From UHGV virus genome UHGV-1370141: 64,000 bases of DNA. One strand, written 5' to 3'. Both the position numbers and the translations under genes were made by a program. This stretch comes from a virus. The notes beneath the pieces were generated by a model, which saw only the letters and a list, made by a program, of their open reading frames with translations, did no database searches and was not told the DNA's origin. Below, piece by piece: positions 1-64,000 of the stretch. The number at the start of each line of letters is the position of its first letter. Positions within the stretch are counted from its first letter, which is position 1.

Positions 1-2676
1 TATTTAGAAGACGCTTTGAAACCTTACGTCTCGTATACCGAAGGGGGTGAAGCACAATTACGTGGCTTGTCTTCCGAGGACGTGAAGAAACTCGCAGAAG
101 GGTTCGGTGTAAACTTAGAAGAACGTGGTGAGATGTTAGCATTTACTGCGTTTATGCTACAACGTTTCGCACCGATTTACCTCCGTTGGATTTCAGCACT
201 GAAGTCTATGGATAACGATATCGCTTTGGCAGATGTCGGTGATCCGAAGAAAGTGTCGAAAGCGGATATGATTACCCTCTACAACAAAATGAAGATGGGT
301 AAAGATTCTGTGGAATTCCGTTCGTTGACTGACCCGCGTAAAGTTAACCAGGGTTGGTTCTCTAAAGCGTGGGATTTCGTTACCTTTACACCGGCAGAGT
401 TCTTGTCAGGGGAAGAGGTTGTCGAAGCACAGGAACGTGTGTGGCGGTCAATCAACATGCGTACCGACGACAAACGGAAACAACGTTCGGGTATGCGTGA
501 TGCCGTCGAAGGCCACAAAGTTGCGTCCGTTGCTGAAACCAGTCAGGTACTGGCGAATGCGGATGCTGAACGTAACGAGAAAGTTGCGAAGGTTGAAGGT
601 TGGGAAGACGGAACTGAACAGGTTCAAATCCAAGTTGACTGGCATTCGTTACCGAAGAAAAGCGATTTGGAAGACCTGGAATCGGTCAGGTGGAAAACCT
701 ACGGTGCGGTTACTATCAACCAAACAACGCGTAATCTTTTCACGCTGTTAGAGAAGAACGTGTTGAAAGACATTGATGTGAAGAACTGTACCTATAAAGG
801 CAACTGGAAAGAAGCCATTGCGGTTATCTCGCCTGACCTGATAGGTGGTCCTAAAGAGGAGCGTTGTAAGAACTGGTTCTACAACCGTTTCTTACCGGCG
901 TATATGACCTACGTCGTTGGTCTGAAACGTTACATTCCGCAAGCAGACCCTACCGAATTGAAAGTATCCGGTGGGTTCATGTACGAATTAGCGTTGATGA
1001 TTCGTGGCGCTTACAACATGAAGGGCGGTATTCGTCAGTCCGTGTGGGAGATTCCATTCAACCCGCTGGGTGAGGAAGCAAACACTGACGCAGGTTCTGT
1101 TGCTACTGAACTTGCCAACCTGAAAGAACTGTCAAAAGAACCTGACCTGGCTGTTCGTAACACCCTGCGCTCTACACCCGCAGCAGGAAAACGTGCGAAG
1201 TGGCAGAAAGCCGATCGTGCGACGAGAATGTATCAAACCGACGAAGATACCAAAGATCGTTTCAAAGGTGTCGTTGATTGGGGTACAGCGTCTAACGATG
1301 GGTACTTGCCAAACGGTGGGTCGTCTTACGGTACACCGGGCGATCTGACTCAAGTTGTGGGTGAGATGGGCATCAGCAATTACGCGAAGTTCTCTACGGG
1401 CCAATCCGGGATTAAACTCGGGGACGTCAAAGAAGGTGATTACAAAACCTTGGCTGAGAAGTATCCAATCAGCAAACTGGGTGATGGTAAATCACCTAAC
1501 GTAGAAGGCGTTAAAGCGATGATTGCGGATGTCGCAAATACCTTAGGTGTTCCGCCTGCGGTCGCGATTGCGATGGCGAAAGCCGAATCTGATTTCAAAT
1601 ACGGTGTCAAGAACCCAGGTGCGTCAGCAGCAGGGTTGTTCCAGTTCATTGACAAAACGTGGTCTGGAATGATGAAAGGGTATTCTCGTCGGTACGGTAT
1701 ACCGCAAGTAAACCAGTATGACCCGTGGGCAAATACCATCCTCGGGGTACAGTTTATTCGTGACAATATCATGCAGGCGCAGAAAGACTTGGGTGGTGTA
1801 GAACCGCCTCCGGCTGTTGCGTATCTGTATCACTTCTTGGGTCCAGGCGGTGGTAAGAAGTTCCTTAATGCGTGGCGTCAGAATCCGAACATGCCAGCCG
1901 ACAAAGCAGAAGGCATTACTCCTCAAATCCTTAGAGGTAATAAGGGGGTCTTCTACGAAATGCGTGGCAAACAGATTGTTCGTATTCGTACTGTTGGCGA
2001 AGTTATTAATGAACTGAACCGCCGTATGGGTGCTGTGGCGACAAACGAAATTGCGGCTAACCCAGCTTCAACGAAAGACATGGTGAAAGGGCTAACGCCT
2101 GCGGTTGCCTCCTCTCCGGCGGTAGCAGCAGGGGCAGCTAACGATCCATCAATTTCTGGAGCGACGGATAACTTGCCTGCGTCCAATGCGGCGCGTCGTG
2201 ACGATGCGTTAGCAGAGAAAGGTGCAATGAGTGCAGACAACGTCAAAGCCGCAACCAGTGGTGGTCCGGCAGTACCGTCACCTGGCGGTAGTAGTGCAGG
2301 CGGCGACGCCTCTATGATTGGGGAGACCGTTGCAGCCGGAGCCAGAAACGAAGGGTTGCCTGAAGAAGATGTCGAGAAGGTGAAAGAAGGTGCTATGCAG
2401 CGCGTAGCAGCGACGAGTAAACCGGCACCTGCGGTTACTTCTGATGCACAAAACGGGCCTACACTCAGTAATGGTGATCCGATTAGTGTTCAGCAGTTGG
2501 CTGTTGCGAAAGAATCGGCGGGCTATCTCAAAGAGATTGTCACGATCCTTAAACAACGCCCGCAGCCGGTTCAAAACACTGTATCGTCTAAACCTACGGC
2601 ACCAGCAGGTTCAGCATCACGACAAATGTCCGTTGAACAGCCAGCACGACAGCTTAACGTTAGACGTGCAGGTTAA
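1..2676 (+). CDS. Large virion-associated protein with lytic transglycosylase (SLT) domain; 5' end lies outside the window
   Basis: Frame open to position 1 (listed ORF begins at a TTG at 16). SLT-type motif AESDFKYGVKNPGASAAGLFQFIDKTW (E-S...A-G-L-x-Q...TW). C-terminal about 200 aa is A/G/S/P-rich low complexity. Followed by a hairpin. Confidence 0.7.
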   Translation, partial: YLEDALKPYVSYTEGGEAQLRGLSSEDVKKLAEGFGVNLEERGEMLAFTAFMLQRFAPIYLRWISALKSMDNDIALADVGDPKKVSKADMITLYNKMKMGKDSVEFRSLTDPRKVNQGWFSKAWDFVTFTPAEFLSGEEVVEAQERVWRSINMRTDDKRKQRSGMRDAVEGHKVASVAETSQVLANADAERNEKVAKVEGWEDGTEQVQIQVDWHSLPKKSDLEDLESVRWKTYGAVTINQTTRNLFTLLEKNVLKDIDVKNCTYKGNWKEAIAVISPDLIGGPKEERCKNWFYNRFLPAYMTYVVGLKRYIPQADPTELKVSGGFMYELALMIRGAYNMKGGIRQSVWEIPFNPLGEEANTDAGSVATELANLKELSKEPDLAVRNTLRSTPAAGKRAKWQKADRATRMYQTDEDTKDRFKGVVDWGTASNDGYLPNGGSSYGTPGDLTQVVGEMGISNYAKFSTGQSGIKLGDVKEGDYKTLAEKYPISKLGDGKSPNVEGVKAMIADVANTLGVPPAVAIAMAKAESDFKYGVKNPGASAAGLFQFIDKTWSGMMKGYSRRYGIPQVNQYDPWANTILGVQFIRDNIMQAQKDLGGVEPPPAVAYLYHFLGPGGGKKFLNAWRQNPNMPADKAEGITPQILRGNKGVFYEMRGKQIVRIRTVGEVINELNRRMGAVATNEIAANPASTKDMVKGLTPAVASSPAVAAGAANDPSISGATDNLPASNAARRDDALAEKGAMSADNVKAATSGGPAVPSPGGSSAGGDASMIGETVAAGARNEGLPEEDVEKVKEGAMQRVAATSKPAPAVTSDAQNGPTLSNGDPISVQQLAVAKESAGYLKEIVTILKQRPQPVQNTVSSKPTAPAGSASRQMSVEQPARQLNVRRAG

Positions 2677-2683
2677 TACATAC

Positions 2684-2708
2684 GGGGGTGGGAAACCACC
2701 CCCATCTT
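2684..2708 (+). terminator. Hairpin (GGGGGTGGG-aaa-CCACCCCC) after the SLT protein gene; weak T-tract
   Basis: Perfect 8-9 bp GC-rich inverted repeat directly after the stop at 2676; approximate coordinates. Confidence 0.4.
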
Positions 2709-2721
2709 AAAGAGGTAGAAA

Positions 2722-4923
2722 GTGGACGCTAGAACAGTTAACGACTCAAGCTGGGTCAAAAACCTATTTAATGGCGCAGTCGATGGCCGAGATGAACGTT
2801 TCCTGGCCTTGCGCCGCTATTCCGGTGGTATGATGTCGTTTGAAGACACCACAGTTGGTGGTAGTAAAGCGATTAACACACCGCCCCAGTTTACACTTTT
2901 TGCAGACCCTTCCTCAACAGGCGCGTTTGCACAACCCGACGCGACTAAGAGCGGTACCGAGTCCCTTTATAATTCCTCAGCCGCAGGGTCTTATCGCTTA
3001 GGGACGTATTACTACGAAAGTATCAGCCAGAACTCATTTTACGTTCATTGCCGTTTCGGTAAACCGAAGTATCTGGGTATGGCTTCGTTCTTTGCGAACA
3101 TGTACGACTCTAACCTGGCGTATCTTGCACGTACAGGTGACTATCCAGGAATTATTCGAACAGCGGCATCGTATATCGGTGCGGCTGCTATTTGGGCGAC
3201 GGTGGGTACTGTGGCATTCGCGGTGATTCTGATTACACCGAGGATTCTTTCGGCAGCGCTGAATAAAGAAACGTCAAGATACTATTACGTTAAGCCCACA
3301 ATGCATCTGTACTTACGTGCAGTGCAAAACATCCTGAACACCCAGCTAATTTATCGTCGTTTAGTACCAACGGGTGTGTTAGGGACTTTTGCGTTGGGTT
3401 ACGATACCGAAAGTAAAGAAAATAGTTACCATAAAGATCGTAAAGAGTGGTATGAATCTTTGCCCGAAGTCTGGAAAGCGAACGGTGAGTTTGACATTTA
3501 CCGAATGATTAACCGTTACCAGACCTTGGCGAACTACCAGGCTAAAACTATCGACGCGATTCGTGTAGAATCCGGTGACGATGAAGAATTGTTTGCCAGT
3601 CGCTTACGTGCGTTTTACTATAATGCTACTTACAGCGATAACGTACGTCTAAAAGCAGAACAGTTCGAAGTCTCACTATACAACTTGGAAAAAGTTGCCA
3701 GAAGTGAAAAGGGGGGTTACGCTTCTCCGATACAGGATATTGACAGCCAGGAAGACGAACTCATCGGACAGATGAGTAATAGCCTGGTGGTGGGTGGTAC
3801 CGCTAATGAACTGCAAGAGCAAGCTGCACAAATCCAGTCAGAGCAGGAAAAAACCCGTCAGGCTATGGAGAAACGTGCGGCAGCTGCTAAGCAGTTGAAC
3901 TCTACGTTGGATGAAAAGAACCCGGAGGATCTTACTGAGGGCGATATTGTCGAAGTTCAAGATTGGATGAACAAAGGTAAAGATGAATCCAAAGTAGGAA
4001 CGTTCTTTAAAGAGTTTACCGATATGGTTGCGGATGTTGGCGATAACGTCCTGTCAGAGATTAAGAACGGTTCACAATGGGTTACTTGGCGTATTGACGG
4101 TAAAGACACCGTTTCGCGTTCGTTCTCTAACTCCACGAAAGAACCTGAGATTTCCGGGATGGTAAACTCCGCAACAGCAAAAGCGCGTTCGTTGGAGGTT
4201 AACCTGTCGGGTGGACAAACCGGTTTTAGTGCGGTCGATGCTTTAGTTTCCGGTATTAAGTCAGCGATGCGAGGCGTTGCAGACACCCTACATTTGACAG
4301 GGATAATGTCGTTGTACAACTCCTCGGTGATAGACTTCCCAGAAGTCTGGGATAGTTCTGACGCATCAGGAGACGACATTACTTTAACCATTCCTTTACG
4401 TTGTTGGTCGGGTAACGACCTGGATATTTTCCAGGATTTGTTAGTTCCGCTTTCGTTTTGGATTGCAGCAGTGTGTCCTCTGGCTACAGGTAAACAATCT
4501 TTTACTCACCCGTTCTATTTAGAGTGTTATTCACAAGGACGTTTTTCTTTCCGTAACGCGATGGTGACGTCGATGTCGTTACAGTTCGGTGTGGGTGGTT
4601 TAGGTTGGCGGCCAGGTGATTCCGTCCCACTGTCTTGCGACATCTCTGTTACTATTCGTGATTTGACTCGCGTTATGTACATGCCCATTGTTACTGACAC
4701 AGGTGTGTGGGATGATGATAACAAATTCAGTGAATTTATGGCGTGTTTAGGTGGTGCTACGTTGTACGAACGTACTAACGGTATTGCGCGTGCCAAGATT
4801 AATGCGAGCATCTGGGCACAAAACTGGGCATCTGCATGGTCACAGGGTAGTTTTATTAACTCGGCACTGGATGTTATCCCAGCACGCCAGATCGCGAACA
4901 TCTTCCTGCCGCAAGCACGTTAA
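2722..4923 (+). CDS. Hypothetical virion protein (733 aa) with an internal hydrophobic segment
   Basis: Long ORF, probable GTG start preceded by AGAGG; hydrophobic stretch AASYIGAAAIWATVGTVAFAVILI; same strand and tight spacing with the SLT gene. Confidence 0.5.
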   Translation: MDARTVNDSSWVKNLFNGAVDGRDERFLALRRYSGGMMSFEDTTVGGSKAINTPPQFTLFADPSSTGAFAQPDATKSGTESLYNSSAAGSYRLGTYYYESISQNSFYVHCRFGKPKYLGMASFFANMYDSNLAYLARTGDYPGIIRTAASYIGAAAIWATVGTVAFAVILITPRILSAALNKETSRYYYVKPTMHLYLRAVQNILNTQLIYRRLVPTGVLGTFALGYDTESKENSYHKDRKEWYESLPEVWKANGEFDIYRMINRYQTLANYQAKTIDAIRVESGDDEELFASRLRAFYYNATYSDNVRLKAEQFEVSLYNLEKVARSEKGGYASPIQDIDSQEDELIGQMSNSLVVGGTANELQEQAAQIQSEQEKTRQAMEKRAAAAKQLNSTLDEKNPEDLTEGDIVEVQDWMNKGKDESKVGTFFKEFTDMVADVGDNVLSEIKNGSQWVTWRIDGKDTVSRSFSNSTKEPEISGMVNSATAKARSLEVNLSGGQTGFSAVDALVSGIKSAMRGVADTLHLTGIMSLYNSSVIDFPEVWDSSDASGDDITLTIPLRCWSGNDLDIFQDLLVPLSFWIAAVCPLATGKQSFTHPFYLECYSQGRFSFRNAMVTSMSLQFGVGGLGWRPGDSVPLSCDISVTIRDLTRVMYMPIVTDTGVWDDDNKFSEFMACLGGATLYERTNGIARAKINASIWAQNWASAWSQGSFINSALDVIPARQIANIFLPQAR

Positions 4924-4939
4924 TGTTTGAGAGGAAATA

Positions 4940-5503
4940 ATGGCTAATACGCTATTAGGTAAATCAGGAAAACAACTGGTTTATGAGTTATTAGTAAAAA
5001 AGAATCCAGGTTTGGTAGAGAAAGGTATTACAATCGATAAATTGAATTTCGGCACGCCGTCACATATTCCTGCGGTAGAAACACCAGAAACTCAATTTAC
5101 GCGATTAAATACTCAACTTAGCGTCCAGGGTATCATCGAGCAGAAAACATTTGGTAAAATTGACGTTATTTATCGTCGGTTGGATTTAGAGCACCTGTTA
5201 GGTGACTTTGTAGTTTCTGTTGCGGGTGTTAATGCGGCTACGGTATCTGAGGTACTACAGCTTTTTCGCACTAAGTACAATTTGCAGATTACGGATGACG
5301 AAGTTGAGAACCCAACAGCTGCACCAGACAGCAGAGATAAAACCATCATTATCATGAACGGGAGATCTTTGGCTTGGACAGGTCAGTTGGAAGTGTACTT
5401 AACTGAACTGCCATCTGACGGTAAGGATATTTCGAAGCTGATTAAAGTTACCGAACTTGACGGTTTGACGTATATCTCTTCTGGAATTGTTCCTGGCGCT
5501 TAA
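4940..5503 (+). CDS. Hypothetical protein (187 aa)
   Basis: ORF starts 17 nt after the preceding stop; last gene before a bidirectional terminator. Confidence 0.5.
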   Translation: MANTLLGKSGKQLVYELLVKKNPGLVEKGITIDKLNFGTPSHIPAVETPETQFTRLNTQLSVQGIIEQKTFGKIDVIYRRLDLEHLLGDFVVSVAGVNAATVSEVLQLFRTKYNLQITDDEVENPTAAPDSRDKTIIIMNGRSLAWTGQLEVYLTELPSDGKDISKLIKVTELDGLTYISSGIVPGA

Positions 5504-5567
5504 AAAAAGAAAAAAAATAAGAAAGTTAACCTACCTCCTTTCGGAGGTAGGTACTTTTATTTATTTC
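5504..5567. terminator. Bidirectional rho-independent terminator (CCTACCTCC-tttc-GGAGGTAGG flanked by A-tract and T-tract)
   Basis: Perfect 9 bp stem with A-rich 5' flank and TACTTTTATTTATTT 3' flank, between convergent genes ending at 5503 (+) and 5561 (-). Confidence 0.6.
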
Positions 5568-6391
5568 GCCAAATCTGCTTCTTTTACAAAAATACCGTCA
5601 GCGTTCAGATAGCCTTTACGGTCTTTGATTTCGTGCCAGGCTAAAGAGAAGCAATGGCGAATGTCAAGACGATAGTAGAGAGCCAGTTTTGCAAGACGGT
5701 ACAAAGCCCAGTTAAGCTGATCGAAACCAGCATCGGAGCGAATAAATGCGGTAGCGAAGATTTCGGTAGCGTGGAGATACAGATGGTGCGGATACCCGTT
5801 GTCATCAAAATGTTCTTCAACGTCAGCGACATCATCCACCTGTAGCTGTAAACCGTGCTCGATGATCTCGGTGGTTGACATTTCTCCAGACAGTTTGTCT
5901 TTACCCAGTTCCAGGATGTTTACCAGAACCACTAACGCATCACCGATACCATCCATGATCAGTTCAGGTTTGTTTTTACTGATACCTGTTGCGATTTCAC
6001 CAAACTCTTCAAAGAATTTCGTGATTTGGGTTTCCAGTTTACCGTTATCGAGGATGCCGCGTTCTTTAGACCAGCCTTTAACATGTTCTGCACAGTTCGC
6101 AATAGAATAGACCGGAACCGATACGGTGTGCATTACTGTACCGTTATATTCGGCACCTGTAAGTTTAAGCGGCGCTTCAATCGTTTCGATGTCCAGTTCC
6201 TGATTACCGGTGTGGCGTTTACCTTCTACGCGAACACGGTTAGTACCAGGATTTACCCCGATGGTGTAGATAGCATCAAACTGAATCGCTTTCTCGTCCA
6301 TAGCGCGTAGTTGTGTGTTAACTTCGTCCAGGAAGTTACCTGGGTTAAGAACGATGTTGTAGATAGCGTTGATGTTAAAACGTTCGCCCAT
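5561..6391 (-). CDS. MazG-like (all-alpha NTP pyrophosphohydrolase) candidate
   Basis: Motif FFEEFGEIATG...PELIMDGIGDALVVLVNILEL resembles the MazG EExxE...ExxD signature; assignment from memory of the family only. Confidence 0.4.
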   Translation of the reverse strand: MGERFNINAIYNIVLNPGNFLDEVNTQLRAMDEKAIQFDAIYTIGVNPGTNRVRVEGKRHTGNQELDIETIEAPLKLTGAEYNGTVMHTVSVPVYSIANCAEHVKGWSKERGILDNGKLETQITKFFEEFGEIATGISKNKPELIMDGIGDALVVLVNILELGKDKLSGEMSTTEIIEHGLQLQVDDVADVEEHFDDNGYPHHLYLHATEIFATAFIRSDAGFDQLNWALYRLAKLALYYRLDIRHCFSLAWHEIKDRKGYLNADGIFVKEADLAK

Positions 6392-6602
6392 TTTAAAACT
6401 CCATTAGATTAAACAAAAAAAGAATAAAGATTAGGGGTGCTACATAAGCACCCCGTGAACTGTTAAATTTTGCAAGCCCCGCCTGAGCAGTTATCGTCTT
6501 CCGTAGTTGGGTCAGCACCCTTCTCTACGGTAGCTTCCGGGTCTAAGCCAGGGATTGCAAATTCGTCAGTTTCTTTAACGGTTTCTACTTTAACTTCTTC
6601 AG

Positions 6603-6827
6603 TCATTTTTTAGTTTCCAAATTTCTTACAAAGGGGTTAATAGTTTTGATTTTAAGGTTAGCGAACGGCGACAGAAGTTTCACCATCGGTGCTAGACCTG
6701 GCGGCGTCTCTTTATATCGCACGATGCGCACTTTCGATTTACCAGGACCCTTACGTACACGGTTGTAGCCAATAAAATATAGAGCACCTGTAAAGAATCT
6801 CAGGCTGTGAAATCGTGGTTTTTTCAT
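6603..6827 (-). CDS. Small basic hypothetical protein (74 aa)
   Basis: ORF in co-directional - strand block; very K/R-rich; no recognisable motif. Confidence 0.3.
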   Translation of the reverse strand: MKKPRFHSLRFFTGALYFIGYNRVRKGPGKSKVRIVRYKETPPGLAPMVKLLSPFANLKIKTINPFVRNLETKK

Positions 6828-6997
6828 CAGACATCCCCAAAAGCCAGAAAGCGTTTACGACCCTTGTGTGGTCCTTTACGCCAGCGACTAGCGATAGTTT
6901 TACGATTTACTTTGCAACGGATTCTCTTATTCAGATTGATATACTTTATAGTAACTTTAATGACATCATTCGTCATAAAGAATTCCCTCATCATTAA

Positions 6998-7444
6998 TTA
7001 ACCCATTAAATGGATTACAACGTCTTTAGTTACTGAGTTTGCAAGTAAGCGGAAGAACTTCATGTAACGGAACATGCTAAAGAAAACCCCAGCGTCATCT
7101 ACAATGACAAGGCTGTATTTTTCCTTTTCTGTACCCATTTGGTAACCGCTGATTTGTGTGATGTTTTCCGGTAAGTCTTCGAGACCCAAACGGAATAGCA
7201 CATCGTCCTCTAAGAACCCTTTTGGGCTAACGAACAACACTTTCCCTTTATGGTTCTTAGCTAACTCGACACCAAAGTCTGTAAGCCCCATCTGCCTACC
7301 TGTACCGTAGCGGATAGTACGAAATTCAGATAAGGCATTGGGACCATAACGATCGGTAAACGGATTATCTTTAGAATCCAGATCGGTTAAACCTTTTGAT
7401 AATTCTTCTACTACGATGTTATAGTTAACATGAGTTTTAGACAT
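6998..7444 (-). CDS. Hypothetical protein (148 aa)
   Basis: ORF in - strand block, 30 nt upstream of thyA. Confidence 0.4.
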   Translation of the reverse strand: MSKTHVNYNIVVEELSKGLTDLDSKDNPFTDRYGPNALSEFRTIRYGTGRQMGLTDFGVELAKNHKGKVLFVSPKGFLEDDVLFRLGLEDLPENITQISGYQMGTEKEKYSLVIVDDAGVFFSMFRYMKFFRLLANSVTKDVVIHLMG

Positions 7445-7474
7445 TTTATCATACCTTTTTAATTAGGTGGTAAT

Positions 7475-8515
7475 TTATACTGCGACGGGGGCCGCAATAT
7501 GTGGATGAGCTTGATAACCAACTAATTCGAAGTCTTCGTATTTGTAATCGAAGATAGAATCCGGTTTACGTTTGATAACCAGTTTAGGTAACGGGTAAGG
7601 CTCACGTGTAAGTTGAAGTTTTGCTTGTTCCAGATGGTTAGAATACAGATGAACGTCTACACCACTATAAACCAACTCGTCTGGAACCATGTTCAGTTGT
7701 TGAGCAACGATGTATGTTAACAACGCGTACGAAGCGATGTTGAACGGTAAACCTAAGAATACGTCGTTTGATCGCATCAGGAAGAAACACGAAAGCTTAC
7801 GACGCGGAATACCTTCACGATCTAAAGTTTCATGAAGTCGTTCTTCATCATCAATATCTTCGTGTTTAATAAGCGGTGCGCTCGCAAATTTTTCCGGTTC
7901 GTTTACTTCGTACCATTCCAGTCTCTCAAGCAGTGACATTTCCGTTGTGTAGAATTGGAAGTAGTTGTGACACGGGTTAAGTGCCATATCGTCCAAGTCA
8001 CTTACGTTCCAGGCACTAACAATAATACGGCGGGAGTCAGGGTCTTCGAGAAGTTGTTGGATAACTTTGCTGATCTGGTCGTGAGATTTGCGATAAATAA
8101 CGATACTTTCTTCAGGGTTGTCCTTTGCAATAGTACCAACGTAGCGATAGCCTCGTTCTCTCAATACGTCTTTACTACGCTCGTCCCAAAGATAAACCAG
8201 TTTGGTATCCATCCATTCCCGCCACTGGTGTCCGTAGACAGGTCCTAATTCCCCTTCCGCATTCGCCCACTCGTTCCAGATTCTTACCCCATTCTCTTGC
8301 AGGTACTTCACGTTAGTGTCACCGTTCAAGAACCATAACAGTTCATGAATGATACTTTTCAGGTGAACCTTTTTCGTAGTAACTAATGGGAAACCTTCTT
8401 TCAGGTCAAAACGTAGTTGGCGACCAAATACAGAAAGTGTCCCTACACCTGTACGGTCTTTCTTAACAACGCCGTTATCCAGAATGTCTTGCATTAACGC
8501 TAAATACTGTTTCAT
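7475..8515 (-). CDS. thyA: Thymidylate synthase (ThyA type) with two insertions
   Basis: Near-identical blocks to E. coli ThyA: [87 protein letters not shown]. 346 aa versus 264 aa. Confidence 0.93.
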
Positions 8516-8823
8516 TAGATTTTGTCCTTTTCGAGTTCAGTTAAAATTTCAAATAGGTCTGCGTTGGATTGCAGTACGACTTCACTGCCTTCTGCTACAA
8601 CGGTAATTGAAGGCTTCTTACCACGTAGCAAGAACTCCCAACGCATTGTTCTTACGTGGCTGTCGAGTAACTGCTTTAATTTGTGGTTAACTTCGACTTC
8701 CAATTTGCCCAGTAACTGTGGTGTAATAGCTTCGCCTGAGTTTTTGTTATAAAGCGTACGCACTAAAGAACGTAAAGAATAGCCAATGCATTGCGAAATT
8801 GCCCAACCCGAATAGTTTTCCAT
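8515..8823 (-). CDS. Hypothetical protein (102 aa)
   Basis: ORF whose stop overlaps the thyA start (TAATG-type junction). Confidence 0.4.
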
Positions 8824-8824
8824 G

Positions 8825-9370
8825 TTAATCCTTCAAAATGTCTTTAAGCTTTAGTTTTGTATAGAACGGAGAACCGCTTAGTTCTTCTGTCCAACTTATA
8901 CGTCCGTTCTGTAGAACCCGGTCGAAGATTAGGCCGTACATCTTTACAATTCTGGCCAATTGATAAAAGAGCGTCGTGAGGTGTAACCGACGCTCCATTT
9001 GTGCACGGGCGGTACAACTGCGCACCGCTTTGATAGCAAGTACCGCTTCTGGCATCAACGTAAGCGCGATTGACTCAGGATGTTCATTTTTCCATTTCTT
9101 AATGGCTAGTAGTCGGTGTAAAGATTTTTCAAGGGGACGTAAATCCCCGTTATTCATCACGTAAACCAAAGCAGCAATATCCCACAAGGCAATACCTACT
9201 GCTTTAGCAACAAACAACCCGTCCTGTGTTGTCGTGGACTCACAGACTTTGCCAATACTTCCGTAAACACGTGCAGTCCATGCGTCTGTCTGTTCGCCAG
9301 GTTTTATACCCGCGTTATCCAGAAAGTGTTTAAACGCATTAACATGATCAGTTAACTGTATTTGTTTCAT
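8825..9370 (-). CDS. Hypothetical protein (181 aa)
   Basis: ORF tightly packed with neighbours on - strand. Confidence 0.4.
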   Translation of the reverse strand: MKQIQLTDHVNAFKHFLDNAGIKPGEQTDAWTARVYGSIGKVCESTTTQDGLFVAKAVGIALWDIAALVYVMNNGDLRPLEKSLHRLLAIKKWKNEHPESIALTLMPEAVLAIKAVRSCTARAQMERRLHLTTLFYQLARIVKMYGLIFDRVLQNGRISWTEELSGSPFYTKLKLKDILKD

Positions 9371-9384
9371 TTCCGATACCCGAT

Positions 9385-9849
9385 TTAGTCACGAGACTTT
9401 ATTTTAAGGTACGCAACCGCAGCTCCCATGATTGCAATACCGGCACCCCAACCTATCCTTTCTATTACACTCATATCGTCCCATCTTTTCTCTTCGTTAC
9501 GTCGTTTGGCCTCGTCTGCCCGTTCTCTCCACATCGCTTCGCGTTCCAGACAGCTGGGATTTATTTCCTCTTCACAACGACGTTTCCGTTCTTCTTCCCC
9601 AATCAGTTCTTCTAAATAGAGTCTCGTTTCTTCCACAGCTTGCTCATAGACGTCTATGCGATCGGGAAGAATTCTCCTGTGAGAGGCTTTGTTGCGAACG
9701 GAAGCAATCATGTGGAGTTTCCGTTCGTATTTTGGTTCGAGAAGATAGGCTATGCTTTTGGTCTTCTCATGAAGTCCACGACCAGTACCGCCGAGTTTTT
9801 CCACAAGTTCTTCTACAGAAATTGCAAGATCGAGAATATATCCACGCAT
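9385..9849 (-). CDS. Hypothetical protein with R-x4-H (HEPN-like) motif, charged coiled-coil region and C-terminal TM anchor
   Basis: Start moved to internal Met (MRGYILDL) to avoid overlap with the upstream gene; motif ASVRNKASHR; C-terminal IGWGAGIAIMGAAVAYL hydrophobic helix. Confidence 0.35.
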   Translation of the reverse strand: MRGYILDLAISVEELVEKLGGTGRGLHEKTKSIAYLLEPKYERKLHMIASVRNKASHRRILPDRIDVYEQAVEETRLYLEELIGEEERKRRCEEEINPSCLEREAMWRERADEAKRRNEEKRWDDMSVIERIGWGAGIAIMGAAVAYLKIKSRD

Positions 9850-9909
9850 AATTGTTTCTCCGCTTAAACGCAGTCTTGGGAGACATAAGTTTGTTCCCAA
9901 CTGTAAAAA

Positions 9910-10278
9910 TCATTTCAACAAAACAAGATGAATTTGGTATTCGTCATCCGCAGGAGAAGAATAGTCGCCGGTTTCAGGAAACGATAAATCCCCTAGTAGA
10001 CTGTGGAAGGATAATCCGTGTACAGCTTCAACTTTTCGTACAAGCGGAAAACCTGTTCTTTTAATCCAATTGTAATCGACAAACAAAACACCACCAGGAC
10101 TTCCCGAACCTGACCACACGCGAATGTCCACAGTCTTTCCTGAGAAGTTGGCAAGTACAGTGCGCAGTCCTAATAGCACATAACGGGGGAAGGGTACTTC
10201 AATAACTTGTTTTGGTAAAACAAATTCAGGGAATTTAAAACCGAAACCGTTGGGGGTATTAAAAAATTGAGCTTGCAT
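9910..10278 (-). CDS. Hypothetical protein (122 aa)
   Basis: ORF in - block; first gene after an upstream terminator. Confidence 0.35.
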   Translation of the reverse strand: MQAQFFNTPNGFGFKFPEFVLPKQVIEVPFPRYVLLGLRTVLANFSGKTVDIRVWSGSGSPGGVLFVDYNWIKRTGFPLVRKVEAVHGLSFHSLLGDLSFPETGDYSSPADDEYQIHLVLLK

Positions 10279-10295
10279 GGTAATTCTCCTTTAGG

Positions 10296-10336
10296 GTAAA
10301 AAATAAAAATACCCTACTCCCAGACAGGAGTAGGGT
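10296..10336 (-). terminator. Rho-independent terminator (CCCTACTCC-cagaca-GGAGTAGGG plus T-tract on - strand)
   Basis: Inverted repeat followed, on the - strand, by a U-run (plus-strand AAAAATAAAAAT); immediately after the stop of 10342..11001. Confidence 0.5.
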
Positions 10337-10341
10337 AGGTG

Positions 10342-11001
10342 TTACATACGGGTAACTGAATCCCAGTAATCACGAAGATATTCTTGGTCTTCAGGATCTT
10401 TTGGCGTAGCCGGAATATGGCCGTCAAACTCAAACGGAATCACGGACAACACATCCGCAATCTCGTAACGCTCGACTTCCAGTTCAACTTTCACCCAGTC
10501 ACCAACGCTGGTGCTACTACGCATCTCGGTGATAAGATCGTTAAAGTCACCTGAAACTTCAATGGCAGGGTGTCCGGTGGTGATTGTGAAAATATCAATA
10601 TCCCAATGCTTAGCCCCTTTATCGGCTAATTCACCCGGCTCTAAGTGAATACGTTTCACCAGGTGTGCCAAATAACCGTCTTTGTAAAAAGAGAGTGCGG
10701 AACTAATCCCGATATCCGAATTCTCTTCAACCTTTCCGTCCAGGAATTTACGCTTAAGCGTTAGCTGTGCCGTTCCGTCTTCTTTAATACGGATACGACG
10801 ACGCCCACCTTCTATCGGCATGAGAATGTCCATGAACATCTTGGCTTCTTGTGCGTGGAGCCAATCCCATCCCGCTTGCGTCGGTTTTACCCAAACGCAG
10901 TATTCCTTTTCGACTTCGTGTTTAATGGACTCACCAGCAACACGAATGATTTCTTCTTCCTGCGCTTTATCCAGCCGCGCTAGGGTATCGAACAATCCCA
11001 T
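10342..11001 (-). CDS. CYTH-like (triphosphate tunnel) domain candidate
   Basis: N-terminal EVEKEY resembles the CYTH ExExK start; RRRIRIK and LTLKRK basic strands; VELEVERYEI acidic strand. Low confidence. Confidence 0.3.
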   Translation of the reverse strand: MGLFDTLARLDKAQEEEIIRVAGESIKHEVEKEYCVWVKPTQAGWDWLHAQEAKMFMDILMPIEGGRRRIRIKEDGTAQLTLKRKFLDGKVEENSDIGISSALSFYKDGYLAHLVKRIHLEPGELADKGAKHWDIDIFTITTGHPAIEVSGDFNDLITEMRSSTSVGDWVKVELEVERYEIADVLSVIPFEFDGHIPATPKDPEDQEYLRDYWDSVTRM

Positions 11002-11822
11002 TAGATTAATCCCATACGTTCACTGACGTCCGTAATATCGAACGTCGAGTCGTTATAGTCGATGTTTTCTACAATAGAAATCACCAGATTAGGAAGCCAT
11101 TCAGAATGTAGTGGTGTAATCACCCGACCGTTCATGACGTAATAATGCAAGAACGGAAGATTCATCGAATGGCAGTAAGACAGGGTATTACCTAAACAAG
11201 ACCCGTCGTATTGCAATAGGTGCAACTTACGCAGCAGTGCATTCTTAAATGCACCAGTCGCGTAGCTACTAAACTCACCGGGACGGTAATCCGTTTTCCC
11301 GTAAATTGCCGCTTTTAATCGACGACCTAACTGAATACATTCCGTACCCGTTAACGTACGTAAACGAAGAATATCAGGAAATTCAGTCTCCAGACGTCCC
11401 ATCGTTTTAATCGAGTAACCCATGTGTAACATGTAGTCAACGATACGCAAGTAGTGATAGTAACCTTCCAACGTCAGGAACTGACCGTGTATCGTGTCAA
11501 ATTTTGACCCGTCGGGTTTCGCGTAGAAGTTACTGATCATCTTACCCACGGTAGTACGACCGTTGGAGTAAAAGTTGATGTGGTTCACCCCATCGGTAAA
11601 CGGGAGTTGTTCAGGTAAAGCACAAACATAGCCTAACCGTCTCAGGTATAGGACATAAGCAAGGCGCTCATCAGGCGTGAGTACAATGCTTGACGCGTTC
11701 ACGTAGGATTTAGAACGTAAATCGCCCGGCGCATAACCGAGCGTTAAAGCCAATGATTGAATGTCTTCACTTTGACTTTTGATTTTCTTTAATACGGAGC
11801 GCAGTAATTGTGGTTCGGACAT
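11001..11822 (-). CDS. Hypothetical protein (about 273 aa)
   Basis: Start set at internal Met (MSEPQLL) to remove overlap with the upstream gene stop. Confidence 0.4.
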   Translation of the reverse strand: MSEPQLLRSVLKKIKSQSEDIQSLALTLGYAPGDLRSKSYVNASSIVLTPDERLAYVLYLRRLGYVCALPEQLPFTDGVNHINFYSNGRTTVGKMISNFYAKPDGSKFDTIHGQFLTLEGYYHYLRIVDYMLHMGYSIKTMGRLETEFPDILRLRTLTGTECIQLGRRLKAAIYGKTDYRPGEFSSYATGAFKNALLRKLHLLQYDGSCLGNTLSYCHSMNLPFLHYYVMNGRVITPLHSEWLPNLVISIVENIDYNDSTFDITDVSERMGLI

Positions 11823-11832
11823 ATCCGGCCTC

Positions 11833-13107
11833 TTAGATTGCAAAGTAGTCTTCCACGATTTCATCGGTAGACTGATAACTTACACTACCTGCCGCTAAAA
11901 CGTAGTTACGTTTTTCGGTGGTCATCAGCGCTTGTATCGCGTTAGCGCCTGCGTAAGTATAAAGTTTCAGTTCAGTGGTTTCGGGAGTAACGTTTTTCGT
12001 TTTATCCCATTTGGCATCCAGTGCTTTAAACAACGCTAACATTCGTGTCCCGTACGTACTAAAGCTCGTGCCGGTTTCCACACGCAAGTTAGCCATGATG
12101 TTTTGAATCACGGTTTCCGCAATCTGTTTGCCCTGACCTTCCTGAAGTTTGCCCAGGTAATACTCTGTTGAGTCCAAGTTGCCGGTAGCAGCAGCTTGAA
12201 TCATCAACTCCCCGTAAAGCGCCTCTTTTGCTTGATCGTCACTGATAGCCTGAATCATCGGGTCGATTTTTGCAGGCAATCCGTAACTGTTAAGTTTCGT
12301 AGACAGACCGTAGATCAACGCAGACGACGTGTTAATGTCTAACGCTGAAAAACTGTCACTGCCTTTGAAACTGTTAATCAAGTTGTCGATGGCTAAGAAA
12401 TCGTCAAGGTCTTTATAGCTGTCAAACGTGTGTTGTACGTCATCAATAACTGAGGTTATCTGGTAACGCATACTGTTGACTTCAGACATAAAGTTGTTGA
12501 CTTCATGACTGATTTCTGAAGGAAGCTTAGCCAGTTGACCTGCGATATTCAGCGTTCCTTCGAGACGCTTCTTCACGGAGGAGAAGTCAGTACCGATTCC
12601 TGACAGAAAAGAATCACTCAGCGACGAAAGGCTGTCCCAACCTTTGCCCAGTAAACTTCCTGAGTCACCGGGTGACAGATACCCTAGTGCTTTAAGCCCT
12701 TCCTCATTAACCTTTTTGAAAGGTTCTGAAACATCACGCTTCTGCGGATCGAGAACAGGTAGTGTCTCTTTAGTGTTAGAAGCAAACCCAGGAACTTTTT
12801 GTCCTGGGGAAACACCGGAGGTGGAGCTGCCTGCTGTTTTGGTACCCCCTACGCTGGCAATGTCACTACCACCGAACAGGTTACCGATTTTTGAGGTCAG
12901 TTCACTTCCACCGCTGATGAGTTTGTTAAAGGTTTCACCAGCACGATCGGAAAGCTGACTGACTTTATCTACGGTATTCTGAATGCCACGTTCGGCGTTC
13001 TCTACCGTAGATTGTACTCGGTTAACCGCATTCTTCGCGGTATTAACCGAGTTGTCGATAGCCGATTGACCTTTGTTAATCTGGCCGGTTATCTGATCGA
13101 GTTTCAT
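11833..13107 (-). CDS. Hypothetical protein (424 aa), N-terminal coiled coil, S/G-rich middle
   Basis: Long ORF; heptad-like N-terminus (QINKGQSAIDNSVNTAKNAVNRVQSTVENAERGIQNTV). Confidence 0.45.
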   Translation of the reverse strand: MKLDQITGQINKGQSAIDNSVNTAKNAVNRVQSTVENAERGIQNTVDKVSQLSDRAGETFNKLISGGSELTSKIGNLFGGSDIASVGGTKTAGSSTSGVSPGQKVPGFASNTKETLPVLDPQKRDVSEPFKKVNEEGLKALGYLSPGDSGSLLGKGWDSLSSLSDSFLSGIGTDFSSVKKRLEGTLNIAGQLAKLPSEISHEVNNFMSEVNSMRYQITSVIDDVQHTFDSYKDLDDFLAIDNLINSFKGSDSFSALDINTSSALIYGLSTKLNSYGLPAKIDPMIQAISDDQAKEALYGELMIQAAATGNLDSTEYYLGKLQEGQGKQIAETVIQNIMANLRVETGTSFSTYGTRMLALFKALDAKWDKTKNVTPETTELKLYTYAGANAIQALMTTEKRNYVLAAGSVSYQSTDEIVEDYFAI

Positions 13108-13919
13108 TCTGTACTCCGAAATTGATAAGCCTCGAGGTCAACCGTGTGAACGACTTCGTAAATCTTGTTGTCGTTTTTGCGTTTTAACGTCAACAGAATG
13201 TCGAATTTCTTCACATCAATCGCCTTGAGTATCCTCATAAACCATTTCCAAGACAGCTTCTTTTTCAGTCGCATGTTGTGCTGCATATTGTGCCGCATGT
13301 CGTTGCGTTTAGAAGCGATAGGAAGACAGTTCTCTGGATTATTAACATAGTTCGTTGAAAGTCGATGCCACCAATCCGAAGTCATTTTGATATTCGCAAA
13401 GATTGTCCACAGGAGTCTCGAAAGGGGGTGTTCCATCGTCTTTGCTGTCCCCGCACAATCTCGGAAGAAACGATTTAATTCCGTACTGGCACTGGCCGTC
13501 GGTTTCTCGTTACAGTCTTCAAAATCGTAGCGGATAAGATCGTCACGCACTCGTGTGGTGACTTCAGAAATGGTTTTTGTCTGGAAACGTCCACGGTAAG
13601 TCGTTATACAGATTCTTAACGATTCTACTCCGGTAATCACTAACCCTTCCGTGAAACCTCGCCACGTAAGGTCAACTGGTAAGTCACGGTTGTTACCTGA
13701 GGTAAGTTTCGTTGAGATGCGTTGTACTCGATCTTCGAGAACGGCCTTCGAACGTGTGCGGAAATCAGGGGACAGGATGTGTCTTGCAACTGCAAGCTTA
13801 TAATCTTTAGGTTCCCACCCAATCTGAGTTTTATATTCCCAGTAAAGTTTTTGCAACGGTTTACCCGCACGTTCTTCTTCGTCTCGTTGCAGTTTTGCTT
13901 TTGCTTCGTTATCCATCAC
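13104..13919 (-). CDS. Hypothetical protein (271 aa)
   Basis: ORF with 4-nt stop/start overlap with the downstream gene. Confidence 0.45.
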   Translation of the reverse strand: MMDNEAKAKLQRDEEERAGKPLQKLYWEYKTQIGWEPKDYKLAVARHILSPDFRTRSKAVLEDRVQRISTKLTSGNNRDLPVDLTWRGFTEGLVITGVESLRICITTYRGRFQTKTISEVTTRVRDDLIRYDFEDCNEKPTASASTELNRFFRDCAGTAKTMEHPLSRLLWTIFANIKMTSDWWHRLSTNYVNNPENCLPIASKRNDMRHNMQHNMRLKKKLSWKWFMRILKAIDVKKFDILLTLKRKNDNKIYEVVHTVDLEAYQFRSTE

Positions 13920-13949
13920 TTCACCTTGTTACAAGGGGTTAACTGATTA

Positions 13950-14498
13950 TTAAACAGGTCGGTTTAAAAGGTAGTGTTCGATGAGTACCTCCATTTCACG
14001 AAACAAATGTGCACAGTGATTTACCAATGCCCGATCTTCATCGGTCTTGGGCTTTAAGAAAATATCTTCGTAAGGTTCGATAAGCTCGAGTAACTGCGTT
14101 AGCTTATAATAGGCAACCGCCGGATTGGACGTCCCAAAATAAGTGTCTAACCAGCGGTTTTCTGATGAGTCTTTTTGTTTACTTAACGACTCTGGCAATG
14201 ATAACCACTCGATAGAGGTTCCATTAATCGTGCGTTGGTATTCGTTGATATAAAAAGCAAGACGTTGGTAAAGAATATCGAGATTAGCGATACGTAACTC
14301 GAGATTACCACGTAAGCTGGGGTGGTAGGGTTCGGTATCTACGTTTATAGGCAACGTAAGCAACCGTAAGCCGCTAAACGTTCTCACGTAGGGGTTATGG
14401 ATGTTCTTATGAAACTCCTGCCTTAGAGACTCTCTGAGAGCCTGTAAACGCTTTTGCTGTAGACGTTTCTTAAAACGTGTTATTAATCCTGTAAACAT
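13950..14498 (-). CDS. Hypothetical protein (182 aa)
   Basis: ORF in - block. Confidence 0.4.
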   Translation of the reverse strand: MFTGLITRFKKRLQQKRLQALRESLRQEFHKNIHNPYVRTFSGLRLLTLPINVDTEPYHPSLRGNLELRIANLDILYQRLAFYINEYQRTINGTSIEWLSLPESLSKQKDSSENRWLDTYFGTSNPAVAYYKLTQLLELIEPYEDIFLKPKTDEDRALVNHCAHLFREMEVLIEHYLLNRPV

Positions 14499-14570
14499 AA
14501 TTCACTCCGAAAGAATGTCTCACGTAAATAATATCTGTCTGACTTCTTTTTGAAAATGAGGTGGTTTTAA

Positions 14571-15035
14571 ATGGCTGAAGAAGAAGTGAAATACCAGGCG
14601 TTAGATGGTGAAGTAGACGACGAAGAATCGCTTCTCCGCCAAACGCAACAAGCCCGTGTCAGAATTGTCAATCTAATCTTAGACGATCCTAATGCTCACA
14701 AAGACTTAAAGACCGTGGATCGTATCGGGACGTTATTAAACGACCTAGATAAGCAGATCATTTCTAAACGTCGTGTTGCCGCTGCCCAGAAAAACAGTGA
14801 AGCGAACCAAGACTTGGCTAACGCACTGAATACAATTCTGATGCAACGCGGTAACGTGAAAATAAAACGTCACGATGAAGAACCTGATGAAAATAATGGT
14901 TACCAACCCACCCTTCCAGACATTCCTAACGTAGAAATCTCGGAAGGGGAGTTGGCTCCGGTTGGCGAACAAATTGACGTGAAGTCCATTATGACTGCGG
15001 CGTTTGCGCGTCCTTCTTCGGACGAGCCAGACTAA
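14571..15035 (+). CDS. Acidic hypothetical protein (154 aa)
   Basis: Isolated + strand ORF with strong SD (GAGGTGG) 7-8 nt upstream; strongly net-negative composition. Confidence 0.45.
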   Translation: MAEEEVKYQALDGEVDDEESLLRQTQQARVRIVNLILDDPNAHKDLKTVDRIGTLLNDLDKQIISKRRVAAAQKNSEANQDLANALNTILMQRGNVKIKRHDEEPDENNGYQPTLPDIPNVEISEGELAPVGEQIDVKSIMTAAFARPSSDEPD

Positions 15036-15711
15036 ATAGCGCAGAATCACGTGGGTCGACACCGACCCACTCTGCCATAAACCGGATGTGTTCCTTGAAC
15101 GGATTCACACCATCGCGTTTAAGCTGCTCTACCGTCTCTTTTGTAAGTTCCGGCGTTAGCAGGGCAGGGTGCGTAATGGTAAAGCTAGGGATAGGCTTTT
15201 TCAGATGTTTCGCATTGAGTTCAATCCAAGCGAACCAATCGTACATTATCCAACAATCCCAAGCTGTCGCTAAACGACCCGGCGTAAGTTCCGAATGCGG
15301 CCACGACACTAACTCAACCTGCACCATATCGTAATAGATACGGAACATCTGCAAGAACGTTTGCATTTCTTGGTCAGTAAGATCAGTATACGGCCAGGTG
15401 TTAATTGTCAGCGTCGGTTTTTCGATAGGCGAATGCATCTCGATTTCGAGTAACATACATTCGAACTCGTTCTTCATCGTCAACAACAGTTCGGTGGGTT
15501 CTGCATTCATCAACGCGCGTTTATCGCGTTTCTGATATTCCTCTTTCCAATTCTCAAACCCCAAGACAGTCGCCCATTCCTCCGTAAAACGACGACGATA
15601 AACGTCGTAATCCATAATTTCCAATCTTTCAGGTTTGATGGCTTTGACCCAACCGATTCGGGTGTCAAACAACGCATCGATATCAATCAAAAAACGTCGA
15701 GAAAATCTCAT
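14989..15711 (-). CDS. Hypothetical protein (240 aa)
   Basis: ORF; 3' end converges with 14571..15035. Confidence 0.45.
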   Translation of the reverse strand: MRFSRRFLIDIDALFDTRIGWVKAIKPERLEIMDYDVYRRRFTEEWATVLGFENWKEEYQKRDKRALMNAEPTELLLTMKNEFECMLLEIEMHSPIEKPTLTINTWPYTDLTDQEMQTFLQMFRIYYDMVQVELVSWPHSELTPGRLATAWDCWIMYDWFAWIELNAKHLKKPIPSFTITHPALLTPELTKETVEQLKRDGVNPFKEHIRFMAEWVGVDPRDSALFSLARPKKDAQTPQS

Positions 15712-16376
15712 GACGGATGGCCTATGTTGTTACCAATGTGCATCGCTTTCAGATACGCAGACCAGGTACGTGTTGCTTTCGAACTGGTACGTTCTGCTCC
15801 CGGCAGGTCAATACGTCCCTTACCGGTTTGACGTAACGATTGATAGAACGCACGTTGTAAAGCTTCGTTACCCCCACGCGCCCACAGAAACTCTTTCAGT
15901 GTCCAGTCGTGACCATCGGAGTACATGATGTACGCTTCTGGGAAAGATACACCAGATGCTTTAGAAGGACCAACAACTTGACCGGAGAGTTTATCACGAA
16001 CTTTGTCGTTCTTCGCTACTGCCATTTTCTTTTCTTGCATCTGCGTTTGACGACGCGCAGGCAAGCGCAATACCAGATGTGGGTAGCGGGTACGATGGAA
16101 AACACCCGTTTTCGGCTCAGTTAACCACAATCGCTGTTCCAGGTTCAAACCTAAAACACGACATAGCTTAACGTTTCGCATGTGGTCGATTTTAACTTTA
16201 CTGCCGACCGGGTTGTAAATCGGTAAGCCTTCACGAAGACGATTAAACTGTTCGTCCGTCATTCGAGCAAAGGCTTTCTTTGCTGCCTCTGCGTTAATCC
16301 CAGAGGGGTCAACCAGGCTTAAGATTTGTAAGGCGTAAGCTTCTGCTTTTTTACGCCGCGCTGGATCGAGTTTCAT
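15708..16376 (-). CDS. Hypothetical protein (222 aa)
   Basis: ORF with 4-nt overlap with the downstream gene. Confidence 0.45.
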   Translation of the reverse strand: MKLDPARRKKAEAYALQILSLVDPSGINAEAAKKAFARMTDEQFNRLREGLPIYNPVGSKVKIDHMRNVKLCRVLGLNLEQRLWLTEPKTGVFHRTRYPHLVLRLPARRQTQMQEKKMAVAKNDKVRDKLSGQVVGPSKASGVSFPEAYIMYSDGHDWTLKEFLWARGGNEALQRAFYQSLRQTGKGRIDLPGAERTSSKATRTWSAYLKAMHIGNNIGHPS

Positions 16377-16650
16377 TTTCTACCGCCTTACGCAAGTTGG
16401 AAAGTGTCCCTGCTTCGAGGGTTTCAATCCAATAACTGATGTCGTCGGTGTTTTCAGGTACGTCGAATTTCACCGGCGGGTAACCGTAGTGTTCGAGTAA
16501 CTTGGAATAATATTCACCGACCTTTAAACAAAAAGATTCACGATCGGGAAAGAAAGTAGCGAAAGTCTCACGAAATGCCGCTGCTGTTTCCAGACTGACG
16601 CTGGCTAAACCTTCGCTTAAGCGCTCCACAATCTCCGTTTGATAACGCAT
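16351..16650 (-). CDS. Hypothetical protein (99 aa)
   Basis: ORF in - block. Confidence 0.35.
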   Translation of the reverse strand: MRYQTEIVERLSEGLASVSLETAAAFRETFATFFPDRESFCLKVGEYYSKLLEHYGYPPVKFDVPENTDDISYWIETLEAGTLSNLRKAVENETRSSAA

Positions 16651-16695
16651 AACGACTCCTTAGCTAGGGTAGGGGATTACCCTACCCTAACGCTT

Positions 16696-18192
16696 TTATT
16701 TCTTTTTGGTGAGGAACTTCGGTTCCAGGCCGTCCACGGCCATACCCAGAATCGTACGGGCAGTTAACGTGCGTTTACCACCTTTCGTTTCTTGGTCTTT
16801 AAACATCCAGTATTCTACGGTGTTCTCCAGAATCTCATTCCAATCCCATTTCTCATCAATGAGTTTGTAGATTTCTTCCATCGTGAGGTGGTATTTAACC
16901 TCTAAACGATGGTAGTTGTTCTGCATGTACGCAATCGCGGCCGTGATTTCTAATGCCCGACGCAGTTTCGGGTTATCGTCGATCATGTCGCGAATCGTCG
17001 TACGCTGGAATTTAACACCAGGCAGAATCTGGAGTTCTTTAATGGAACCACCGCTACCGCTGGATGTAAATCCAAATTCGGATTTTTTCAGAGTGTCACT
17101 CAGGTAATGCCACAGGCTCAGGTGATACAGTAGACCCATCTCTTGCGAGAAGATCATCTGGAACTTCACGCCCGTGTGACCGCCTTTAGCACGGTACTGC
17201 GTAAAGGTGATAACTTTCAGGTCGTTAACCGACGCGTTCATGGCTTTTGAACGTGCGGTTGGGTAAAGTTCTTCGTTAACACCGGTCTGGGCGTTATAAC
17301 TCTGGTCTTTTTTCAGCTCGCCTGATTTTGTCGCAACAATAAACGAGTTAGTCAAGAAACTTAATTGACGACGAGGAATCCCTGCGAATTTGAGATCGTC
17401 GTTCGCATCGTCCAGCAGTTTCGCGTTTGCTTTCTGTCCTTGACGACCGCCCGCCATCGCCTTACCGGAGTCATCGGCCATCTGTGCAACAAAGCCCATG
17501 TAGAAACCACCACGGGCAAACGCAGACGGCCAACGGCTCATCATGTTCGATTTCTGTAAGGCGTCGTGGGCGTTGAGGATGTTCTGATCGGAATCACCGA
17601 TATCCGTTTTAGCGTGCTTGTCTTCCAGAGAAGACGAGTGCCACTCCGACAGGGAGTCGATAGAATACAGCCACGGGTCAAGGATTTCTTTTTGCTTACG
17701 ACGAACCGGGTCAAGGAACGGCGTTACACGCGTTTTACCAGACATATACTGCTTGAAGCGTTTTTCCACTTCATCACGAATATAGTCACTGTAATATTGT
17801 TCCCCTGGCATCACGTCAGAACCAACGAGGTTATAACGACCTTCGTGAATAAGTTCCAGTACCGAAGTTCCATCGTCAATACCGTTGGCGTGCATGGCAG
17901 AAATATAACCGGTCTCTAAGCGATCGAGGGCAGCAGACACTTCGGTATCGTATTTCGAACCCCACTCCGCTTTATAGCGTTGCAGGATTTGGAAGATACA
18001 GAAATCCAACAGTGTGGATTTGAAGGTGTTACCACGACCCGCGAAACCCATGATGTGGGCAAAACCACCGTTAAGGTAGTATAAACCATCTTCGCCTCTT
18101 TCGTAGTTGCCTAAGGCGTGGTCCATGATGGTATAAACGTTAAAACGAGGACGAATTACTTCACCGATAACTTGCTTAGTTGGGCCTGCCAT
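16696..18192 (-). CDS. RecA-superfamily recombinase candidate (UvsX-like non-canonical P-loop)
   Basis: GGFAHIMGFAGRGNTFKSTLLDF...QRYK resembles, from memory, T4 UvsX GG..G..ILAGPSKSFKS...RQYP; later IDSL. Protein is about 100 aa longer than UvsX. Confidence 0.35.
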   Translation of the reverse strand: MAGPTKQVIGEVIRPRFNVYTIMDHALGNYERGEDGLYYLNGGFAHIMGFAGRGNTFKSTLLDFCIFQILQRYKAEWGSKYDTEVSAALDRLETGYISAMHANGIDDGTSVLELIHEGRYNLVGSDVMPGEQYYSDYIRDEVEKRFKQYMSGKTRVTPFLDPVRRKQKEILDPWLYSIDSLSEWHSSSLEDKHAKTDIGDSDQNILNAHDALQKSNMMSRWPSAFARGGFYMGFVAQMADDSGKAMAGGRQGQKANAKLLDDANDDLKFAGIPRRQLSFLTNSFIVATKSGELKKDQSYNAQTGVNEELYPTARSKAMNASVNDLKVITFTQYRAKGGHTGVKFQMIFSQEMGLLYHLSLWHYLSDTLKKSEFGFTSSGSGGSIKELQILPGVKFQRTTIRDMIDDNPKLRRALEITAAIAYMQNNYHRLEVKYHLTMEEIYKLIDEKWDWNEILENTVEYWMFKDQETKGGKRTLTARTILGMAVDGLEPKFLTKKK

Positions 18193-18207
18193 TTAGCGCT
18201 CCAATAA

Positions 18208-18507
18208 TTAACGATTCTTGGTCGGAAGAAGAAGACGGCGTTTGTGCCAGAATTCAAAGTAGGTCTCTACCCACTCGGTGACTTCTTCCGATTTTTCAGG
18301 ATAGGGGTTCTCAATAGACTCGAAACGACGTTTGTTGCGCTCGTCGATTTCTAATTCCATCACGCGCTTACCGTTAGGTAAAGAGGTCACGCTAAGAATC
18401 TTACCTACTTGAATAGGCTTACCTTCTTTGTCTTTTTTCACCGGGGTAAGATAGATTTCCGGTTCCAGACGAGGCGTGGTGTTTCGAGTCAGTAATTTGA
18501 TTTTCAT
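18208..18507 (-). CDS. Hypothetical protein (99 aa)
   Basis: ORF immediately downstream of 16696..18192. Confidence 0.35.
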   Translation of the reverse strand: MKIKLLTRNTTPRLEPEIYLTPVKKDKEGKPIQVGKILSVTSLPNGKRVMELEIDERNKRRFESIENPYPEKSEEVTEWVETYFEFWHKRRLLLPTKNR

Positions 18508-18604
18508 CGAGCTTTACCTTTATGAGATAATCTCGGTCATAAGTTCAGGATGAACTGTAAAAAGACTTTACTATGTAACCCTGACTTATAATCCGAGGTT
18601 TTAA

Positions 18605-19360
18605 ATGAACGTAAATCCACTTGCAGCGTTAACTAGCTTTGCCGCTAAAGCGTCTGCAATCTTACCCAAAGGGTTCAGTGGCCCTCAACAAGAGATTGCA
18701 TTAACCACTTACGACGACATGTCAGACGTTTCCAAGTGGATGCAACAGGAAAAATTCTTACACTTTGCAGGCATGTTGGTTATTGTACCGCCAGGCTTCA
18801 ATACCTACGTAATGGATCACATTAACCGCTTAGAATCGGTGTGGAGTTCATTACAGAAGATCTACGACGGTGTCCTTTTACCTGTTGAGTTGCAACTTTC
18901 CGCCCTTACACATGATGTGGGCGTACTGTCATTACCTATCGGTTTCCGTTATAAAAACGTTAACATTCCGTTACGTAACGTGAATCCGAAAGACCTGGTT
19001 AACCAGTTGGCTAAGTCTTACACCAACAACGTTATTGACCAGCGTCCGATTGAGAAAACGTATCACAGTGCTACGGAGATCGATATTGCGTTTAACCGTG
19101 CAAAAGCACTGAACGTTGAAATCACGAAGAAACTTCGTACGAACATCGATAAATCCATCGAGTCCATCAAAGCCTCTGCAACGATTCTGTCTGAACAAAA
19201 CATTCATCCTAACGTGGCAAAAGAACTGACAGCGATGTTAGACTTTGCATCCGATTGGGTTGAACTGTTTGGTTTGTTCATGAAACAGGTGAACGAATTG
19301 ATTGAATGTCTGAACGTGACGGCTGAACGCCTGAAAGCGCTGAAGGCAAACAAAAAATAA
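18605..19360 (+). CDS. Hypothetical protein (251 aa)
   Basis: Isolated + strand ORF with GAGG SD, followed by a clear terminator. Confidence 0.45.
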   Translation: MNVNPLAALTSFAAKASAILPKGFSGPQQEIALTTYDDMSDVSKWMQQEKFLHFAGMLVIVPPGFNTYVMDHINRLESVWSSLQKIYDGVLLPVELQLSALTHDVGVLSLPIGFRYKNVNIPLRNVNPKDLVNQLAKSYTNNVIDQRPIEKTYHSATEIDIAFNRAKALNVEITKKLRTNIDKSIESIKASATILSEQNIHPNVAKELTAMLDFASDWVELFGLFMKQVNELIECLNVTAERLKALKANKK

Positions 19361-19373
19361 AAAGTAAAAGCTA

Positions 19374-19410
19374 CCCCTAGACCACAAGGTCTAGGGGTAA
19401 TCTTTATTTT
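19374..19410 (+). terminator. Rho-independent terminator (CCCCTAGACC-acaa-GGTCTAGGGG plus T-tract)
   Basis: Perfect 10 bp stem followed by TAATCTTTATTTT, 14 nt after the stop of 18605..19360. Confidence 0.55.
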
Positions 19411-19414
19411 CACG

Positions 19415-20299
19415 CTAAAAACCAGATATAAAGGTGGGCGCAATCCATCGCCACTCCTGCCAGCGTGGTCCTGTCATTGGCCCACACCAGACCCGTTTCC
19501 AATGTGCCCTGCGTATGTGCGCTGCGCGATGAGGCGTTAAACAGATTCTCCTGCCTTCCCTGCGTTGTTTTTCTAAGTCTTCGCGTTGTACTGGACTTAC
19601 GTCAACAACGACAGGTTCTCTCCGTGGGAGGATTTCTGTATCAGGTACGTAACGTGTCGTTCTACCACGGTATTCCCGTCTCTCGCGTTCCGATTTCTTC
19701 ACCCGCGAGGAAAGATATAAACCGATATGTACCTCATCCAGAAGTTCCTCGTCCTTTGACTCGTTAGCAAAGTAAGGCTCTAAACTAACAAAGTCATCTG
19801 CCTTTCTGTTGAACCGATAAATCTTGGTTGTCCAACAGTGCCGCTGATTTATCTCCACCCATCGTAAAACGAACAATACTTCTTCACCTTCGAATTTACG
19901 ACGACCGATAAAGAGCGTAGCAGGAAGTTCGTTAATCTTGACAGTCACGGAAAAGGTGAATGAAGGGATGGCTTCAATCCACGCGTACGGAATATCCGTT
20001 AAACGTTCTGTGTCTGCAAGTAATCCCATCAGCTCTTTATCAGAGATAATTTCAATACCTGCGTATTGCCAACCCAAACCTAACGACTGACGAATAGAAT
20101 ACGGCACCTGTTTGGTGGTGCCGAACTCACGGTACGTTGGGTCGTTAACGGGCAGAAAGGTTACGGGAAGTTGTCTCTTGTGTTCCCTGACAAACGTTAG
20201 AAAACGATCTTCTTTCAGACCAAACAAGTCTTTGTGTGCAGTCTCTATAGCTTCACTAATACGTCGAAGCGTGTCTCCATAAATTCTGCGTCTTAACAT
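19415..20299 (-). CDS. Paralogue A of a two-gene family with conserved basic C-terminal motif (AAHIRRAHWKRVW.GP)
   Basis: Start moved to internal Met (MLRRRIYGD) with AGGAGA SD, removing the 113-nt overlap with the upstream paralogue; shares GW.Y.G, IPa.T and the C-terminal motif with 20310..21242. Confidence 0.5.
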   Translation of the reverse strand: MLRRRIYGDTLRRISEAIETAHKDLFGLKEDRFLTFVREHKRQLPVTFLPVNDPTYREFGTTKQVPYSIRQSLGLGWQYAGIEIISDKELMGLLADTERLTDIPYAWIEAIPSFTFSVTVKINELPATLFIGRRKFEGEEVLFVLRWVEINQRHCWTTKIYRFNRKADDFVSLEPYFANESKDEELLDEVHIGLYLSSRVKKSERERREYRGRTTRYVPDTEILPRREPVVVDVSPVQREDLEKQRREGRRICLTPHRAAHIRRAHWKRVWCGPMTGPRWQEWRWIAPTFISGF

Positions 20300-20309
20300 T
20301 ATAATTCTC

Positions 20310-21242
20310 CTAGTCTTGCGTGTGGGGTACGTAGCCTCGGACAAATGTCGGTGGAATCCAGCAAAGTTTTCTTTTTCTTTCACCGTTTCTTGGGCCAACC
20401 CAGTATCTACGCCAGTGTGCACGACGTATATGTGCAGCTTTGGCGTGTTTGATACCCTGCATGGCTTTCAAGTCGGTGTTAAATCCTTTTAGATATTTTA
20501 CTTGTCCTGGTGTGATATCAACCTTAACATCACGTTCTCGCGGTTTAACGTCGTAACTAATACTACCGTTCTTTTTGATTTCCCTGAACTTAATATCATT
20601 AAAAGACTCCCTGTAATTAGGCGGGATTAGCGTGCACAGAAATATCATCGAAGTGGCGGCTTTGGCCAGAGATAACCATAACATCTTCTCTTCTTCGGTC
20701 TGTACGCCAGTTGTATAATCAATTTCAACAAGCCCGTTTCCTACACTACGAAGCTCTAACGAACAAGTGGCAATTGTGGTAACTCCTTCTGTTAACCCGT
20801 AATCAGTATTTGTAGCGATTATAATAAACCTTTTCTTCCCATTTTTTCGATAGCCGAGAAAGAAAGTCTCATCCTCTTTACCTACGTCGATTGCCACAGT
20901 CCATGCGGGTATAAAGTCCAACCATTCTTCAGGGAATTTACTGGGCATCTCAGTCTCGAAAACAAGTTCTCTAAGTGCTTGGTTGGATATTAAGGAAACC
21001 CCGCCATATAGCCACCCGATTGCCAACGTTTGTGCGTGAAGGGAACGTGGATCTTTGAGACCTAACTCAGTGTCGTAGGGTATAAAGGAATTGGTTAAAT
21101 GGTTACGATTCTTTTTTATCCATTTCGAGACAGGATTTTCTTTTGTTTGGTTTTCTTCCATGACATTTTCTAGATGCTGACTCCCCATTTGTCTAAGACA
21201 GTCTTTAATACCTTTTACTTTTTTACTTTTGTACAAATACAT
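20310..21242 (-). CDS. Paralogue B of the same family (C-terminal AAHIRRAHWRRYWVGP)
   Basis: 310-aa ORF in tandem with paralogue A; same C-terminal motif. Confidence 0.5.
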   Translation of the reverse strand: MYLYKSKKVKGIKDCLRQMGSQHLENVMEENQTKENPVSKWIKKNRNHLTNSFIPYDTELGLKDPRSLHAQTLAIGWLYGGVSLISNQALRELVFETEMPSKFPEEWLDFIPAWTVAIDVGKEDETFFLGYRKNGKKRFIIIATNTDYGLTEGVTTIATCSLELRSVGNGLVEIDYTTGVQTEEEKMLWLSLAKAATSMIFLCTLIPPNYRESFNDIKFREIKKNGSISYDVKPRERDVKVDITPGQVKYLKGFNTDLKAMQGIKHAKAAHIRRAHWRRYWVGPRNGERKRKLCWIPPTFVRGYVPHTQD

Positions 21243-21262
21243 GGTATATGCTCCTAAAATGG

Positions 21263-21294
21263 TTAAAATAAAGCAACCCTAGCCGAAGCTAGGG
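21263..21294 (-). terminator. Rho-independent terminator (CCCTAGC-cgaa-GCTAGGG; U-run on - strand)
   Basis: Inverted repeat with plus-strand A-run on its 5' side, immediately after the stop of 21301..21789. Confidence 0.45.
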
Positions 21295-21300
21295 TGTATG

Positions 21301-21789
21301 TTAGTCGATCTTGACGTAATTTGGGTAATTAGCTTTCAACCACTCCCACAGGTGTAATGCGAGCATACCTTGGTCGTAGCTAATAATATCCACAATACCG
21401 TGTGAGTGTGCTTCATTACCCCAAATTTGACTATAGAAACGACGCCACTCACCTTCTGCATATGGTGGTACAATTGCTGGGATAAAACCGTTATGGTATT
21501 CGTTAATTAGTGATTGTAAAGTTTCAATACGGATTCCGTATAACCGTCTATCGATGAACGATTTTGTGATCCCACCAAAGAAACCAACAAAGAAATCATC
21601 CAGACTCGTTATAAGTCGGGCTCTGTAATTATTTTCGATGTAGTCGGCGGCAACGCCAGCCATCCACGGAGTATCGACGACCATTGGCGCGAGTTTATTT
21701 CTGATCGTGGCATGTACACGGTCGGTATGGTTGAGGAATTCATGAATAATGTCGGAATTTTTCAAAGCGATAATTTGATTTAAATTCAT
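21301..21789 (-). CDS. Hypothetical protein (162 aa)
   Basis: ORF with AAGGAG SD. Confidence 0.4.
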   Translation of the reverse strand: MNLNQIIALKNSDIIHEFLNHTDRVHATIRNKLAPMVVDTPWMAGVAADYIENNYRARLITSLDDFFVGFFGGITKSFIDRRLYGIRIETLQSLINEYHNGFIPAIVPPYAEGEWRRFYSQIWGNEAHSHGIVDIISYDQGMLALHLWEWLKANYPNYVKID

Positions 21790-21806
21790 GTTTTAATCTC
21801 CTTAAG

Positions 21807-22355
21807 TTAAACGGTGCTTGTCTTAGCGGGTTGAAGTTTTGATGATAAATAAATAATCTCGGAACTACACACCCTTTTTACTAATGCCAAATTTTCAATA
21901 AAGATATCTCGAATGCGAGACGTGGTTTCATTAGTAAGAATATCGCTCCAGCATACAGTATCGACTATGTTGGTTTCAGCATTCTGTTGCTGTATAACAC
22001 CAACGTAAATCGTTTCGAAATCGTCTGGGGAATGGTTTTGTAAATAGTGTGCTGCGTCGACGAACGCCTTTTCCAGTATTGATTCTACCGTAGTGTCTGG
22101 GTCGGTTACACGAACCAGGTAGGGTCGCTCTATCACTGCGTGAATCCGCCTTTCTAACACGTCTACCAGAAAATCCACCATCGCTTTAGCATCTAAGATT
22201 ACCACGGTTTCCCCGTTGTTCTCTTTTGTTAGCTTTCTCTCGTACACCGCTATCGCGTCGTGCAGTTCTAACGTCACTTTATTTCGCATTTCGGTAAGTA
22301 TTTTATTTAGCCTGTCTCGTGACGAGCTCAGAGAGAAATCAATAAGTAATTTCAT
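21807..22355 (-). CDS. Hypothetical protein (182 aa)
   Basis: ORF in - block. Confidence 0.4.
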   Translation of the reverse strand: MKLLIDFSLSSSRDRLNKILTEMRNKVTLELHDAIAVYERKLTKENNGETVVILDAKAMVDFLVDVLERRIHAVIERPYLVRVTDPDTTVESILEKAFVDAAHYLQNHSPDDFETIYVGVIQQQNAETNIVDTVCWSDILTNETTSRIRDIFIENLALVKRVCSSEIIYLSSKLQPAKTSTV

Positions 22356-22356
22356 G

Positions 22357-23094
22357 TTAATAATCCTGATAAATGACGTCAGCCCGGTCTTTACGTAACT
22401 GGCAGTATGTCACATCCGCACCGTTAGGGATTCGCACACCGGTGTCTTCAAGATAGATAACACCAGTCTGATTACAGAAATAAAAAGACCACAAATACGG
22501 ATCGCCATGACACCCATTTTCGTAATGATTGAACGGCCAATAACCACGATGTAATTCATCAAAATCATCGCGCTCGATACCGTAAGCAATCATTTCTTTT
22601 TCCCACAACTTACATTCAGCGTCATAAGTCGAATACCAGAAACCAACGAGATTCTTTGTTCGTTTGACGTTCATTAAGTCGTTATAAATGGGAAAGAGCG
22701 CTTTATTGTAATTTTCTAACATGTTCGAGGAAAGTAGAAAATTCACGTAGTATTCTAGCCATTGATAAACGGCCTCCCAGACATCTTCAGAGGAGAAATG
22801 TTCGAATACGGCGTCATCACAATCGTAGTTATCGAAGATCGCTGAGAGATCTATTATGACGTCACGAAGGTCAAAGTTTCGGTTGGTGTTGACAGCGTCA
22901 ATAACCTCAGAGACGAGGTGGGTAAAGACATTTGTACAGGCTGATTGTGCGGTGTAAAAGAATTCTCCTTGGACAGTTGACCATTTTGGGTCTTTCAGGC
23001 GTTCATTGAAGTATTGTGGCCAAATTTTATAAAAGAGTCCCTCGAACAACGAGGGATTAATACGTTGTAATTGAGGGACATAAACTTTCAACAT
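22357..23094 (-). CDS. Hypothetical protein (245 aa)
   Basis: ORF in - block; W/Y/F-rich. Confidence 0.4.
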   Translation of the reverse strand: MLKVYVPQLQRINPSLFEGLFYKIWPQYFNERLKDPKWSTVQGEFFYTAQSACTNVFTHLVSEVIDAVNTNRNFDLRDVIIDLSAIFDNYDCDDAVFEHFSSEDVWEAVYQWLEYYVNFLLSSNMLENYNKALFPIYNDLMNVKRTKNLVGFWYSTYDAECKLWEKEMIAYGIERDDFDELHRGYWPFNHYENGCHGDPYLWSFYFCNQTGVIYLEDTGVRIPNGADVTYCQLRKDRADVIYQDY

Positions 23095-23131
23095 GGTGAC
23101 TAACTCCGAGGGTTCTACACCTGAATAATAT

Positions 23132-23803
23132 CTATCTAAGAAAGTTTTTAGCGAAATAGGGATCGATGTGAAACGCTTTCACGAGAGAATCATAGCCGGA
23201 GTGAATCTGATCGGAGTTGAGCAGGAAACGGTCTAGATCGTGAGGCAATATCCAGGCGTCACCTTGTTTGAAAATAGTGTGACCTACAGTTTCTGGAGAA
23301 AATCGAATTTCTTCCGGGAAGGGATACGTTTGCTTCAAATCGAGGTCGGTGGGTTTTAAGGTAACTAAACGAACGGGTCGTTTACTGGCCACCTCCTTAA
23401 CGAATTGGTTACGATCAAACCAGATAATCTTTTCAGGGTAGCTTTCCAGCTCACTCCAGACCTTGTTAATCACCAGATTAAAGTTCTGTTGCAGTTCCCC
23501 GGATTGGTTAGCGTAACCTAAGCACTCTTCTACCAAAGCTGGATTACCGTAAGTGTTAGTAATAACCTGTGCAATCACACGTTGTGGGAAACAATCTTTC
23601 GGTATATCACAACCTGCATTGTACAATGCAATGATTTCCCACAATGAGCGTAAGGCAAGTTCAAGTGACACTTCCCCGAGTGTATAGTGGTCGTCAGAAT
23701 AGGGGGCTTTAAAGCCCCACTGCTGACGCGCAATTGCTGAAAAGCGTATCTGGATATAACTCGGTGCCATCGATAACGCTTGACTAAAAACAATCAGCAT
23801 CAA
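23132..23803 (-). CDS. Hypothetical protein (223 aa)
   Basis: ORF with 4-nt overlap with the upstream gene. Confidence 0.4.
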   Translation of the reverse strand: MMLIVFSQALSMAPSYIQIRFSAIARQQWGFKAPYSDDHYTLGEVSLELALRSLWEIIALYNAGCDIPKDCFPQRVIAQVITNTYGNPALVEECLGYANQSGELQQNFNLVINKVWSELESYPEKIIWFDRNQFVKEVASKRPVRLVTLKPTDLDLKQTYPFPEEIRFSPETVGHTIFKQGDAWILPHDLDRFLLNSDQIHSGYDSLVKAFHIDPYFAKNFLR

Positions 23804-25311
23804 AGTTCCTTATCGGTCAATATTCGTTTGTTTGAATAATAACCACACCATAGACCATGATACTTCTCACCGATATACACTAACGCGTATTCAATATACT
23901 GACGTTCTGGACGACGTACGGCAATGTAGAATCGCCCGTTTGGTTCTTTGATACGGTTGATTTCCGTACGCGTCGGTATGTCGATAGCACGCGTAAGAAT
24001 AGTTTTAACGTCAACCTTCCCGTTAGGGATTTTAATGGAAACGTCAAACCCTTTATCCACGTTTCGGTAAAAGTCTTTGGTGGGTTTACCTTTTTCGTCA
24101 TAAAGCAAATCGGTAATATCATTTAAGACAACGTTCGATTTGCCTTCCAAACAGTCACGCAGCCACTCTGCCAGTTCATCACGAATGGTTACGCAGCGGT
24201 ATGACAATAACGCGGGACGCAGAATACGACTGATAGACAAGTCTTCGTACATCCACAGGTTTTTGTCTTCGCTAAAGTGCATTTTGTCAACCGGGATACC
24301 GTTAGCCGCAGCTTCCGCAAACTTCTTACGTTTTACGAACAGGTTGAACACAACAGCGATAGGGTCAAACTGACGCAAACGTGGTACGCCCTCCCAGGCT
24401 TTAGCAGCGTGGGCGTTAACCAAATCATAAACGTTCGTCCACGGCTCACGTGTAAACATCACACAAAACTGCGCATCAGGGATGTATTTTCCGACGAAGA
24501 CAATATCGTCCTTCTGTTTTGCGTGGTTACCCCCGAACATGTAATAGAGATTTTCACCGTTTACTTTAACTGTAGGGTGTTGCTCATTTACCATCGGGTA
24601 GCAGAACTTGGTTACGCAAATATCAGGAAACGCGGCAACGTTAACGCCTTCACTGACGATTTCTTCCTGCTGTTCTTCCGGGATTTCGTCTGCTGACCAG
24701 TACGCCTGATAATCTAAACCTTCTCCGTGCGCAGAGATGGATGATCCTTTTCGTGCCAGCCCGTCAGCTCGTTCGTTACCGTAGTGACCAGAGTGTCCTT
24801 TGATTTTAAGAACACGAATCCCTTTTCCTTCTTTCTTCAGACGTTTCTTAATTTCCCACATCCGTTGAACCAGCTCAAGGTTCGCGATAGGGGTTCCATC
24901 AGCCCGTCGCCAGTCCCGCTTAGCCCAACCGTCAATCCAATCGTTAAACGTATTCACAACGTAAGACGCGTCGATATAGATAACGTAGTTTTTTGCAACG
25001 AACGGTGCTTTTTCGAAAACGGTTAAAAAAGCAACAATCTCTGCAACATCGGAGTGGTGGTGTTTCGGTACCGGAATAACACAGTCTACGAACTCAACAG
25101 AGTCCGGTAGCGCAGGAAGTTTTTCCTCTTTGTTAATCTGGCGATAACCAGAGGTCGTAATCCCTTCGGGAATGGTAGGGTGGCGATAAACGCCACCGTC
25201 AACAATCTCTTCCTTGTTAAACAGGTAGCCGTGAATCCCACCGCCTGTTCCCATCGGTGAGGTTAAATGGCTACCGTCGGTATAAAGTACAGCAACATCA
25301 ACGTTCTTCAT
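23800..25311 (-). CDS. RNase HI-domain protein fused to a roughly 300-aa C-terminal domain of unknown function
   Basis: N-terminal RNase HI catalytic set: VAVLYTDGS, SDVAEIVAF, YIDASYV, KGHSGHYGNERADGLA (compare E. coli RNase HI EIFTDGS ... KGHAGHPENERCDELA). Remainder unassigned. Confidence 0.7.
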   Translation of the reverse strand: MKNVDVAVLYTDGSHLTSPMGTGGGIHGYLFNKEEIVDGGVYRHPTIPEGITTSGYRQINKEEKLPALPDSVEFVDCVIPVPKHHHSDVAEIVAFLTVFEKAPFVAKNYVIYIDASYVVNTFNDWIDGWAKRDWRRADGTPIANLELVQRMWEIKKRLKKEGKGIRVLKIKGHSGHYGNERADGLARKGSSISAHGEGLDYQAYWSADEIPEEQQEEIVSEGVNVAAFPDICVTKFCYPMVNEQHPTVKVNGENLYYMFGGNHAKQKDDIVFVGKYIPDAQFCVMFTREPWTNVYDLVNAHAAKAWEGVPRLRQFDPIAVVFNLFVKRKKFAEAAANGIPVDKMHFSEDKNLWMYEDLSISRILRPALLSYRCVTIRDELAEWLRDCLEGKSNVVLNDITDLLYDEKGKPTKDFYRNVDKGFDVSIKIPNGKVDVKTILTRAIDIPTRTEINRIKEPNGRFYIAVRRPERQYIEYALVYIGEKYHGLWCGYYSNKRILTDKEL

Positions 25312-25313
25312 TC

Positions 25314-26048
25314 TTAATCCCTGGTTAACTGATCACGAATCTGTGGTGGAATATACTCACCGGTTTTCAGTTCTTCGTGACAGGCTTTAGCACGTTCGTA
25401 CCCATACTCGCGAGTAATCAGTGCAAGGTGATAAATACGTGCGGTGGTATAAGCTTCTTTCGCGGCATCCCACAAAGCATGGTGTTCAAATGCCGGTTTA
25501 CCCCGCGTCCAGTAAACTTGCTCAACGGTCAAGTCAGGCTCAAAACCAAACGCCAGCGCTAAACGTTCTGCGGTGCGGTCACTGTCTAACGCGCTGAACT
25601 TACGGAATTTACCTGGAGGGACGTCACATTGTGCGAACGCGTTCATGAAAATCGGCGAATCGAAATCCGGACCACGCATGGTGATAACAAAATTGTGTTT
25701 ACCGGTGATTTCGTCTAACCACTTACGCATCGCCCACAGCGCTTCCGGCATAGGAGTTGTACCGCCCCATGCTTCCGTGTAGGCTTCACGAGACGGTGCG
25801 TATTCAGGTTCCCCTTTACCTTCCCACCATCCTACGGTCTGTGGGTCTTCGTGGAACACAGCTTTTGCTTTAGGGTCGTTAGGATCAATACGCATATACG
25901 ACGACCCCACCATTTTTAAAGTCGGTACGTCAAAGGCAACTAAGCCCGTGGTTAACAGATACGCATCAGGACGCAGTGATTTAGTTTCTGCGTCGGCACC
26001 GATTACCAACGTCGGTAAGGTGGGTTGAATCGTTTTCGGGTATGTCAT
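25314..26048 (-). CDS. DEDDh 3'-5' exonuclease (T4 DexA-like)
   Basis: LVIGADAETKS (Exo I D-x-E), GPDFDSPIF (Exo II), HHALWDAAKE (H-x4-D Exo III); overall order resembles T4 DexA from memory. Confidence 0.6.
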   Translation of the reverse strand: MTYPKTIQPTLPTLVIGADAETKSLRPDAYLLTTGLVAFDVPTLKMVGSSYMRIDPNDPKAKAVFHEDPQTVGWWEGKGEPEYAPSREAYTEAWGGTTPMPEALWAMRKWLDEITGKHNFVITMRGPDFDSPIFMNAFAQCDVPPGKFRKFSALDSDRTAERLALAFGFEPDLTVEQVYWTRGKPAFEHHALWDAAKEAYTTARIYHLALITREYGYERAKACHEELKTGEYIPPQIRDQLTRD

Positions 26049-26085
26049 GTTAAGCTCCTTTCTCTATACATTAGAAGGGGGTTAA

Positions 26086-26130
26086 ACGTTAAAAAGAAAA
26101 TACCTCCTGTACCCCGAAGGATACAGGAGG
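26086..26130 (-). terminator. Terminator-like hairpin (CCTCCTGTA...TACAGGAGG) with U-run on - strand
   Basis: 9 bp inverted repeat with plus-strand A-run on 5' side, immediately after the stop of 26136..26591. Confidence 0.4.
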
Positions 26131-26135
26131 CGTTG

Positions 26136-26591
26136 TCAGTTCAAACACATTGTCAGATACTGATCGTAGGCGTCTAATAAAGCTTGCCGGTCAGAGCGAT
26201 AATTCCACAACAACGAATTCAGTTTACGTGATAAATCCCGACTGATTTCTTGTGGCGTTAACGCTTTGTCGTCTAATAACATCTTTTCTGGAACGGAATG
26301 TAATTTAGGAATTTCAAATCGTTCGCAGATAGGTGCTAACATCGGTGGATTCCACCCGCGTTTGACTGCTTGTTGATTTAAGTTTCGTGTGTAAAGATAA
26401 ACGTAATAAGCGTATGTATTCACATCCGCAACATATTCCCGCATCGCGTCTTTATCAATTTTCCAATTTAGCATGATAGGCGGCGCTGGCGGAGGTTGTA
26501 ACGCAGTATAGGATGGCCGTTTACCGGGTTCTCCATAGCCATTACTCACCAAACCCACGCACAAAATCATGATGAATAACAGCGATTTCAT
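26136..26591 (-). CDS. Secreted (signal-peptide) hypothetical protein (151 aa)
   Basis: N-terminus MKSLLFIMILCVGLVSNGYG is signal-peptide-like. Confidence 0.45.
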   Translation of the reverse strand: MKSLLFIMILCVGLVSNGYGEPGKRPSYTALQPPPAPPIMLNWKIDKDAMREYVADVNTYAYYVYLYTRNLNQQAVKRGWNPPMLAPICERFEIPKLHSVPEKMLLDDKALTPQEISRDLSRKLNSLLWNYRSDRQALLDAYDQYLTMCLN

Positions 26592-26594
26592 CAG

Positions 26595-27098
26595 TTACTC
26601 CTTAGGTGAGGATAACGTCTTTATGATCTCCTGACGGAAACTGTTAGCGTTTTGACTACCAACAGGTCGCGCCGAAGCTTCTTTGCGTTGTTCTGGTGTT
26701 GAAGCTGGGCTAACAGGAGTTTCTGGTTTCTTAGGTGTTAAATCTTTGGTAGAGTTGTCTTCTTTTACCGTGCTGTACCCACTTTCATATGGCGGTTTCT
26801 GGCCGAGGCAAATAAAGAGCTTGTCGTATAATCTACCATTATCATCTTTCAGTTTGTCACGATCTTGCTTCATCTCTTGGTAAGATTGCGACATGTATTG
26901 ATCATGAGATTGTACGGTAACGAGCTTGTGAAACTGCACTACGTACGCATAGGAGACGAAAGCCGAGTAGGATAACAAGACCGTGATGATTAAAGTCATT
27001 ATCTTGTTTGCTCTTGATACGTTTTCTCCTTCTCCTGGTTTAAATGCTTCCATCAACATCTGAATGAAGAACGGAAGCACTTTAAGAAATGAACCCAT
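26595..27098 (-). CDS. Membrane protein (N-terminal TM helix, charged C-terminal tail; 167 aa)
   Basis: Hydrophobic segment KIMTLIITVLLSYSAFVSYAYVV followed by a K/D/E-rich region; 4 nt upstream of the secreted-protein gene. Confidence 0.45.
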   Translation of the reverse strand: MGSFLKVLPFFIQMLMEAFKPGEGENVSRANKIMTLIITVLLSYSAFVSYAYVVQFHKLVTVQSHDQYMSQSYQEMKQDRDKLKDDNGRLYDKLFICLGQKPPYESGYSTVKEDNSTKDLTPKKPETPVSPASTPEQRKEASARPVGSQNANSFRQEIIKTLSSPKE

Positions 27099-27123
27099 TG
27101 CTCACCTCGGAGTATTTTTAATT

Positions 27124-28497
27124 ATGTTAGACTTACAAGGTTTTATTCAGATACCGGCTCTGTTTGACAATCAGGACGGCGTCACCGCTCCGGTAGGTGA
27201 GCTGTCTGATCTGACCCTCTCGTACGCGAAGAGTAAACAGACGTTTACTAAATCCAATCTGCAAGTGCAGTTGGTGACATTTACGTCTAAACGAGAAAAA
27301 CAGACGGTTGTTGTTCCAGCCGAGTTTTCTGATCATATTCTAACCGTTTCTCAATGGATTTACCAGCAAGCCATCTTGGGGAATCTGAGAAATGACGAAC
27401 TTGAATTCCAGCGCCTATTATTAGGTCAATTCCAAACAACCATTTCCGGTGTCCAGTCCGGTGCGATGATCCAGACGAACAGTAATTGGTTCCCACGTTG
27501 GGTGAGCTGGAAATATGAAGCAACTGCAGATCAAGTACAAGATGACACTGATGTAGATAACCAAATCATAGTTTGGTTCTCGGATGAAGACTTCGACCAG
27601 GACTACACGGGTTTTGAAATCGAAGTACAGATGCCGATTGAGCCAATCGACACATTCTTGGCCACAAAGTCAGTCGTTGAAAAAGCGATGGAAGGGTTTA
27701 ACCTTACCGAACACCATAAGAAAATCAACGAGTTAATGGCAGGGTTCCCGTATACTGCCATCCAAACTAACTACTACACCTGGCATGACCAAGAAAACTA
27801 CGAGTCAACACTGGTTATTCCAATGTCGGTTATCATTTACGGACGTGCAGGAAAAAACCCAACGAAAATAAAGCAAGCGTTGCGTGAACATATTCTTGCA
27901 AACTCCAGCTTTACGGTTCCGATCGGGGTGAAGGTATTCCCTGAGATCTTTACCACTACGAAATTCACAATGGTTCCGGGGTGGAAAATCCGTGGTATAC
28001 CGAATGAGGAAGACGTGGCGGCTCTCTATTCCCCCATCCTTCCATATGATTTCTGGGTCAAAGCCATTACAAAGTTTGGGGAATGGTCTGATCAGTCTGT
28101 TGCGGAAAGAAATAGTAAAACGGTAAGCAAACCGACGACGGATGTTACCGATTTACCGACCGTGTACAAATCACTGAACATGGTGGTTATCAGTGGTCCT
28201 GAAAACGACACTCGTAAGAATACCTTACACGAAACGTTACCAGACTACGCACTGATTGCAACAACAAACCCAGACATTGCACGAATGTCGAAATCCACCA
28301 CAGAATGGTTAGCGTTGTTCTTCCAGGCGTTAATAGCAGCGGAAGAATACCATCCGTATCAGACCAGTCTGGATGTCGTGAAACTCGTTGATGAAGCCGA
28401 TCCAGATAACTATTTCTGGGTGTTCGAATACGATAACGTCGAATATCGCATACTGTCTCGTAAATCGAAATGGTACACTGAAATCGACGAGGAGTAA
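27124..28497 (+). CDS. Hypothetical protein (about 458 aa)
   Basis: Start placed at the internal Met (MLDLQGF) so it does not overlap the divergent gene start at 27098; start uncertain. Confidence 0.45.
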   Translation: MLDLQGFIQIPALFDNQDGVTAPVGELSDLTLSYAKSKQTFTKSNLQVQLVTFTSKREKQTVVVPAEFSDHILTVSQWIYQQAILGNLRNDELEFQRLLLGQFQTTISGVQSGAMIQTNSNWFPRWVSWKYEATADQVQDDTDVDNQIIVWFSDEDFDQDYTGFEIEVQMPIEPIDTFLATKSVVEKAMEGFNLTEHHKKINELMAGFPYTAIQTNYYTWHDQENYESTLVIPMSVIIYGRAGKNPTKIKQALREHILANSSFTVPIGVKVFPEIFTTTKFTMVPGWKIRGIPNEEDVAALYSPILPYDFWVKAITKFGEWSDQSVAERNSKTVSKPTTDVTDLPTVYKSLNMVVISGPENDTRKNTLHETLPDYALIATTNPDIARMSKSTTEWLALFFQALIAAEEYHPYQTSLDVVKLVDEADPDNYFWVFEYDNVEYRILSRKSKWYTEIDEE

Positions 28498-28500
28498 TGA

Positions 28501-29124
28501 ATGGCTACGCGTTTACCTCTTTTGGTTCCCGTTAACACAACGGGTTTATTTAAGGTAAAAACACCGTTTACGTTAGCCGAAACGGTTATCTTCACGGTGG
28601 AGGCATCACGTACCTTCCCAGATTTAGTACGTCAGAATATTGATGTTTACAACGAGTATTACAAGCCCGTTGGGTTGGAGCGAGAAGAATATCTTGCTGA
28701 TGCTACCGTTAACGCGTCTATTCTTACGTTTAAATCACGCGATGGTCAAGTCGTTTATATCCCCGACACTTACGTAGAATCGTGCCCCGGTTTATCGGGA
28801 ATCGCGTACCAGCGTAATGTGATGGTGGTGGACTTATCGTTTGTACCGGATTATGTAGATGTGTCGGTGATGACTAAAGACGTTTCGGATATTCTTACCC
28901 GTACGTTGGGTATCGACCCGAAAGTCGAAATCACGACCATGGAGTATGAAGGGAAAGTGACGGAGGAGCAACACCTGCAAATGGAAGCGGCTCGGAAAAG
29001 GAAAATTCGAGAGGCTATTCCGTTGTCAGAACAGGTTACTTCGTTGACAAACGAAAACAAAAAATTAAAAGAGTTAAACAACCAGATGTTAGAGATTCTT
29101 AAAGCTAACGGGTTAGTTAACTAA
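28501..29124 (+). CDS. Hypothetical protein with C-terminal coiled coil (207 aa)
   Basis: ORF starts 4 nt after the preceding stop; C-terminus QVTSLTNENKKLKELNNQMLEILKANG; followed by a terminator. Confidence 0.45.
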   Translation: MATRLPLLVPVNTTGLFKVKTPFTLAETVIFTVEASRTFPDLVRQNIDVYNEYYKPVGLEREEYLADATVNASILTFKSRDGQVVYIPDTYVESCPGLSGIAYQRNVMVVDLSFVPDYVDVSVMTKDVSDILTRTLGIDPKVEITTMEYEGKVTEEQHLQMEAARKRKIREAIPLSEQVTSLTNENKKLKELNNQMLEILKANGLVN

Positions 29125-29170
29125 AAGAAATTACCCTACTCCTTTTCGGGAGTAGGGTAGCTTTTATTTT
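29121..29170. terminator. Bidirectional rho-independent terminator (ACCCTACTCC-ttttcg-GGAGTAGGGT with T-tract)
   Basis: Perfect 10 bp stem followed by AGCTTTTATTTT; between convergent genes ending 29124 (+) and 29169 (-). Confidence 0.6.
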
Positions 29171-29717
29171 AAATGTCGACTTCTAGTTTACGGTAATCAA
29201 TGACGCCTTGAGCAATCATAGCAGCAACATCGTTCCAAGTACGAAAAATGAAGTAAACGGTATCCCCGTTTAAAAAGATATTGGATTCTTTATCCGGGAA
29301 ATCATTTTCGCTGAGGTAGTAGTAGGGTTTGTCGAATGGGAAGTCACGCTCATCAGAGGAACCAAGTACCGCATAACGATTGCCACAGTCGAACAGAATC
29401 TTCCAACCTGATACTTCACTATTAACATCAACACGATCGACGATTTCAACAGTAATCGGAGAATGGTCAAGAAAACTGATCGTGATTCCCTCGCAATACC
29501 GTTTGAATCGCCAAATATCTGTGGGTACAATTTCAGACGCTGCTATAAGGGAATAAAGTTGTGTTGTGGTGATCTTTTTGTAAACGCTATTGCCGTCTCC
29601 CAAACGGTCAAATAAGAAATTAGCCAGGAAATTTATATCCTTTAAACGTGTACGGAAAACAGAACCACGGCGAATACCATAAGCCAGGTGGGTTAAATAT
29701 TCAGATGATGGAAACAT
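29169..29717 (-). CDS. Hypothetical protein (182 aa), paralogue of 29780..30712
   Basis: Shared blocks with the neighbouring gene: N-terminal MFPSSEYL/MTFPSEVI and NIFLNGDTVYFIFRTW / NIGLNGGVVYFILSNW. Confidence 0.45.
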   Translation of the reverse strand: MFPSSEYLTHLAYGIRRGSVFRTRLKDINFLANFLFDRLGDGNSVYKKITTTQLYSLIAASEIVPTDIWRFKRYCEGITISFLDHSPITVEIVDRVDVNSEVSGWKILFDCGNRYAVLGSSDERDFPFDKPYYYLSENDFPDKESNIFLNGDTVYFIFRTWNDVAAMIAQGVIDYRKLEVDI

Positions 29718-29730
29718 TTTAATACTCCTA

Positions 29731-29770
29731 AGATGGAAAAAAGAATTAACCCTACTCCCGGAGGAGTAGG
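29731..29770 (-). terminator. Rho-independent terminator (CCCTACTCC-cgga-GGAGTAGGG; U-run on - strand)
   Basis: Same stem sequence as at 29134 and 10311; plus-strand A-run on 5' side. Confidence 0.5.
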
Positions 29771-29779
29771 GGACTTAAA

Positions 29780-30712
29780 TTACTTTTTGGCTTGACCCAG
29801 GTTTTCAAGAACCAGTTCACGAATGTACTTTTGAGTACGTTTCTTCGGCGGTAAAGCCATAAGGGTGTCAACAATTTCCTGACCGCCGATAACCTTGCTG
29901 ACGAGTTGTTGAACTTGGAAGAGTTCCGCTTCTTCGTCACTGATCTCATTAGCTTGGTCTTTCTGACACAGCGCTTCTACCAGGTCAGCTACGGATATTT
30001 CTTTTTCGTCACCAGGGAAATCCAGGTTTAACGATTCGAAAACATCACGTTTAACGAGCACAGATTTCAGATCATCGTAGTCTTCGCAAACGGCGACTTC
30101 TGTACCAGGGACGGTTTCTTCTTCGTCTTGATCTTCATTCTCAGCGGAGAGGTAATTTACTTCTGTTGCGTGGAACGTTGCGTCAGCTTTTCTCAGGACG
30201 TAGCTCACATGCGCCCAGTTGCTCAGGATGAAGTAGACGACGCCCCCATTTAATCCGATATTGCCTTGGCGAAGCTCGAGAGCAATTTCCAGGCGGCGCG
30301 AAATCTGCCCCAAGTCAAAGAAAGACTCGTCGCGTGCCGCAACAACTTCGTACTGATTCACCCCTTGTTCTACAACAACGAACCAGTTATCCGGGAGAGG
30401 ATATGGGTTGGGCATGAGAGAATGTTCGATCCCTACGCTTGGGTCAACAGTAACGGATGTATGCCGCATTCCCATGGAGAAGTTGAACATATCCCCATTT
30501 TGAACCGCAATTGCATTGTCGATTGGAAGAATTTTGGTGGTACGATCGATAGAGAAAATCACTTCTTGCGTAATTGAAGACTGATTACTGCCTAGGAAAT
30601 GGTTGCGCAGAAAGGCAGCGGTTGCACCTACGCTGGTTTGCAGCATATGGTAGTTATAACGACGACGTAGAGTGTTAGCCAGTTCGTAAATTACTTCAGA
30701 TGGAAAAGTCAT
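29780..30712 (-). CDS. Hypothetical protein (310 aa) with acidic C-terminal half, paralogue of 29169..29717
   Basis: See paralogue; acidic stretch ENEDQDEEETVPGTEVAVCEDYDDL. Confidence 0.45.
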   Translation of the reverse strand: MTFPSEVIYELANTLRRRYNYHMLQTSVGATAAFLRNHFLGSNQSSITQEVIFSIDRTTKILPIDNAIAVQNGDMFNFSMGMRHTSVTVDPSVGIEHSLMPNPYPLPDNWFVVVEQGVNQYEVVAARDESFFDLGQISRRLEIALELRQGNIGLNGGVVYFILSNWAHVSYVLRKADATFHATEVNYLSAENEDQDEEETVPGTEVAVCEDYDDLKSVLVKRDVFESLNLDFPGDEKEISVADLVEALCQKDQANEISDEEAELFQVQQLVSKVIGGQEIVDTLMALPPKKRTQKYIRELVLENLGQAKK

Positions 30713-30765
30713 TTTAATAGTCCTCTTTAGGTTTGTTCAAATCAACTAAGGGTTTTGTAAAAAAG

Positions 30766-31245
30766 TTAAAAGAGTGGGAGGTTACGCCATTGACCTACGG
30801 AATAGAAAGCCTTCGGATGTTTACGAATATAGTCCTTCGCTTCTTTCGGTAACCAGCGTTGACCTGCACGTTTCTGCTGGGCAACAATAACAGCCAGCAG
30901 CAAATAAGGATTCTTTGACCCAGGGAATTTTGCATTCGTTTCTAGCGCAATATCCAACATCGATTCCCATCCCAGTGTTTTAGACTGAGCGGGTAAACGG
31001 TCTTCGATATACATCAACCAGTTCATGATTTCTCTGGGTTTAAATGGACAGGTGTAGTTCGCCCAGCTTATCATGAAAAACTTAATAATCTTTGCAAATA
31101 CCCACAACGGTATAGCTACGAATACACAGAAAATCACCATTTGTTTCGTAGGGGCGTTTACGAACGTCACTAACAGTAGAACGGTGATTACCTCTAATAC
31201 CACGAACCAAAAGCGGGTTGGGTAACGCCAGATAAACTTCAACAT
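30766..31245 (-). CDS. Membrane protein with two N-terminal TM helices (159 aa)
   Basis: FWFVVLEVITVLLLVTFV and VIFCVFVAIPLWVFAKIIKFF hydrophobic helices, then a basic C-terminal region; two genes from the secreted SLT lysin candidate. Confidence 0.45.
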   Translation of the reverse strand: MLKFIWRYPTRFWFVVLEVITVLLLVTFVNAPTKQMVIFCVFVAIPLWVFAKIIKFFMISWANYTCPFKPREIMNWLMYIEDRLPAQSKTLGWESMLDIALETNAKFPGSKNPYLLLAVIVAQQKRAGQRWLPKEAKDYIRKHPKAFYSVGQWRNLPLF

Positions 31246-31264
31246 ACCTTTGCTCCTTTAGGGG

Positions 31265-31302
31265 AATAAATAAAAGTACCCCTAATCCGATTGGATTAGG
31301 GG
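31265..31302 (-). terminator. Rho-independent terminator (CCCCTAATCC-gatt-GGATTAGGGG; U-run on - strand)
   Basis: Perfect 10 bp stem with plus-strand A-run on 5' side, right after the stop of 31309..31818. Confidence 0.5.
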
Positions 31303-31308
31303 CAAGTA

Positions 31309-31818
31309 TTAGAAGAACGGTTGGTTTGGAATCACAGCAAATTCCAGAACGAAGATGTGTTCAGGGGCACCTGCCTGACGCCAGATTTTGTGCGTAGTCG
31401 CCAGTTTCTCCAGAATCGTCAGGAAGCTACGCTGGCAGTAGGTGTTCTCACCCAACAGCAAATTCTGTAACTCTACAGTGGCTTCCATATACGCTTCTTT
31501 AAAGACCTGATTCGGATTGTATTTACCGGTATGATGCCACAACAGAACTTTCCCTTGCTCTGTGTCTCTCACGGCCGGACGTAACCCGCAAATCCACAAC
31601 AAGGCAAGGTTGACGTTCCAGTCAAACTCTAAGCCTTCTTCTTCGTCATCACCGAAAGCCGTTTTAAGGGCATCGTAAAACTCATGTCGCGTTGCAAAGT
31701 CTTCGTCGGACTTTATCTGGTCTTCGTTACTGCTACGAACGATACTGTACACGTCCTGGGCAGTAATTTGGGTAGCCTTAGTGATACCTTTATACCAATC
31801 GGTTACAACGATGCTCAA
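31309..31818 (-). CDS. Hypothetical protein (169 aa)
   Basis: ORF with 4-nt overlap with the upstream lysin-candidate gene. Confidence 0.4.
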   Translation of the reverse strand: MSIVVTDWYKGITKATQITAQDVYSIVRSSNEDQIKSDEDFATRHEFYDALKTAFGDDEEEGLEFDWNVNLALLWICGLRPAVRDTEQGKVLLWHHTGKYNPNQVFKEAYMEATVELQNLLLGENTYCQRSFLTILEKLATTHKIWRQAGAPEHIFVLEFAVIPNQPFF

Positions 31819-32501
31819 AGGGTGACTCCTTGTTTAAATGGAAAACTGGTGTTTATCGTATCCCAAATTCGGTTAACTTCTGCCAACTGAATCTGGCGTT
31901 CTGGTTTCTTCGCAAACGCAAGCTGACGAGATGCTACAGGCTTGTTGATTTTCGCACTGTAGAACGTTGCATCTTTCATAAAGCTCGCCATTTCTCGTTG
32001 TGCTGCCCGAGACTTGCTTTTAATCCTGGCGTGTGCACCGCTTTCACCCCAGTGATAAGCCAATGCAATTTCTGCAATAGTGGGCTTGCGTTTGAGTCGT
32101 TTAGTCAACCCCTTTTCTAAATGTTTAACGTAGACGGAAGCCAATAGCACCGCATTACGAGGATTGTACAAATCCGCGTTACGACTAAGTCCGATTTCGT
32201 TGCCGTAGAGTTTTAGTAAATTACGCTTTGTGCTCGGTAGCATCTGAACCAGACTGTGCGCTTTAGACGTTCGATTATACGCCTTCGGATTAAACCGCGA
32301 TTCCCGATAGATTAGCGTGGTCATCAACTTAGGATCGACGCCCTGCTTTCGGGAGATTTCCACAATCAACGGTTTTACCCGTTCGAAACGGTCTTGAATC
32401 ATTTCGAATTCACGATGGTGTTTGGCACTGGGTGCGGATTTGGATGCGTATGCGTTAAACGCGAAAAGTGTTACCAGTAAAAGAAAGAAAATACGAAACA
32501 T
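31815..32501 (-). CDS. Secreted lytic transglycosylase (SLT family); endolysin candidate
   Basis: Start set at internal Met (MFRIFFLLLVTLFAFNAYA, signal-peptide-like) with GGAGA SD; SLT motif RESRFNPKAYNRTSKAHSLVQML and AYHWG. Confidence 0.6.
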   Translation of the reverse strand: MFRIFFLLLVTLFAFNAYASKSAPSAKHHREFEMIQDRFERVKPLIVEISRKQGVDPKLMTTLIYRESRFNPKAYNRTSKAHSLVQMLPSTKRNLLKLYGNEIGLSRNADLYNPRNAVLLASVYVKHLEKGLTKRLKRKPTIAEIALAYHWGESGAHARIKSKSRAAQREMASFMKDATFYSAKINKPVASRQLAFAKKPERQIQLAEVNRIWDTINTSFPFKQGVTL

Positions 32502-32601
32502 ACTAGTTCTCCAGTTGGATTTATACATTTCCGTGTTCCGTAGAACGAAATCACGGCGCGGACAGCTGGAACTCCTTTGTTGTGTGCCCTAATGATAATA
32601 T

Positions 32602-33126
32602 CTATTTAAAAAGGTTTGGAATTAAAGGTTTTGCTTCTTGGTAAAGCGTATCGGGTAAATAGAAACGGTAATGTTGTCTCCTCGGTACGAGTTTCTTTTC
32701 GATAAACAAAAAGATTTGTTGACGTTCAGCTTTTGTCAACCAACCGTTAGCCATCCCTAACGGCGGTAAAGCCACCCCACCCTCTAAGTTTTCTGCGGCA
32801 TCTGCCAACGCGGTGATACCCGCGATAACATAAGAAACCTGGGATTTCAGTTTCCAATGTGTTTTAGTTGGTAAGAGAATGCAGTTTTCCTCGGGATAAA
32901 CATACACATTCCCTATTCGTATTTCGTTAGCGAAGCAACGTTCTCGGTAGTCCTGATAAAGCCCAGGATAGCGTTCTCTGCACGCTAAAGCGATACCCCG
33001 ACCCATTGCCCCTACACAATTTATCGTAACGACCTTGAAGCGCTCAGGGGCGTTAAACAGGTCGTTGTCAATATCCGATTCTGGAAGTATCGTTAGCATA
33101 ACGGTCTTACCGAGTGAGGTAAGCAT
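32602..33126 (-). CDS. Macro-domain-like protein (ADP-ribose binding/hydrolase candidate)
   Basis: VVTINCVGAMGRGIALAC and GVALPPLGMANG resemble macro-domain blocks (VVNAAN...GGGGV...G and AFPAISTGVYG) as recalled for E. coli YmdB; start may be an internal Met. Confidence 0.4.
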   Translation of the reverse strand: MLTSLGKTVMLTILPESDIDNDLFNAPERFKVVTINCVGAMGRGIALACRERYPGLYQDYRERCFANEIRIGNVYVYPEENCILLPTKTHWKLKSQVSYVIAGITALADAAENLEGGVALPPLGMANGWLTKAERQQIFLFIEKKLVPRRQHYRFYLPDTLYQEAKPLIPNLFK

Positions 33127-33199
33127 AATTGATGCACAGGGATAAACCGCGTTCCACCAATCGCCAACTCAACCAAAATCGCTATATACGTTTTAGACA

Positions 33200-33574
33200 T
33201 TAACGATTCCTTTTCACCCATTGACTGATAACGGACTCCAGTCCTTCGTGTTCGAGACCGAGGCGTTTCATGGCAAGGTGTAATTCCAGCGTGTGAGTAA
33301 TCTGTTCTCGGGTTTGGGCGTCGTTCATCTTCTCCCAGACCTTCTCCAGATTAATGTTAAATTTTGACAGCATATACGCTTCGCGACACGCACCACGACG
33401 CCACAAACTCGGTTTAACGAACGGTAATTCGATTTCTGGAATCAGCCACAGCAGTTTATTAACCCGCGTAAGTTCACTACCACCGATTTCGTGACACTGA
33501 TAACAGATTTGTAAGATGTCGCTGTTATCCAGTGGTTCACTAAATAGATACGGGGTTTGGGTTCCTGGTAACAT
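33200..33574 (-). CDS. Hypothetical protein (124 aa)
   Basis: ORF in - block. Confidence 0.4.
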   Translation of the reverse strand: MLPGTQTPYLFSEPLDNSDILQICYQCHEIGGSELTRVNKLLWLIPEIELPFVKPSLWRRGACREAYMLSKFNINLEKVWEKMNDAQTREQITHTLELHLAMKRLGLEHEGLESVISQWVKRNR

Positions 33575-33776
33575 CTGGATTCTCCTTAGGCTCGAAAGGT
33601 GATTCAGGTGGCAGCGTTCCTAACGCACCTTGAATACAGGCTGTCAGTGCAGGTTTACCAAAACACACCTGACCGATCTTACCCATGTTGGGATGCTGGA
33701 GAAATGCTTTTGCGCGTTCGTATTCTTTCCAGCAAATGCTTGTATCCATTCCACCTACACCGAAACTGTTTAACAT
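33540..33776 (-). CDS. Small hypothetical protein (78 aa)
   Basis: ORF filling the gap between the GNAT gene and 33200..33574; short, uncertain. Confidence 0.3.
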   Translation of the reverse strand: MLNSFGVGGMDTSICWKEYERAKAFLQHPNMGKIGQVCFGKPALTACIQGALGTLPPESPFEPKENPDVTRNPNPVSI

Positions 33777-33842
33777 AAGTAGCTCTCCTGACGTAAAATT
33801 CTCACACTCATAGTGAGGAACGTCAAGAGAGCCTTTATTGTT

Positions 33843-34286
33843 TTAGAAAGTTTTGCTGAAATCCACCCATTCTTTATCGTGAGAATAGGTTGCTTTGTAG
33901 CCACGACGAATGAAATACTCTTTCGCTTCTTTGCACTTCGTGTACATCCCAATGGCAATTTCACCGAATGCTTCATCAGCGGCTATCGCTTTGAAGATTT
34001 CTTTCATTACCCCACGCTGACGGTAATCAGGCAGCACGTATAACGAACGAATTTTGAGTACCCCGTTGCGATTACGGTAACTGCAATAACCCACCGCAAC
34101 ATCGTCGATATAAATCAGAACAACACAGTTGCCTTCGATCAGTTGACGCACGTTTAATTTCGGTACAGCGGTTTTGATTTTCAGCATCGTTGCTTGGTGA
34201 TCTAAGTAACGGTAATGAAGTGCGAGTAAATCTTTCGCTTGTTCTTCACCGATTTTAGAAAGTGCGTTCAACAAATAAATTTCCAT
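33843..34286 (-). CDS. GNAT-family N-acetyltransferase
   Basis: Core LYVLPDYRQRGVMKEIFKAI (GNAT motif A R/Q-x-x-G-x-G/A region) preceded by beta-strand VVLIYIDDVAVGYCSY; size typical of GNAT. Confidence 0.55.
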   Translation of the reverse strand: MEIYLLNALSKIGEEQAKDLLALHYRYLDHQATMLKIKTAVPKLNVRQLIEGNCVVLIYIDDVAVGYCSYRNRNGVLKIRSLYVLPDYRQRGVMKEIFKAIAADEAFGEIAIGMYTKCKEAKEYFIRRGYKATYSHDKEWVDFSKTF

Positions 34287-34318
34287 TTATCAGACCTTAC
34301 AGACGCAAAAAGATGAAA

Positions 34319-34447
34319 TTAAAACCAACGTCCAATGATAAAAGCGGCAGCGGCGAGAAGCAGTACGGTAATAAAACCCGCACCCCATGTTAGTTCCGCG
34401 TTATATAAAGCGCCGATTGCAGCATTGGTAGTATTGACAACAGTCAT
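34319..34447 (-). CDS. Small hydrophobic protein (about 42 aa; not in ORF track)
   Basis: Manual translation MTVVNTTNAAIGALYNAELTWGAGFITVLLLAAAAFIIGRWF with GAGGGA SD upstream; coordinates approximate. Confidence 0.3.
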   Translation of the reverse strand: MTVVNTTNAAIGALYNAELTWGAGFITVLLLAAAAFIIGRWF

Positions 34448-34605
34448 AGTTCTTCCCTCGTAAAACACCCTCCCAGTTACCCAGGAGGGGGTTCTAACTT
34501 AACTGTGCGTAGAGCCTTTGAAAGCCCATCCGTACTTATTAATCAGCCAGTTGAGAGATTTCCCAATAATCCACAACGACCCAAGTGTTAACAGAATACC
34601 CTCAA

Positions 34606-34806
34606 TCATGACTTCCCTCCAACACACCGCCACTCACATTCGCGTTGGTGCCAAATTGAACCCCAGGTGAGCCTAATCGCGTACGCTAAGACCACCCATA
34701 AAATCGCCGTTATACAAAATAGCACGTACAGAATGGCAACCAGCACCATGACGCTAAACCCTAAAACGCTTAGTAACTGACGCCACCAATCAGTTTGCGT
34801 AGACAA
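34606..34806 (-). CDS. Small membrane protein (66 aa)
   Basis: Hydrophobic core LLSVLGFSVMVLVAILYVLFCITAILWVVLAYAI; TTG start whose codon overlaps the SbcC-like gene 3' end. Confidence 0.35.
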   Translation of the reverse strand: MSTQTDWWRQLLSVLGFSVMVLVAILYVLFCITAILWVVLAYAIRLTWGSIWHQRECEWRCVGGKS

Positions 34807-37312
34807 TTTTTACTCCTTCGTTGTAAACCGCAGGCAGTGTTACGCCTTCAGGTTCAATAACACAGTATGCGGCTTCGTTAAGTTTTGAATGAATTTCTGC
34901 TTCGTGAGATACCACCAGTAACTGAGAGAACTCACCGGAATTCGCCAGGGTTTTAATAAACCCAACGAGGTTATTTCGGTGTTCTTCATCCATCCCTTCT
35001 GACGGCTCATCCAACAGTAGCGGATACTGATGAAGTTTCAGGGCTTTGTAAGCGGTTAAACGAAACATCAAATTAAAGATGGCTCGCTGCGCTTTCGACC
35101 CTTTCCGCACGTCAGGTACCGGTTCAGGATGGGTTTTTAACTGCACTGGGAACGTGTAGTCTAAGTCACCGTCGGTTAAGTCACACGGCATGACCCGCAT
35201 AGGGTAGGTCCAGACTTGTTCGATATATCGCGTCATCAATTCCGTGATTCTCACGATAGCGTTGTAGAAGTATTTGCGTAGTACCCCTTTCTCGGGCGAG
35301 AACGCTTGAATCATCAGTTTGTTATTGAATTGCTGTGCCTGTAAATCCGATAACTCCTTTTCTAACGCAGTAAGTTGGTTGAGCTCGTTTTCCATCTGAC
35401 GGTACCGTTCCCGTGCTGTGGTGAACGCATCCAACTTGTTTTCTCGGGCGTTTAATAACGTTTCGACCACCGTGTTGGTTAATGTTACCTTAACATCGTT
35501 CTCTAAACGCTCAAAAACCGCATTAAAATTGTCTACAGTGGCTTTAAGTTCGTTTAGATAACAAAAGGTATCATTAGCAACTGCGTGCTCTCTACGGCGC
35601 TCTGAGAGCGTTTCTGTCGCCTTACCCAAACGCTCCTGCTGGAAGGCAATTTTCTGCTGTAGAGCACCATCAACGTTACCTACCGCTGCAACTGCGTTTG
35701 CCCACTCTTTTTCCGCTTTAGCAAAACGGTGTTTCGTTTCGTGGTATTCAATTGCGGAATAAAGTTCACGATCGAACTCTGCACACAAACTGCCAAACTG
35801 ACTGCGGTTATCCGTAAAGACATTCCGCTCCTGGAGACGTTTAAAGAACAAACTCAATACCGGGTCTTTCGAGTATGTTAAAACGATTTCCCGCACTTGG
35901 CGCATGTAATTAACGTCCGACTCTAATTCCGTACGGTCTCGCAACACGGAATCAAGCTGAGTCTGTAACGTATTACGTTGCTCCATTTGTCCACGAATGG
36001 CTTCTTCCAATTCAGGCAAAGAACGACGCACGCCCGGACGGAATTTAAATTGACACTGCGGACAATCAACCTCTGCGGTTTCCAAATAGTGATTCCGTTC
36101 GTGGTTGAGGTTCTGCAATACGTTTTCAACGCGTTGTAGTCGGTCACGCAACCCAGATGAGTTCTGGTCTAAGGTCAACAGTTTCTCTTCCAGTACGTTC
36201 AACCGTTCCGTTGATTTAATAGCATCCAGCGTTGTTCCTAAACGTTGTCCCCAGACACGCGCATCCGTCGCTGCTTTAAGCTGGTCAATGTTAACGGTCT
36301 CCGCAAACAGTTCAGGGAAAAGATGTTCGGTGTCCCACTGCTTTAATAACTCACGCAGTTTTGCAACCGTGTTCTTTAACCCTTCGTGATTCCGCATCAG
36401 GTAATCTTGGCGGGTAGACTCGTCCATCAACAGAGACAAATCTTTGTTTAGCATAGACAGCTCTGTTTCAGCAGAGACCACCGCTTCACGGGCAGTGGCT
36501 TCAACGCGTCGTGCTTCCTCTACCTGTTCTTCCGTAGGTAATCCACCACGGTGTTCCAAGATAGCATTAATCGGTGCTTCGATTTTAAGCAATAGCGATT
36601 GAATCGTTGCCACCGTAACGTCACGATTCAGGCCCGGCAGTTGTTCAATCTGTTTGTTGAGTTCACGTAAATCTGCTTCTAATGCTTTTAACCGTGTTGC
36701 TAACTGCTGACGTTCTTCCTCGTTATCAATCACGCGGGTACGCAACTCTGCAATCTTGCGGCTGGTGATTTCAATACCGCCGTTTAACATCGTCAGGTTT
36801 TTTCGTAAACGTTGATAAAAACCTAACGCGTAAGTTAAGTCTGACGTACTTAAACGGTAGAACCACTTACGACGCAGTTCCGTTCCTGCATCCGTTAAAA
36901 GCACTTCTCCGTTCAGTAACTCTTTAATCTCTTTTGTAATGCCCGTGATTTCTTCTACACGAGAGTTATACACTTTCGCATTACCTTGTTCGACGATTTT
37001 GGTACCCGTCGTCAGGTTCTCGATATCGCAAACCAGTGAGTTGCCTTTACGTGCAACCTTAAATTTGTAACGATGGTCGTTAACCAAACAGATGTTGGTG
37101 TAAGAACCCCCGTCACGGAATTCGGATTTCGAAGGTGCGATAGGTAGAAACACGGACAGTAAGCTGGTCTTACCGCAGCCGTTACCACCGAGGATAATAG
37201 TGGTTGGGGAATGGATAGTAAAATCGAAGGTTTCGATTTCGTGTAGTCCCATCCCGGTAAACCCTTTAAGTACAATACGTTCAACTTTTAACATGTCCAC
37301 CTCCATATTCAC
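34790..37312 (-). CDS. SbcC/Rad50-like SMC-family ATPase with zinc hook
   Basis: N-terminal Walker A IILGGNGCGKTSLL; long coiled-coil middle with CPQC zinc-hook; C-terminal Walker B LLLDEPSEGMD and H-loop VVSHEAE. Confidence 0.8.
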   Translation of the reverse strand: MNMEVDMLKVERIVLKGFTGMGLHEIETFDFTIHSPTTIILGGNGCGKTSLLSVFLPIAPSKSEFRDGGSYTNICLVNDHRYKFKVARKGNSLVCDIENLTTGTKIVEQGNAKVYNSRVEEITGITKEIKELLNGEVLLTDAGTELRRKWFYRLSTSDLTYALGFYQRLRKNLTMLNGGIEITSRKIAELRTRVIDNEEERQQLATRLKALEADLRELNKQIEQLPGLNRDVTVATIQSLLLKIEAPINAILEHRGGLPTEEQVEEARRVEATAREAVVSAETELSMLNKDLSLLMDESTRQDYLMRNHEGLKNTVAKLRELLKQWDTEHLFPELFAETVNIDQLKAATDARVWGQRLGTTLDAIKSTERLNVLEEKLLTLDQNSSGLRDRLQRVENVLQNLNHERNHYLETAEVDCPQCQFKFRPGVRRSLPELEEAIRGQMEQRNTLQTQLDSVLRDRTELESDVNYMRQVREIVLTYSKDPVLSLFFKRLQERNVFTDNRSQFGSLCAEFDRELYSAIEYHETKHRFAKAEKEWANAVAAVGNVDGALQQKIAFQQERLGKATETLSERRREHAVANDTFCYLNELKATVDNFNAVFERLENDVKVTLTNTVVETLLNARENKLDAFTTARERYRQMENELNQLTALEKELSDLQAQQFNNKLMIQAFSPEKGVLRKYFYNAIVRITELMTRYIEQVWTYPMRVMPCDLTDGDLDYTFPVQLKTHPEPVPDVRKGSKAQRAIFNLMFRLTAYKALKLHQYPLLLDEPSEGMDEEHRNNLVGFIKTLANSGEFSQLLVVSHEAEIHSKLNEAAYCVIEPEGVTLPAVYNEGVKIVYAN

Positions 37313-37324
37313 GGAGCGTGGTGT

Positions 37325-37372
37325 AAAAAGAAAAAAAATAAAAGAGAAGGGAGAGAACCCGAAGGTTCTCTC
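37325..37372 (-). terminator. Rho-independent terminator (GAGAGAACC-cgaa-GGTTCTCTC; long U-run on - strand)
   Basis: Perfect 9 bp stem with a roughly 20 nt plus-strand A-run on 5' side, right after the stop of 37379..37987. Confidence 0.55.
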
Positions 37373-37378
37373 GTGGTA

Positions 37379-37987
37379 TTACGGCTGGTAGAGTTTGTAA
37401 CCCATCTCCTGCCAGTTTTGGATATTTTTCGATTGCTCAACCCAAGCCTGGCCTGCGTCGGACGCAACAACTTCCATCGTCAGTAAACAAATCAGATTGG
37501 TAACGGGAACACATTTGCCTGGTGTAACGTCATCCAAATACACCGGATACAGATAAGGTGATTTGATGCTTTGATACGGATAGGAATAATGCGTTCCTAC
37601 AACCCAACCTTCTTCCACCGGGCAGAGGTTAAAGGTACGCGTTTCTGGGATTTCCCCTTCAGAGATCCAATTTACAACGTCGGCCTTAATACGGCCGTTG
37701 TCGATGTAGTAGAACACAACACGTTGCGGGATACCTGCACCCCCGGTAGGGTCTATTGCTTCCAGCGCTTTAAACGGTGTATTATTTAGCGTAGTACGGT
37801 TATCTAACGCGTACATCAGCTTTTCGTAAGCGGTTGGCGTTTTACGTTCGAAATACGCTTTCAAACGCGGGTACGCTAAGAACCCTTCGACTTCTTCCTC
37901 CATTAAATCGATGAATAACGGAGAATGTGGATTAGCTTCGTTTAGTCGCATCGCTTCGATAAAACGAACCAAAGTAATTTCGTTCAT
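37379..37987 (-). CDS. Hypothetical protein (202 aa)
   Basis: ORF directly upstream of the SbcC-like gene; no metallophosphoesterase motifs seen, so not an SbcD/Mre11 homologue by eye. Confidence 0.4.
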   Translation of the reverse strand: MNEITLVRFIEAMRLNEANPHSPLFIDLMEEEVEGFLAYPRLKAYFERKTPTAYEKLMYALDNRTTLNNTPFKALEAIDPTGGAGIPQRVVFYYIDNGRIKADVVNWISEGEIPETRTFNLCPVEEGWVVGTHYSYPYQSIKSPYLYPVYLDDVTPGKCVPVTNLICLLTMEVVASDAGQAWVEQSKNIQNWQEMGYKLYQP

Positions 37988-38004
37988 GTTTCAGTTTCCT
38001 TTGG

Positions 38005-38033
38005 CAAAAAAGAAGCCCCGTACACAGCGGGGC
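38005..38033 (-). terminator. Terminator-like hairpin (GCCCCG...CGGGGC; U-run on - strand)
   Basis: GC stem with plus-strand A-run on 5' side, after the stop of 38042..38518. Confidence 0.4.
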
Positions 38034-38041
38034 CGGGCTAA

Positions 38042-38518
38042 TCACAGCCCTAAGTGCGTGAGTGATAAGATAGGCTGTGAGACACCCTGGATAGTAGCGT
38101 GGGAACGATACATTTCGGCGTTGGTTGAGAATACCTCGTTAGCGATAATGCATTCACCCGTCTCTAAAGATAGGAGATAAATGTAATCGCTCCATACGCT
38201 TTGTACCAAGACCCACTCTAAGGATGGACCACAGTCTGATGTTGCTTGCAAATAGTGGAAATAAGGACGTATCGCATCCACCGCCGCATTAAAGCGACGA
38301 TGATAAATTCGAGTTAAGTCAAACGACCAAATTGTTTCCAGGTCAATAGGGCGTAAAGTACGCACGGTTTTGATAATAGTTTCCTGGTCGTTGTGTCGTG
38401 CAGCATCAGCAATCAATAGCAGTTTCCAAGCTACCGTTAAGTTGTGGCGAATATACTCAGGCTTAGCCGTCAGTTCGTGATGGAATTGGGCTGCTTGATA
38501 AACATTAGATAAACGCAT
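38042..38518 (-). CDS. Hypothetical protein (158 aa)
   Basis: ORF in - block. Confidence 0.4.
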   Translation of the reverse strand: MRLSNVYQAAQFHHELTAKPEYIRHNLTVAWKLLLIADAARHNDQETIIKTVRTLRPIDLETIWSFDLTRIYHRRFNAAVDAIRPYFHYLQATSDCGPSLEWVLVQSVWSDYIYLLSLETGECIIANEVFSTNAEMYRSHATIQGVSQPILSLTHLGL

Positions 38519-38596
38519 TTTAATTCTCCTTTAGGTAAAACAAGTCGTAAAAAGGACCCCGGACGAATCGGAACGTACCGGGGCCAAGACTACACA

Positions 38597-38986
38597 TCAG
38601 TAATCTAATTCGATAGCACCTAACATCTCACCGCGTTCTTCGATGACGATAAGATGGCGGTCACGTGATTTGCTTTTCGCAAGCGTTAGTACAACTGTGG
38701 GGTCACACGTTTTGGTCGTTACAGGAAGCACCTCTTTTGCTACAGAGTCGAGTACGAAATAATAACCCGCAGGGCAGGTTGTCCCACCATCTGCTTTTAC
38801 GAGTATATAGCGTCCATCTGCGCCAACTTCTTGGCACTCGCCTGCATCGCCTTCGCAGACTTCAAAACCCGGTGGGTTGTAGTGATAGTCTGTGTTCGTT
38901 GCCGGGGTAAGTAATAAATCGTCGATGTGTGTAGAAGCCATAACTCCGATTGAGAAAAACGCCAACAAAGCGCAGATAAGACGCAT
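38597..38986 (-). CDS. Small secreted protein 1 of 5 (129 aa)
   Basis: N-terminal signal-peptide-like MRLICALLAFFSIGVMAS; several Cys in mature part. Confidence 0.45.
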   Translation of the reverse strand: MRLICALLAFFSIGVMASTHIDDLLLTPATNTDYHYNPPGFEVCEGDAGECQEVGADGRYILVKADGGTTCPAGYYFVLDSVAKEVLPVTTKTCDPTVVLTLAKSKSRDRHLIVIEERGEMLGAIELDY

Positions 38987-38996
38987 GGTTTACTCC

Positions 38997-39407
38997 TTAG
39001 ATTTTAAGTTTGTCCTGTGCTACAACGATTGGTGCTCCAGAGGTGTCGATAACACCTACAGTCGGCACACCATTTTTGATTTTGAAGAACGGTTTGTTTT
39101 CGCCTGAACACAATTGGTTGTCTTTGTATTCGATTTTCTGTGCTTTCCAAGTTTCCAGGTTGAGTACCGACATAGGGCTGTCGTAGCACCAGGCACCACC
39201 TTGCTCAACAACGAAAACATATCTGTTACCTTTGTATTCAAACAAATTCTTTGTCTGGCAATACAGACCGTCAATTTCTGTGCAGTAGAATTCATCGGTA
39301 CTGTTGACGTATTTGATACCCGCCGGTAGCTTTATTGTTTTTGCTGCTACGTTAAGAGAGAACAGAACAGTTACAGCAACGAGTAAAGTTTTGATAAACG
39401 TTTTCAT
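38997..39407 (-). CDS. Small secreted protein 2 of 5 (136 aa)
   Basis: Signal-peptide-like MKTFIKTLLVAVTVLFSLNVAA. Confidence 0.45.
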   Translation of the reverse strand: MKTFIKTLLVAVTVLFSLNVAAKTIKLPAGIKYVNSTDEFYCTEIDGLYCQTKNLFEYKGNRYVFVVEQGGAWCYDSPMSVLNLETWKAQKIEYKDNQLCSGENKPFFKIKNGVPTVGVIDTSGAPIVVAQDKLKI

Positions 39408-39422
39408 GACAGACTCCTTAAA

Positions 39423-39905
39423 TTAATTAACCGTAGCTACGTATTTCTTAACCAGATAGGCGAATTCATTAACGCCGATATCGCCAAACCAAACCAGGTA
39501 ACCTGGGTCGACGTTGTAATAGTAACCTACCACGACATGGGTCTGCGGGTTATAAAGCGTCGTGATGTATTCCCAACCACAAGCATTGCTTTTGCAAGCG
39601 GTAGATTCAAGCCAGATTTTGCCGTTGATTTGCACGGGAATAACATCGCCGCCAGGACCATCCATCACGCCATCTTTACCGAATAACCCGTCTAGTCCGA
39701 CAGGTTTCAACGCTTTATCGATTGCGGCTTTATAAGTCGCATCGTCGGTATAGAGTGTGTTGATATCAGGACATGCACTGGGTTGTTCAGCCCAGGCTTC
39801 CGGGTTACAACTAAGTGCTTGTTTTACACTAGCCGCTTCTGCGTTAAAGGTAAAGCCCGTGAACAGAACCGCCACGAAGAACATCAGGGTATGTAAACGT
39901 TTCAT
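39423..39905 (-). CDS. Small secreted protein 3 of 5 (160 aa)
   Basis: Signal-peptide-like MKRLHTLMFFVAVLFTGFTFNAEA. Confidence 0.45.
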   Translation of the reverse strand: MKRLHTLMFFVAVLFTGFTFNAEAASVKQALSCNPEAWAEQPSACPDINTLYTDDATYKAAIDKALKPVGLDGLFGKDGVMDGPGGDVIPVQINGKIWLESTACKSNACGWEYITTLYNPQTHVVVGYYYNVDPGYLVWFGDIGVNEFAYLVKKYVATVN

Positions 39906-39923
39906 TGTAAATTCTCCATTAAA

Positions 39924-40316
39924 TTATTCAGCGCTACGATTTAAAGTAATACGACCGATCAGTTCTGCATTATGGAAGAAGTCCACAGCAGTATAGTTAC
40001 CGACCTCTAACGGATGAATACTGACTGACATGACTTTTGGTTGTTCGCAGGCGATATCCGTCAGACGTTGGTAGACTTGTGCACGAGTGTCAGCAATGAG
40101 TAATCCGGTACACGATTCACCACGCACTAAACGATAAACTTGCAGTTTACCGAAACTGCGCATTAACGTAGGCGACTCATCCGGGTTGATAATGGGTGAA
40201 TCAGGAGCCGGTTCGTAATGGCGGACGTCCGAATCGCCGAAAGCATAAGTGGCCGTAATACCGACTGCACAGAAAATAATGATGGTATAAAGTATAGTTC
40301 TGATATTCATTTTCAC
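39924..40316 (-). CDS. Small secreted protein 4 of 5 (130 aa)
   Basis: Signal-peptide-like MKMNIRTILYTIIIFCAVGITATYA. Confidence 0.45.
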   Translation of the reverse strand: MKMNIRTILYTIIIFCAVGITATYAFGDSDVRHYEPAPDSPIINPDESPTLMRSFGKLQVYRLVRGESCTGLLIADTRAQVYQRLTDIACEQPKVMSVSIHPLEVGNYTAVDFFHNAELIGRITLNRSAE

Positions 40317-40338
40317 GCACTCTAAAAAAGATTAATAC

Positions 40339-40800
40339 TTATTTGTTAGGACGGGTGTGTCCACAGTTCTGGAAGAAAGTTTCAGACAGACGTTCGCCTT
40401 CTACGGTAAAGTTAGCGGCTTCGTTTCCGTTGATATTCACACTGAAAGTTTTGGCATTGCCGATAGCATTAACGAAAGCCACCCAAGCGAGTTCTGCTTT
40501 GTCACTACCATCCACCGTAGGGATGTTGTAAGTTTTGCCATTTACGACAATATCCAGCGTGTTGTCTTCAGCGTTAGTTGCACCTACAGGTTCCCCGTAA
40601 TACCAAACCATGCGACCGTAAAATTTGCGATTCGCGGTTTCAGTGTCACAGTTGATAGACAGTCCGTTTCCGGTGGTGTCTTCGATTTCGTAAACAGCTT
40701 GACCTGGGTTCTGTAGTTGTTCCCAACTATTGATTGCAGCGTGTGCAGTATTGAATCCGATTGCGAAAAGGCCGATTAAAAAGGAAGTGAAGATTTTCAT
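40339..40800 (-). CDS. Small secreted protein 5 of 5 (153 aa)
   Basis: Signal-peptide-like MKIFTSFLIGLFAIGFNTAHA. Confidence 0.45.
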   Translation of the reverse strand: MKIFTSFLIGLFAIGFNTAHAAINSWEQLQNPGQAVYEIEDTTGNGLSINCDTETANRKFYGRMVWYYGEPVGATNAEDNTLDIVVNGKTYNIPTVDGSDKAELAWVAFVNAIGNAKTFSVNINGNEAANFTVEGERLSETFFQNCGHTRPNK

Positions 40801-40892
40801 TGTTTTGCTCCTCGTGGGGTTAACAAGTAAAAGAGTTAATCTTAACTCTCACCTAAGTAATATATATCTGAGATTATTTTTAATGTTAGATA

Positions 40893-40926
40893 ACAAAAAA
40901 TAAAAGGTGGGGTTTACACCCCACCG
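40893..40926 (-). terminator. Rho-independent terminator (GGTGGGGT-ttac-ACCCCACC; U-run on - strand)
   Basis: Perfect 8 bp stem with plus-strand A-run on 5' side, right after the stop of 40930..41508. Confidence 0.5.
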
Positions 40927-40929
40927 TTG

Positions 40930-41508
40930 TTAAACGTCGAATCGATACTGACGAGAATTGATTAAGAATTCTGTATTCAGTTCAATCCATTCGAGCAGGT
41001 CACCCAGTTGTAAACGACTTGGGTTTTCTAACTCGATAGTGGCAACCGGATAAGAGTTTACTAATTCCGTAATTGCCTCAATACCTTCTTGCGTTCCATC
41101 GTCTTCTAAGGTAATTATAAACGGCATATCGGTACGCTCTGCGTTCGGGTTATACAGACTGACTTTCGTTGCCTGTACAAACGCCGAGTAATCGTCACGC
41201 ATGATTCTAATGTCAGGCGCTAACGTTACCCAGAGGTGTTGTCCCGGTTGGAGTTTACGTTTTGCGTAGTTTAAGAACGGATTAGCCGGTAAGTTTTCCA
41301 AACCACTGCAAATGTTCCGTAAATGAATTCCTCGCGGGTCTTTATAGTCCACAGTGAAAATTCCTACCGGTTCACGGTCTGCCTGTTTTACCAGAAAGGC
41401 CAATACCGTGTCCGCTCTCTCTGGTAAGGAAAGCTCTATTCCCTCAAGCTCCCCGTCGACGAGGTTTTCCAACCAAACGTCTTTTCTCATTTCTATTAAT
41501 CGGTACAC
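40930..41508 (-). CDS. Hypothetical protein (192 aa)
   Basis: ORF in - block. Confidence 0.4.
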   Translation of the reverse strand: MYRLIEMRKDVWLENLVDGELEGIELSLPERADTVLAFLVKQADREPVGIFTVDYKDPRGIHLRNICSGLENLPANPFLNYAKRKLQPGQHLWVTLAPDIRIMRDDYSAFVQATKVSLYNPNAERTDMPFIITLEDDGTQEGIEAITELVNSYPVATIELENPSRLQLGDLLEWIELNTEFLINSRQYRFDV

Positions 41509-41520
41509 GGTACCACCTCT

Positions 41521-42294
41521 TTAGTTATTGAGATTTACATCTGCGATAAACAACAATTGTTTGCCGTGTTGCTGTACTTCTTTCCAACCTAATTTCATAG
41601 CAGTATCAACAACATCAACCATGCTGTAACGGGACATCAAAGATTCTGATTTTGTTCCTGACATTAAGTAAAGTGGCTCATTAGGGCTACGGTCACGTGC
41701 GTCAGGAAGTTCACGTACGACTGCCGAGCCTTCGGGTACGGTAACAAGATGAATCACGGTAAATGGCCTCTTGTGCGTTAAATAGATACGAAATCCAACG
41801 TGTTCAGATTCATGAAAGATTTTCCTCACAACCACATCTTTCAGTGTTGTTTGAACATCAGCCCCAGGCAATATCATGGATTCGCGTGAAACGAAACAAC
41901 GACTATTTTCAATTGTGGAGAAATAATTACGTAGCGGTAAACTGGCGTTATTATCGCGCAGTCTTTTGCTTAAACGGTCGTAATCCATTTCTTTAACTTC
42001 TTCTAACCATGCGTAGGCACGTTCAACGTAGTACAGACCAACAGCGCGATAAGTTAATACTTTGCCTGTGGCCACTTGCCAGAGCTTAACGGTTAGCGTA
42101 TCAGGTTTATATCGCCGATATTCTCCGCGTGTATAAGTGATACGTTGATAAAGACCCACGTCTTCTGTTGGCGCGGATTCGACCGATTGTAATTGCAGCG
42201 TTCGATGAAATCTATCGTCTAGCAACAATGAAGCCAGCGAACCTTTAACCATATACGGTTCAGATTTAAAGAGGTCGTCTAAATGAATTTTCAT
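41521..42294 (-). CDS. Member 1 of a four-gene paralogue family with conserved C-terminal module (GWKEV...GKQLLFIADV)
   Basis: 257-aa ORF; the C-terminal roughly 30 aa is shared with the three neighbouring genes. Confidence 0.5.
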   Translation of the reverse strand: MKIHLDDLFKSEPYMVKGSLASLLLDDRFHRTLQLQSVESAPTEDVGLYQRITYTRGEYRRYKPDTLTVKLWQVATGKVLTYRAVGLYYVERAYAWLEEVKEMDYDRLSKRLRDNNASLPLRNYFSTIENSRCFVSRESMILPGADVQTTLKDVVVRKIFHESEHVGFRIYLTHKRPFTVIHLVTVPEGSAVVRELPDARDRSPNEPLYLMSGTKSESLMSRYSMVDVVDTAMKLGWKEVQQHGKQLLFIADVNLNN

Positions 42295-42361
42295 TTCTAT
42301 TTCCTTCTTAACAAAAGCCGCGACTAAAGCGCGGCAGTTAGAGAAAGTGTATTTTCACTTA

Positions 42362-43513
42362 TTAAAGGTCAGCAACAAACAGCAGCTGATTGCCGTACGG
42401 TTCGACAGATTTCCAACCGTAATCTTTACCGATCGTCGTTAGATGACCGGTATTTAACTTTTTGTCAACCATTCGCAGACGCATCATTAGCGTATTGGAT
42501 TCTGCCGCATCGAGTAATAACGCAGGTTCTTTTTCAGTGCGGTCATCTGCTTTCGGGAAGAAACTGTAATATTGACTTTTGGGCAGATCGATTGACAACG
42601 TATAATTTTTCTTTGTAACGAATAACGCCATCCCTTCGAAATTGCAATCGAAGCGATATTCCCAACCCGCTTCTGCTAAAACGTCCTTTAGCATCTCCAT
42701 GACTTTAAGCTGGTTAACGCTAGGCAGTCGGTAGATTGCAAGACCACTTGGGAAAATGCGTATACCGTCGACGACACTATCGGTGGTTTCGTCAATAAGT
42801 TCAGGATAGCGTTGTGAGAAAATGTGATCGCTCTTGCTTTTCTCTTCGACGTCACGAATGAATTGGGCTAATTCGTCTTTTAAGGCAGACATTTGATTTT
42901 CTCCTTTGTCTTCAATAATCAGGTGGGGTTCGCCGCTAACTAAAATGTGGTAAACAATGTCGTCGGTAGAACGGTAAGTGAGCTTGATAGCTTTATCACT
43001 TAACATTTCGTAGCGGAAGAAGCTTTCGTACCAGCTTGAGCCGAAATCGTTTTGTGTGAGTTCCTGCTCAACTTTGATGGTTTTTGCTTCAAAGCCAATT
43101 AACCCGCTTAATAACGCGAGTTCTGGTTTAGTTAAAATAGCTGCGCCGTGAAAGGACACTTGTTCAAGCTGAAAACATAAATTACTGACTTTACCACTTG
43201 GGAAGACTTTAAACATAATCTTCCGGTTGCTACTCTTTTCTCTAACAACGAGTTTACGGTAATTTAGTCCAGAATTTGTGTAAGCCGTGAACTGGTAACC
43301 TTCAATTTCTTCGTCGTAAGTACAGACATCGACAGGCGCGATAATCTCATCGTATTCACTCAGTACACAGCAGCCCAAGTTATAACCAAACAACTCGCGT
43401 TGTAATGAAGACTCGATGGTTAAGCTTGGCAGTGGCCATGTCCGATTATAGCATCTGTCCATCAGTTCTTTTAGGATCTTGACATGCCCTGGTTTAGAAA
43501 TAATATTTCGCAT
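42362..43513 (-). CDS. Member 2 of the paralogue family (C-terminus GWKSVEPYGNQLLFVADL)
   Basis: 383-aa ORF; shared C-terminal module. Confidence 0.5.
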   Translation of the reverse strand: MRNIISKPGHVKILKELMDRCYNRTWPLPSLTIESSLQRELFGYNLGCCVLSEYDEIIAPVDVCTYDEEIEGYQFTAYTNSGLNYRKLVVREKSSNRKIMFKVFPSGKVSNLCFQLEQVSFHGAAILTKPELALLSGLIGFEAKTIKVEQELTQNDFGSSWYESFFRYEMLSDKAIKLTYRSTDDIVYHILVSGEPHLIIEDKGENQMSALKDELAQFIRDVEEKSKSDHIFSQRYPELIDETTDSVVDGIRIFPSGLAIYRLPSVNQLKVMEMLKDVLAEAGWEYRFDCNFEGMALFVTKKNYTLSIDLPKSQYYSFFPKADDRTEKEPALLLDAAESNTLMMRLRMVDKKLNTGHLTTIGKDYGWKSVEPYGNQLLFVADL

Positions 43514-43541
43514 TTTTACTCTCCTTTAGGGTTTTCGTTAC

Positions 43542-44081
43542 TTAAACATCAAAAGCTAAGAACAACAGTTGCTGACCGAGTTTGCGCACAGTATGCCAGC
43601 CGTGCGCTTTTGCTGTTTCTACTAACGTTTCCCAATCGTCAACGTTACAACCGTCTTTTTTCAGTTTTGTAAGTAGTGTCTCTGCTTCTTTATCTGTCAA
43701 CAATAATCCTGGGTTACTTAACGTAGACGTAAGTGGGTTAGGGAAATATGCGTAGCGTCTTGCGAAAGTAAAGTTCACGAGATAACGTGCTTTCCCCGTG
43801 TCTAGAAGCGTAACAACATCCACGCCGCCGTCGTAGGACGCGCTCGTCACTTTCCATCCTGTACCGGAAAACAGTTGACTGAATAATTTGGTAAAGATAT
43901 CCCCGGAACCGCGATGATAAAGCACAGCATCTTCGTTGATTTTTTCTATTTCAATACCAGTGATCGTTGTACCCGGTTGAATAACGTTAGACAATATACT
44001 GTACGGGCTTTCAAAACGATGTTTACCCACACCCAGGTTAACAAACTTAATAGCTTGTTGTTTCATTTCGATACTAACCAT
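43542..44081 (-). CDS. Member 3 of the paralogue family (C-terminus GWHTVRKLGQQLLFLAFDV)
   Basis: 179-aa ORF; shared C-terminal module. Confidence 0.5.
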   Translation of the reverse strand: MVSIEMKQQAIKFVNLGVGKHRFESPYSILSNVIQPGTTITGIEIEKINEDAVLYHRGSGDIFTKLFSQLFSGTGWKVTSASYDGGVDVVTLLDTGKARYLVNFTFARRYAYFPNPLTSTLSNPGLLLTDKEAETLLTKLKKDGCNVDDWETLVETAKAHGWHTVRKLGQQLLFLAFDV

Positions 44082-44108
44082 GATATTTTCTCCTTTAGGT
44101 TTTTTTAC

Positions 44109-44846
44109 TTACGCGGTTTTAATTAACAGCAGATAGTCCTTCGTAATCTCAGCACAACCCCACCCTCTCATCGCGGCGATTTTACGAAGATCAATTTTCT
44201 CGTGATATTTCAATAAGGGATCGTCCGGGTTAATTTCAACCAGGTGTGTGGCTTTAGAAATCGTTTCCACATCTGGTATTTGTTTTGCTAAGTCCGATGC
44301 AATTAGTTCAATAACGCGGTATCCGTTTAACACAGAAACATAAATGCGTAAACCATATAGCGTGCCCTCGTCTTCTAATGGACAAAGATCGATGCCGGGT
44401 CCAAGCAGTGATAACTCGACGTTATCGGGAAGGTTTTCTGCATTTCGGAGTAACCCTATCCCATTTCTAAACAGAGGGAAGTAAGAGAATAGTGGTGGTA
44501 AAGCCCAACCATTCCCAATAAGCACATCAGCGATACTCGTAGGTGTGTTCGCAAGAAGACGAATGTGGTCAGCCACAACTTCAAGTTCGGCATCACTGAT
44601 CAACTTATAGATTAACATGACACTGGTTTCGGTATTAATAACAAAGAAGACGCGGTTGGCGTAACTGCCTATCACGTATTCGTCAATCATACAGTCGATA
44701 ACGTCACTGTCTGGATAATCTTCAGGTTTAATTGTTCCAGCATCGATTAACTTAGCAGGTTGCGATTGTTTTAATAGTTCTTTAACCACCGTAGAAGAAA
44801 GTTCTAAACTGGTGTTGGTAAAGATATCGTCTAACAATTCTCTCAT
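44109..44846 (-). CDS. Member 4 (divergent) of the paralogue family (C-terminus GWGCAEITKDYLLLIKTA)
   Basis: Start set to internal Met (MRELLDD) preceded by AGGAGA SD; weaker match to the C-terminal module. Confidence 0.45.
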   Translation of the reverse strand: MRELLDDIFTNTSLELSSTVVKELLKQSQPAKLIDAGTIKPEDYPDSDVIDCMIDEYVIGSYANRVFFVINTETSVMLIYKLISDAELEVVADHIRLLANTPTSIADVLIGNGWALPPLFSYFPLFRNGIGLLRNAENLPDNVELSLLGPGIDLCPLEDEGTLYGLRIYVSVLNGYRVIELIASDLAKQIPDVETISKATHLVEINPDDPLLKYHEKIDLRKIAAMRGWGCAEITKDYLLLIKTA

Positions 44847-45231
44847 GGGGTTTATTCTCCTAAAAAGGGATAAGGAAGTCACTACGTTCCTCTGGGAAGA
44901 GTATGTCGGTATACTACGTATACCTCCGCTATTTATATCCGTATACATAATGCCCCCTACCCCCTACCGGTATCCCGAGTAGCAGAATAAAGGGACAATC
45001 TGTAAATTTTAAGTAATACTATGATTACCGTGGTAGATAAGGTGAATAGTGACGGAAGAGTCTCACTACCTCTTCGATACCGTCTTTCTGTTCAGCGAAC
45101 ATGGTAGCCTCCACTATTGTTAGTATCCGTTTCGAAAAGAAACGTGCCCATAGGGGTTGAAGTGCGAGTTCAACCCCTATTCACTTAAGTAAAATATATC
45201 TGAATCTATTTCCGATCTAAGGAACGACCTA

Positions 45232-46197
45232 ATGGAGAAATCCAGCGTTGATTTTTTCTCAATTGGTATCGTCGCGGAAGACAAACCCCGTGGTACAGAT
45301 CGGGTAAAAGTGATACCAATTGAAACCAACTTTGCGAACCCTACCGTTGTACAATCGGTTTCCTCAACCGCTGAAAAGGTACACGATACTGGGGGTGCTA
45401 CTGACAACCTAACGATTAAAACAGGTAACACGATTACCGCAAAGTGGTGGAAGTTTAATTCCAACCGAATTAATTCCCCAGACGTTAAGCGAGAAGATTA
45501 CGTTATCTTGCTACGTCTAGGGCAAACCGATATTTATTTTTGGATTGATCTGAATTTTGCTAACGTTAAGCGATTAGAAGATGCGGTTTACGCGTGGTCT
45601 GCTGACCCTGAAAACCAGATGGCGGATGACTTGTCGAATGCGTATGTGTTAAACGTCTCAACGATTGACAAACACGTTACCCTAAGAACAAGTATGGTGA
45701 ACGGGGAGAAAGCGGCGTGGTTATTCCAATTCGATAACGCTAACGGGTCGTGGCAGTGCGTTGACCATAAAGGGAATAAGTATTACATTAACTCGGTGGA
45801 AGACGATTTAGGTTTTGAGAACGCGATGCTTTCGAAAGTGAACATCAACAAAGAAGATGCATTCATTTACGCAAAACGTTCGATTAACCTGGAAACGAAA
45901 ACGATTAATGAGAAATGCGAAGTTCGGAATACCGAAGCGTCGAAATCGGTTACCTTTAAAACAGAAACCTGGCTAACTGAAGCTTCTGGTTCAACAACGT
46001 ATAAAACGCCGAACTTCAAGCAAGAAGGTAATGAAGCGATGTTCACCGGTAATTTGGAAGTTGCTAAGAACTTCAAATACGGTGGTACGGGCGAAGGCGT
46101 GGGTATCTTTACGGTTAAGGATGCGGTTATTTCCGGTATTACCTTCAGCGTACACATCCATGACGGCGTCCATGGCCCAACTTCAGGCCCACGCTGA
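45232..46197 (+). CDS. Hypothetical protein (321 aa), possibly structural
   Basis: First + strand gene after the divergent intergenic region; T/N/K-rich beta-like composition. Confidence 0.45.
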   Translation: MEKSSVDFFSIGIVAEDKPRGTDRVKVIPIETNFANPTVVQSVSSTAEKVHDTGGATDNLTIKTGNTITAKWWKFNSNRINSPDVKREDYVILLRLGQTDIYFWIDLNFANVKRLEDAVYAWSADPENQMADDLSNAYVLNVSTIDKHVTLRTSMVNGEKAAWLFQFDNANGSWQCVDHKGNKYYINSVEDDLGFENAMLSKVNINKEDAFIYAKRSINLETKTINEKCEVRNTEASKSVTFKTETWLTEASGSTTYKTPNFKQEGNEAMFTGNLEVAKNFKYGGTGEGVGIFTVKDAVISGITFSVHIHDGVHGPTSGPR

Positions 46198-46315
46198 TTT
46201 CCCCTTTTTCTTACGTTGGTATTATATATTGTGACCTGACGTTGGTAAGCTTCTTATCAACACTTTTCTTAAACCTCATCGTTTAGTTAAGCAGGCCACT
46301 TTTTTCGCGCACTCA

Positions 46316-46345
46316 CTCCTCCCTTCGGGGAGGAGCTATCTTATG
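46316..46345 (+). terminator. Terminator-like hairpin (CTCCTCCC-ttcg-GGGAGGAG)
   Basis: Perfect 8 bp GC stem with tetraloop followed by a moderately U-rich tail; downstream of 45232..46197. Confidence 0.4.
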
Positions 46346-46396
46346 CTTTGGTTGTAACACGATACAGTCCTTCCTTTCTTTAACTGGAGAGTAGCT

Positions 46397-46606
46397 ATGG
46401 CTATTAAAGAATTCTCTTCTGCTGAACACATTCCTGAAGAGTTCAAGAAAATTGGTAACGTAAGCGCTTTCGGTGATACCGTAGACGACGTTACTGCTAA
46501 GCTGGCTGTCGAAGCTGAAAAGATCGGCGGTGAAGCGTTTAAAGTTATCGGTATTTCCGGTAACAACAAACTGCACGGTAACGCGATTGTCTACAAAAAA
46601 GACTAA
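46397..46606 (+). CDS. DUF1471 (YdgH/BhsA/McbA)-like small protein without signal peptide
   Basis: FGDTVDDVTAKLAVEAEKIGGEAFKVIGISGNNKLHGNAIVYKK resembles, from memory, the E. coli BhsA/YcfR core (...GAKSFRITSVTGPNTLHGTAVIYK); GGAGAG SD; flanked by hairpins on both sides. Confidence 0.5.
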   Translation: MAIKEFSSAEHIPEEFKKIGNVSAFGDTVDDVTAKLAVEAEKIGGEAFKVIGISGNNKLHGNAIVYKKD

Positions 46607-46608
46607 GT

Positions 46609-46666
46609 GAAAAAAAAACGTGCTACTCCTACCCTCTAAGAGGGTAGGAGGTTACTTATTTTTTTC
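46609..46666. terminator. Bidirectional rho-independent terminator (CTCCTACCCT-ctaag-AGGGTAGGAG; A-run 5', T-run 3')
   Basis: Perfect 10 bp stem between convergent genes ending at 46606 (+) and 46656 (-). Confidence 0.6.
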
Positions 46667-47918
46667 TTGCACGGAAACGATGCATTTCCAAATAGACTTT
46701 TTCCCAGGGACCGAAAGGCCCTACGATTGCCTGTGCATCGTTAATTTTCTTCTGGTTATACCAACGGGCCTCACGGAACACGTAGTTTTGACTGTCGAAT
46801 TCCGTGGTGTTAAATACCCATTCCCCTTCTTCCCACGTCGGCCAGTAACCAACGGTTTTACCGAAGCGGTTTAACAGATAACCCAGTTGTTTTTCCCCAT
46901 CAGGGTCATTAGGATCTTTAAGGTATAAACGTCCCCAGATAGCGTTGTGAGAAACCCCCACAACTTCTTCTTCCAGATACGGATTATCCACCGTAAAGAT
47001 AAACGACGACTCGTGGGTTAAAAGCGCCTTTAACGTTTCTGGGTTGCGGATACGCTGTACGCTGGTCGGGGATGACAGATCGCCAACGCCGATGCTATCC
47101 CAGTCGTAATAACGTCGGGTTTCTAGCACAGTACGCGCAACGTCAAAGTTCGGTAACGAGACCATAATGGCTTTGTCGGAGAAGTACCCAGTAACCGGTA
47201 ACCAGTGTATCAGACCCCCGATAACAAACCCCACGGTTTTACCCGTAATAGATTCCGGTAAAGAAATCATTAACGTGGAATAATAGTCACGGGTGGTGTC
47301 GAGTTTGTTTAAGGTCAAGTTAGCAATGGGGTACGTTTTAACATTCCCCAACTTACTAAAGACCATGCACCCGATATCCGGTGTCCCTGCACGACGTACT
47401 ATCTTACCCGCACCCGGTAAACGTACACCAACAGTATCCGACTGATGTGGTACCCATTGACCGTTGATGTTGTACAACACCCCGTTACGGTATTTGTCTT
47501 TCCATTTATCTTCGCAAACAATCACAACGTCGTCAGCATCGTCTATACTGAAATTTTGACTGTAGTGATAACCGGGAGGACACAGATAAGTTTCTACTGG
47601 AACATCAGCATTAATCGATTGGTAGTGTGCCCAATCAAACTCTAACGTCGGTAAACCGTCTTTCAACGCAGAGATAACCACACCGGCTTTTTCATTCAGC
47701 CAGTCTTGTAACGTATCGGTACGGTTTTGTAAGTCAGCGAGGTGATATTGGCTAATTAACGTATAGTCTTTACCAAGCGCACTCAGACCGACTTCGAAAA
47801 TATGGTAATCAGAACACAAGGTTTCTAAGGGTTGCGTGACGTCGATGGCTCCCCAGGTACGGGTCTCTCGAGAGAAGCCAAAAGCGCTGTCAGGCCGTAC
47901 TTGATAAGCAGTAGTCAC
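46656..47918 (-). CDS. Hypothetical protein (about 420 aa); start uncertain
   Basis: Listed ORF (46656..48134) would overlap the 5' end of the divergent fibre gene by about 150 nt; an in-frame GTG preceded by GAGGA gives a start at 47918. Confidence 0.4.
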   Translation of the reverse strand: MTTAYQVRPDSAFGFSRETRTWGAIDVTQPLETLCSDYHIFEVGLSALGKDYTLISQYHLADLQNRTDTLQDWLNEKAGVVISALKDGLPTLEFDWAHYQSINADVPVETYLCPPGYHYSQNFSIDDADDVVIVCEDKWKDKYRNGVLYNINGQWVPHQSDTVGVRLPGAGKIVRRAGTPDIGCMVFSKLGNVKTYPIANLTLNKLDTTRDYYSTLMISLPESITGKTVGFVIGGLIHWLPVTGYFSDKAIMVSLPNFDVARTVLETRRYYDWDSIGVGDLSSPTSVQRIRNPETLKALLTHESSFIFTVDNPYLEEEVVGVSHNAIWGRLYLKDPNDPDGEKQLGYLLNRFGKTVGYWPTWEEGEWVFNTTEFDSQNYVFREARWYNQKKINDAQAIVGPFGPWEKVYLEMHRFRARKK

Positions 47919-47985
47919 AGCTCTTTTCCTCAATAGATTCAAGTCATAGTATGAACTCGACGCCCACGGACTATAGGAGTAGATA

Positions 47986-50900
47986 ATGGCTGTCGTCCTA
48001 GACCCACACTTCAAAGAACCGGGGAATAAAATAACCGGTGAAGCGGTCGCCGTCATTGGTACGAAGTACCGAATGTTGGTACCTGCCCACGCCCCTTTTT
48101 TCACCACATCCCTGGTGGTCAAGAGCGGCGGCAAAATACTGACCTTAGGCGACGATTACGTTATTACACACCCGTACGAGACCGGTATGTTGCGCACAGC
48201 CTATCTCGTGCACGGGATGATTTGGATTGTTAACGACAAATACAAATCGAATTTCACGGTAGATTACCACGCCGTAGGTTGCGGTGAGGCAACCCAAGAA
48301 CAGATTACCGCAGAACGCGAACTCAATAAAGATAAATACCCGTCTGCGTGTCAATGGGATACCGTTATCGGCGACGTTTACTTTCCACCGGTCGACATTC
48401 AGTTCGACTGGGAAAACTGGAAAGGTGAACTGGAATTAATGCAGACCATTGCAGGCTTAGGTGATTCGTTAGGTAACGTGGTGAATCGGGTAGACCCGAT
48501 TGCACGTAACACGTTAGATATCGAGCATCGCGCTAATGGTACGGTTAGCACGTCTGAACAGTACGCAACGTACGACAACAAAGGTGGGTATACTTACAAT
48601 ACCGCTAAACGTCGTTTCTCCGTTACGTACAAAACCACCACGTTAAATGAATATTCCCTGTCGATGAAATACCGTATTCCGGCTATTTTTCCGAATATGG
48701 GGAGTATTAATCCGAACGAACAAATCGATTGGATGTTGTGCTATGCGAATGGTGGCGCAAGTATCCTTCGTCTCCAATTAAAACAACGTAAAATCAGCCT
48801 ACGACTGACGGTCGCGTTAGGCAGTGGTTCGACCGATTATGATTATACGTTAATCAACGGTTTGACCGATGACGAATTAAAAGGCGAATTAACGTTTAGC
48901 GTTGTCCGTCAACCGGGTAACGGTGTATACGTTATCGAGGTGACGACTAACAAACAGTCCATGGACTATACGTTTAACGTCGACACACCGCCAGACGAAT
49001 TCTCAGCAGGTTACAGCAAAACGGATGTTGCGAAGTGGCTGAAATACAAAACCAACGTTAACTTAAACTGGTGGGCGGCTGAAAACGATTACGCTCAATT
49101 CCTTGCGTTACCTGGTGCGCCAGAAGCAGACGTAAGTAACGACGTTTATCAGTTAATCGTTAAGTACCATCAGTTAGTAGAGCAACTCTATCGCAACGCA
49201 CCTGCACACGAACACGTTACACGTAAGGACAACCCGCACAGCGACACGTGGGGACCGATTCGTGCGTTAGAATTAAACGGCATTGCGTCCGACGCAGCGT
49301 TAACCTACGGGAAAACCAAGCGACAGTTAACGGACTACGTTAACGCTAAATACCCAACACAGGCAACGCTAACCACCCAGAGAAAACTGCTTCGAGAATC
49401 GGCGAGCAAGAACGTTAACGGCACGATTACAGCGCTCCCTGGCTTTACGTCATTTACTACTGAAGTCGACCCAGTGTCGATGTCGAAATACGTTAGTCGG
49501 CAATTTAGCGAATATTACGTTTCGAACGGAATTGGATACCACGGAGCACTTCGCTACGCTGGAACTAAAAACGGGTTCTCATGTTATTTTAACGGTGTTC
49601 CCGCTGATTTACAAGACATCGACTTTATTGTAACGGGTACAAGAGTTGCAGGCGATAATTCAGCGATCGGCGTGGCTCAGATGCGATTCTACGAGAATCC
49701 GGGTACCGAGTCCGGTAAGTATGTTGAGCTGGAAGGTTCGCTCTCCGGAGATCGCCTTTCCATCCAAGTATCGCTTGGCGGATATGGTGTCGGTACAGAC
49801 CCACAAGTCCGTTATATCTCCAAAGCACCTGATCCGGTGGTGCCTGCTGGCGATTTCACATTACGTTTCCAGATGAAACGAACCGGTAATCTTTTTGACG
49901 TTATCGTTACGGTGAACGGGAAAACCTACAGTGCGCGTGTCAATTTCGTCAATATGGATGCCGAGTTAGAAGCGCTGGAAAACCGTTATCACTTCAAGAG
50001 CTTTATTAATAACGTTGCAGATAGGGTCAGTATCCAATCTGCTCACAACAGAAACTACGTTACCATCAAAAAGGCTCCTGACGTTGTTGACGAAAGACGT
50101 TTAGGCGCTCAATTCGTTGTTGATCCGAAGTCCATTAAGTTTATCGGTCAAGGTTCTACCGATGTTCATGCGGGTAACAACCCTGTTACGTTACAGGCAG
50201 GCGATAACCAGCTTGTGCTATACCCCGATGACCGTGGACTGTTGTGGCGTGGTAAGAAACTCTTAGACCCCACTACGGTAGCGCCGTATTTGCCGGGTAA
50301 TACCGCAGGCGGTACAGGTCTGTTCTACGGTGCATCTACAGCTACAGTGGAACTTACTGGTAGCGGGATTAAAGCATCGCCGTTTGTCGCAACGTTTATC
50401 CTTCCGGTTGCCGAAGACGTCACGACGTTAGCCTGCTGGCAGTTAACGGATGAATTCGGTACGGCTGAAAACCTTGCAGCTACACCCGCGTTAATTGAAA
50501 AACTGGACGCAGAGTTTACCGGTAAGTTAGTTGCTGCCAAGTCGTACATCAACGACATGCAGCTTACCAGTTCGATTACTATCGACAAAATTACCTTTGG
50601 TTTAGGTAACGTTGCGAATACCCCGGACCTCGATTTGCCGATTTCTGTTGCACAACAGACTGAGTTAGACAAATACTCACCGAAGGTTCACCAACACCCG
50701 TCTTCTGTGTTCGGTGTTGAAAACGCAGACACCACGAAACGGGGTCTGATTAAATTCGGTCTGGAAGTGGATGATACCACTTTAGCACTCGATGGTAGTG
50801 TGGTGATGGCGCAGACTTCCCAGATTGAAAATTTGGAGAATACCGTCGGCGGGGTTGACTCGGGTGCGCGCGTTGACATTATTCGCTTTGGTAAGTCCGG

Positions 50901-52311
50901 TAACGACTTAATTGACGTTACGGTTAAAGACAATATCCTGGTGTCACTTCCTGCTTCCACGTATTTCGTTGGCGGCGAAACGTACGACGTGCCGTTGATG
51001 ACGGTTAACGTTACCGAACGTTTCCCGAACCCGAAAACAGTAATTTACGCAGGGATTTTTGTTGATATCGTTGACAACAAAGCGAAGTACATTATCCACG
51101 ACAGCTATAACCAAGCTGAGACGGATACCATGACGCGTGTGGGAAGACTCGTTGTTAATGATCTTTCCGAAGTGGATGTAGTGGAGTTGCGTAACGTGAC
51201 ACGGTTAGGCGATTTCCGTGAGCTGAAAGACCACGTCGCCAATGACAACGCACACATTCACCGCTCCGCGTCACGTGCAGTGCTGGGGTTAAGCAATTTA
51301 ACAGTAGGTGCGCCCTGCTGGGCTTCTGGACTTCAAGCGGTTGTGCGTGGCGAGGCAGATTGGCGCTATGTGGTTGGTGGTGGATATAAAGCACTCGATG
51401 GTGTGAAATACGACCAGCTTGCGTCGAAGTGGGTGTTTGATGCGAAAGGGGTAAGTGATAATGTTCACGGGTTTATCCACAACCTGTTCCCAGTATTTAA
51501 CAATGCGGGGATGCGAGTCAGTTGGGAAACCGAAAGCAACGCAAAAACCGGTACGGTGCTAGAAACCATCCTGGGTTGCTGGAAAAACACCGATGGCGAG
51601 TTTATGCGGTTGTCGTTACTTATCACCCGTGGTTACCGGTTAACTGACAGTAACGGTGAATATTGTTACGCGGGGTTCGGTTTGAACTTCAGTAACGGGA
51701 AATCGGTAGTGTTAGGTTTCACGCCAACGAAACGTGTTACAGCTGCACCATGGAGCACATTACAACCTGACGTAACGTTTAGTCACACCCGTGGTGCAAA
51801 CAACGCAATAACGTTTAATGCAACACTGACCTTAGCTGGTACTGCGTATACCATTGTGGTGTATTTGTCTGCGACGGATAAATACGTAAGCTGTACAGCA
51901 GCAGGGGGAACTACGCAGAAAATCTCACTGAGTGACCGTTTAACCGGGTTCAACCTCGCACCTATCGTTAACGATCCGTATACCCCTATTTACTACGGAT
52001 TAGGGGGACTTTATGAGGACGAAGTGCGTGCTAATATCCGTTCTACGGCAGACAGCATAATCGGGAACAAACTCTACGGTACGCTGTTGGATTATATCAG
52101 CAACTACTCCTCGTTAAATCGTGTACGCGTCGTGGAATTGGCCGGGACAAGCTCAGACCCTGAAACGCTTAATGCGCTAGTGGCGACTGAGTTTAATAAC
52201 AACCTGGCGGATTACGCTGCGTTACCGATACCTCCTTATCTTAACAAGGAGCGCGTAATGTCGTTTATCGACACCAACAATTTAGTGCAGGCGGTAATCA
52301 TTCGCGATTAA
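47986..52311 (+). CDS. Tail fibre/tailspike-like receptor-binding protein 1 (1441 aa)
   Basis: AGGAG SD; N-terminal anchor motif PAHAPFFTTSLVV...LGDDYVIT shared with the next three genes; very large T/N/G/V-rich beta-type protein. Confidence 0.6.
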   Translation: MAVVLDPHFKEPGNKITGEAVAVIGTKYRMLVPAHAPFFTTSLVVKSGGKILTLGDDYVITHPYETGMLRTAYLVHGMIWIVNDKYKSNFTVDYHAVGCGEATQEQITAERELNKDKYPSACQWDTVIGDVYFPPVDIQFDWENWKGELELMQTIAGLGDSLGNVVNRVDPIARNTLDIEHRANGTVSTSEQYATYDNKGGYTYNTAKRRFSVTYKTTTLNEYSLSMKYRIPAIFPNMGSINPNEQIDWMLCYANGGASILRLQLKQRKISLRLTVALGSGSTDYDYTLINGLTDDELKGELTFSVVRQPGNGVYVIEVTTNKQSMDYTFNVDTPPDEFSAGYSKTDVAKWLKYKTNVNLNWWAAENDYAQFLALPGAPEADVSNDVYQLIVKYHQLVEQLYRNAPAHEHVTRKDNPHSDTWGPIRALELNGIASDAALTYGKTKRQLTDYVNAKYPTQATLTTQRKLLRESASKNVNGTITALPGFTSFTTEVDPVSMSKYVSRQFSEYYVSNGIGYHGALRYAGTKNGFSCYFNGVPADLQDIDFIVTGTRVAGDNSAIGVAQMRFYENPGTESGKYVELEGSLSGDRLSIQVSLGGYGVGTDPQVRYISKAPDPVVPAGDFTLRFQMKRTGNLFDVIVTVNGKTYSARVNFVNMDAELEALENRYHFKSFINNVADRVSIQSAHNRNYVTIKKAPDVVDERRLGAQFVVDPKSIKFIGQGSTDVHAGNNPVTLQAGDNQLVLYPDDRGLLWRGKKLLDPTTVAPYLPGNTAGGTGLFYGASTATVELTGSGIKASPFVATFILPVAEDVTTLACWQLTDEFGTAENLAATPALIEKLDAEFTGKLVAAKSYINDMQLTSSITIDKITFGLGNVANTPDLDLPISVAQQTELDKYSPKVHQHPSSVFGVENADTTKRGLIKFGLEVDDTTLALDGSVVMAQTSQIENLENTVGGVDSGARVDIIRFGKSGNDLIDVTVKDNILVSLPASTYFVGGETYDVPLMTVNVTERFPNPKTVIYAGIFVDIVDNKAKYIIHDSYNQAETDTMTRVGRLVVNDLSEVDVVELRNVTRLGDFRELKDHVANDNAHIHRSASRAVLGLSNLTVGAPCWASGLQAVVRGEADWRYVVGGGYKALDGVKYDQLASKWVFDAKGVSDNVHGFIHNLFPVFNNAGMRVSWETESNAKTGTVLETILGCWKNTDGEFMRLSLLITRGYRLTDSNGEYCYAGFGLNFSNGKSVVLGFTPTKRVTAAPWSTLQPDVTFSHTRGANNAITFNATLTLAGTAYTIVVYLSATDKYVSCTAAGGTTQKISLSDRLTGFNLAPIVNDPYTPIYYGLGGLYEDEVRANIRSTADSIIGNKLYGTLLDYISNYSSLNRVRVVELAGTSSDPETLNALVATEFNNNLADYAALPIPPYLNKERVMSFIDTNNLVQAVIIRD

Positions 52312-52321
52312 GGAGAATTTT

Positions 52322-55300
52322 TTGATGAAAGCGTATCCTTACGATCCTCGGGGGACGAAAACCGAGAATCACTTCTTAGAGGAGCGTATCATCGGGTCAG
52401 AAAACAACAACGACCGGGTGGTGATTTTAGACCATCGCCCGTTCTTTGAAGACTTAGTCGTCAGACAACCAGGTTCAACCACCCCACTGAGCCGTGGGGT
52501 GGACTACGAACTGCAATATCAGCTGACGGAACTGGATGACTCGGTAGCAGCCAACGTGTATTGTGGGGTACACCTTATCAACCCATCCATTAAAGGTATT
52601 GTAACCTTTGAAGGACAAATGCTCGGCGGTACGTTCTACGACCCGTTCGTTGACATGCTCGACGAGTTGGTGAAATATTTGAATAACCCAGTCAGTGCAG
52701 ACTGGCTGTTGTTAGACGGTAGACCGTCATTATACCCAGCTACGCCTGCGGCAACGTCCTGGGCGGATTTGCTGAACAAAAAATACTTAGCGTCAGCGAT
52801 TCACGATATTGAGTTGAAAACCGATGACGCTAACCAGCTAATTAAAGATAAATTAGCCGAAGTTAAAGCGCTAGTGACTGCGTTGGGGAAAGAAATTGAA
52901 GCGTTTAACTACCCAGCACATATCGCCGCGACGAACCCGCACGAAACCACGAGCGCACAAATTAACGCCCATCCCGTTAACCTGAAAACACCTGACACCT
53001 TTATGGCGTACGGGTTAAAGTTGAAAGCGTTAACGGATGAACTGAAAGCGTTTCGTTTACCACAGTCAGTTATTGACACGTATATCTCCCACTGGATTTC
53101 TTCGGAAGTACGGGGCGTGTTTAACTGTACGGTGTCTGGAAACCGCGCACAATTCCGTTCGAAAAACGGTGAGTCAGAAATCATTTTTGCGAATGATGGC
53201 TTTACGTTAAAATCCAACGGTTCTGTGGTATTAGCGGTAGGGCATCTGGAAGGCACAGGTGCGGGGCGTTACATTAACTGGCGTGCGGGTAAAAACACGT
53301 TACGCATCGAGTCAACCGGTGACGCTTTAGGGATGAACAAACTCACCCTGAACGGTAACCCGTTGTTGACCACCACAGCGCTGATGGAGTATCAGCAAGA
53401 CCCTGATGCTGGCGGGAGTGGCGGTAGCGATCCTGATGACTCCAAAGTGTATATCGAAGGCCGTAACGGGATTAGTTTTACCGGTAAAGGTTCTCGTGCC
53501 GATCCCATCGTGGGGACTATCGACCCGACGAAAGCGACCACCGCTGAAAAAGGTGTTGTTAAGCTTAAAACCGGTAAAGGCACAGAAACGGTTGGGGTTG
53601 CTGCAACACCTGCGTCATTAACGCCGTATTCAACCGACTTATCAGGGTACGTGACTAAAACGACCATGATTAACGGTAAGCCGATGAACGACGGTTCCAG
53701 GACAATCACGAAAGCTGACCTGGGATTAGGGCAAGCGGATAACACCGCAGACCTTGACAAACCGTTGTCTACTGCACTGAATGCTTCGGTTAGTGGTTTA
53801 GCAGATGTTGGCCACCATCACGACTGGTCAGAGTTAGGCATTTATAAAGCCTCGCAGACGGTTTACGGTATCGGTCGTTACGCAACTAACCAGAATGGCT
53901 TAGTTGAAAACCGTGCAGTGGTACCGAACATCCTAAAAGAGCTTTCAGCACGTTTAGATGTGGTTGCTGCCGCAATTGCGAATGCGAAAGAAGGTACGGT
54001 AACTGATTTTGCTGCTGTGAAAGGTGCAGACTGGCGTTTTAATAGCCAGGGTACGGCAATCTCCGTTCAGGATTTGAAATATTTCTATTTGCTAAATGGT
54101 GAAAAGGCCGACGGTGTCGTTACCGGCGCGATTGACCTGCAAACCACCCCGATGTTTAACTGGTTCTCACCGAACAACCAGCTTGAGCTGACTTGGCCTA
54201 CGGGGAAAGTTAGTAGGGGTACTGGGATTAGTTGGGATGGAATTGTTGATCCTCCAACAATGGGGTTTCAGTCAGTTCCGGTAGGTAAAACCGCTATACA
54301 GATGGGTGACCAGTCAGTTGTTACGGTGCTGGCAAAAACACGGGTCAAAGCTTATCAGAATAGGCTGTTTGTTTACGCCGCTGGCGGTGGAATGATAACC
54401 GTTTATGTAAATGGTGTTGTGGCTGCTACCGGTGAATCTCCGTTGTTAATGAACTACACAACGTCGTCAGATGTTGAAAATTACACAATCGCTGTTAAAG
54501 CAGAATGTAGCGATACGGCTAAGTCCGCAGCGGTACAGTTTGAAGTTTACGATGGCGATTACCCTGTTTACTTCAGTGGCCCTGAAACACACGTAGAGCT
54601 TCTCCAGGAGTTTGTTACCACGCACGTAGGGATTCGTCACTATTTGTACGTTAACATGCTCACAGGCTCTCTATATTCGCGTGCTGAACCGATTCAGAGC
54701 ATCGCAGTTGATCCTGAACGTGGTTATATCGGTTACGTTGATATTGTTGCTGGTGAGAATTACGCGAATAAAACGGTAGGGTTCGAAACCACGTTTGATT
54801 TCGGGAAAAGTGCCGAGGTTAGTGAACACATCGACACGCGTAAAGCGCACGGACTCAGTTCTGTGGACTGGGCGTTAACGGATAACCCACGTTTGCCGTT
54901 ATTAAACCGTGCTATTGCCGAACCGAGAGCGTGTATCTTTAGGAAAGCGTTAGCAACCGGTACAGGCGATGTTTTCCATCTTGTCAGTCGTGGTCTTTAT
55001 ACTTACGCACACAACCAAAACGTGAAGTCCAGTCTTCAGTACGTTGTGATTCCTGAAGGTGCTACACCGTATTGCTGGTTTACACCGTTTAACCCGAAAG
55101 AAAACAACGCACCGACTTTCGAAGGTTCGTTTGCGTTTGACGTTGACGACGTCGGTGGGACGCAAGCCCTTGCTGCTGCGCCGGATTTGGTTCTATGCTC
55201 GTCAACGCAAGGGAGTAGCGTTAAACGTCGCTATCTGCGCATTGACCTAACTGCCAAAGCGTGTAAGCTGGGGATTGGTTCCCGTTCAGATTCTGCCGTT

Positions 55301-56506
55301 ACTGACATTCCGTTGGTAATGGAGGAGTCTGGGGAAACAGCGGTGAATGCAACGTTTAAGGACGTTTTGTTCAACGGTGAAGAAACGAATGCTGCGATTC
55401 TCGATTTGATTGGCTGGGGTGCCGCCCGAGATAAAATCTCTGCAAACCATGCACCTCGTGGGATGATTCGTTACCGTTATAACGTAAGTACGCGTGTGTT
55501 ACGTTTAGCGTTGTCGTTCTCGCAGTTTGGGACGACGACAGTTAAACAACGTCAGTTGGAAATTCAATTCCCGTTCGACTTAGTGGATTATTTCACCGGT
55601 GACGGAATAGGATTATCGTTTAAAGAACTGAGCGCGAAATGCCGAGTAACGATTAGCCATGCGTTGATTGATCCGGTTACGAACAACATCGACATTGATA
55701 AGTATCATTACTTACGTTCGTTGTTTGAGTCGTATTTGGATTCATCCGTTGGGTATTTGGCTGATAACAAAGACGCTGATTATAGTCAGTCTGTGATTGA
55801 CCCTGCGACTTATGAGATTAGTCAAAAATACCGTGCCACGGAGAGCATTGCCTTGCCAACTGGTCAGGGAAGTGTTGCGGTTTCTCACGATGGGCAGTTA
55901 CCTGCGCAGTTCTTTGACCGTAAACTGTCTCGTGGTGCGTTGATGGCGAAGAACAACGAACTGCACACTTCCTGGAACAATGTGTGGAGTACGACTAAGG
56001 TTGCTGCAAGTCGTTATCGTCACAAACTCATTCTCCGTTTTGCACAAGGTGTTGATAAACAGCAATACCGAGTTGCAAAAGTGACGGGAACGATAAAAAG
56101 TAACTGGCCAGGTAAAGTGATTATCGGCGACGCTGGGAAAGACCCATTCTTAGCGTCTACCGATAGCGCAGAGTTTGCTCTGTCAACCAGTTCTGATGCT
56201 GGTAAAGCGATTAGTATCACTGCCACTGACTTACGCGTGGGTCAGGACATCTATATTGTCTTAGACCCGCCAGGTAATAATCCAGAAGGTTATGAACTTA
56301 ACTTTACCTGTTCGTTAGACGTGACTGATGAGCAAAGCACTCGTCAGGATCAGCTTAATGCGCAGAGCTTCGAACTGCGTAGCGGTGAAAAGCAGTTCTT
56401 AATGGAGAAACGCAATCCGTACCATATCACGAGTAAAGCGTGGAAATGGATACTTTCTGTACTGAAACGAGAACTTAACGGGAAGCAGTTAGGGGATCGT
56501 ACTTAG
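52322..56506 (+). CDS. Tail fibre/tailspike-like receptor-binding protein 2 (1394 aa)
   Basis: GGAG SD; N-terminal HRPFFEDLVV...RGVDYELQ; GGSGGS linker; TAEKGVVKLKTGKG...TETVGVAATPASL repeat flavour seen in fibre proteins. Confidence 0.6.
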   Translation: MMKAYPYDPRGTKTENHFLEERIIGSENNNDRVVILDHRPFFEDLVVRQPGSTTPLSRGVDYELQYQLTELDDSVAANVYCGVHLINPSIKGIVTFEGQMLGGTFYDPFVDMLDELVKYLNNPVSADWLLLDGRPSLYPATPAATSWADLLNKKYLASAIHDIELKTDDANQLIKDKLAEVKALVTALGKEIEAFNYPAHIAATNPHETTSAQINAHPVNLKTPDTFMAYGLKLKALTDELKAFRLPQSVIDTYISHWISSEVRGVFNCTVSGNRAQFRSKNGESEIIFANDGFTLKSNGSVVLAVGHLEGTGAGRYINWRAGKNTLRIESTGDALGMNKLTLNGNPLLTTTALMEYQQDPDAGGSGGSDPDDSKVYIEGRNGISFTGKGSRADPIVGTIDPTKATTAEKGVVKLKTGKGTETVGVAATPASLTPYSTDLSGYVTKTTMINGKPMNDGSRTITKADLGLGQADNTADLDKPLSTALNASVSGLADVGHHHDWSELGIYKASQTVYGIGRYATNQNGLVENRAVVPNILKELSARLDVVAAAIANAKEGTVTDFAAVKGADWRFNSQGTAISVQDLKYFYLLNGEKADGVVTGAIDLQTTPMFNWFSPNNQLELTWPTGKVSRGTGISWDGIVDPPTMGFQSVPVGKTAIQMGDQSVVTVLAKTRVKAYQNRLFVYAAGGGMITVYVNGVVAATGESPLLMNYTTSSDVENYTIAVKAECSDTAKSAAVQFEVYDGDYPVYFSGPETHVELLQEFVTTHVGIRHYLYVNMLTGSLYSRAEPIQSIAVDPERGYIGYVDIVAGENYANKTVGFETTFDFGKSAEVSEHIDTRKAHGLSSVDWALTDNPRLPLLNRAIAEPRACIFRKALATGTGDVFHLVSRGLYTYAHNQNVKSSLQYVVIPEGATPYCWFTPFNPKENNAPTFEGSFAFDVDDVGGTQALAAAPDLVLCSSTQGSSVKRRYLRIDLTAKACKLGIGSRSDSAVTDIPLVMEESGETAVNATFKDVLFNGEETNAAILDLIGWGAARDKISANHAPRGMIRYRYNVSTRVLRLALSFSQFGTTTVKQRQLEIQFPFDLVDYFTGDGIGLSFKELSAKCRVTISHALIDPVTNNIDIDKYHYLRSLFESYLDSSVGYLADNKDADYSQSVIDPATYEISQKYRATESIALPTGQGSVAVSHDGQLPAQFFDRKLSRGALMAKNNELHTSWNNVWSTTKVAASRYRHKLILRFAQGVDKQQYRVAKVTGTIKSNWPGKVIIGDAGKDPFLASTDSAEFALSTSSDAGKAISITATDLRVGQDIYIVLDPPGNNPEGYELNFTCSLDVTDEQSTRQDQLNAQSFELRSGEKQFLMEKRNPYHITSKAWKWILSVLKRELNGKQLGDRT

Positions 56507-56581
56507 GACAGGCTGCCTGCGGGCAGTTGTGTGTCCGTAGGTAACCCCTCCCTGTAATGGGGAGGGGTATCCATTTTATTT
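56507..56581 (+). terminator. Rho-independent terminator (two hairpins; ACCCCTCCC-tgtaat-GGGGAGGGGT plus T-tract)
   Basis: Hairpin then ATCCATTTTATTT directly after the stop at 56506. Confidence 0.55.
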
Positions 56582-56601
56582 AAAAAGTAGGAGTCTTTAC
56601 G

Positions 56602-59600
56602 ATGCCGAGAGAAGACGCGGCGCAGTTTAACGGTACGCTAAGCACAGCAACGTACCCTAACCGATTTAATGTGGTCATTCCACCTGAAGGACCTTTTTAT
56701 CGTATCGGATTAAAACTCACAGTAGCCGACGATACCGCGCCTAACGGACGTCGTACTCTGATTGAGGGGTTGGACTACTATTTAGGCTATTACTTTAAAG
56801 AACTCGCAGAAGCTGAACAAGATCAGATTTATGGCGGGTTTATGTTGCTTACTGCAACAGAAATCGAATATGAGATTTTAGGGGTAGCACGTCAATACCG
56901 TGTGCCGCAATCTGAAATCGGGAAGTTCTTAGTTCGTACTGACCTGAAAGACCCACGTAACGTGGACTGGTCTGAACTAATGGCGTATGCGCCGGTTATT
57001 CAGCCTATCGACCCGCCTGCTAACTTAGAAGAAGCGATTCTGAGGGATGAGGTTGTTAAGGCGTTAGAAGACATTCGCAAGAAAATCATTAAGCGTTCTA
57101 CGGAATTAGATGCTGCGTTCAGTGAAGTCACTAACCTGATTTACGAGAACGGGAAAAAGGTTTTCGACGAAGAATTATACCAGCATCACCGTAACCCTAA
57201 CGCGCATCATTACACCACCGATGACATTGCCGCTCTCCCCGTATTAGGACGTGCTGTTGACGCTACAAAAGCGTTTGGGTTGACGATTGACGAGTTGGCT
57301 ACGCTGATGGGTTCAGCGGGTATTGAGCAATCGGACGTTGACCAGTTAATGGGTGAAGCCCTCGGCACCGTTTACGGTCGATGGGGCACCACGAACGGTA
57401 ATGAATTAACGTTTAAAACGTCAGGTGGCCACATCATCAGTATTCGTGGTGATAAGTGGTTAATTACCTCGCCACAACCGTTGGTGATTAAAGCAGACCA
57501 GGACAACAACGAATCGGGTTTAGCGGTTGAATTCAGTGCGGGTCTGAATACGCTTTGGGTTCACTCGGGGTCAGAACAGGATGTATTAGCGCCAGTTTAT
57601 AACTCCGTGTATCTGGTTACGCCAGAAATGGTGAACATGTACCTGACGTCAGTAACGTTGCTCGAAGCAAACGCATATTTCAAAGCGTCAGACACTGTAA
57701 AACCGCACGGTACCGCAAAACAGACTAACCCGGTTACGTTAAACGCGAATATTCCTACAGCGACCGAATCAGTTTATGGGTTGTTCTCGATTACGAATAT
57801 CTCCACGTCTGCGGCGTTAGGTACTGCTATCTCCCAGAAAGCCGTAACCGAACTAAAAGACCGTTTGGACCTGTACGTTGACGATGACTATACCGTTAAC
57901 GGTAAAGGGTTTGTTAAAACAGGTGACAATATGGTGTTAACCTTAACGAAAACCGATTTCGGTATCGATAGGATGGATAACACCACGCCAAGTGCTAAGC
58001 CGGTGACGAAAGCGTTAGCGAACGTGTTGAAAAACAAGAGTTTGAAGACGCACACCCACACTACTGCTGATTTGGATAACGTTCCAATTGGTAGTGCAAC
58101 GGTTGACGGTATCTTACAGCTGTGGGATGCGATTGACACCACTAACGATAAAGCTGTCACGTCACGTCAAGGCTGGTTGTTCGCAAAAGAGATTAAGAAA
58201 GTCTCTGATAAACTCAATACCATCTTACCGGCATGGACGGTAGGTGGTGCGAAGTTCGGTAACAAGAACTTCTTACCTATTCCAGCGTTAGGCAACTACG
58301 CAGGCTACACCAAAAACCAGTCCTACCAGAAAGGGATCGTTGGGTATCAGCAGGGTAAGGTTTATTCACTCCGTAACGGTTCTAACGGCGTTCCAGGTAC
58401 GGAAGCTATCTATTACGGCTATGCTGACATTAACACGTCAAACGCGTTTGTAAATCCGCAGCAAACCTCAGTGAAATATCACCCTGCCGGGATGAGTAAA
58501 TATCCTGGCGTGACCCTAAAAGCGATATTGATTGGTGGGCAGGAAGCGATTATTTGTCTGGGTTCTGACAATAACCGATATTTGGTGCTGTTCAATGGTT
58601 CGATGGACCACACTAAGCACACGGTGGTATGTCGTGTTACGATGCCTATGTACCGTAACGACAACCCCGGCGGTACTACGGAACAGACCTGGAATCCCCG
58701 GCCAGAAGCTGACGATGTTGTGTTAGTTGACGATCACGTTTATCTTCTCCGTTCTTCGGTAAGTAACATTGCTTATGGCGTGGCAGCATGGCGTTTACGT
58801 AAAGCCGATTTGACTACTAATACTGAGTTAGAGTTTGAACGCGTAACCCTAACCGGTGAAATGGGGCAATTCGGAGATAACCTCTGGTTACGATTTGGTC
58901 AGAAGACCGAAGAGTCGCAAACGGGTCAATTCTTTACATTTCTCACGCCGGAGGGTCGTGCTAAATGGACGATCGGACGTAGCTTTGTTCACGGTCCAGA
59001 ATGTAACCACGCCTGTGCTGTACGCGAAAGCGTGATTCGTGTGAACCATATGCCTACTGTGTGGTTTGCAGCGGCCGACGGTACGACGATTAATTTCCGT
59101 CAATGGGCAACAAGTTTTACAATCGATACGTTAACGGGAAAAGTTACGTTAGAAGGAGGCGAACGCTTCCCCATCAAGGCTGATGCTACTACACTCTCGT
59201 TCGCGGATGGTTCAACTGTAGAAACCAGTCGTAAGTGGGGTGGTGGTCTGGCAAACAACCGTTGTTTCGCGACATATGCTAAACCCAACGGTACAGGAAT
59301 GATGCTTTCCTGTTGGCAGATTAACGATGCGGACCAAATGCCTAATGTTTCTATTAAAGGAACACAAGGCAAAGAGCTTTTCGATTATCTGCGTTATGAT
59401 AACCCAAACAACACCTCGGGCGAAGGAACGTTTACCTGGGATAAAGGTCGCGGTTCTATTTATACCATCGGTCTTTCCCATCCGGTCGGCATTGGCGGTT
59501 CGAATAAGGTGTGGTTGTCTAATCCACGTAACCGTTACACCATCGAAGTAGAAGTTGATCCGAACAAACCTTACGATGTTCCAGGTTATGGCGGATACGG

Positions 59601-61785
59601 TCCGAACAACAACCGTCGTGAAGTCGATGCGACGCTTTACGAGCAGCTTAGCTGTATGGCTGCGTGCATGACTCCTGAGGAGCGTCACGGACAGTTAAAC
59701 GGTTGGTATTTGACCAAAGCAGAAACGTTCCCGTATCGCAACATCTACGGTAACTTCGCGTTGTCTTCCGAACGCTTAACGCTAGAAGAAGCCGATCGCC
59801 AGAAAATGATTCGGATGATCGTTGACGGTGCGCCATCTGGTCAAGCAAATGGTTACGCGAACGAACGTATTAGTGCTGCCCATCAAACCGGTAATGCATT
59901 GTTTGCTCTTTGGATGTTGGGTATCAACACCGTGTGCGAATTTGACTTGTTGCAAGTTTCGTGCATGAAAACCTCAAGTAACGGACGTCGAATTCTTGAC
60001 ATCTATTACTTCATGGTGAGTCCATCTAAAGAGAACGGCTACTTACGGTTCAACTCAGCCACCTTTAAGTTGGTGGACTGGTTCTTAGACCTCGATTATG
60101 GTTTAAGTTATCAGTCTCTGAGGGAAGAAGCGGGTAATAAAACGCGACGTGTAGGCCAGCCAATTTTTGCTTCTGCCGACGGTGTAAACTTCGGTCTATG
60201 GCTACCTTATACGCTGACAATACGGAATATCGGGGACCTAAATGCTTTGGGTTACGCTGCGAAGTACACCTTCGACCCTGGGTCGGGTTGGACTCGCGTT
60301 CCTGGTAAGTCACAGTTGCGTCAGATGGCCCCTGCTCATAATCCCGAATCAGGTTGCTACATGGGTGCGGGTAATTGGGACAAGATGGCGTTGATTTTCT
60401 CTAAAGCTGACCGTGTTTTCTGTTCAGGTAACGCGTATACAGCCGCAGAGTTCGTTAACGACACGACGTTCTCAACGGGAGGTCAGGCTGTTATTATTGC
60501 TGGTGTGGAAACAGCGGAAGGTTGGATTCTGTATTTGACAGAAGAAGTCAAATTAGATTTCGGTAGCAGCAGTTACACACTCCCAACGTGGTCTGTGGAT
60601 TTAAGCAGCGAGTTCCCGTCCAATCACGCTAACCAGACGTTCTACGTACACGCTGAGGTGTCGGGTTCTACCGCACAATACCGCATCGGTTTGGAGCAGT
60701 TAGCCGATACTTCAACAAGACTGTTCGTCGGGACAGTAACCACCGATTCCAGCCGTATTACTGATATCAGTATCGACAAAGTAAAACGCTTGGGTCGTGT
60801 AAAAGAGCTGGAAGACCACGCAGCAATTATCGACCAACACGATGTTGCAGCAGCGTTTGACAGAAAGACGGGTCCTCTATTAACGCTGGTTAACAAGCCC
60901 GTTAAAGCACCTACGGCGTCTGCGTCGAAAGGCGAAGGGTATGTTGACGGTCAGAAATGGGGTTCACTGTCTGGCATCACGACGCGTCCTAAGTTACCAA
61001 TTCAGGAAACGTATTCGGGTTATAAGAGTGTGGCCAGAGTAGCGTATGAGAACTGCGCCGACCAATTCTGGCAGAAAGCGGTAGCTGCTAACATTACGAC
61101 AGCCACTGCTTCTGAGAACTCGCAGGCAGCGTCTGCGAACATGAAATGGATAGGTGCGTATACGAAACCGACTACCGGAACGTATGCTTACTTAGCATTG
61201 AGTTTGCGCGTTCAAGTGCCAGGTAATCCAGGAACGGCGAATCGTGCTCTGAAGCTGAGACTTGCTGCACCAACCGGTATTGTTGAAGCTCGGTATGCAA
61301 TAAACCAGGCCGGTGGTACGATGAAAGAGCAGGACGTCACGTTAACCGCCAACCAGTACCTGGAAAAAGAGCACAGTGGGTTTAAACCTGCCGAGGAGGT
61401 TCGTGTTCATGTCACGTTCGTTATTCCGAAGAACGAATATGAAAGTTATCGTACGAAGTTTGGGGCGGTACAGTTGATTGACGTCGAGTCTGGTACTACA
61501 ATCAAACAGGCAGATATTGATACGCCGTTCTTTGTCTTTACGGACACTGAACTGTCTGCACAATCCGGTTTGGTGTATAAAGCGGTCAAGGGTCAGTTTG
61601 ACAATCTCCCGAGTGAACCTACACTCATTGTGCGAGATGGTCAGACCGGAACTAACCCACCGGTGAAATCGTCTTACGCTGACGGTACGCTAACGGTTTA
61701 CGTAGCGACCGCGTACGATGGTGTGAATCCGGCAGAAACTCGCGATATCGACAAACTCCAGTTCAATCTTATGTTTACATCTTAA
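56602..61785 (+). CDS. Tail fibre/tailspike-like receptor-binding protein 3 (1727 aa)
   Basis: AGGAG SD; N-terminal PEGPFYRIGLKL...EGLDYYLG anchor motif; very large. Confidence 0.6.
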   Translation: MPREDAAQFNGTLSTATYPNRFNVVIPPEGPFYRIGLKLTVADDTAPNGRRTLIEGLDYYLGYYFKELAEAEQDQIYGGFMLLTATEIEYEILGVARQYRVPQSEIGKFLVRTDLKDPRNVDWSELMAYAPVIQPIDPPANLEEAILRDEVVKALEDIRKKIIKRSTELDAAFSEVTNLIYENGKKVFDEELYQHHRNPNAHHYTTDDIAALPVLGRAVDATKAFGLTIDELATLMGSAGIEQSDVDQLMGEALGTVYGRWGTTNGNELTFKTSGGHIISIRGDKWLITSPQPLVIKADQDNNESGLAVEFSAGLNTLWVHSGSEQDVLAPVYNSVYLVTPEMVNMYLTSVTLLEANAYFKASDTVKPHGTAKQTNPVTLNANIPTATESVYGLFSITNISTSAALGTAISQKAVTELKDRLDLYVDDDYTVNGKGFVKTGDNMVLTLTKTDFGIDRMDNTTPSAKPVTKALANVLKNKSLKTHTHTTADLDNVPIGSATVDGILQLWDAIDTTNDKAVTSRQGWLFAKEIKKVSDKLNTILPAWTVGGAKFGNKNFLPIPALGNYAGYTKNQSYQKGIVGYQQGKVYSLRNGSNGVPGTEAIYYGYADINTSNAFVNPQQTSVKYHPAGMSKYPGVTLKAILIGGQEAIICLGSDNNRYLVLFNGSMDHTKHTVVCRVTMPMYRNDNPGGTTEQTWNPRPEADDVVLVDDHVYLLRSSVSNIAYGVAAWRLRKADLTTNTELEFERVTLTGEMGQFGDNLWLRFGQKTEESQTGQFFTFLTPEGRAKWTIGRSFVHGPECNHACAVRESVIRVNHMPTVWFAAADGTTINFRQWATSFTIDTLTGKVTLEGGERFPIKADATTLSFADGSTVETSRKWGGGLANNRCFATYAKPNGTGMMLSCWQINDADQMPNVSIKGTQGKELFDYLRYDNPNNTSGEGTFTWDKGRGSIYTIGLSHPVGIGGSNKVWLSNPRNRYTIEVEVDPNKPYDVPGYGGYGPNNNRREVDATLYEQLSCMAACMTPEERHGQLNGWYLTKAETFPYRNIYGNFALSSERLTLEEADRQKMIRMIVDGAPSGQANGYANERISAAHQTGNALFALWMLGINTVCEFDLLQVSCMKTSSNGRRILDIYYFMVSPSKENGYLRFNSATFKLVDWFLDLDYGLSYQSLREEAGNKTRRVGQPIFASADGVNFGLWLPYTLTIRNIGDLNALGYAAKYTFDPGSGWTRVPGKSQLRQMAPAHNPESGCYMGAGNWDKMALIFSKADRVFCSGNAYTAAEFVNDTTFSTGGQAVIIAGVETAEGWILYLTEEVKLDFGSSSYTLPTWSVDLSSEFPSNHANQTFYVHAEVSGSTAQYRIGLEQLADTSTRLFVGTVTTDSSRITDISIDKVKRLGRVKELEDHAAIIDQHDVAAAFDRKTGPLLTLVNKPVKAPTASASKGEGYVDGQKWGSLSGITTRPKLPIQETYSGYKSVARVAYENCADQFWQKAVAANITTATASENSQAASANMKWIGAYTKPTTGTYAYLALSLRVQVPGNPGTANRALKLRLAAPTGIVEARYAINQAGGTMKEQDVTLTANQYLEKEHSGFKPAEEVRVHVTFVIPKNEYESYRTKFGAVQLIDVESGTTIKQADIDTPFFVFTDTELSAQSGLVYKAVKGQFDNLPSEPTLIVRDGQTGTNPPVKSSYADGTLTVYVATAYDGVNPAETRDIDKLQFNLMFTS

Positions 61786-61819
61786 TGACTCGGGACAAGG
61801 ATGTCTCGAATAAAGGAGA

Positions 61820-63025
61820 GTGGCCATGGCCTCCATTGTTTATCAATATCCTTTAGATTTAACGGGCTCGCTAACGTCTAACGCTGTGGAGCGTCAGATT
61901 ACGTTAGGTACAGGTAAAGTAAACCGTGCTTTTGCTTTTCCTGACGGCCCGTTCTTTGCGGACACGTTCCGTTTACGTGTTGCTAACCGACCGGATGCAA
62001 CCTACGAACGTGGTACCGATTATGAGTTGATTTTTGCACACCCGACTTATGAAAAGCTGACTAAAAACCGCGAGATTGTTATGGCGGTGGTGGTCACTAA
62101 CACAGCGATTCCAACAGATATTACGGTATCTGCGCAGGTCGTTGGTGGACCACAGTCTGCGAACATCGTGGCTATCGAACAGGCGATTGCTGAATTAAAC
62201 CTCGATAACCGTACGGTTGCGTTTAAAGACCTGCGTAACGTACCAGATACATTCCCTTCTGCACCGACGTATAAAGACGTAGGTGACATCTACGGTTTTG
62301 AATATATCATTACCGTATTGGCGGGTATTAAAGATGCGATCAGTTCCGGTGACGCAGTACAGTTAGAGAACATTAAAGCGATTTTAGAAAGCCTGAAAAA
62401 TGACTTCTTAGACGCTTTAAATGCACACATTAACGCAACCGGTAACGTTCACCATCTTGATATTCATCAGGTTAACGGGTTAACAGAAACTGAAATCCGT
62501 GCGCTTATTCGTGACGTCCAGTCTGCCATCGACGCAACGATTACGGAAATCAATGCACTGAAGAAAGCGGACGAAGCTTTAGGTAAACGTATTGACGCTG
62601 TTGTCAACTCTCTGGAAGCGTGGAACGACCAACTTAACGTGGTTGCTCAAAACTACCAGAAAATGGCCTTAGCGTTGGCGAACCTGAACTCGTTAGTGTT
62701 ACAGCTGCAAAAGAGCATTAACGATCTGAACACGAAACTGAATCAGGTTATTCAGCGTGTTGATGCGTTAGAGCAACAGGGTCAAGAAACCGATCAGAAA
62801 ATCGATCAGCTACAACAAAACCTGGATGCGCTTAAACAGCAGGTTAACAATAACACGAACGCAATCAGTCAAGCGAACCAGAACCTACAAAACCACATTG
62901 CGGCAGATGACCCGCACACCGGTTATCTCCACAAGAGATACGGTGGTGTGGTTCAGGCCCCAGTACACGTTAACGCTAACCTGACGTCTCGTGATGACGT
63001 ACAGGCGGAAGCGGGTACGAAATAA
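61820..63025 (+). CDS. Fibrous protein 4 (401 aa) with shared N-terminal anchor and long coiled coil
   Basis: N-terminal FPDGPFFADTFRLRV...RGTDYELIF; residues about 230-350 are heptad-rich (LEAWNDQLNVVAQNYQKMALALANLNSLVLQLQKSINDLNTKLNQVIQRVDALEQQ). Confidence 0.55.
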   Translation: MAMASIVYQYPLDLTGSLTSNAVERQITLGTGKVNRAFAFPDGPFFADTFRLRVANRPDATYERGTDYELIFAHPTYEKLTKNREIVMAVVVTNTAIPTDITVSAQVVGGPQSANIVAIEQAIAELNLDNRTVAFKDLRNVPDTFPSAPTYKDVGDIYGFEYIITVLAGIKDAISSGDAVQLENIKAILESLKNDFLDALNAHINATGNVHHLDIHQVNGLTETEIRALIRDVQSAIDATITEINALKKADEALGKRIDAVVNSLEAWNDQLNVVAQNYQKMALALANLNSLVLQLQKSINDLNTKLNQVIQRVDALEQQGQETDQKIDQLQQNLDALKQQVNNNTNAISQANQNLQNHIAADDPHTGYLHKRYGGVVQAPVHVNANLTSRDDVQAEAGTK

Positions 63026-63034
63026 TTTAATTAC

Positions 63035-63078
63035 AGGAGGAACTATGCTTATGGGCGTAGTCCTCCTCTTTTTTATTT
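63035..63078 (+). terminator. Rho-independent terminator (AGGAGGA...TCCTCCT plus CTTTTTTATTTT)
   Basis: Inverted repeat plus long T-run directly after the stop at 63025. Confidence 0.55.
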
Positions 63079-63090
63079 TAAGGATACGGA

Positions 63091-63483
63091 ATGGCGATTA
63101 GTGTTAAAAACGTACGCGACCGAATCACCAACGTAGAGAATCAGATGGCGACTGGGCCACGCATAGATCCTCAGGTTGCGTCAAAGGCGCACAATGCCGC
63201 AGACTCTTTTTCAGGTTGGACGCCAGGTCGTCTAGACTGTGGCGGTAGCTGTAGCTGGACGTGCTCGAACGGCTGCACACATGGTTGTACGAGTTGTTCA
63301 GGTACGTGTACATCTGTGTGTGTAGGAAGTTGTTCGTCTGCTTGCGGTAATCAGTGTACCGGATGTTCCGCTACATGCTCTGGTGGGTGCACTGGTTGTA
63401 GCGCTACATGCAGCGGTAGATGTTCCGGGCGTTGTAGCTCGGGTTGTAGTGGCGCGTGTGCGTCTTGTTCAGGGCCGACTTAA
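63091..63483 (+). CDS. Leader plus Cys-rich repeat peptide (130 aa); candidate RiPP precursor
   Basis: AAGGA SD; first about 45 aa Cys-free, then about 25 Cys at nearly regular C-x2-3-C spacing separated by S/G/T (CGGSCSWTCSNGCTHGCTSCSGTCTSVC...). Immediately upstream of a radical-SAM ORF. Confidence 0.55.
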   Translation: MAISVKNVRDRITNVENQMATGPRIDPQVASKAHNAADSFSGWTPGRLDCGGSCSWTCSNGCTHGCTSCSGTCTSVCVGSCSSACGNQCTGCSATCSGGCTGCSATCSGRCSGRCSSGCSGACASCSGPT

Positions 63484-63507
63484 TTTAACAGATAGGTATT
63501 ATCTCTG

Positions 63508-64000
63508 ATGATAGAATTAACCACACCGACAGTATCCGATCAATTGTATTCTGAAGCAAGAACGTTAAATGTTATTACTACATCCAAATGTAATCTGGAC
63601 TGTAGTTTCTGCGGCGGAGCCTATTACATGCATAGAGAGGATACAACCGCAGAAGTACAAAAGAAAAGTATTATCGAGGCGCTGGAAAATAACCCAACCA
63701 TTACAAACATTCAATGGTCAGGGGGTGAACCATTACTCGCTTCGCGTAAAATTGATACCCTTATAGAAGAGATAAGGGAGAAGTATCCTCGTTGCGATCA
63801 TTACCTCTATACCAACGGTTTAAAGATGCGTAAAACGCATCTCCCGTTGTTAAAGGGTTTCGATAGTATCTTTTTTAGCATGGACGGATTCAAAGAATCA
63901 GAGCGCCCATTCATGCGGATTATCGAAGAAAAACAATACGAGGTTTTGGAGACAATTTACGAGTTGAAAAATATTCGTACTTGGGCAGTCTTGACGCGAG
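63508..64000 (+). CDS. Radical SAM enzyme (N-terminal about 164 aa; 3' end beyond window)
   Basis: Manual translation from ATG near 63508: MIELTTPTVSDQLYSEARTLNVITTSKCNLDCSFCGG (CxxxCxxC cluster) ... NIQWSGGEPLL (SAM glycine-rich motif) ... YTNG ... FFSMDG. No stop before 64000. Not in the ORF track because it is open-ended. Confidence 0.7.
   Translation, partial: MIELTTPTVSDQLYSEARTLNVITTSKCNLDCSFCGGAYYMHREDTTAEVQKKSIIEALENNPTITNIQWSGGEPLLASRKIDTLIEEIREKYPRCDHYLYTNGLKMRKTHLPLLKGFDSIFFSMDGFKESERPFMRIIEEKQYEVLETIYELKNIRTWAVLTR

Follow-up and report, generated by a model that had tools for sequence, protein, structure and literature searches.

The six hairpins that share a CCTAC-type stem in the 64-kb stretch of phage DNA analysed here (the window) are probably transcription-terminator, or transcript 3′-end, hairpins. 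They would serve an SPN3US/Erskinevirus-like jumbo phage that transcribes its genome by means of multisubunit RNA polymerases of its own, and follow what would be a clade-wide design. The shared stem looks like the terminator style of a whole phage group, akin to that of phiKZ, and not like a mobile repeat. What was observed directly is the sequence, fold and position of the hairpins, their conservation and covariation, and the bias in their words; from these we infer that transcripts end at the hairpins and that the constraint on their stems arises from the phage transcription machinery. The window is that of an SPN3US/Erskinevirus-like jumbo phage encoding its own RNA polymerase: its SbcC-like protein is 69% identical to that of Erwinia phage Asesino and 58% to that of SPN3US, 15708-16376(-) encodes part of a phage RNAP beta subunit, matching phrog_3233 (RNA polymerase beta subunit, E=2e-93), and multiple RNAP beta fragments are annotated in the relative SPN3US, in keeping with a phage that has, as in the phiKZ type, virion and non-virion multisubunit RNAPs.

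Six hairpins with a CCTAC-type stem

A first-pass annotation had proposed at least six intergenic hairpins with nearly the same stem, and the six that it placed are all present; only three, at 10310, 29132 and 29750, are identical (over CCCTACTCC/GGAGTAGGG), the others being variants of the CCTAC type:

5529..5552, unstranded: hairpin ACCTACCTCC/tttc/GGAGGTAGGT (-22.1 kcal/mol, z -5.9), where genes 4940-5503(+) and 5561-6391(-, MazG-like) converge; each strand has a T-rich tail
10310..10337, minus strand: hairpin TACCCTACTCC/cagaca/GGAGTAGGGTA (-20.6 kcal/mol), 4 nt past the stop of 10342-11001(-), with TTTTTATTTTTT and the ribosome-binding site of 9910-10278(-) next on the minus strand
16665..16689, unstranded: hairpin TAGGGTAGGG/gatta/CCCTACCCTA, purine arm first, between a UvsX-like gene at 16696-18192(-) and 16351-16650(-)
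29132..29159, unstranded: hairpin TACCCTACTCC/ttttcg/GGAGTAGGGTA (-23.2 kcal/mol, z -6.2), between convergent genes 28501-29124(+) and 29169-29717(-), with GCTTTTATTTT on the plus and ATTTCTTTTA on the minus strand
29750..29771, minus strand: hairpin CCCTACTCC/cgga/GGAGTAGGG (-18.3 kcal/mol), 8 nt past the stop of 29780-30712(-), then TTAATTCTTTTTT on the minus strand
46626..46650, unstranded: hairpin CTCCTACCCTC/taa/GAGGGTAGGAG (-21.6 kcal/mol), where genes 46397-46606(+) and 46656-48134(-) converge; each strand has a T-rich tail

The stems are perfect, at 9-12 bp, with folding energies of -18 to -25 kcal/mol (z -4 to -7). Placement at gene 3′ ends between A- and T-runs, as originally described, is borne out in that every stem starts 4-9 nt past the stop codon of at least one adjoining gene, upstream flanks are A-rich and downstream flanks T-rich, with a (C)TTTTATTT-type tail in five of the six. 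At 16665 the T tail lies on the plus strand only, against the sense of both adjoining minus-strand genes, and a Shine-Dalgarno sequence, GCTAAGGAG, directly follows the hairpin on the sense strand. The features of an intrinsic terminator, namely a stable GC-rich hairpin followed by a U-rich tract 3′ of a gene, are seen at 5529, 10310, 29132, 29750 and 46626 and are absent in the sense direction at 16665, which is probably not a sense-strand terminator, though it carries the family word. The proposal that several are bidirectional also holds for 5529, 29132 and 46626, each of which separates a convergent gene pair and has a T tail on either strand; since a palindrome has one sequence whichever strand is read, a single element can halt transcription arriving from both sides of such a pair.

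Other hairpins in the window, described in the first reading as having unrelated stems, do use different words, but the same style recurs at five of them (19372, 21276, 31279, 46316 and 56544), listed here with a further pyrimidine-first hairpin at 26102:

19372..19399, unstranded: TACCCCTAGACC/acaa/GGTCTAGGGGTA (-24.9 kcal/mol), convergent genes either side, tails CTTTATTTT (+) and CTTTTACTTTTTATTTT (-)
21276..21295, minus strand: ACCCTAGC/cgaa/GCTAGGGT, 5 nt past the stop of 21301-21789(-), tail TGCTTTATTTT
26102..26131, minus strand: (G)CCTCCTGTAyCC/ttcg/GGrTACAGGAGG(T), pyrimidine-first, 4 nt past the stop of 26136-26591(-), tail ATTTTCTTTTT
31279..31302, minus strand: CCCCTAATCC/gatt/GGATTAGGGG, 6 nt past the stop of 31309-31818(-), tail (TA)CTTTTATTTATT
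46316..46335, plus strand: CTCCTCCC/ttcg/GGGAGGAG, with an all-pyrimidine arm
56544..56568, plus strand: ACCCCTCCC/tgtaatg/GGGAGGGGT, 3′ of 52322-56506(+), tail ATCCATTTTATTT

Word order, arm polarity and conservation

A motif scan with context found CCCTACYCC seven times in the window against 0.5 expected, a count reached in none of 100 shuffles, with all seven matches intergenic although intergenic DNA makes up 5.4% of the window (94.6% coding). Window hairpins also share more words between arms than arms of shuffled base order do, with 72 against 34.7 pairs for 5-mers (p=2e-4), 24 against 10.2 for 6-mers (p=0.0014) and 8 against 2.4 for 7-mers (p=0.007). The bias is found independently across the whole SPN3US genome, where TACC occurs in 18 of 49 arms (4.2 expected, z=7.2) and CTAC in 12 (n=49; 4.2 expected), while CATC and TCAC are depleted; by nearest-neighbour stacking values summed by hand, the preference for TAC over ATC is presumably not explained by thermodynamics.

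Arm polarity is biased as well: strongly purine/pyrimidine-asymmetric arms are found in 13 of 18 window hairpins and 28 of 59 in SPN3US, compared with 3 of 25 terminator hairpins in a 150-kb E. coli sample; pyrimidine-first outnumber purine-first arms 23:5 in SPN3US, and the 5′ arm is at least 75% pyrimidine in 9 of the 18 T-tailed window hairpins. TTAT lies in the tail of 13 of these 18 and of 6 of the 25 from E. coli (Fisher 0.002), the typical tail being (G)CTTTTATTT. Since base order is biased, and so is polarity, the latter unlike in the E. coli sample, some sequence-level constraint exists.

Positions are conserved and stems drift with compensation in related phages, as a comparison proposed at the outset bears out. 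All 18 window hairpins examined lie at the same positions in three close metagenomic (IMG/VR) relatives, R1, R2 and R3, the relatives compared for position having 78-97% nucleotide identity, and at most mappable sites SPN3US or Asesino has a hairpin too; its stem has drifted, but the tail is usually T-rich and the polarity of the arms is mostly kept. Drift takes the form of compensated C-G<->U-A changes, for example at 46626, where 7 of 11 pairs show compensatory change, nearly all of this kind, in a 10-genome alignment. The 10310 hairpin has orthologues in R1-R3 and one with a different stem in SPN3US; the orthologue of 29132 is CTACCTACTCC in both Asesino and SPN3US; the site orthologous to 19372 reads ACCCTACTCC, CTACCTACTCC or TACCCACTCCC in relatives; and the purine-first hairpin at 16665 is retained in SPN3US and other relatives, with A-T pairs compensated to C-G, and flipped loops, among R1-R3.

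The proposed design would run, 5′ to 3′, from an A-rich lead, often with a T-A/A-T base, into a C-rich, almost purely pyrimidine 5′ arm whose few A's would be placed in TAC words (e.g. CCCTACTCC or CTACCTACTCC), then through a short free loop and a complementary G/A-rich 3′ arm to a T-rich tail, usually with TTAT. On this view non-homologous sites share sequence for two reasons: a constraint on the RNA or the phage polymerase would permit only a few words in all terminators of the clade, and stems would evolve conservatively through compensated C-G<->U-A changes, so that arm polarity stays; local duplication of a gene with its terminator, and template switching within hairpins, may contribute.

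Relation to known terminators

The RNA polymerases with which jumbo phages of the phiKZ type transcribe their genomes resemble no cellular enzyme. ONT-cappable-seq mapping by Putzeys et al. (2024, PMC10914365) placed phiKZ transcript ends at a conserved hairpin, 5'-BCCYCCCC HWWD GGGRRGG BYTTATKYYGT-3'. In 201phi2-1 a resembling motif (motif A) lies at 59 of 132 termination sites, and eight selected terminators were put through a terminator-trap assay, run in P. chlororaphis (PMC11512511). The window is alike in coming from a jumbo phage that has multisubunit RNAPs of its own, in the form of most terminators, with a C-rich pyrimidine 5′ arm, short loop, G-rich purine 3′ arm and TTAT-containing T-rich tail after the stem, and in their intergenic placement just 3′ of genes, some bidirectional between convergent genes. 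It differs in that the stem is interrupted by TAC (CCCTACTCC or CTACCTACTCC), whereas phiKZ has an uninterrupted C run; in the longer stems, of 9-12 bp; and in the clade, which is SPN3US/Erskinevirus-like and has Erwinia and Salmonella as hosts. A search of the window for BCCYCCCC HWWD GGGRRGG with up to 3 mismatches matched no CCCTAC hairpin, and returned near-matches, at 3 mismatches, only at 46316 and 56548, a result equalled in 14 of 100 shuffles. The conserved motif of phiKZ and 201phi2-1 is the closest known counterpart of these hairpins, which form a clade-specific variant lying outside the phiKZ consensus.

Canonical Rho-independent terminators likewise have a GC-rich hairpin followed by a U-rich tract, with bidirectionality given by an upstream A tract, but in the E. 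coli sample their arms mix purines and pyrimidines (3/25 strongly asymmetric, against 13/18 here); the tail here is typically interrupted (TTTTATTT) rather than a plain T run, and words are reused between sites.

These comparisons suggest that the likeness of terminators extends, with a different consensus, to a distant clade whose known members have Salmonella and Erwinia as hosts. That consensus is order-specific, strand-polar and unlike the sampled E. coli terminators, and why jumbo-phage terminators resemble one another can now be asked by comparing two independent consensus sequences. The literature searched held no transcript data for this phage or any other SPN3US-like one. In practice the motif would allow quick annotation of where operons end in SPN3US-like genomes, and synthetic biology would gain a set of compact terminators that may work in both directions; if terminator style is all that is involved, the finding is an ordinary one, already anticipated.

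Alternative origins of the shared stem

The first-pass annotation had suggested that reuse of one stem does not reflect independent origin; that it is not independent chance is supported by the non-random occurrence in the window and by the recurrence of the word in many related jumbo-phage genomes, relative to matched controls. The exact CCCTACTCC hairpin was found in 77 IMG/VR stretches, 43 in contigs of at least 200 kb and 56 with SPN3US-type genes, at up to 6-7 copies per genome; the same counts were 8, 1 and 1 for the reversed word, 15, 2 and 1 for a TA->AT swap, and 58, 4 and 3 for an all-pyrimidine word, the control stems being almost absent from SPN3US-type phages (Fisher 7e-11 and 3e-19).

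One suggested cause was a common factor, phage- or host-encoded, that recognises the shared stem, so that the hairpins would act as its binding sites, whether or not they are intrinsic terminators too; candidates would include a termination or antitermination factor, an endoribonuclease, a 3′-end-protecting protein or a phage-nucleus mRNA export factor. Such recognition would account for a base order biased beyond composition (the SPN3US TACC excess, with reversed words depleted), for the polarity that sets the arms apart from the E. coli sample, for the exact word at non-orthologous sites by lineage (46626 in SPN3US, 19372 in L087, L089 and L090, 29132 in the window lineage), and for 16665, which has the word without being a sense-strand terminator. 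We nevertheless consider it unlikely: stems drift freely at orthologous sites across the clade (e.g. CCCTCTCC in SPN3US, CCCTACTCC in the window), no candidate protein was identified, and many other phage contigs, for the most part lacking SPN3US-type genes, use the word in their hairpins as well. The same duplex in purine-first order is found in 69 IMG/VR stretches, mostly in AT-rich contexts and 46 without detectable SPN3US-type genes; being common in phage hairpins generally, it indicates that part of the word's popularity is not clade-specific. Moreover the loops, usually the part of an RNA hairpin contacted by protein, vary in sequence and length (3 to 8 nt among IMG/VR copies, with no consensus) and flip between near-identical genomes, so a loop-reading protein is unlikely, and so is an operator read through its loop, of the boxB/nut or coat-protein type with conserved loop sequence and geometry. 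A related and also rather unlikely reading, resting on the biased words and fixed polarity (the pyrimidine arm leading, with A's confined to TAC), is that the non-canonical phage RNA polymerases or a dedicated phage factor read these directly, on the single-stranded 5′ arm or on non-template DNA before the hairpin closes; the termination or 3′-end signals of SPN3US-like and phiKZ-like jumbo phages would then be sequence-specific, distinct from host terminators, and label transcripts as the phage's own, perhaps so that they are protected or leave the phage nucleus.

Spread of a small repeated element, by transposition or copying between sites, would make the similarity one of descent or gene conversion rather than function, as in REP/MITE-like elements or the PeSL (promoter-early stem-loop) cassettes of T4-type phages reportedly described by Arbiol, Comeau & Krisch in 2010. 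This idea of a spreading element, raised in the first-pass annotation, is not supported, and we regard it as very unlikely. Repeated stem-loops do lie at gene boundaries of a large virulent phage, and the identical copies at 29132 and 29750 bracket the lineage-specific ORF 29169-29717, a diverged tandem paralogue (28% identity) of the N-terminal part of 29780-30712, which fits duplication of a gene with its terminator; but bracketing stems that stay identical while the proteins have diverged to 28% point to maintenance, not recent copying. Copy number of the exact word looks lineage-dependent (6-7 per genome in the two full-length relatives nearest to the window, 2 in SPN3US), and loop flips imply template switching or recombination acting on the hairpins at the DNA level; yet copies have in common only a 9-11 bp stem and generic A/T runs, with no conserved promoter part or extended flank such as PeSL cassettes would have, and with neither terminal repeats nor target duplications. 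The flanks of the three identical window copies share nothing beyond A/T richness, nor do those of 83 IMG/VR copies, where likeness is confined to orthologous copies of related contigs. Positions are stable between relatives, there is no presence/absence polymorphism (18 of 18 sites occupied in R1, R2 and R3), and synteny breakpoints between window and relatives do not fall at hairpins.

Least probable of all is that any stable GC-rich hairpin suffices and that words recur simply through the low complexity of C-rich arms, which do share many k-mers when shuffled (the 5-mer null mean above) and whose all-pyrimidine control word is itself frequent (58 stretches), since this is largely refuted by order tests in the window (p=2e-4 to 7e-3) and independently in SPN3US, and by matched control words that are 5-10x rarer overall and 10-40x rarer in large jumbo-phage contigs.

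A separate observation concerns loop orientation: in a 94-97% identical relative, the loops of 7 of 18 hairpins are reverse-complemented, with arms still perfectly paired. Loop inversion between paired arms is reportedly the signature of template switching described by Monttinen & Loytynoja in 2022, and we know of no report of template switching in phage terminators. Template-switch mutations create, perfect and invert RNA hairpins, in work whose subject is hairpin evolution rather than the sharing of words between sites (PMC8794818).

Gene-end hairpins and their shared stem

The six hairpins that the first-pass annotation gathered on nearly one stem are all present in the window and perfectly paired, but only three of them are identical over 9 bp, the other three being variants.

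5529-5552: ACCTACCTCC/tttc/GGAGGTAGGT, perfect, read in the window
10310-10337: TACCCTACTCC/cagaca/GGAGTAGGGTA, perfect, read in the window
16665-16689: TAGGGTAGGG/gatta/CCCTACCCTA, perfect, purine arm first
29132-29159: TACCCTACTCC/ttttcg/GGAGTAGGGTA, perfect, read in the window
29750-29771: CCCTACTCC/cgga/GGAGTAGGG, perfect, read in the window
46626-46650: CTCCTACCCTC/taa/GAGGGTAGGAG, perfect, read in the window

RNA folding of the window hairpins gives energies between -18 and -25 kcal/mol (z-scores between -4 and -7). A position at gene 3' ends flanked by A- and T-runs had also been described; in the ORF table all six stems do begin 4-9 nt past the stop codon of at least one neighbouring gene, and the hairpins at 5529, 29132 and 46626, as well as one at 19372, occupy gaps where two genes converge and have a T-rich tail on each strand, but 16665 lacks a T tract in the sense direction and is followed directly by the Shine-Dalgarno sequence (SD) of the next gene. 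A role as backup stop codon, with TAG or TAA supplied by GTAG or GTAA in the 3' arms, was rejected, since the TAG at 10310 proved, on reading by hand, not to be in frame with the gene before it. The remaining terminators, said to use unrelated stems, differ in their words (stem-arm sequences), yet the following are of the same style.

19372: same-style hairpin, TACCCCTAGACC
21276: same-style hairpin, ACCCTAGC
31279: same-style hairpin, CCCCTAATCC
46316: same-style hairpin, CTCCTCCC
56544: same-style hairpin, ACCCCTCCC

An excess of the motif at gene ends is borne out by a scan run within the window, where CCCTACYCC occurs seven times against 0.5 expected (seven being reached in 0/100 shuffles) and all seven matches are intergenic, in a stretch whose non-coding share is only 5.4%. 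Among 21 window hairpin arms, more pairs likewise have a k-mer in common than among the same arms with their base order shuffled: 72 versus 34.7 pairs for 5-mers (p=2e-4), 24 versus 10.2 for 6-mers (p=0.0014) and 8 versus 2.4 for 7-mers (p=0.007). The hairpin family is real and statistically solid.

Phage lineage, conservation and loop flips

Megablast of a 3-kb segment (window 28000-31000) against 50,697 phage records returned no matches, and, with IMG/VR contigs as the only known members of the lineage, placement was made through proteins, which put the window among the phiKZ-like jumbo phages, in their SPN3US/Erskinevirus group. For an SbcC-like protein, identity is 69% with Erwinia phage Asesino and 58% with SPN3US; the large virion proteins and a UvsX-like recombinase match the corresponding PHROGs, and 15708-16376(-) encodes part of the beta subunit of an RNA polymerase belonging to the phage itself; neither Rfam at gathering thresholds nor ARAGORN found anything over the window. 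Close relatives are the uncultured IMG/VR genomes R1 (3300014543_000002), mostly 94-97% identical to the window in nucleotide sequence, R2 (3300045988_113438) and R3 (3300029126_000001), both roughly 78-88% identical, and the lineage probably represents a genus not yet described, close to Erskinevirus and Seoulvirus.

Comparison of stem with position in related phages, as proposed at first pass, shows position to be kept and stems to drift: R1-R3 have the same positions occupied for 18/18 window hairpins examined, and most sites mapped to SPN3US and Asesino via the upstream gene hold a strong hairpin on a drifted stem, as a rule followed by a T-rich tail.

Site 10310: window CCCTACTCC; SPN3US CCCTCTCC
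Site 29132: window TACCCTACTCC; SPN3US and Asesino CTACCTACTCC
Site 46626: window CTCCTACCCTC; SPN3US ACCCTACTCCC; Asesino CTCCTACTCCC
Site 19372: window TACCCCTAGACC; SPN3US TACCCACTCCC

Arm polarity is mostly unchanged site by site, and at 46626 compensatory double changes are found across 10 genomes in 7 of 11 pairs, nearly all of them C-G<->U-A; because stem changes are transitions, a pyrimidine arm and a purine arm are kept automatically. The hairpins are selected structures, evolving by transitions.

Compared with the window, R1 (loci L079, L093 and L103) has the exact or nearly exact reverse complement of the loop in 7/18 hairpins (10310-10337, 16665-16689, 29132-29159, 29750-29771, 31279-31302, 45150-45180 and 46626-46650), with arms and flanks staying put; the loop at 16665 shows a second flip, between R2 and R3. 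Stem length is 10-12 bp in six of these seven hairpins and 9 bp in 29750. The flips have the look of template switching within the hairpin, or of recombination between its arms, going on much faster than point substitution, and this pattern was reportedly recognised by Monttinen and Loytynoja in 2022 as a signature of the former. Template switching would copy a change from arm to arm, keeping stems perfect.

A clade-wide word preference and a putative terminator

The exact hairpin, CCCTACTCC-N3-8-GGAGTAGGG, differs from control words both in its presence on large contigs (Fisher 7e-11) and in the homology of accompanying genes (3e-19).

Table. IMG/VR stretches with the exact hairpin or a control word (total; on contigs >=200 kb; with homologues of SPN3US or window genes)
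Exact, CCCTACTCC…GGAGTAGGG: 77; 43; 56
Reversed word, CCTCATCCC: 8; 1; 1
TA->AT swap, CCCATCTCC: 15; 2; 1
A->T, all-pyrimidine, CCCTTCTCC: 58; 4; 3

SPN3US and phiEaH2 are among the contigs with the exact hairpin, and R2 and R3 have 6-7 copies each. Against an expectation of rarity, the purine-first hairpin GGAGTAGGG-loop-CCCTACTCC was found in 69 stretches (loci L118-L186), which makes it harder to call the duplex word peculiar to this clade; most lie in AT-rich contexts, including one 211,215-bp contig, detectable SPN3US-type genes are absent in 46/69, and no contig has more than two. About 25 of these stretches are one orthologous locus sampled repeatedly (~235-kb contigs), where the loops atttaat and attaaat constitute another flip.

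The complete SPN3US genome has 49 T-tailed hairpins with perfect stems of 8 bp or more. TACC is present in 18 of their arms and CTAC in 12, where shuffling of the arms gives an expectation of 4.2 for either word (z=7.2 for TACC); reversed words, CATC and TCAC, are depleted, and further words recur, for example CCCTCTTACC three times. Which orthologous site has the exact word varies with lineage: it is 46626 in SPN3US, 29132 for the window and its lineage, and 19372 in three genomes that are more distant. The word behaves like an attractor in a small allowed set, unlike a single inherited copy. Stability does not explain the bias towards TAC over ATC, the difference being ~0.1 kcal/mol (hand sum of nearest-neighbour stacking values).

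Terminators in a 150-kb sample of E. coli K-12 (25 hairpins under the same criteria) seldom have asymmetric arms and have fewer TTAT tails, and the window hairpins differ in both respects: strongly purine/pyrimidine-asymmetric arms are found in 13/18 window hairpins versus 3/25 in E. coli (Fisher 9e-5), and TTAT in the tail in 13/18 versus 6/25. SPN3US also exceeds E. coli in arm asymmetry (28/59; Fisher 0.003), with a pyrimidine-first to purine-first ratio of 23:5 (p=9e-4). A conserved terminator motif has been mapped in the jumbo phages phiKZ, from 133 termination regions in ONT-cappable-seq (PMC10914365), and 201phi2-1, where a resembling motif occurs at 59/132 termination sites and several of eight selected terminators were confirmed, according to the authors, in a P. 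chlororaphis terminator-trap assay (PMC11512511). The window hairpins share with both the C-rich pyrimidine 5' arm, short loop, purine 3' arm and TTAT tail, in a phage with its own RNA polymerases, but depart from the phiKZ consensus (BCCYCCCC HWWD GGGRRGG), a direct search of the window with which did not match the CCCTAC hairpins. The literature search turned up nothing pertinent on the terminators of enterobacterial phages that are SPN3US-like or belong to Chimalliviridae and, given this shared architecture and consensus mismatch, the hairpins were filed as a clade-specific variant. They are best explained as a putative consensus-type terminator of SPN3US-like jumbo phages, a modest finding since the phenomenon is already known from phiKZ.

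Recognition of the hairpins by a specific factor is improbable: variable, flipping loops speak against a loop-reading protein, although the bias in base order and polarity would allow the polymerase or a factor to read the 5' arm while it is single-stranded, or the DNA. Spread of a small repeated element, also suggested at first pass, is rejected, as the copies have only the stem and A/T-rich but unrelated flanks in common, their sites are fixed among relatives, and synteny with R1-R3 breaks away from hairpins (about 9.5, 21.4-22.2, 40.8, 42.9-44.1 and 45.0-45.1 kb). A hint of duplication comes from 29169-29717(-), which lies between two identical hairpins and, as a diverged tandem paralog, corresponds to the N-terminal portion of 29780-30712(-) (28% identity over ~180 aa), the same CCCTACTCC hairpin following each gene; SPN3US and Asesino have one gene and one hairpin at this locus, and identical stems beside such diverged proteins point to maintenance, not recent copying. 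Hairpins as borders of exchangeable gene cassettes were discarded on the same synteny breaks, the sole bracketed ORF being this paralog. Pure chance or composition is rejected by the k-mer test, the SPN3US word counts and the control-hairpin comparison.

Other elements near the hairpins

Purine-first, G-rich hairpins also lie just upstream of the SD between co-directional genes, with no T tract after them in the window and most relatives.

Window 2684-2703 and 16665-16689: purine-first hairpin upstream of SD
Locus L087, 11499-11522: the same
Locus L092, 11507-11526: the same
SPN3US ~189445-189490: the same

After the UvsX-like gene this arrangement is found in both the window and SPN3US and is kept across the clade; such hairpins may form a second functional class, for example in RNA stability, processing or translational control.

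On the window minus strand, an element (A/T)CC(C)TAAAGGAG recurs a few nucleotides ahead of the start codon in six or more genes (10279-10300, 30713-30735, 31246-31270, 38519-38540, 43514-43541 and 44082-44108) and may be an extended motif for ribosome binding or transcription start; at 10310 and 31279 the element has the same 6-7 nt (TACCCTA, CCCCTAA) that open the 5' arm of the hairpin before it.

The 283-nt divergent intergenic region 44949-45231, with no Rfam or tRNA match, could be a leader or small RNA.

44953-44969: direct repeat CCCCCTACCCCCTACC, not a hairpin
Within 44949-45231: small hairpin cgtttcgaaaagaaacg
45150-45180: 12-bp hairpin without T tail, several compensatory changes among close relatives

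Across the whole SPN3US genome (L105-L109), 19/59 T-tailed hairpins have a TTCG loop and four more its complement CGAA, loops that are much less dominant in the window.

Follow-up and report, generated by a model that had tools for sequence, protein, structure and literature searches.

A MazG–thyA locus and a predicted capsid-loaded triphosphate tunnel metalloenzyme share a neighbourhood in an SPN3US-type jumbo phage

Along with their DNA, nucleus-forming jumbo phages eject proteins that add up to tens of megadaltons, and for most of these no function is known. In phages of the T4 type, capsid-targeted internal proteins (IPI–III, Alt) are processed by the prohead protease, which leaves them free in the head interior and available for ejection along with the DNA. 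Poxvirus and mimivirus virions contain the triphosphate tunnel metalloenzyme (TTM) triphosphatase domain of their capping enzymes; to our knowledge, a TTM hydrolase fold has not been reported for a phage internal protein. MazG and CYTH domains are already known from the jumbo-phage literature, and Iyer et al. (2021) proposed that the MazG and CYTH triphosphatases of these phages degrade unmodified NTPs (PMC7824862). In SPN3US, gp225 is a head protein verified by mass-spectrometric proteomics, and its propeptide of 24 residues is cut off by the prohead protease gp245 at an AXE motif, where P4 is preferably Val and P1' preferably Ser (PMC10052503); gp225 is thus a published substrate of the T4-type kind. 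Our literature search found no paper connecting the CYTH/TTM fold with gp225.

Here we analyse a 64,000-nucleotide stretch of the virus genome UHGV-1370141 (the window). The segment belongs to an SPN3US-type (nucleus-forming) jumbo phage, and its MazG-like, thyA and CYTH-like genes all lie on the minus strand; a relative of 222 kb, annotated with 225 PGAP features, is ~94% identical over window positions 5000–12000. A first-pass annotation had placed two different nucleotide-triphosphate-handling folds, MazG-like and CYTH-like, in the neighbourhood of thyA, and had taken them to remodel host nucleotide pools or nucleotide-based signals. Both folds are indeed present. Our preferred reading, to which we assign a probability of about 0.6, has two parts: MazG and thyA would act in dNTP metabolism, and the CYTH-like protein would be a capsid-loaded TTM, both functions being predicted. 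With the same confidence, we regard the stretch as a patchwork rather than a single module.

The MazG and thyA part of the locus is ordinary and contains the following features.

5561..6391, minus strand: MazG-like all-alpha NTP pyrophosphohydrolase, 276 aa (SPN3US gp235 orthologue; PHROG matches)
5939..6010, minus strand: MazG-domain metal-binding motif, E128-E129-x-x-E132 ... D147-G-x-G-D151 (alignments A4 and A8)
7475..8515, minus strand: thymidylate synthase ThyA, 346 aa (Pfam PF00303, NCBIfam NF002499)
8515..8823, minus strand: C-terminal half of a split, degenerate MazG paralogue, 102 aa (phrog_10269 positions 201–298, E=2e-12)
8825..9370, minus strand: N-terminal half of the same paralogue, 181 aa (phrog_10269, E=7e-10)

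Profile HMMs and an invariant acidic motif back the MazG fold of the first of these proteins. It matches MazG-annotated PHROGs (phrog_7855, E=2e-72; phrog_1992, E=4e-40; phrog_715, E=5e-26) and is 43% identical to the SPN3US gene annotated mazG by RefSeq. Against Pfam PF03819 it scores 19.6 bits, 2.4 bits short of the cutoff of 22, and sub-threshold matches of this kind are found in seven of eight orthologues; the homologues HP1 orf12 (24.6 bits) and Kayvirus NTP-PPase (27.4 bits) exceed the cutoff. A PDB profile search with a three-sequence MazG alignment returned no match. The protein carries the EExxE...ExxD acidic motif of the MazG superfamily: E128, E129, E132, D147 and D151 are invariant both in an eight-member jumbo-phage alignment (A4) and in a seven-member alignment that takes in small phage MazG proteins (A8). 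The second acidic motif has the form D-G-x-G-D, a variant common to phage MazG proteins above the Pfam threshold. With the cyanophage MazG, the Staphylococcus Kayvirus NTP-PPase and Haemophilus HP1 orf12, the window protein has in common its PHROG families, the core 'W..dRn....Q..KL.EE.GE ... D.iGD..VV' and the C-terminal helix 'EIKDRKG...dGvFVKE.D'. Unlike these enzymes, it possesses an extra N-terminal domain without known function (residues 1–95) and, within the MazG domain proper (residues 97–276), an insertion of ~70–75 aa between the first and last helices.

ThyA conforms to the Thymidylat_synt profile (PF00303, 365 bits) and to NF002499 (410 bits, cutoff 405); compared with the 266 positions of the Pfam profile, it has insertions that total ~80 aa. 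Its gene lies ~1.1 kb from the intact MazG gene and directly adjoins the split paralogue, whose N- and C-terminal halves match residues 7–153 and 212–287 of the 289-aa SPN3US gp228. The paralogue family (A7) aligns with the MazG family (A4) in hhalign at a probability of 96.9% (E=1.6e-10), and its acidic catalytic motif is gone. Because two intact ORFs recur in three metagenomic relatives (L003–L005) and in a complete E. coli replicon (NZ_CP173450.1), we rejected a sequencing frameshift as the origin of the split at 8515–9370. The 222-kb relative is annotated with thyA, DHFR and an NT5C 5'-nucleotidase; among its 225 PGAP features, in what is a largely 'hypothetical' genome, none is annotated as a dUTPase. 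MazG and thyA probably help to supply dTMP or to sanitise the dNTPs. The intact MazG retains the Mg-binding EExxE...DGxGD constellation and would cleave (d)NTPs to the monophosphate and PPi, with dUTP/dCTP or non-canonical dNTPs as candidate substrates. It could thereby provide dUMP for ThyA and prevent unwanted dNTPs from being built into phage DNA; the presence of ThyA and DHFR without an annotated dUTPase in the lineage argues for such a dUTPase-like role.

The CYTH-like gene is represented by two features.

10342..11001, minus strand: CYTH-like/TTM-fold protein, 219 aa (SPN3US gp225 orthologue; predicted structure)
10930..11001, minus strand: predicted 24-residue N-terminal propeptide of this protein, site V-A-G-E24/S25 (gp225 precedent, site conservation)

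The protein is 58% identical to SPN3US gp225. Structure prediction and a fold search both yield the closed antiparallel beta-barrel tunnel of the TTM superfamily, with the best matches in the bacterial CYTH branch (BH2851, YgiF) and not in the Cet1 branch. Each of the eight tunnel strands in the model bears an invariant inward-facing Glu, Asp, Arg or Lys. In a 25-member family alignment that reaches down to 19% identity, E31, E33, R69, R71, K83, E92, K171 and E173 are invariant and T81, R117, D136 and E175 are at least 90% conserved, all of them at i/i+2 positions on predicted strands. Metal-binding Glu residues thus occupy the first and C-terminal tunnel strands, and Arg and Lys residues line the tunnel, as in TTM proteins, and the order of motifs is colinear with that of E. 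coli YgiF (ExE / RxR / TxK / ExN / R / DxD-type / ExE).

The first-pass CYTH call is therefore borne out at the level of structure, by the predicted model and its fold matches, and no sequence HMM supports it. PF01928 (CYTH) gave no match at E<=10 across 38 family members and none at E<=1 across 10 distant representatives, Pfam and NCBIfam scans of the window protein gave no CYTH match, and PDB searches with the single sequence or a profile returned only chance-level matches. In hhalign, the family aligned to the YgiF CYTH domain with a probability of 2.3%, which is not significant. The family is narrow, with 28 cluster representatives in an exhaustive HMM search of 1.84 billion proteins, and none of the 10 distant relatives scanned among these 28 bridges to Pfam CYTH. 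As no sequence HMM recognises the protein, the TTM assignment rests on predicted structure. Moreover, the canonical ExExK motif has lost its lysine (E31-x-E33-Y-C35, with Cys, Val, Ser or Thr at position 35 throughout the family), for which reason we file the protein at the level of the TTM superfamily; the replacement might change or abolish catalysis. According to the model, the protein is a genuine TTM fold and not a canonical CYTH member. Compared with the bacterial CYTH/TTM proteins BH2851 (2gfg), YgiF (5a61) and NE1496 (3typ), it escapes the Pfam CYTH HMM and PDB sequence searches, lacks the ExExK Lys but has an invariant Lys171 on the last tunnel strand, and bears a predicted cleavable propeptide, and its orthologue sits in the capsid. 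That it acts as an injected adenylate cyclase of class IV (CyaB-like) and raises cAMP in the host is exceedingly improbable: class IV cyclases are not the best matches, and the majority of characterised CYTH proteins are hydrolases.

The window sequence V21-A22-G23-E24, followed by S25, agrees with the AXE preference of gp245, including Val at P4 and Ser at P1', and 37 of 38 homologues have A-x-E-S at this position. Residues 17–24 of the model have pLDDT values below 50. For SPN3US gp225, cleavage at VARE24 before Ser gives a computed mature mass of 22.32 kDa, compared with the published 22.3 kDa, and the window lineage encodes an S80-family prohead protease that is 81% identical to gp245. Because gp225 is a protease-cleaved head protein, the CYTH-like protein is probably delivered by the virion rather than being produced with ThyA as a pool enzyme of the cytoplasm; packaging in the head of the window phage is most likely, by extrapolation from this 58%-identical orthologue. 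Like the T4 internal proteins, gp225 loses a short N-terminal propeptide through cleavage by a prohead protease of the S80 family at a motif that ends in Glu; unlike them, its family has a TTM hydrolase fold as cargo, and for gp225 we infer ejection. On this precedent, the CYTH-like protein would be loaded into the prohead, then trimmed at AXE/S and stored in the capsid. Along with the DNA and the virion RNA polymerase, the mature protein would then be ejected into the host cell and, as infection begins, hydrolyse a substrate that bears a triphosphate. By analogy, the protein is most likely a triphosphate hydrolase that is loaded into the capsid and leaves it together with the DNA. Co-option of the TTM fold for an internal head protein without catalytic activity, such as a polyanion- or DNA-binding or scaffolding component, is rather unlikely: across members only 19–30% identical, the full set of metal-binding Glu and phosphate-binding Arg/Lys residues shows no variation, which is hard to explain without a bound triphosphate-like ligand.

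The genomic context also separates the CYTH-like gene from thyA and MazG. Two of its upstream neighbours are listed here.

11001..11864, minus strand: NADAR-fold protein, 287 aa (SPN3US gp224 orthologue; previously unannotated and beyond the span considered in the first-pass annotation)
11833..13107, minus strand: tail protein homologue, 424 aa (SPN3US gp223 orthologue; same conserved gene block)

The tail protein homologue matches phrog_5028 (E=1e-123) and is 63% identical to SPN3US_0223, which is listed as a tail protein (PMC10052503 supplement). Across 21 related loci, the constant partners of the CYTH-like gene are three genes upstream of it, and not thyA; in three of the loci (L016, L020 and L021), thyA and MazG are absent within 10 kb, and the CYTH-like gene keeps its three upstream neighbours. 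These data bear on the proposal that the MazG-like and CYTH-like proteins are co-expressed cytoplasmic enzymes, forming one module with ThyA that remodels nucleotide pools or destroys signals such as (p)ppGpp and cyclic oligonucleotides. In most SPN3US-like phages the three genes do lie within 5.4 kb on one strand, and the published proposal of NTP degradation by MazG and CYTH triphosphatases (PMC7824862) points the same way. Nevertheless, there are five other genes between the CYTH-like gene and thyA and another three between thyA and MazG, the association is lost in the three loci above, and the orthologue of the CYTH-like protein resides in the head and has its propeptide cleaved off (PMC10052503). 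An action of phage MazG on alarmones is contradicted for the one cyanophage enzyme tested, which is reported to be unable to hydrolyse magic-spot nucleotides (PMC6850273). Of the single nucleotide-pool module, then, the two folds stand, and the tie between the CYTH-like gene and thyA/MazG does not; we consider the module rather improbable, and nearness to thyA is no evidence of a shared role in nucleotide pools.

The NADAR-like and CYTH-like genes form a pair in all 21 SPN3US-like loci. The NADAR-like stop overlaps the CYTH-like start, or lies at most 6 nt from it, in each of the 10 loci inspected, with an overlap in the window. The NADAR-like protein was assessed for a YbiA-like fold, a catalytic Glu and a Lys seven residues later, and has Arg in place of the catalytic Lys; unlike the NADAR hydrolases DarG1/AdfN and E. 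coli YbiA, it also gives no match to Pfam NADAR and carries a long N-terminal extension. Such translational coupling would suit a joint action of the two proteins on ADP-ribose-linked substrates, for instance in countering DarT-type DNA ADP-ribosylation or degrading ADPr-derived nucleotides, and phage NADARs (AdfN) reverse DarT1 modification (PMC13309987; PMC11825919). However, gp224 is not among the listed virion proteins of SPN3US, in contrast to the head protein gp225 (PMC10052503 supplement), so the pair is probably separated in space and time; moreover, distant family members (pVa-21, L022 and L023) have no NADAR-like neighbour. We therefore regard a joint action as very improbable. NADAR, MazG or thyA neighbours were looked for around the distant CYTH-like family members and none was found. 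A 400-aa protein (P0174) tested as a possible NADAR–CYTH fusion does not join the two, and a homologue of the PolB gene that lies beside the CYTH-family gene of a Vibrio phage was sought in the window and not found. The region nevertheless gains two unannotated players, the NADAR-fold gene and the decayed MazG paralogue.

If the CYTH-like protein is packaged, as we favour, it could be an RNA 5'-triphosphatase, ejected with the virion RNA polymerase and trimming the 5'-ppp ends of early transcripts. This would parallel the virion-borne TTM domain of the poxvirus and mimivirus capping enzymes. We hold it to be unlikely, given that the best fold matches are bacterial CYTH proteins and not the Cet1 branch and that the neighbourhood showed no gene for a partner guanylyltransferase or methyltransferase; unlike the capping-enzyme TTMs (4ckb, 2qy2), the window protein is a stand-alone 22-kDa domain without such an enzyme fused or nearby.

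For SPN3US-type phages, the capsid-loaded TTM that we favour has the following meaning. The published head protein gp225 and its relatives, for which a function has so far been lacking, gain a specific catalytic fold with an intact predicted active-site constellation, and with it a testable idea about the chemistry brought into the cell before any gene expression. It is a doubtful proposition that these phages inject the TTM along with their virion RNA polymerase, and that it either processes the first phage transcripts at their 5'-triphosphate ends or, within the early infection compartment, clears away PPPi/PPi or an immune nucleotide that bears a triphosphate. If true, bacteriophages would possess an equivalent of the TTM triphosphatase that belongs to the poxvirus capping enzymes and travels in the virion.

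The block at 5561-11001 consists of consecutive ORFs, all on the minus strand, with three further genes lying upstream:

5561-6391, minus, 276-aa ORF (MazG-like)
6463-6606, minus, 47-aa ORF
6603-6827, minus, 74-aa ORF
6998-7444, minus, 148-aa ORF
7475-8515, minus, thyA, 346 aa
8515-8823, minus, 102-aa ORF
8825-9370, minus, 181-aa ORF
9385-9900, minus, 171-aa ORF
9910-10278, minus, 122-aa ORF
10342-11001, minus, 219-aa ORF (CYTH-like)
11001-11864, minus, 287-aa gene, upstream of the CYTH-like ORF
11833-13107, minus, 424-aa gene, upstream
13104-13919, minus, 271-aa gene, upstream

Protein comparisons show synteny of the block with Salmonella phage SPN3US (gp222-gp235) as well as Erwinia phage Asesino and relatives of the two, which are jumbo phages of ~240 kb; megablast found no close DNA relative among deposited phages. 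The first-pass annotation had placed a MazG-like and a CYTH-like fold in the thyA neighbourhood. All the peptides it quoted can be found in the 276-aa and 219-aa ORFs, and both fold calls have support. The 47-aa ORF (6463-6606, minus) matches PHROGs without assigned function, and its C-terminal 30-34 residues, which end in DDNCSGGACKI, show 67-100% identity among SPN3US-like phages in most related loci.

Support for the CYTH-like fold comes from structure prediction but not from sequence HMM searches. Neither the protein, 37 relatives nor distant representatives match Pfam or NCBIfam; PDB sequence searches gave no match, and hhalign of the family against the YgiF CYTH domain was not significant. 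The family is small, numbering 28 cluster representatives out of 1.84 billion at E<=0.001. AlphaFold2 modelling from an alignment of 38 sequences gave pLDDT 87.9, and the model's best matches among predicted viral structures are jumbo-phage CYTH proteins (Ralstonia RP12, RSL2 and RSF1). In an alignment reaching down to 19% identity, E31, E33, R69, R71, K83, E92, K171 and E173 are invariant and T81, R117, D136 and E175 nearly so; these residues alternate along the predicted strands, in the same order as the E. coli YgiF motifs. The structural evidence for a predicted triphosphate tunnel metalloenzyme (TTM) fold is clear. Because the lysine of the ExExK motif is missing, replaced by Cys, Val, Ser or Thr, we assign the protein to a divergent clade of the TTM superfamily, outside the strict CYTH family. 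The fold call itself is not new, since homologues are labelled 'CYTH domain-containing protein' in two databases and MazG-like and CYTH triphosphatases have been described as scattered through jumbo phages (Iyer et al. 2021, PMC7824862).

Distant family members offer no consistent functional clue from their contexts. In Vibrio phage pVa-21 (L029 4244-6687) the gene is translationally coupled to that for a B-family DNA polymerase (PolB); on a metagenomic contig (L022 9500-11644) the family member is part of a fusion that adds a transmembrane segment, a Gly/Pro-rich linker and a helical domain of ~400 aa. No NADAR neighbour occurs beside the distant members inspected, these two included.

Homologues of the three upstream genes precede the CYTH-like gene in all 21 related loci, and in 10 of 10 loci inspected the stop of the 287-aa, NADAR-like gene runs into or directly adjoins its start. 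The 424-aa gene, two genes upstream (11833-13107, minus), is 63% identical to SPN3US gp223; a compact run of genes in one orientation mixes tail (gp223-type), non-virion (NADAR-like) and head (TTM) genes.

In SPN3US the CYTH-like protein has gp225 (SPN3US_0225; 58% identity) as its orthologue. This protein was newly identified as a target of the prohead protease gp245 and is listed in whole virions and tailless heads, with gp223 listed as a tail protein (PMC10052503 and its supplement). The protease cleaves after AXE, with P4 preferably Val and P1' preferably Ser (PMC10052503). Cut after VARE24, gp225 has a computed mass of 22.32 kDa. The window protein carries a site of this type, VAGE24|S25, and 37 of 38 homologues have A-x-E-S there; residues 17-24 form the only very-low-confidence segment of the model (pLDDT below 50). 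An S80 prohead protease 81% identical to gp245 is encoded by a 222-kb relative (~94% identity, measured over window 5000-12000). Given the head location and cleavage of gp225, the conservation of the site and the protease in the relative, the CYTH-like protein is best read as a putative capsid-loaded, protease-trimmed TTM. Internal proteins of phage T4 carry a short cleavable targeting peptide, and the propeptide predicted here would be analogous.

Circular 'plasmids' of ~222 kb (NZ_CP173450.1 and NZ_CP134650.1), belonging to the complete genomes of E. coli 98232 from human urine and of Enterobacter ludwigii from a gull, are ~94% identical to this lineage over window 5000-12000, and proteins 94-100% identical are found on 220-226-kb contigs in many assemblies of Salmonella, E. 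coli and Shigella isolates. No integrase, replication-initiator or partition gene is annotated by PGAP, which suggests a jumbo phage in a carrier state or pseudolysogeny.

For the MazG-like ORF, profile searches hit three PHROG families that carry a MazG pyrophosphatase annotation, at E=2e-72 (full length), 4e-40 and 5e-26, the last a minimal family of 123 positions. Pfam MazG (PF03819) aligns to residues 120-173 at 19.6 bits, slightly below the gathering score of 22 bits, and 7 of 8 orthologues give a similarly sub-threshold match. A tblastn search with the C-terminal domain recovered small MazG-like genes from hundreds of phages, among which Haemophilus HP1 orf12 (24.6 bits) and a Staphylococcus Kayvirus NTP-PPase (27.4 bits) exceed the PF03819 threshold. 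E128, E129, E132, D147 and D151 are invariant in the joint alignment with these phage homologues, as is the C-terminal helix 'EIKDRKG..dG.FVKE.D'. On this sequence evidence we accept the ORF as a probable all-alpha NTP pyrophosphohydrolase with an additional N-terminal domain and an internal insertion. A 467-aa homologue on a related 248-kb contig (L014 13676-15079) has an extra C-terminal ~160 aa missing in the window protein.

Directly upstream of thyA, the ORFs at 8825-9370 and 8515-8823 (minus) match the N-terminal and the C-terminal part, respectively, of what is elsewhere a single gene, 289-319 aa in SPN3US (gp228), Asesino (gp250) and others. The split is real, because the same two intact ORFs recur in three metagenomic relatives and one complete E. 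coli replicon. By hhalign, the N-terminal domain of the gp228-type family is a homologue of the MazG domain (probability 96.9%, E=1.6e-10), and it has lost the acidic motif (EE to xL, DGxGD to AAGxG); the pair is a degenerate MazG paralogue devoid of catalytic acidic residues.

A shared role in remodelling nucleotide pools, as first proposed, has only partial support. MazG and thyA are most simply read as serving dTMP supply or dNTP sanitation, and this part is ordinary. The 222-kb relative has thyA, DHFR and an NT5C nucleotidase among its 225 PGAP features; neither a dUTPase nor a dCMP deaminase is annotated there, a weak argument because most of its genes are unannotated. For the CYTH-like gene the context favours another reading: gp225 is a head protein, and thyA and MazG are missing from the 10 kb downstream in 3 of 21 related loci. 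The suggestion that phage MazG acts on alarmones is not safe: the one cyanophage MazG assayed, a pyrophosphohydrolase, is described as 'unable to hydrolyse magic spot nucleotides' (PMC6850273). ThyA (7475-8515, minus) spans 346 aa and its Pfam profile has 266 positions, hence ~80 aa of insertions, some 45 aa of which separate the FQFY strand from the KLSC strand. In two related contigs (L012 and L019) thyA was matched only in its N- or C-terminal part, which hints at intervening sequence there.

A TTM with this fold, conserved tunnel residues, a conserved cleavage site and a head-located orthologue in gp225 would be packaged into the capsid of the window phage and ejected together with the DNA and virion RNA polymerase. 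Early in infection it could then carry out metal-dependent hydrolysis of a triphosphate substrate, candidates being 5'-ppp RNA, NTPs or PPPi/PPi. We found no paper in the searchable literature linking gp225 to the TTM fold. Taken together, the sequences point to a divergent TTM clade that lacks the ExExK lysine, bears a predicted capsid-targeting propeptide and belongs to the same family as gp225, a head protein published without an assigned function.

Follow-up and report, generated by a model that had tools for sequence, protein, structure and literature searches.

A predicted membrane-anchored HEPN-like protein encoded in a variable slot of a Seoul-like jumbo phage lineage

The gene at 9385–9849 (minus strand) of the window, the 64,000-nucleotide stretch of the viral genome UHGV-1370141 that was analysed, encodes a small protein whose N-terminal domain can be placed in the HEPN superfamily (Pfam clan CL0291), nearest to its DUF4145-like branch, and is followed by a charged linker and a predicted C-terminal membrane anchor. 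With moderate confidence, we read the product as a membrane-tethered, probably dimeric HEPN endoribonuclease whose accessory gene serves in conflict. Neither HEPN domains nor DUF4145 are new, and HEPN nucleases associated with membranes had been proposed before; what is new is a sizeable, uncurated family in which a minimal HEPN domain is combined with one predicted C-terminal anchor and has no partner, the presence of this family in a jumbo phage, and its restriction there to a persistent, assembly-derived lineage.

Many systems of immunity and toxicity, Cas13, Csm6, HepT, RAZR, HepS and Tha among them, have a HEPN nuclease as their effector, and the central question for each of these nucleases is how it is kept harmless until needed. 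The family described here suggests a simple solution, unstudied in bacteria, in which a HEPN domain of ~90 residues is held at the membrane by one C-terminal helix and has no partner gene. The jumbo-phage lineage carrying the gene persists in clinical isolates of Salmonella, E. coli, Shigella and Enterobacter while its lytic relatives do not have the gene, which is thus a candidate factor for phage–phage competition or for the carrier state.

The gene and its phage context

The longest open-reading frame at this position (9385–9900, minus strand) begins with a TTG codon and would encode 171 amino acids. This version was ruled out by the position of the ribosome-binding site, a Shine-Dalgarno-like GGAG read from the sequence at 9858–9861 (minus strand) and separated by an 8-nt spacer from the ATG at 9849, and by the N-termini of the homologues, which start with MR in all 57 clusters and likewise in the PGAP-annotated orthologue in NZ_CP173450.1. 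On these grounds the product has 154 residues, encoded by 465 nt including the stop codon at 9385–9387. The initial annotation had also moved the start to an internal methionine, correctly, while its length of 155 residues had counted the stop codon. A scan for sigma-70 promoters found none. Among five phage copies, codons 1–82 gave dN/dS values of 0–0.3 (dS 0.07–0.18, dN 0–0.044), indicating purifying selection, and 9385–9849 is a real, constrained gene.

The window comes from a Seoul-like jumbo phage related to SPN3US, Asesino and phiEaH2, and open-reading frames in it match PHROGs for jumbo-phage virion proteins, a UvsX-like protein, RNase H and SbcC; no tRNA genes were found in it. A close isolate was not present in the phage collection, where no match exceeded 76% identity, and this over only some 10% of 24 kb. 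The gene itself was absent by tblastn from 50,697 phage records, and megablast of the gene with 2.5 kb of its surroundings against 50,697 phage records returned no match. In IMG/VR, it was found on three contigs only, all from the same phage clade. The 57 homologue clusters lie nearly all on Salmonella, Shigella and E. coli assembly contigs of ~222–226 kb or on fragments of these, and copies ~96% identical to the window over a 2.5-kb test region have been deposited for E. coli and Enterobacter ludwigii as circular ‘plasmids’ of 222 kb (NZ_CP173450.1 and NZ_CP134650.1). Seoul-like persistent jumbo phages have been reported to persist in bacterial isolates and to encode chimallin (bioRxiv 10.1101/2024.12.31.630880), and the element fits this published ‘persistent virulent phage’ lineage (bioRxiv 10.1101/2024.12.31.630880).

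Within the window, the gene sits between a gp041-like gene (10342–11001), whose product is 57–59% identical to gp041, and a gp038-like gene (8825–9370), in a same-strand run of nucleotide-metabolism genes that includes a MazG-like gene and thyA. The same interval in SPN3US holds gp040 and gp039. A derivation of the gene from gp039 by divergence was considered and rejected, as the two have no similarity and differ in composition. Related lytic isolates, among them SPN3US, Asesino and phiEaH2, do not have the gene, which is an accessory, clade-restricted gene in a variable slot. Two features of the flanks were observed in passing. The open-reading frames at 8515–8823 and 8825–9370 (minus strand) match the C-terminal (201–298) and N-terminal (31–163) parts of phrog_10269, respectively, and since this PHROG corresponds to the single 289-aa gp038 of SPN3US, the gp038-like gene is either split or interrupted by a frameshift or stop. 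A strong terminator-like hairpin with a 12-bp stem and a T-run lies at 10310–10337 (minus strand), just downstream of the gp041-like gene; its position upstream of the next two genes suggests a transcription-unit boundary.

The first of these two genes, a 122-aa open-reading frame at 9910–10278 (minus strand), adjoins the HEPN-like gene on its upstream side and has the same clade restriction. Neither Pfam nor PHROGs gave a match to it, tblastn against phage isolates found nothing, and homologues are confined to the same contigs of ~223–226 kb, where the two genes always form an adjacent, clade-specific cassette between conserved flanks. In length and termini the 122-aa product resembles SPN3US gp040, with no significant similarity between them, and it may be a partner of the HEPN-like protein or a diverged gp040.

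The HEPN-like domain and its conserved R-x4-H motif

A motif of the type R-x4-H within ASVRNKASHR had first drawn attention to the protein, and this sequence was located at residues 49–58, with R52 encoded at 9694–9696 and H57 at 9679–9681. As a pattern it is of little value, since at least one match to R-x4-6-H occurred in 68% of 20,000 shuffles of the protein (mean 1.04 matches), which rules out that the motif is statistically meaningful by itself; the stricter pattern R[NDH]x3-5H was present in 8% of 20,000 shuffles. The motif gains weight only from conservation and structure. Within the phage clade, V51, R52, N53, K54 and H57 are invariant, and among the 147 distant representatives listed the arginine is found in 143 of 145 aligned sequences, the following asparagine in 144 of 145 and the histidine in all 145. 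The family consensus reads LExLL..GAxGRGLHEKxxS...KLRxIAxxRNKxxHE. Residue 58 is an arginine in the phage protein, where 126 of the 147 relatives have a glutamate or aspartate.

The placement of the motif also follows that of known HEPN proteins, in which R-x4-6-H lies where helix 3 ends and a polar residue (N, D or H) comes directly after the arginine (PMC3710099). The domain, residues 1–92 (9574–9849, minus strand), was predicted by AlphaFold2 (AF2) to form helices at 2–18, 26–32, 39–57 and 65–91, and R52-N53-x3-H57 occupies the C-terminal end of the third of these, so that R52-N53-K54-A55-S56-H57 (9679–9696, minus strand) is the predicted catalytic motif. A full-length AF2 model based on a phage-clade alignment had a pLDDT of about 90 for residues 1–90 and low confidence beyond, and a model of the domain alone, built from a 50-sequence family alignment, was a compact helical bundle with a pLDDT of 96.1 and a pTM of 0.84. 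Like HEPN domains, which often have an insert between helices 2 and 3, it is a four-helix up-down bundle; its helix 2 is only ~7 residues long, and given this short helix the modelled domain is best described as a minimal, atypical HEPN. When the model was compared with the PDB using Foldseek, the nine best matches were all HepT/SO_3166 toxins (best E 0.11, probability 0.97), with generic helical bundles interleaved among the structural matches. The E-values of these structural matches are weak, which is to be expected of a helical domain of 90 residues. In BFVD, one confident viral match was found, which is unnamed.

Sequence comparisons point to the same superfamily at low scores. The only Pfam match of the phage protein is DUF4145, at 12.8 bits (E 0.13) for the full-length protein and 14.5 bits (E 0.036) for the domain alone, values that lie below the gathering threshold of 23.1 bits; the alignment is in register, pairing residues 11–62 with profile positions 21–75 of 88 and covering the motif. 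DUF4145 (PF13643) is an accepted HEPN family, recorded as fused to transmembrane segments and as present in dsDNA viruses. No curated threshold was passed in Pfam, NCBIfam, PHROGs or PADLOC, and searches of PHROGs, NCBIfam and the PADLOC-DB v2 defence models returned nothing for the query, with no PADLOC family at E ≤ 1. A search of PDB sequences with the phage-clade profile gave a chance match only. The relatives were more informative. When 50 family domains were scanned against Pfam at E ≤ 1, DUF4145 was matched by 26 of them, HEPN_RiboL-PSP by 10, HepT-like, HEPN_Apea and HEPN_Swt1 by six each, HEPN_Cthe2314 by three, Abi_2 by two and Csm6_HEPN by one, unrelated Pfam families making up a minority of the weak matches. 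Among 81 full-length members, nine Pfam matches at E ≤ 1e-3 fell in HEPN families, the best at 5.5e-7. Relatives scanned against PADLOC matched PD-T7-4/RAZR and the HEPN parts of Cas13b and Csm6, in each case weakly and below threshold. Formally, the protein falls within no curated family. The HEPN-like reading of the initial annotation is nevertheless upheld by the fold, by the placement and conservation of the motif and by the weak matches to HEPN families: the two tests on which it had been made to depend, a HEPN fold and R/H residues conserved in homologues, gave the AF2 bundle of residues 1–92 with its nine HepT matches in Foldseek and an R-N-H triad that is essentially invariant.

Whether such a domain would cut RNA is a separate matter. 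It is rather improbable, in our estimate, that the protein is a catalytically silent HEPN-fold module serving as a membrane-tethered adaptor or sensor that binds RNA, nucleotides or protein. Several HEPN families are indeed non-catalytic binding domains (PMC3710099), and the minimal size of the present domain, its very short helix 2 and the replacement by arginine, in the phage clade, of the acidic residue that typically follows the histidine would all suit a protein of this kind. On the other hand, non-catalytic HEPN domains characteristically lose R-x4-6-H (PMC3710099), and the near-absolute retention of R, N and H across distant relatives therefore argues for catalysis.

The linker, the predicted anchor and the wider bacterial family

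Between the domain and the C-terminus, residues 83–127 (9469–9603, minus strand) form a charged linker, 60% D/E/K/R, that was predicted by AF2 to be helical at low confidence. The phage-clade proteins are in-frame length variants of 136, 154, 175, 180, 182, 186 and 191 aa in which the N-terminal 82 residues are nearly fixed and the linker varies in both length and sequence. The linker is polymorphic through in-frame replacements and indels, between a domain and an anchor that hardly change, and the length of this spacer thus appears free to vary. The predicted anchor (residues 132–148; 9406–9456, minus strand) is followed by the tail KIKSRD (9388–9405) and rests on hydrophobicity and conservation. 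The hydrophobic segment, IGWGAGIAIMGAAVAYLKI (residues 132–150), is uncharged and rich in glycine and alanine, with small-xxx-small spacing, and its residues G137, I138, A139 and I140 (GIAI) do not vary within the phage clade. On the Kyte-Doolittle scale the segment is borderline, with a highest 19-residue mean of 1.54, under the cut-off of 1.6 used for the relatives, and AF2 confidence is low for the anchor. The highly charged segment and the C-terminal hydrophobic helix of the initial annotation were thus both recovered, the latter as a single predicted helix that is conserved among relatives.

When relatives were scanned for transmembrane segments (Kyte-Doolittle, 19 residues, cut-off 1.6), 108 of the 147 distant representatives listed had a hydrophobic segment, in most cases on the C-terminal side of the domain, and so did 67 of 78 genomic members, whose modal form is a protein of 112–150 aa with one such segment. 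A predicted membrane tether is therefore a family trait, present by sequence in about 73–86% of relatives. A few relatives have several transmembrane segments or carry PG-binding domains, and the latter suggest an orientation with the N-terminal domain in the cytoplasm and the C-terminus outside.

With its small size, single hydrophobic helix, charged helical stretch and basic tail at the C-terminus, the phage protein might also be a lysis-related or structural membrane protein, such as a holin, antiholin or spanin-like protein, whose R-x4-H is incidental, as the chance expectation for the motif by itself would allow. We regard this as very improbable and as the least likely of the alternatives, since the conserved, soluble N-terminal domain also occurs in hundreds of proteins encoded on bacterial chromosomes, away from any phage or lysis setting, and the variable part of the protein is the linker rather than that domain. 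The locus, too, is unlike a lysis cassette: when the ten flanking open-reading frames were scanned against Pfam and PHROGs, none matched an endolysin, holin or spanin, the neighbours being MazG-like, thyA and unknowns, and the protein itself matches no lysis family.

The bacterial family to which the domain belongs is widespread and unnamed and has no curated model. A profile of the N-terminal domain searched against 1.84 billion representative proteins retrieved 342 relatives at E ≤ 1e-3, counted as representative clusters at 50% identity. Two conserved family patterns confirmed 255 loci in a one-genome-per-species collection, most of them in Planctomycetota, where the family is abundant, and others in Cloacimonadota, Verrucomicrobiota, Vibrio, Acinetobacter and further groups; the same patterns gave no confirmed relative of the broad family in IMG/VR. 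One family member carries a double zinc ribbon. Relatives nearer to the phage protein are found on mobile DNA. The closest outside the phage clade (P0058) is 56% identical and comes from a 3.6-kb, Rop-carrying, ColE1-like contig of E. coli (L003), and another of 138 aa (P0063) is encoded in a prophage (CP026674.1; L020), where its gene is flanked by those for tail assembly and portal and runs on the opposite strand, in a moron-like arrangement.

Chromosomal neighbourhoods are conserved within lineages only, and feature genes for a MoxR-type ATPase, YhhN, MarC, MatE, an acyltransferase and GH43. Clustering of the neighbours of 78 genomic loci gave only such lineage-specific synteny, and a conserved partner gene was accordingly rejected. 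No regulator, antitoxin or trigger was found, and the neighbourhoods of the family showed no shared partner, antitoxin or defence-island signature. In one Thermoguttaceae variant (L004, L007 and L008), the member lies two genes upstream of RtcB and always just downstream of a MoxR-type AAA ATPase. A link to the RNA ligase RtcB would have been attractive because HEPN cuts leave cyclic-phosphate ends; it was dismissed on finding RtcB absent from the sister variants (L009 and L014).

Proposed activity and comparison with known systems

Taken together, these features suggest a small bitopic inner-membrane protein with a cytoplasmic N-terminal minimal HEPN domain of about 85–90 residues, joined by a charged helical spacer of variable length to an anchoring transmembrane helix, rich in glycine and alanine, at the C-terminus. 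If it resembles the HEPN enzymes that have been characterised, a composite active site would arise where two such domains come together and contribute their R52-N53...H57 motifs, a pairing that might be aided by the long helix 4, by the spacer and by the glycine-rich anchor. By analogy with HepT, HepS, RAZR and other HEPN enzymes, the active form should be a dimer or a larger oligomer and should cleave RNA, here beside the membrane, in a metal-independent reaction; the cuts would leave 2′,3′-cyclic phosphate ends. The phage presumably took the gene from the large, mostly chromosomal bacterial family and carries it in the variable slot, where its likeliest use would be in conflict, either restricting competing phages and mobile elements or controlling RNA in phage-carrying cells. 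What we infer from these comparisons is how the protein lies in the membrane, that it dimerises and cuts RNA, and what its substrate and biological role may be, and the phage-specific role is the weakest step. A conflict role is favoured by the accessory position of the gene, its absence from lytic relatives and the precedents for solo HEPN proteins in prophages (HepS and Tha); the chromosomal contexts of the family, which look like housekeeping rather than defence islands, weaken it. The initial annotation had also suggested a toxin-like or defence-interfering factor; nothing among the findings points specifically to defence interference.

The same structural evidence would serve for an RNase directed at the host, one that cuts host RNA (tRNA or membrane-proximal mRNA) and slows or reprogrammes the cell during lytic growth or in the carrier state, with no part in competition. 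Such a host-takeover or persistence function would suit both the reported persistence of Seoul-like jumbo phages in bacterial isolates and a position among nucleotide-metabolism genes. We consider it unlikely, as the lack of the gene in SPN3US, Asesino, phiEaH2 and others indicates that the basic cycle of infection does not require it.

Among known systems, HepT/MntA provides the best structural matches, and the membership of HEPN toxins in toxin–antitoxin systems raises the further alternative of an addiction toxin, in which a stable membrane-bound nuclease would be paired with a labile neutraliser, possibly the 122-aa product, and post-segregational killing would keep the extrachromosomal phage genome in the cell. 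The constant adjacency of the two clade-restricted genes between their gp041-like and gp038-like flanks would fit this arrangement, as would the deposition of the element as a circular 222-kb plasmid. The details fit less well, and this reading seems to us distinctly unlikely. A scan of the neighbours against Pfam and PHROGs found no adjacent nucleotidyltransferase antitoxin, and the 122-aa product has neither that nor another recognisable domain; its likeness to gp040 in length and termini means that its gene may instead be a core gene that has diverged. Elsewhere, members of the family lack a conserved neighbour. The HepT signature R-x4-H-x-Y, with its AMPylated tyrosine, is absent from the phage protein, where H57 is followed by R-R, and HepT has no membrane anchor, unlike the phage protein with its predicted one.

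Two further HEPN nucleases bear on the proposed RNase activity. RAZR shows that a DUF4145 domain can be an active, R/H-dependent RNase, and one relative of the phage protein matches the PD-T7-4 (RAZR) model over the DUF4145 region. The catalytic residues of RAZR, R146 and H154, are spaced more widely than the R-x4-H seen here, and in contrast to the RAZR/DUF4145 branch the phage protein has no zinc-finger domain and has a predicted C-terminal membrane anchor. HepS, the ‘HEPN solo’ anticodon nuclease of the Gifsy-1 prophage, is likewise a single-gene HEPN-type protein from a Salmonella phage. Its IRNKYAH and the VRNKASH of the phage protein have R-N-K-x-x-H in common, and a broad-profile search of the PDB aligned the two motifs amid coiled-coil noise, at an E-value of 0.25 that is not significant. 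The active site of HepS consists of R100 and H105, N101 contacts tRNA in a docking model, and an H105A variant was used for the trigger-bound structure. HepS differs in being a soluble tetramer of about 212 residues that is activated by a siphophage tail-tip protein, whereas the phage protein is shorter and predicted to be membrane-anchored.

The idea of a HEPN nuclease at the membrane has precedents in both bacteria and eukaryotes. Anantharaman et al. (2013) predicted inner-membrane proteins whose HEPN domains lie in the cytoplasm and would degrade RNA at the membrane (PMC3710099), and one of their groups has, in a planctomycete, an N-terminal HEPN domain followed by two transmembrane helices and a Zn-ribbon (PMC3710099). 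The modal form described here is simpler than that group (PMC3710099), consisting of the domain and a single C-terminal transmembrane segment in 112–150 aa, and no phage member was described among the membrane-associated HEPN proteins of that study (PMC3710099). The KEN domains of Ire1 and RNase L embody the same concept of a membrane-held HEPN nuclease that is activated by pairing (PMC3710099); they offer an analogy only, being circularly permuted, kinase-coupled and eukaryotic and having no detectable sequence relation to the present family. A 224-genome survey of jumbo-phage conflict systems makes no mention of such a gene, and, judged by title and abstract, none of the papers listed in the literature searches describes one in a jumbo phage.

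A spatial variant of the conflict reading, which we hold to be quite unlikely, draws on the presumably nucleus-forming character of the phage. An inner-membrane HEPN RNase would destroy RNA at the cell periphery, and the transcripts of the phage itself, exported from a central nucleus-like compartment, would be spared by distance; the targets could include transcripts of superinfecting phages. Early transcription in Chimalliviridae takes place in membrane vesicles. If true, this variant would amount to a spatially organised discrimination between self and non-self by an RNase, and the same logic would extend to the mini-HEPN/TM family in Planctomycetota, Vibrio and other bacteria.

Elsewhere in the window, very large open-reading frames at 47986–52311, 52322–56506 and 61820–63025 (plus strand) match the virion-structural PHROGs phrog_2163, phrog_7557 and phrog_8078 in common and form a paralogous family.

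What the first reader, a model, noticed from the sequence alone, without database searches (positions are those of the whole stretch)
16696..18192. UvsX-like non-canonical P-loop in a 498-aa protein
The segment GGFAHIMGFAGRGNTFKSTLLDF...LQRYK parallels the unusual Walker A region I recall for T4 UvsX (GG..G..ILAGPSKSFKS...RQYP), not the canonical GxxxxGK(S/T). A later IDSL block could be the Walker B region. The protein is about 100 residues longer than UvsX and the C-terminal half does not obviously match. If correct, this is a divergent or extended recombinase; if not, it is an unassigned ATPase.
Basis: partly seen in the sequence, partly recalled or inferred. Interest (0 to 1): 0.4.

Follow-up and report, generated by a model that had tools for sequence, protein, structure and literature searches.

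The report
Jumbo-phage UvsX/RecA-like recombinase (Nlp1 ortholog)

The parts
16696..18192 (-). CDS, 498 aa: chimallivirus UvsX/RecA-like recombinase (ortholog of Asesino gp238, homolog of phiKZ gp152/Nlp1)
18199..18202 (-). Shine-Dalgarno GGAG, 6-nt spacer to the ATG at 18192
   Evidence: read directly from the sequence; the MAGP N-terminus is conserved in homologs, which confirms the start
18013..18048 (-). Walker A / P-loop, residues 49-60 GFAGRGNTFKST (K58). Non-canonical, with Phe where the canonical motif has Gly, as in T4 UvsX GPSKSFKS
   Evidence: G52, G54, N55, K58 invariant, F57 25/26, S/T59 26/26; aligned to UvsX 57-68 by hhalign
17941..17952 (-). YDTE, residues 81-84: end of strand beta2 with the putative catalytic Glu E84 (T4 UvsX E92, RecA E96)
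   Evidence: D82 and E84 invariant; aligned to UvsX YDSE; role of E92 from PMC3016280
17674..17940 (-). Expanded segment between the catalytic Glu and Walker B, residues 85-173 (96-residue anchor spacing vs 52 in UvsX and 49 in RecA). Includes invariant R91 at the position of the adenine-stacking Tyr and an extra beta-hairpin at residues 154-171
   Evidence: anchor spacing; DSSP of the model E154-161, E166-171; R91 aligned to UvsX Y99; R91 invariant
17650..17673 (-). Walker B strand, residues 174-181 WLYSIDSL (D179)
   Evidence: D179 and S180 invariant; strand E174-178 in the model; IDSL identical in T4 UvsX; aligned to RecA VDSV in the sub-significant
17581..17643 (-). L1-equivalent region, residues 184-204, containing IGDS (RecA L1 also reads IGDS)
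   Evidence: G199 and N204 invariant; IGDS/IGDS register (alignment not significant on its own); assignment inferred
17482..17484 (-). Q237: allosteric-switch position at the end of strand beta4 (RecA Q194, T4 UvsX H195)
   Evidence: column is His in 23/26 and Gln in 3/26; FVAQ aligned to RecA FINQ and to UvsX INHT region; role of H195 from PMC3016280
17395..17481 (-). L2-equivalent DNA-binding loop, residues 238-266, about 12 residues longer than in UvsX; predicted disordered
   Evidence: pLDDT below 50 for residues 241-260; K258 and L260 invariant; spacing; L1/L2 are disordered in all DNA-free RecA-family crystals (PMC3016280)
17224..17316 (-). Family-specific insertion of about 31-34 residues (293-323) between core strands beta5 and beta6
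   Evidence: anchor spacing 67 vs 33/33; variable length in the family alignment
17185..17193 (-). R334-A-K336: candidate trans-acting basic pair at the subunit interface (RecA K248/K250, UvsX K246/R248)
   Evidence: R334 and K336 invariant; same 14-15 residue spacing to the next strand as in UvsX/RecA; role from PMC3016280; equivalence inferred
16699..17130 (-). C-terminal domain, residues 355-498. About 58 residues weakly resemble the RecA C-terminal domain; the remaining ~85 residues, probably the far C-terminal helices, have no solved counterpart
16665..16689 (-). Perfect 10-bp hairpin (TAGGGTAGGG-TAATC-CCCTACCCTA) 6 nt after the stop codon, followed by the next gene's RBS and ATG at 16650. 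No T-run on the coding strand
   Evidence: function not tested

Best explanation
The gene encodes the RecA-family recombinase of an SPN3US/Asesino-like nucleus-forming jumbo phage (Chimalliviridae). It is the ortholog of Asesino gp238 'UvsX' and of phiKZ gp152/Nlp1. Proposed mechanism, inferred from the fold and the invariant residues: the protein binds ATP through a UvsX-style P-loop (K58), Walker B D179 and catalytic E84. It polymerises on single-stranded phage DNA through loops L1 (around IGDS 198-201) and L2 (238-266). ATP hydrolysis is coupled across the subunit interface by R334/K336 and the Q/H237 switch. The filament then carries out homology search and strand exchange. Shown in homologs, not in this phage: the protein is made in the cytoplasm and selectively imported into the proteinaceous phage nucleus, where it supports recombination-dependent replication and repair of damaged phage DNA. 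Four family-specific insertions and a larger C-terminal domain account for the ~107 extra residues relative to T4 UvsX. Their function is unknown.
Against: No Pfam RecA (PF00154) or PF21134 hit for this protein or any of 25 homologs, whereas T4-type UvsX proteins all carry both. No PDB sequence hit, even with a profile. hhalign probability is only 12-53% and the comparison with E. coli RecA alone is not significant (E 0.45). Only about 12 residues precede the conserved beta0/LDxALG-like motif, against about 32 in UvsX and 37 in RecA, so the N-terminal helix that builds RecA/UvsX filaments appears absent. The adenine-stacking Tyr (UvsX Y99) is an invariant Arg here. No held paper reports ATPase or strand-exchange activity for any jumbo-phage member. 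Motif equivalences beyond the hhalign region are my own anchoring, not a residue-level structural alignment.
Confidence: 0.87

Rival explanations
1. It is a RecA-superfamily ATPase with a DNA transaction other than strand exchange. Examples are a ring helicase or branch-migration motor (DnaB, RadA/Sms-like) or a Sak4/RadB-like annealing or accessory protein. The 'UvsX' name would then be propagated annotation.
Confidence: 0.08
2. It is a catalytically inert RecA-fold protein kept for a structural or trafficking role in the phage nucleus, for example as an import cargo or adaptor or as a DNA-coating protein.
For: It is best known experimentally as an import cargo that can carry fused proteins into the nucleus. 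It is non-essential in PCH45. It has a non-canonical P-loop and Arg in place of the adenine-stacking Tyr.
Against: Every ATPase residue (K58, S/T59, E84, D179) and the interface R334/K336 are invariant across 26 sequences down to 27% identity. The same F-for-G P-loop is fully active in T4 UvsX. The phiKZ deletion has a DNA-replication and nuclease-tolerance phenotype.
Confidence: 0.03
3. The motif resemblance is a chance match in an unrelated protein or a non-coding ORF.
For: The bare G....FK[ST] pattern is expected 0.5 times per shuffle of the window's open stretches.
Against: The combined pattern is expected 0.01 times. There are 885 cluster representatives of the family in 1.84 billion proteins, almost all matched end to end at 460-530 aa. 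The motif residues are invariant. The fold prediction is confident and RecA-like.
Confidence: 0.01

Closest known systems
Chimallivirus 'UvsX' / phiKZ gp152 (Nlp1) and its orthologs: Asesino gp238, Goslar gp193, PCH45 gp72, RAY gp150, PhiPA3 gp175
   Same: Full-length homology (81% to Asesino gp238; 28% and E 2e-46 to phiKZ gp152). Same length class (479-498 aa) and the same four insertions. Same gene neighbourhood: RNAP-beta fragment, small ORFs, this gene, an opposite-strand head-protein gene, then RNase H. Many GenBank records already label it 'putative UvsX'.
   Different: It is a new sequence: the nearest phage record is about 81% identical at protein level and about 74% at DNA level, and the nearest metagenome protein is 96% identical. 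The window protein has Gln at the switch position where most of the family has His. Its P-loop reads GRGNTFKS against SRPNNFKT in phiKZ. Imp2, which phiKZ Nlp1 needs for import, is reported to be conserved only in Pseudomonas phages, so import here must use other determinants.
Bacteriophage T4 UvsX (PDB 3io5; Pfam PF00154 + PF21134)
   Different: No HMMER-level similarity, and neither Pfam domain is detected. It is 107 residues longer through insertions of +44, +12, +34 and +20. About 20 fewer residues lie N-terminal to the core, so there is no N-terminal association helix. Arg replaces Tyr99. It acts inside a protein-bounded phage nucleus. I did not look for a UvsY-like mediator beyond the two flanking 99-aa ORFs, which have no informative hits.
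Bacterial RecA (e.g. PDB 3cmu, 8amd)
   Different: 12-14% identity. Non-canonical P-loop. Missing N-terminal helix. Large insertions and a roughly 85-residue extra C-terminal portion.
Rad51/RadA/DMC1 and RAD51 paralogs; Sak4
   Different: Lower scores than RecA/UvsX. The extra domain is C-terminal as in RecA/UvsX, not N-terminal as in Rad51/RadA. Sak4 and RadB are core-only proteins of about 220 aa.

Membership tests
RecA/UvsX/Rad51 recombinase superfamily | RecA-type alpha/beta ATPase core fold | tested here: met
RecA/UvsX/Rad51 recombinase superfamily | Walker A P-loop with invariant Lys followed by Ser/Thr | tested here: met
   G52-R-G54-N55-T-F57-K58-S59; K58 26/26, S/T59 26/26. Non-canonical (Phe for Gly) exactly as in T4 UvsX
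RecA/UvsX/Rad51 recombinase superfamily | Walker B: hydrophobic strand ending in Asp | tested here: met
   WLYSID179S; D179 26/26; predicted strand 174-178
RecA/UvsX/Rad51 recombinase superfamily | Catalytic Glu after strand beta2 (RecA E96, UvsX E92) | tested here: met
   E84 26/26, 26 residues after the P-loop anchor as in UvsX (26) and RecA (24); aligned by hhalign
RecA/UvsX/Rad51 recombinase superfamily | [quoted passage not shown] | tested here: inconclusive
   Correct positions; L2 predicted disordered (241-260) with invariant K258; L1 carries IGDS as in RecA. DNA binding itself is not testable here
RecA/UvsX/Rad51 recombinase superfamily | Allosteric switch Gln/His at the end of beta4 (RecA Q194, UvsX H195) | tested here: met
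   Q237 in the window; His 23/26 and Gln 3/26 in the family
RecA/UvsX/Rad51 recombinase superfamily | Trans-acting basic residues at the subunit interface (RecA K248/K250, UvsX K246/R248) | tested here: met
   R334 and K336 invariant at the same spacing. The equivalence comes from motif anchoring, not from a residue-level superposition
RecA/UvsX/Rad51 recombinase superfamily | N-terminal helix/strand that packs on the neighbouring protomer to build the filament (RecA 1-33, UvsX 1-29) | tested here: not met
   Only about 12 residues (MAGPTKQVIGEV) precede the conserved RPxFN...D24xxxG28 motif; no helix is predicted before residue 21. A different or shorter polymerisation element is needed if it forms filaments
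RecA/UvsX/Rad51 recombinase superfamily | ssDNA-dependent ATPase, helical filament, strand exchange | not testable with these tools
   No report for any jumbo-phage member in the held literature; only genetic and localisation data exist
Pfam RecA (PF00154) / T4-type UvsX (PF00154 + PF21134) | Score above the Pfam gathering threshold | tested here: not met
   No hit at E up to 10 for the protein or at E up to 1 for 26 family members. All 120 listed T4-type UvsX carry both domains. The family profile finds only 885 representatives, so it does not reach canonical RecA
PHROG 97 'UvsX-like recombinase' | Significant match to the family HMM, shared with T4 UvsX | tested here: met
   E 1e-54, profile positions 43-351; T4 UvsX E 9.4e-105, profile positions 20-355
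Chimallivirus UvsX / Nlp1 (phiKZ gp152) family | End-to-end homology to experimentally studied members | tested here: met
   81% over 498 aa to Asesino gp238; E 2e-46 over residues 12-495 to phiKZ gp152
Chimallivirus UvsX / Nlp1 (phiKZ gp152) family | Conserved genomic position next to the RNAP-beta fragment gene and upstream of the RNase H-like gene | tested here: met
   Window 15708-16376 (phrog_3233), 16696-18192, 18605-19360 (+), 23800-25311 (RNase H), compared with phiKZ gp149, gp152, gp153, gp155 and Asesino gp240, gp238, gp236, gp226
Chimallivirus UvsX / Nlp1 (phiKZ gp152) family | Selective import into the phage nucleus | not testable with these tools
   Shown for orthologs and homologs only

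The most novel reading that the evidence does not exclude
The chimallivirus UvsX clade may be a structurally distinct branch of the RecA family that builds its filament differently. It lacks the N-terminal helix of RecA/UvsX and may instead use the short conserved N-terminal peptide (MAGP...RPxFN) or one of its insertions. Its clade-specific insertions (the beta-hairpin at residues 154-171, residues 293-323, and the C-terminal helical extension) may be the surfaces read by the phage-nucleus import machinery. Recombinase architecture would then have been remodelled for life inside a protein-bounded compartment.
Probability: 0.2. Interest if true: 0.45.

Novelty: already known. Interest (0 to 1): 0.15.

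Why it matters
It confirms that the window comes from a nucleus-forming jumbo phage and that this gene is its recombinase. That protein is already used in the field as a marker and carrier for import into the phage nucleus, and in phiKZ it is needed to tolerate a CBASS nuclease. Some value remains because this clade, about 885 clusters at 50% identity, is invisible to standard RecA HMMs. It has never been characterised biochemically or structurally, and it seems to lack the canonical filament-forming N-terminal helix. A filament structure could therefore show a variant assembly mode of a RecA-family recombinase. None of this is specific to this window.

Full report
OBSERVATION. The ORF listing shows an ATG-to-stop ORF of 498 aa at exactly 16696..18192, on the minus strand. 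The plus-strand reading of the same interval is full of stops. A GGAG Shine-Dalgarno lies 6 nt upstream of the ATG. The conserved MAGP N-terminus in homologs confirms the start. The bare pattern G....FK[ST] is not rare: 2 were observed against 0.5 expected per shuffle. The P-loop followed by D[ST]E at the right spacing occurs once against 0.01 expected.

SOURCE AND FAMILY. tblastn against phage genomes finds 278 records, almost all jumbo phages. The best are Salmonella phage SPN3US and relatives (81%) and Erwinia phages phiEaH2, Asesino and Stratton (about 80%). phiKZ-like Pseudomonas phages follow at about 27% over 98% of the length. Many of these genes are already annotated 'putative UvsX'. 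At DNA level the region is only about 74% identical to those phages, and the closest protein is a 96%-identical metagenome sequence. The protein is 81% identical end to end to Asesino gp238. It is homologous over residues 12-495 to phiKZ gp152 (E 2e-46). Gene order is conserved: an RNAP-beta fragment gene (15708-16376, phrog_3233), a small ORF, this gene, an opposite-strand gene (18605-19360), and an RNase H-like gene further on (23800-25311). This matches phiKZ gp149, gp152, gp153, gp155 and Asesino gp240, gp238, gp236, gp226. An exhaustive HMMER search with the family profile finds 885 representatives at 50% identity among 1.84 billion proteins. Almost all are 460-530 aa and match end to end. 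This is a discrete family that does not merge with canonical RecA in sequence space.

IS IT A RecA/UvsX PROTEIN? Sequence methods are nearly blind here. Pfam gives nothing for the protein or for any of 26 aligned homologs, and none of the 50 database homologs carries a precomputed Pfam domain. In contrast, every T4-type UvsX listed carries PF00154 and PF21134. PDB sequence searches with the protein and with the profile find nothing relevant, and BLASTP against T4 UvsX is not significant. The positive sequence evidence comes from three results. PHROG 97 'UvsX-like recombinase' hits at E 1e-54 over profile positions 43-351, and T4 UvsX hits the same model at E 9e-105 over positions 20-355. Against an 18-sequence UvsX profile, hhalign gives E 1.4e-4 and probability 53% over 155 columns, from the P-loop to the strand before L2.

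ANATOMY. These residues are invariant in 26 homologs: G52, G54, N55 and K58 (P-loop GRGNTFKS); D82 and E84 (YDTE, matching UvsX YDSE with catalytic E92); D179 and S180 (IDSL, the same tetrapeptide as the T4 UvsX Walker B); G199 and N204 (L1 region, IGDS as in RecA L1); K258 (L2); R334 and K336 (at the position of UvsX K246/R248 and RecA K248/K250); and S349 and Q350. Position 237 is His in 23 of 26 and Gln in 3 of 26, the two residues used at the RecA Q194 / UvsX H195 allosteric switch. The residue roles come from the T4 review PMC3016280. Anchor spacing shows where the extra length sits; values are window / T4 UvsX / RecA. The unchanged spacings are GG to P-loop 15/16/17, P-loop to Glu 26/26/24, Walker B to L1 20/21/16 and R-x-K to the next strand 14/15/15. 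The expanded spacings are Glu to Walker B 96/52/49 (including an extra beta-hairpin at 154-171), switch to post-L2 32/20/23, post-L2 to R-x-K 67/33/33, and the C-terminal remainder 150/130/89. phiKZ gp152 shares all of these expansions (87, 27, 56, 158). The ~107 extra residues are thus four clade-wide insertions in a conserved core, not a fused unrelated half.

Two departures are worth recording. First, only about 12 residues precede the conserved RPxFN...DxxxG motif, against about 32 in UvsX and about 37 in RecA, and no N-terminal helix is predicted. The canonical filament-forming N-terminal element therefore appears to be missing. Second, the adenine-stacking Tyr (UvsX Y99) aligns with an invariant Arg, R91.

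FUNCTION. Direct evidence exists only for homologs. GFP or mCherry fusions of Asesino gp238, Goslar gp193, PCH45 gp72 and RAY gp150 localise to the phage nucleus. phiKZ gp152 (Nlp1) is a standard nuclear cargo whose import needs Imp1 and Imp2. phiKZ delta-nlp1 replicates more slowly, makes small plaques, has a competitive index of 0.05 and becomes sensitive to the CBASS NucC nuclease. PCH45 uvsX is non-essential. No held paper reports ATPase or strand-exchange activity for a jumbo-phage member. The PDB 'putative phage UvsX' entries are extremophile-metagenome proteins, not jumbo-phage ones. The best explanation, at confidence 0.87, is an ATP-dependent RecA-family recombinase imported into the phage nucleus for recombination-dependent replication and repair. 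The ATPase and strand-exchange steps are inferred from the fold and the invariant catalytic residues. The localisation and phenotype are shown in relatives. The window also encodes RNase H-like, Rv2179c-like exonuclease and SbcC-like proteins, which suits a replication and recombination module.

VERDICT. The protein is an ortholog of an already annotated and partly studied family, so the novelty rating is 'already known' and interest is low (0.15). The most novel reading not excluded (probability about 0.2) is that this clade assembles filaments without the canonical N-terminal helix and that its insertions serve nuclear import.

Noticed in passing
window 19415-20422 (-) and 20310-21242 (-): Tandem paralogs (25% identity, E 1e-24), both phrog_6160 of unknown function with no Pfam hit. 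They share a C-terminal motif AAHIRRAHW(K/R)RxWxGP...W(I)xPTF. Asesino has a single gene at this position (gp235). The longest-ORF GTG start of the first overlaps the second by about 110 nt, so its true start is probably further downstream.
   Followed up: partly
window 16665-16689: A perfect 10-bp GC-rich hairpin lies 6 nt after the recombinase stop codon and just before the next gene's RBS. No T-run follows on the coding strand, so it is not a canonical terminator. It could be an mRNA processing or stability element.
   Followed up: partly
window 47986-52311, 52322-56506, 56602-61785 (+): Three very large tandem genes (1441, 1394 and 1727 aa) that cross-hit the same virion-protein PHROGs (2163, 7557, 8078, 7449). 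They form a paralogous array of giant structural proteins.
   Followed up: no
window 34790-37312 (-): An 840-aa SbcC/Rad50-like protein (phrog_77 E 2e-92; Pfam SMC_N below threshold). The adjacent ORFs I scanned showed no obvious SbcD/Mre11 partner; 37379-37987 is phrog_9964 of unknown function.
   Followed up: partly
window 23800-25311 (-) and 25314-26048 (-): An RNase H-like 503-aa protein (counterpart of phiKZ gp155/Nlp2) sits directly next to an Rv2179c-like 3'-5' exonuclease.
   Followed up: no
window 16351-16650 (-) and 18208-18507 (-): Two conserved 99-aa ORFs flank the recombinase gene (phrog_6181 and phrog_10750, unknown function, no Pfam hit). The first overlaps the RNAP-beta fragment gene by 26 nt and shows no similarity to phiKZ gp151. 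Whether either is a recombination accessory factor is untested.
   Followed up: partly
P0021-P0024 (635-636 aa), P0180 (773 aa), P0190 (716 aa): Some family members carry an extra N-terminal extension of 140-280 aa fused to the complete recombinase domain. The extension was not examined.
   Followed up: no
P0030, P0031, P0033, P0037, P0038 (Salmonella phages SPFM1-15): These hits have strong HMMER scores but only 4-12% BLAST coverage and odd lengths (280-477 aa). This suggests frameshifted or error-containing copies of the gene in those deposited genomes.
   Followed up: no
window 16-2676 (+): This open frame is the C-terminal 886 aa of a tail-fibre/transglycosylase protein of more than 2400 aa (phrog_3201 positions 1515-2405), cut off by the window start.
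   Followed up: no
window 17920-17922 (residue R91): An invariant Arg occupies the position that hhalign equates with the adenine-stacking Tyr99 of T4 UvsX (RecA Tyr103). This may be a family-specific change in nucleotide contact.
   Followed up: partly
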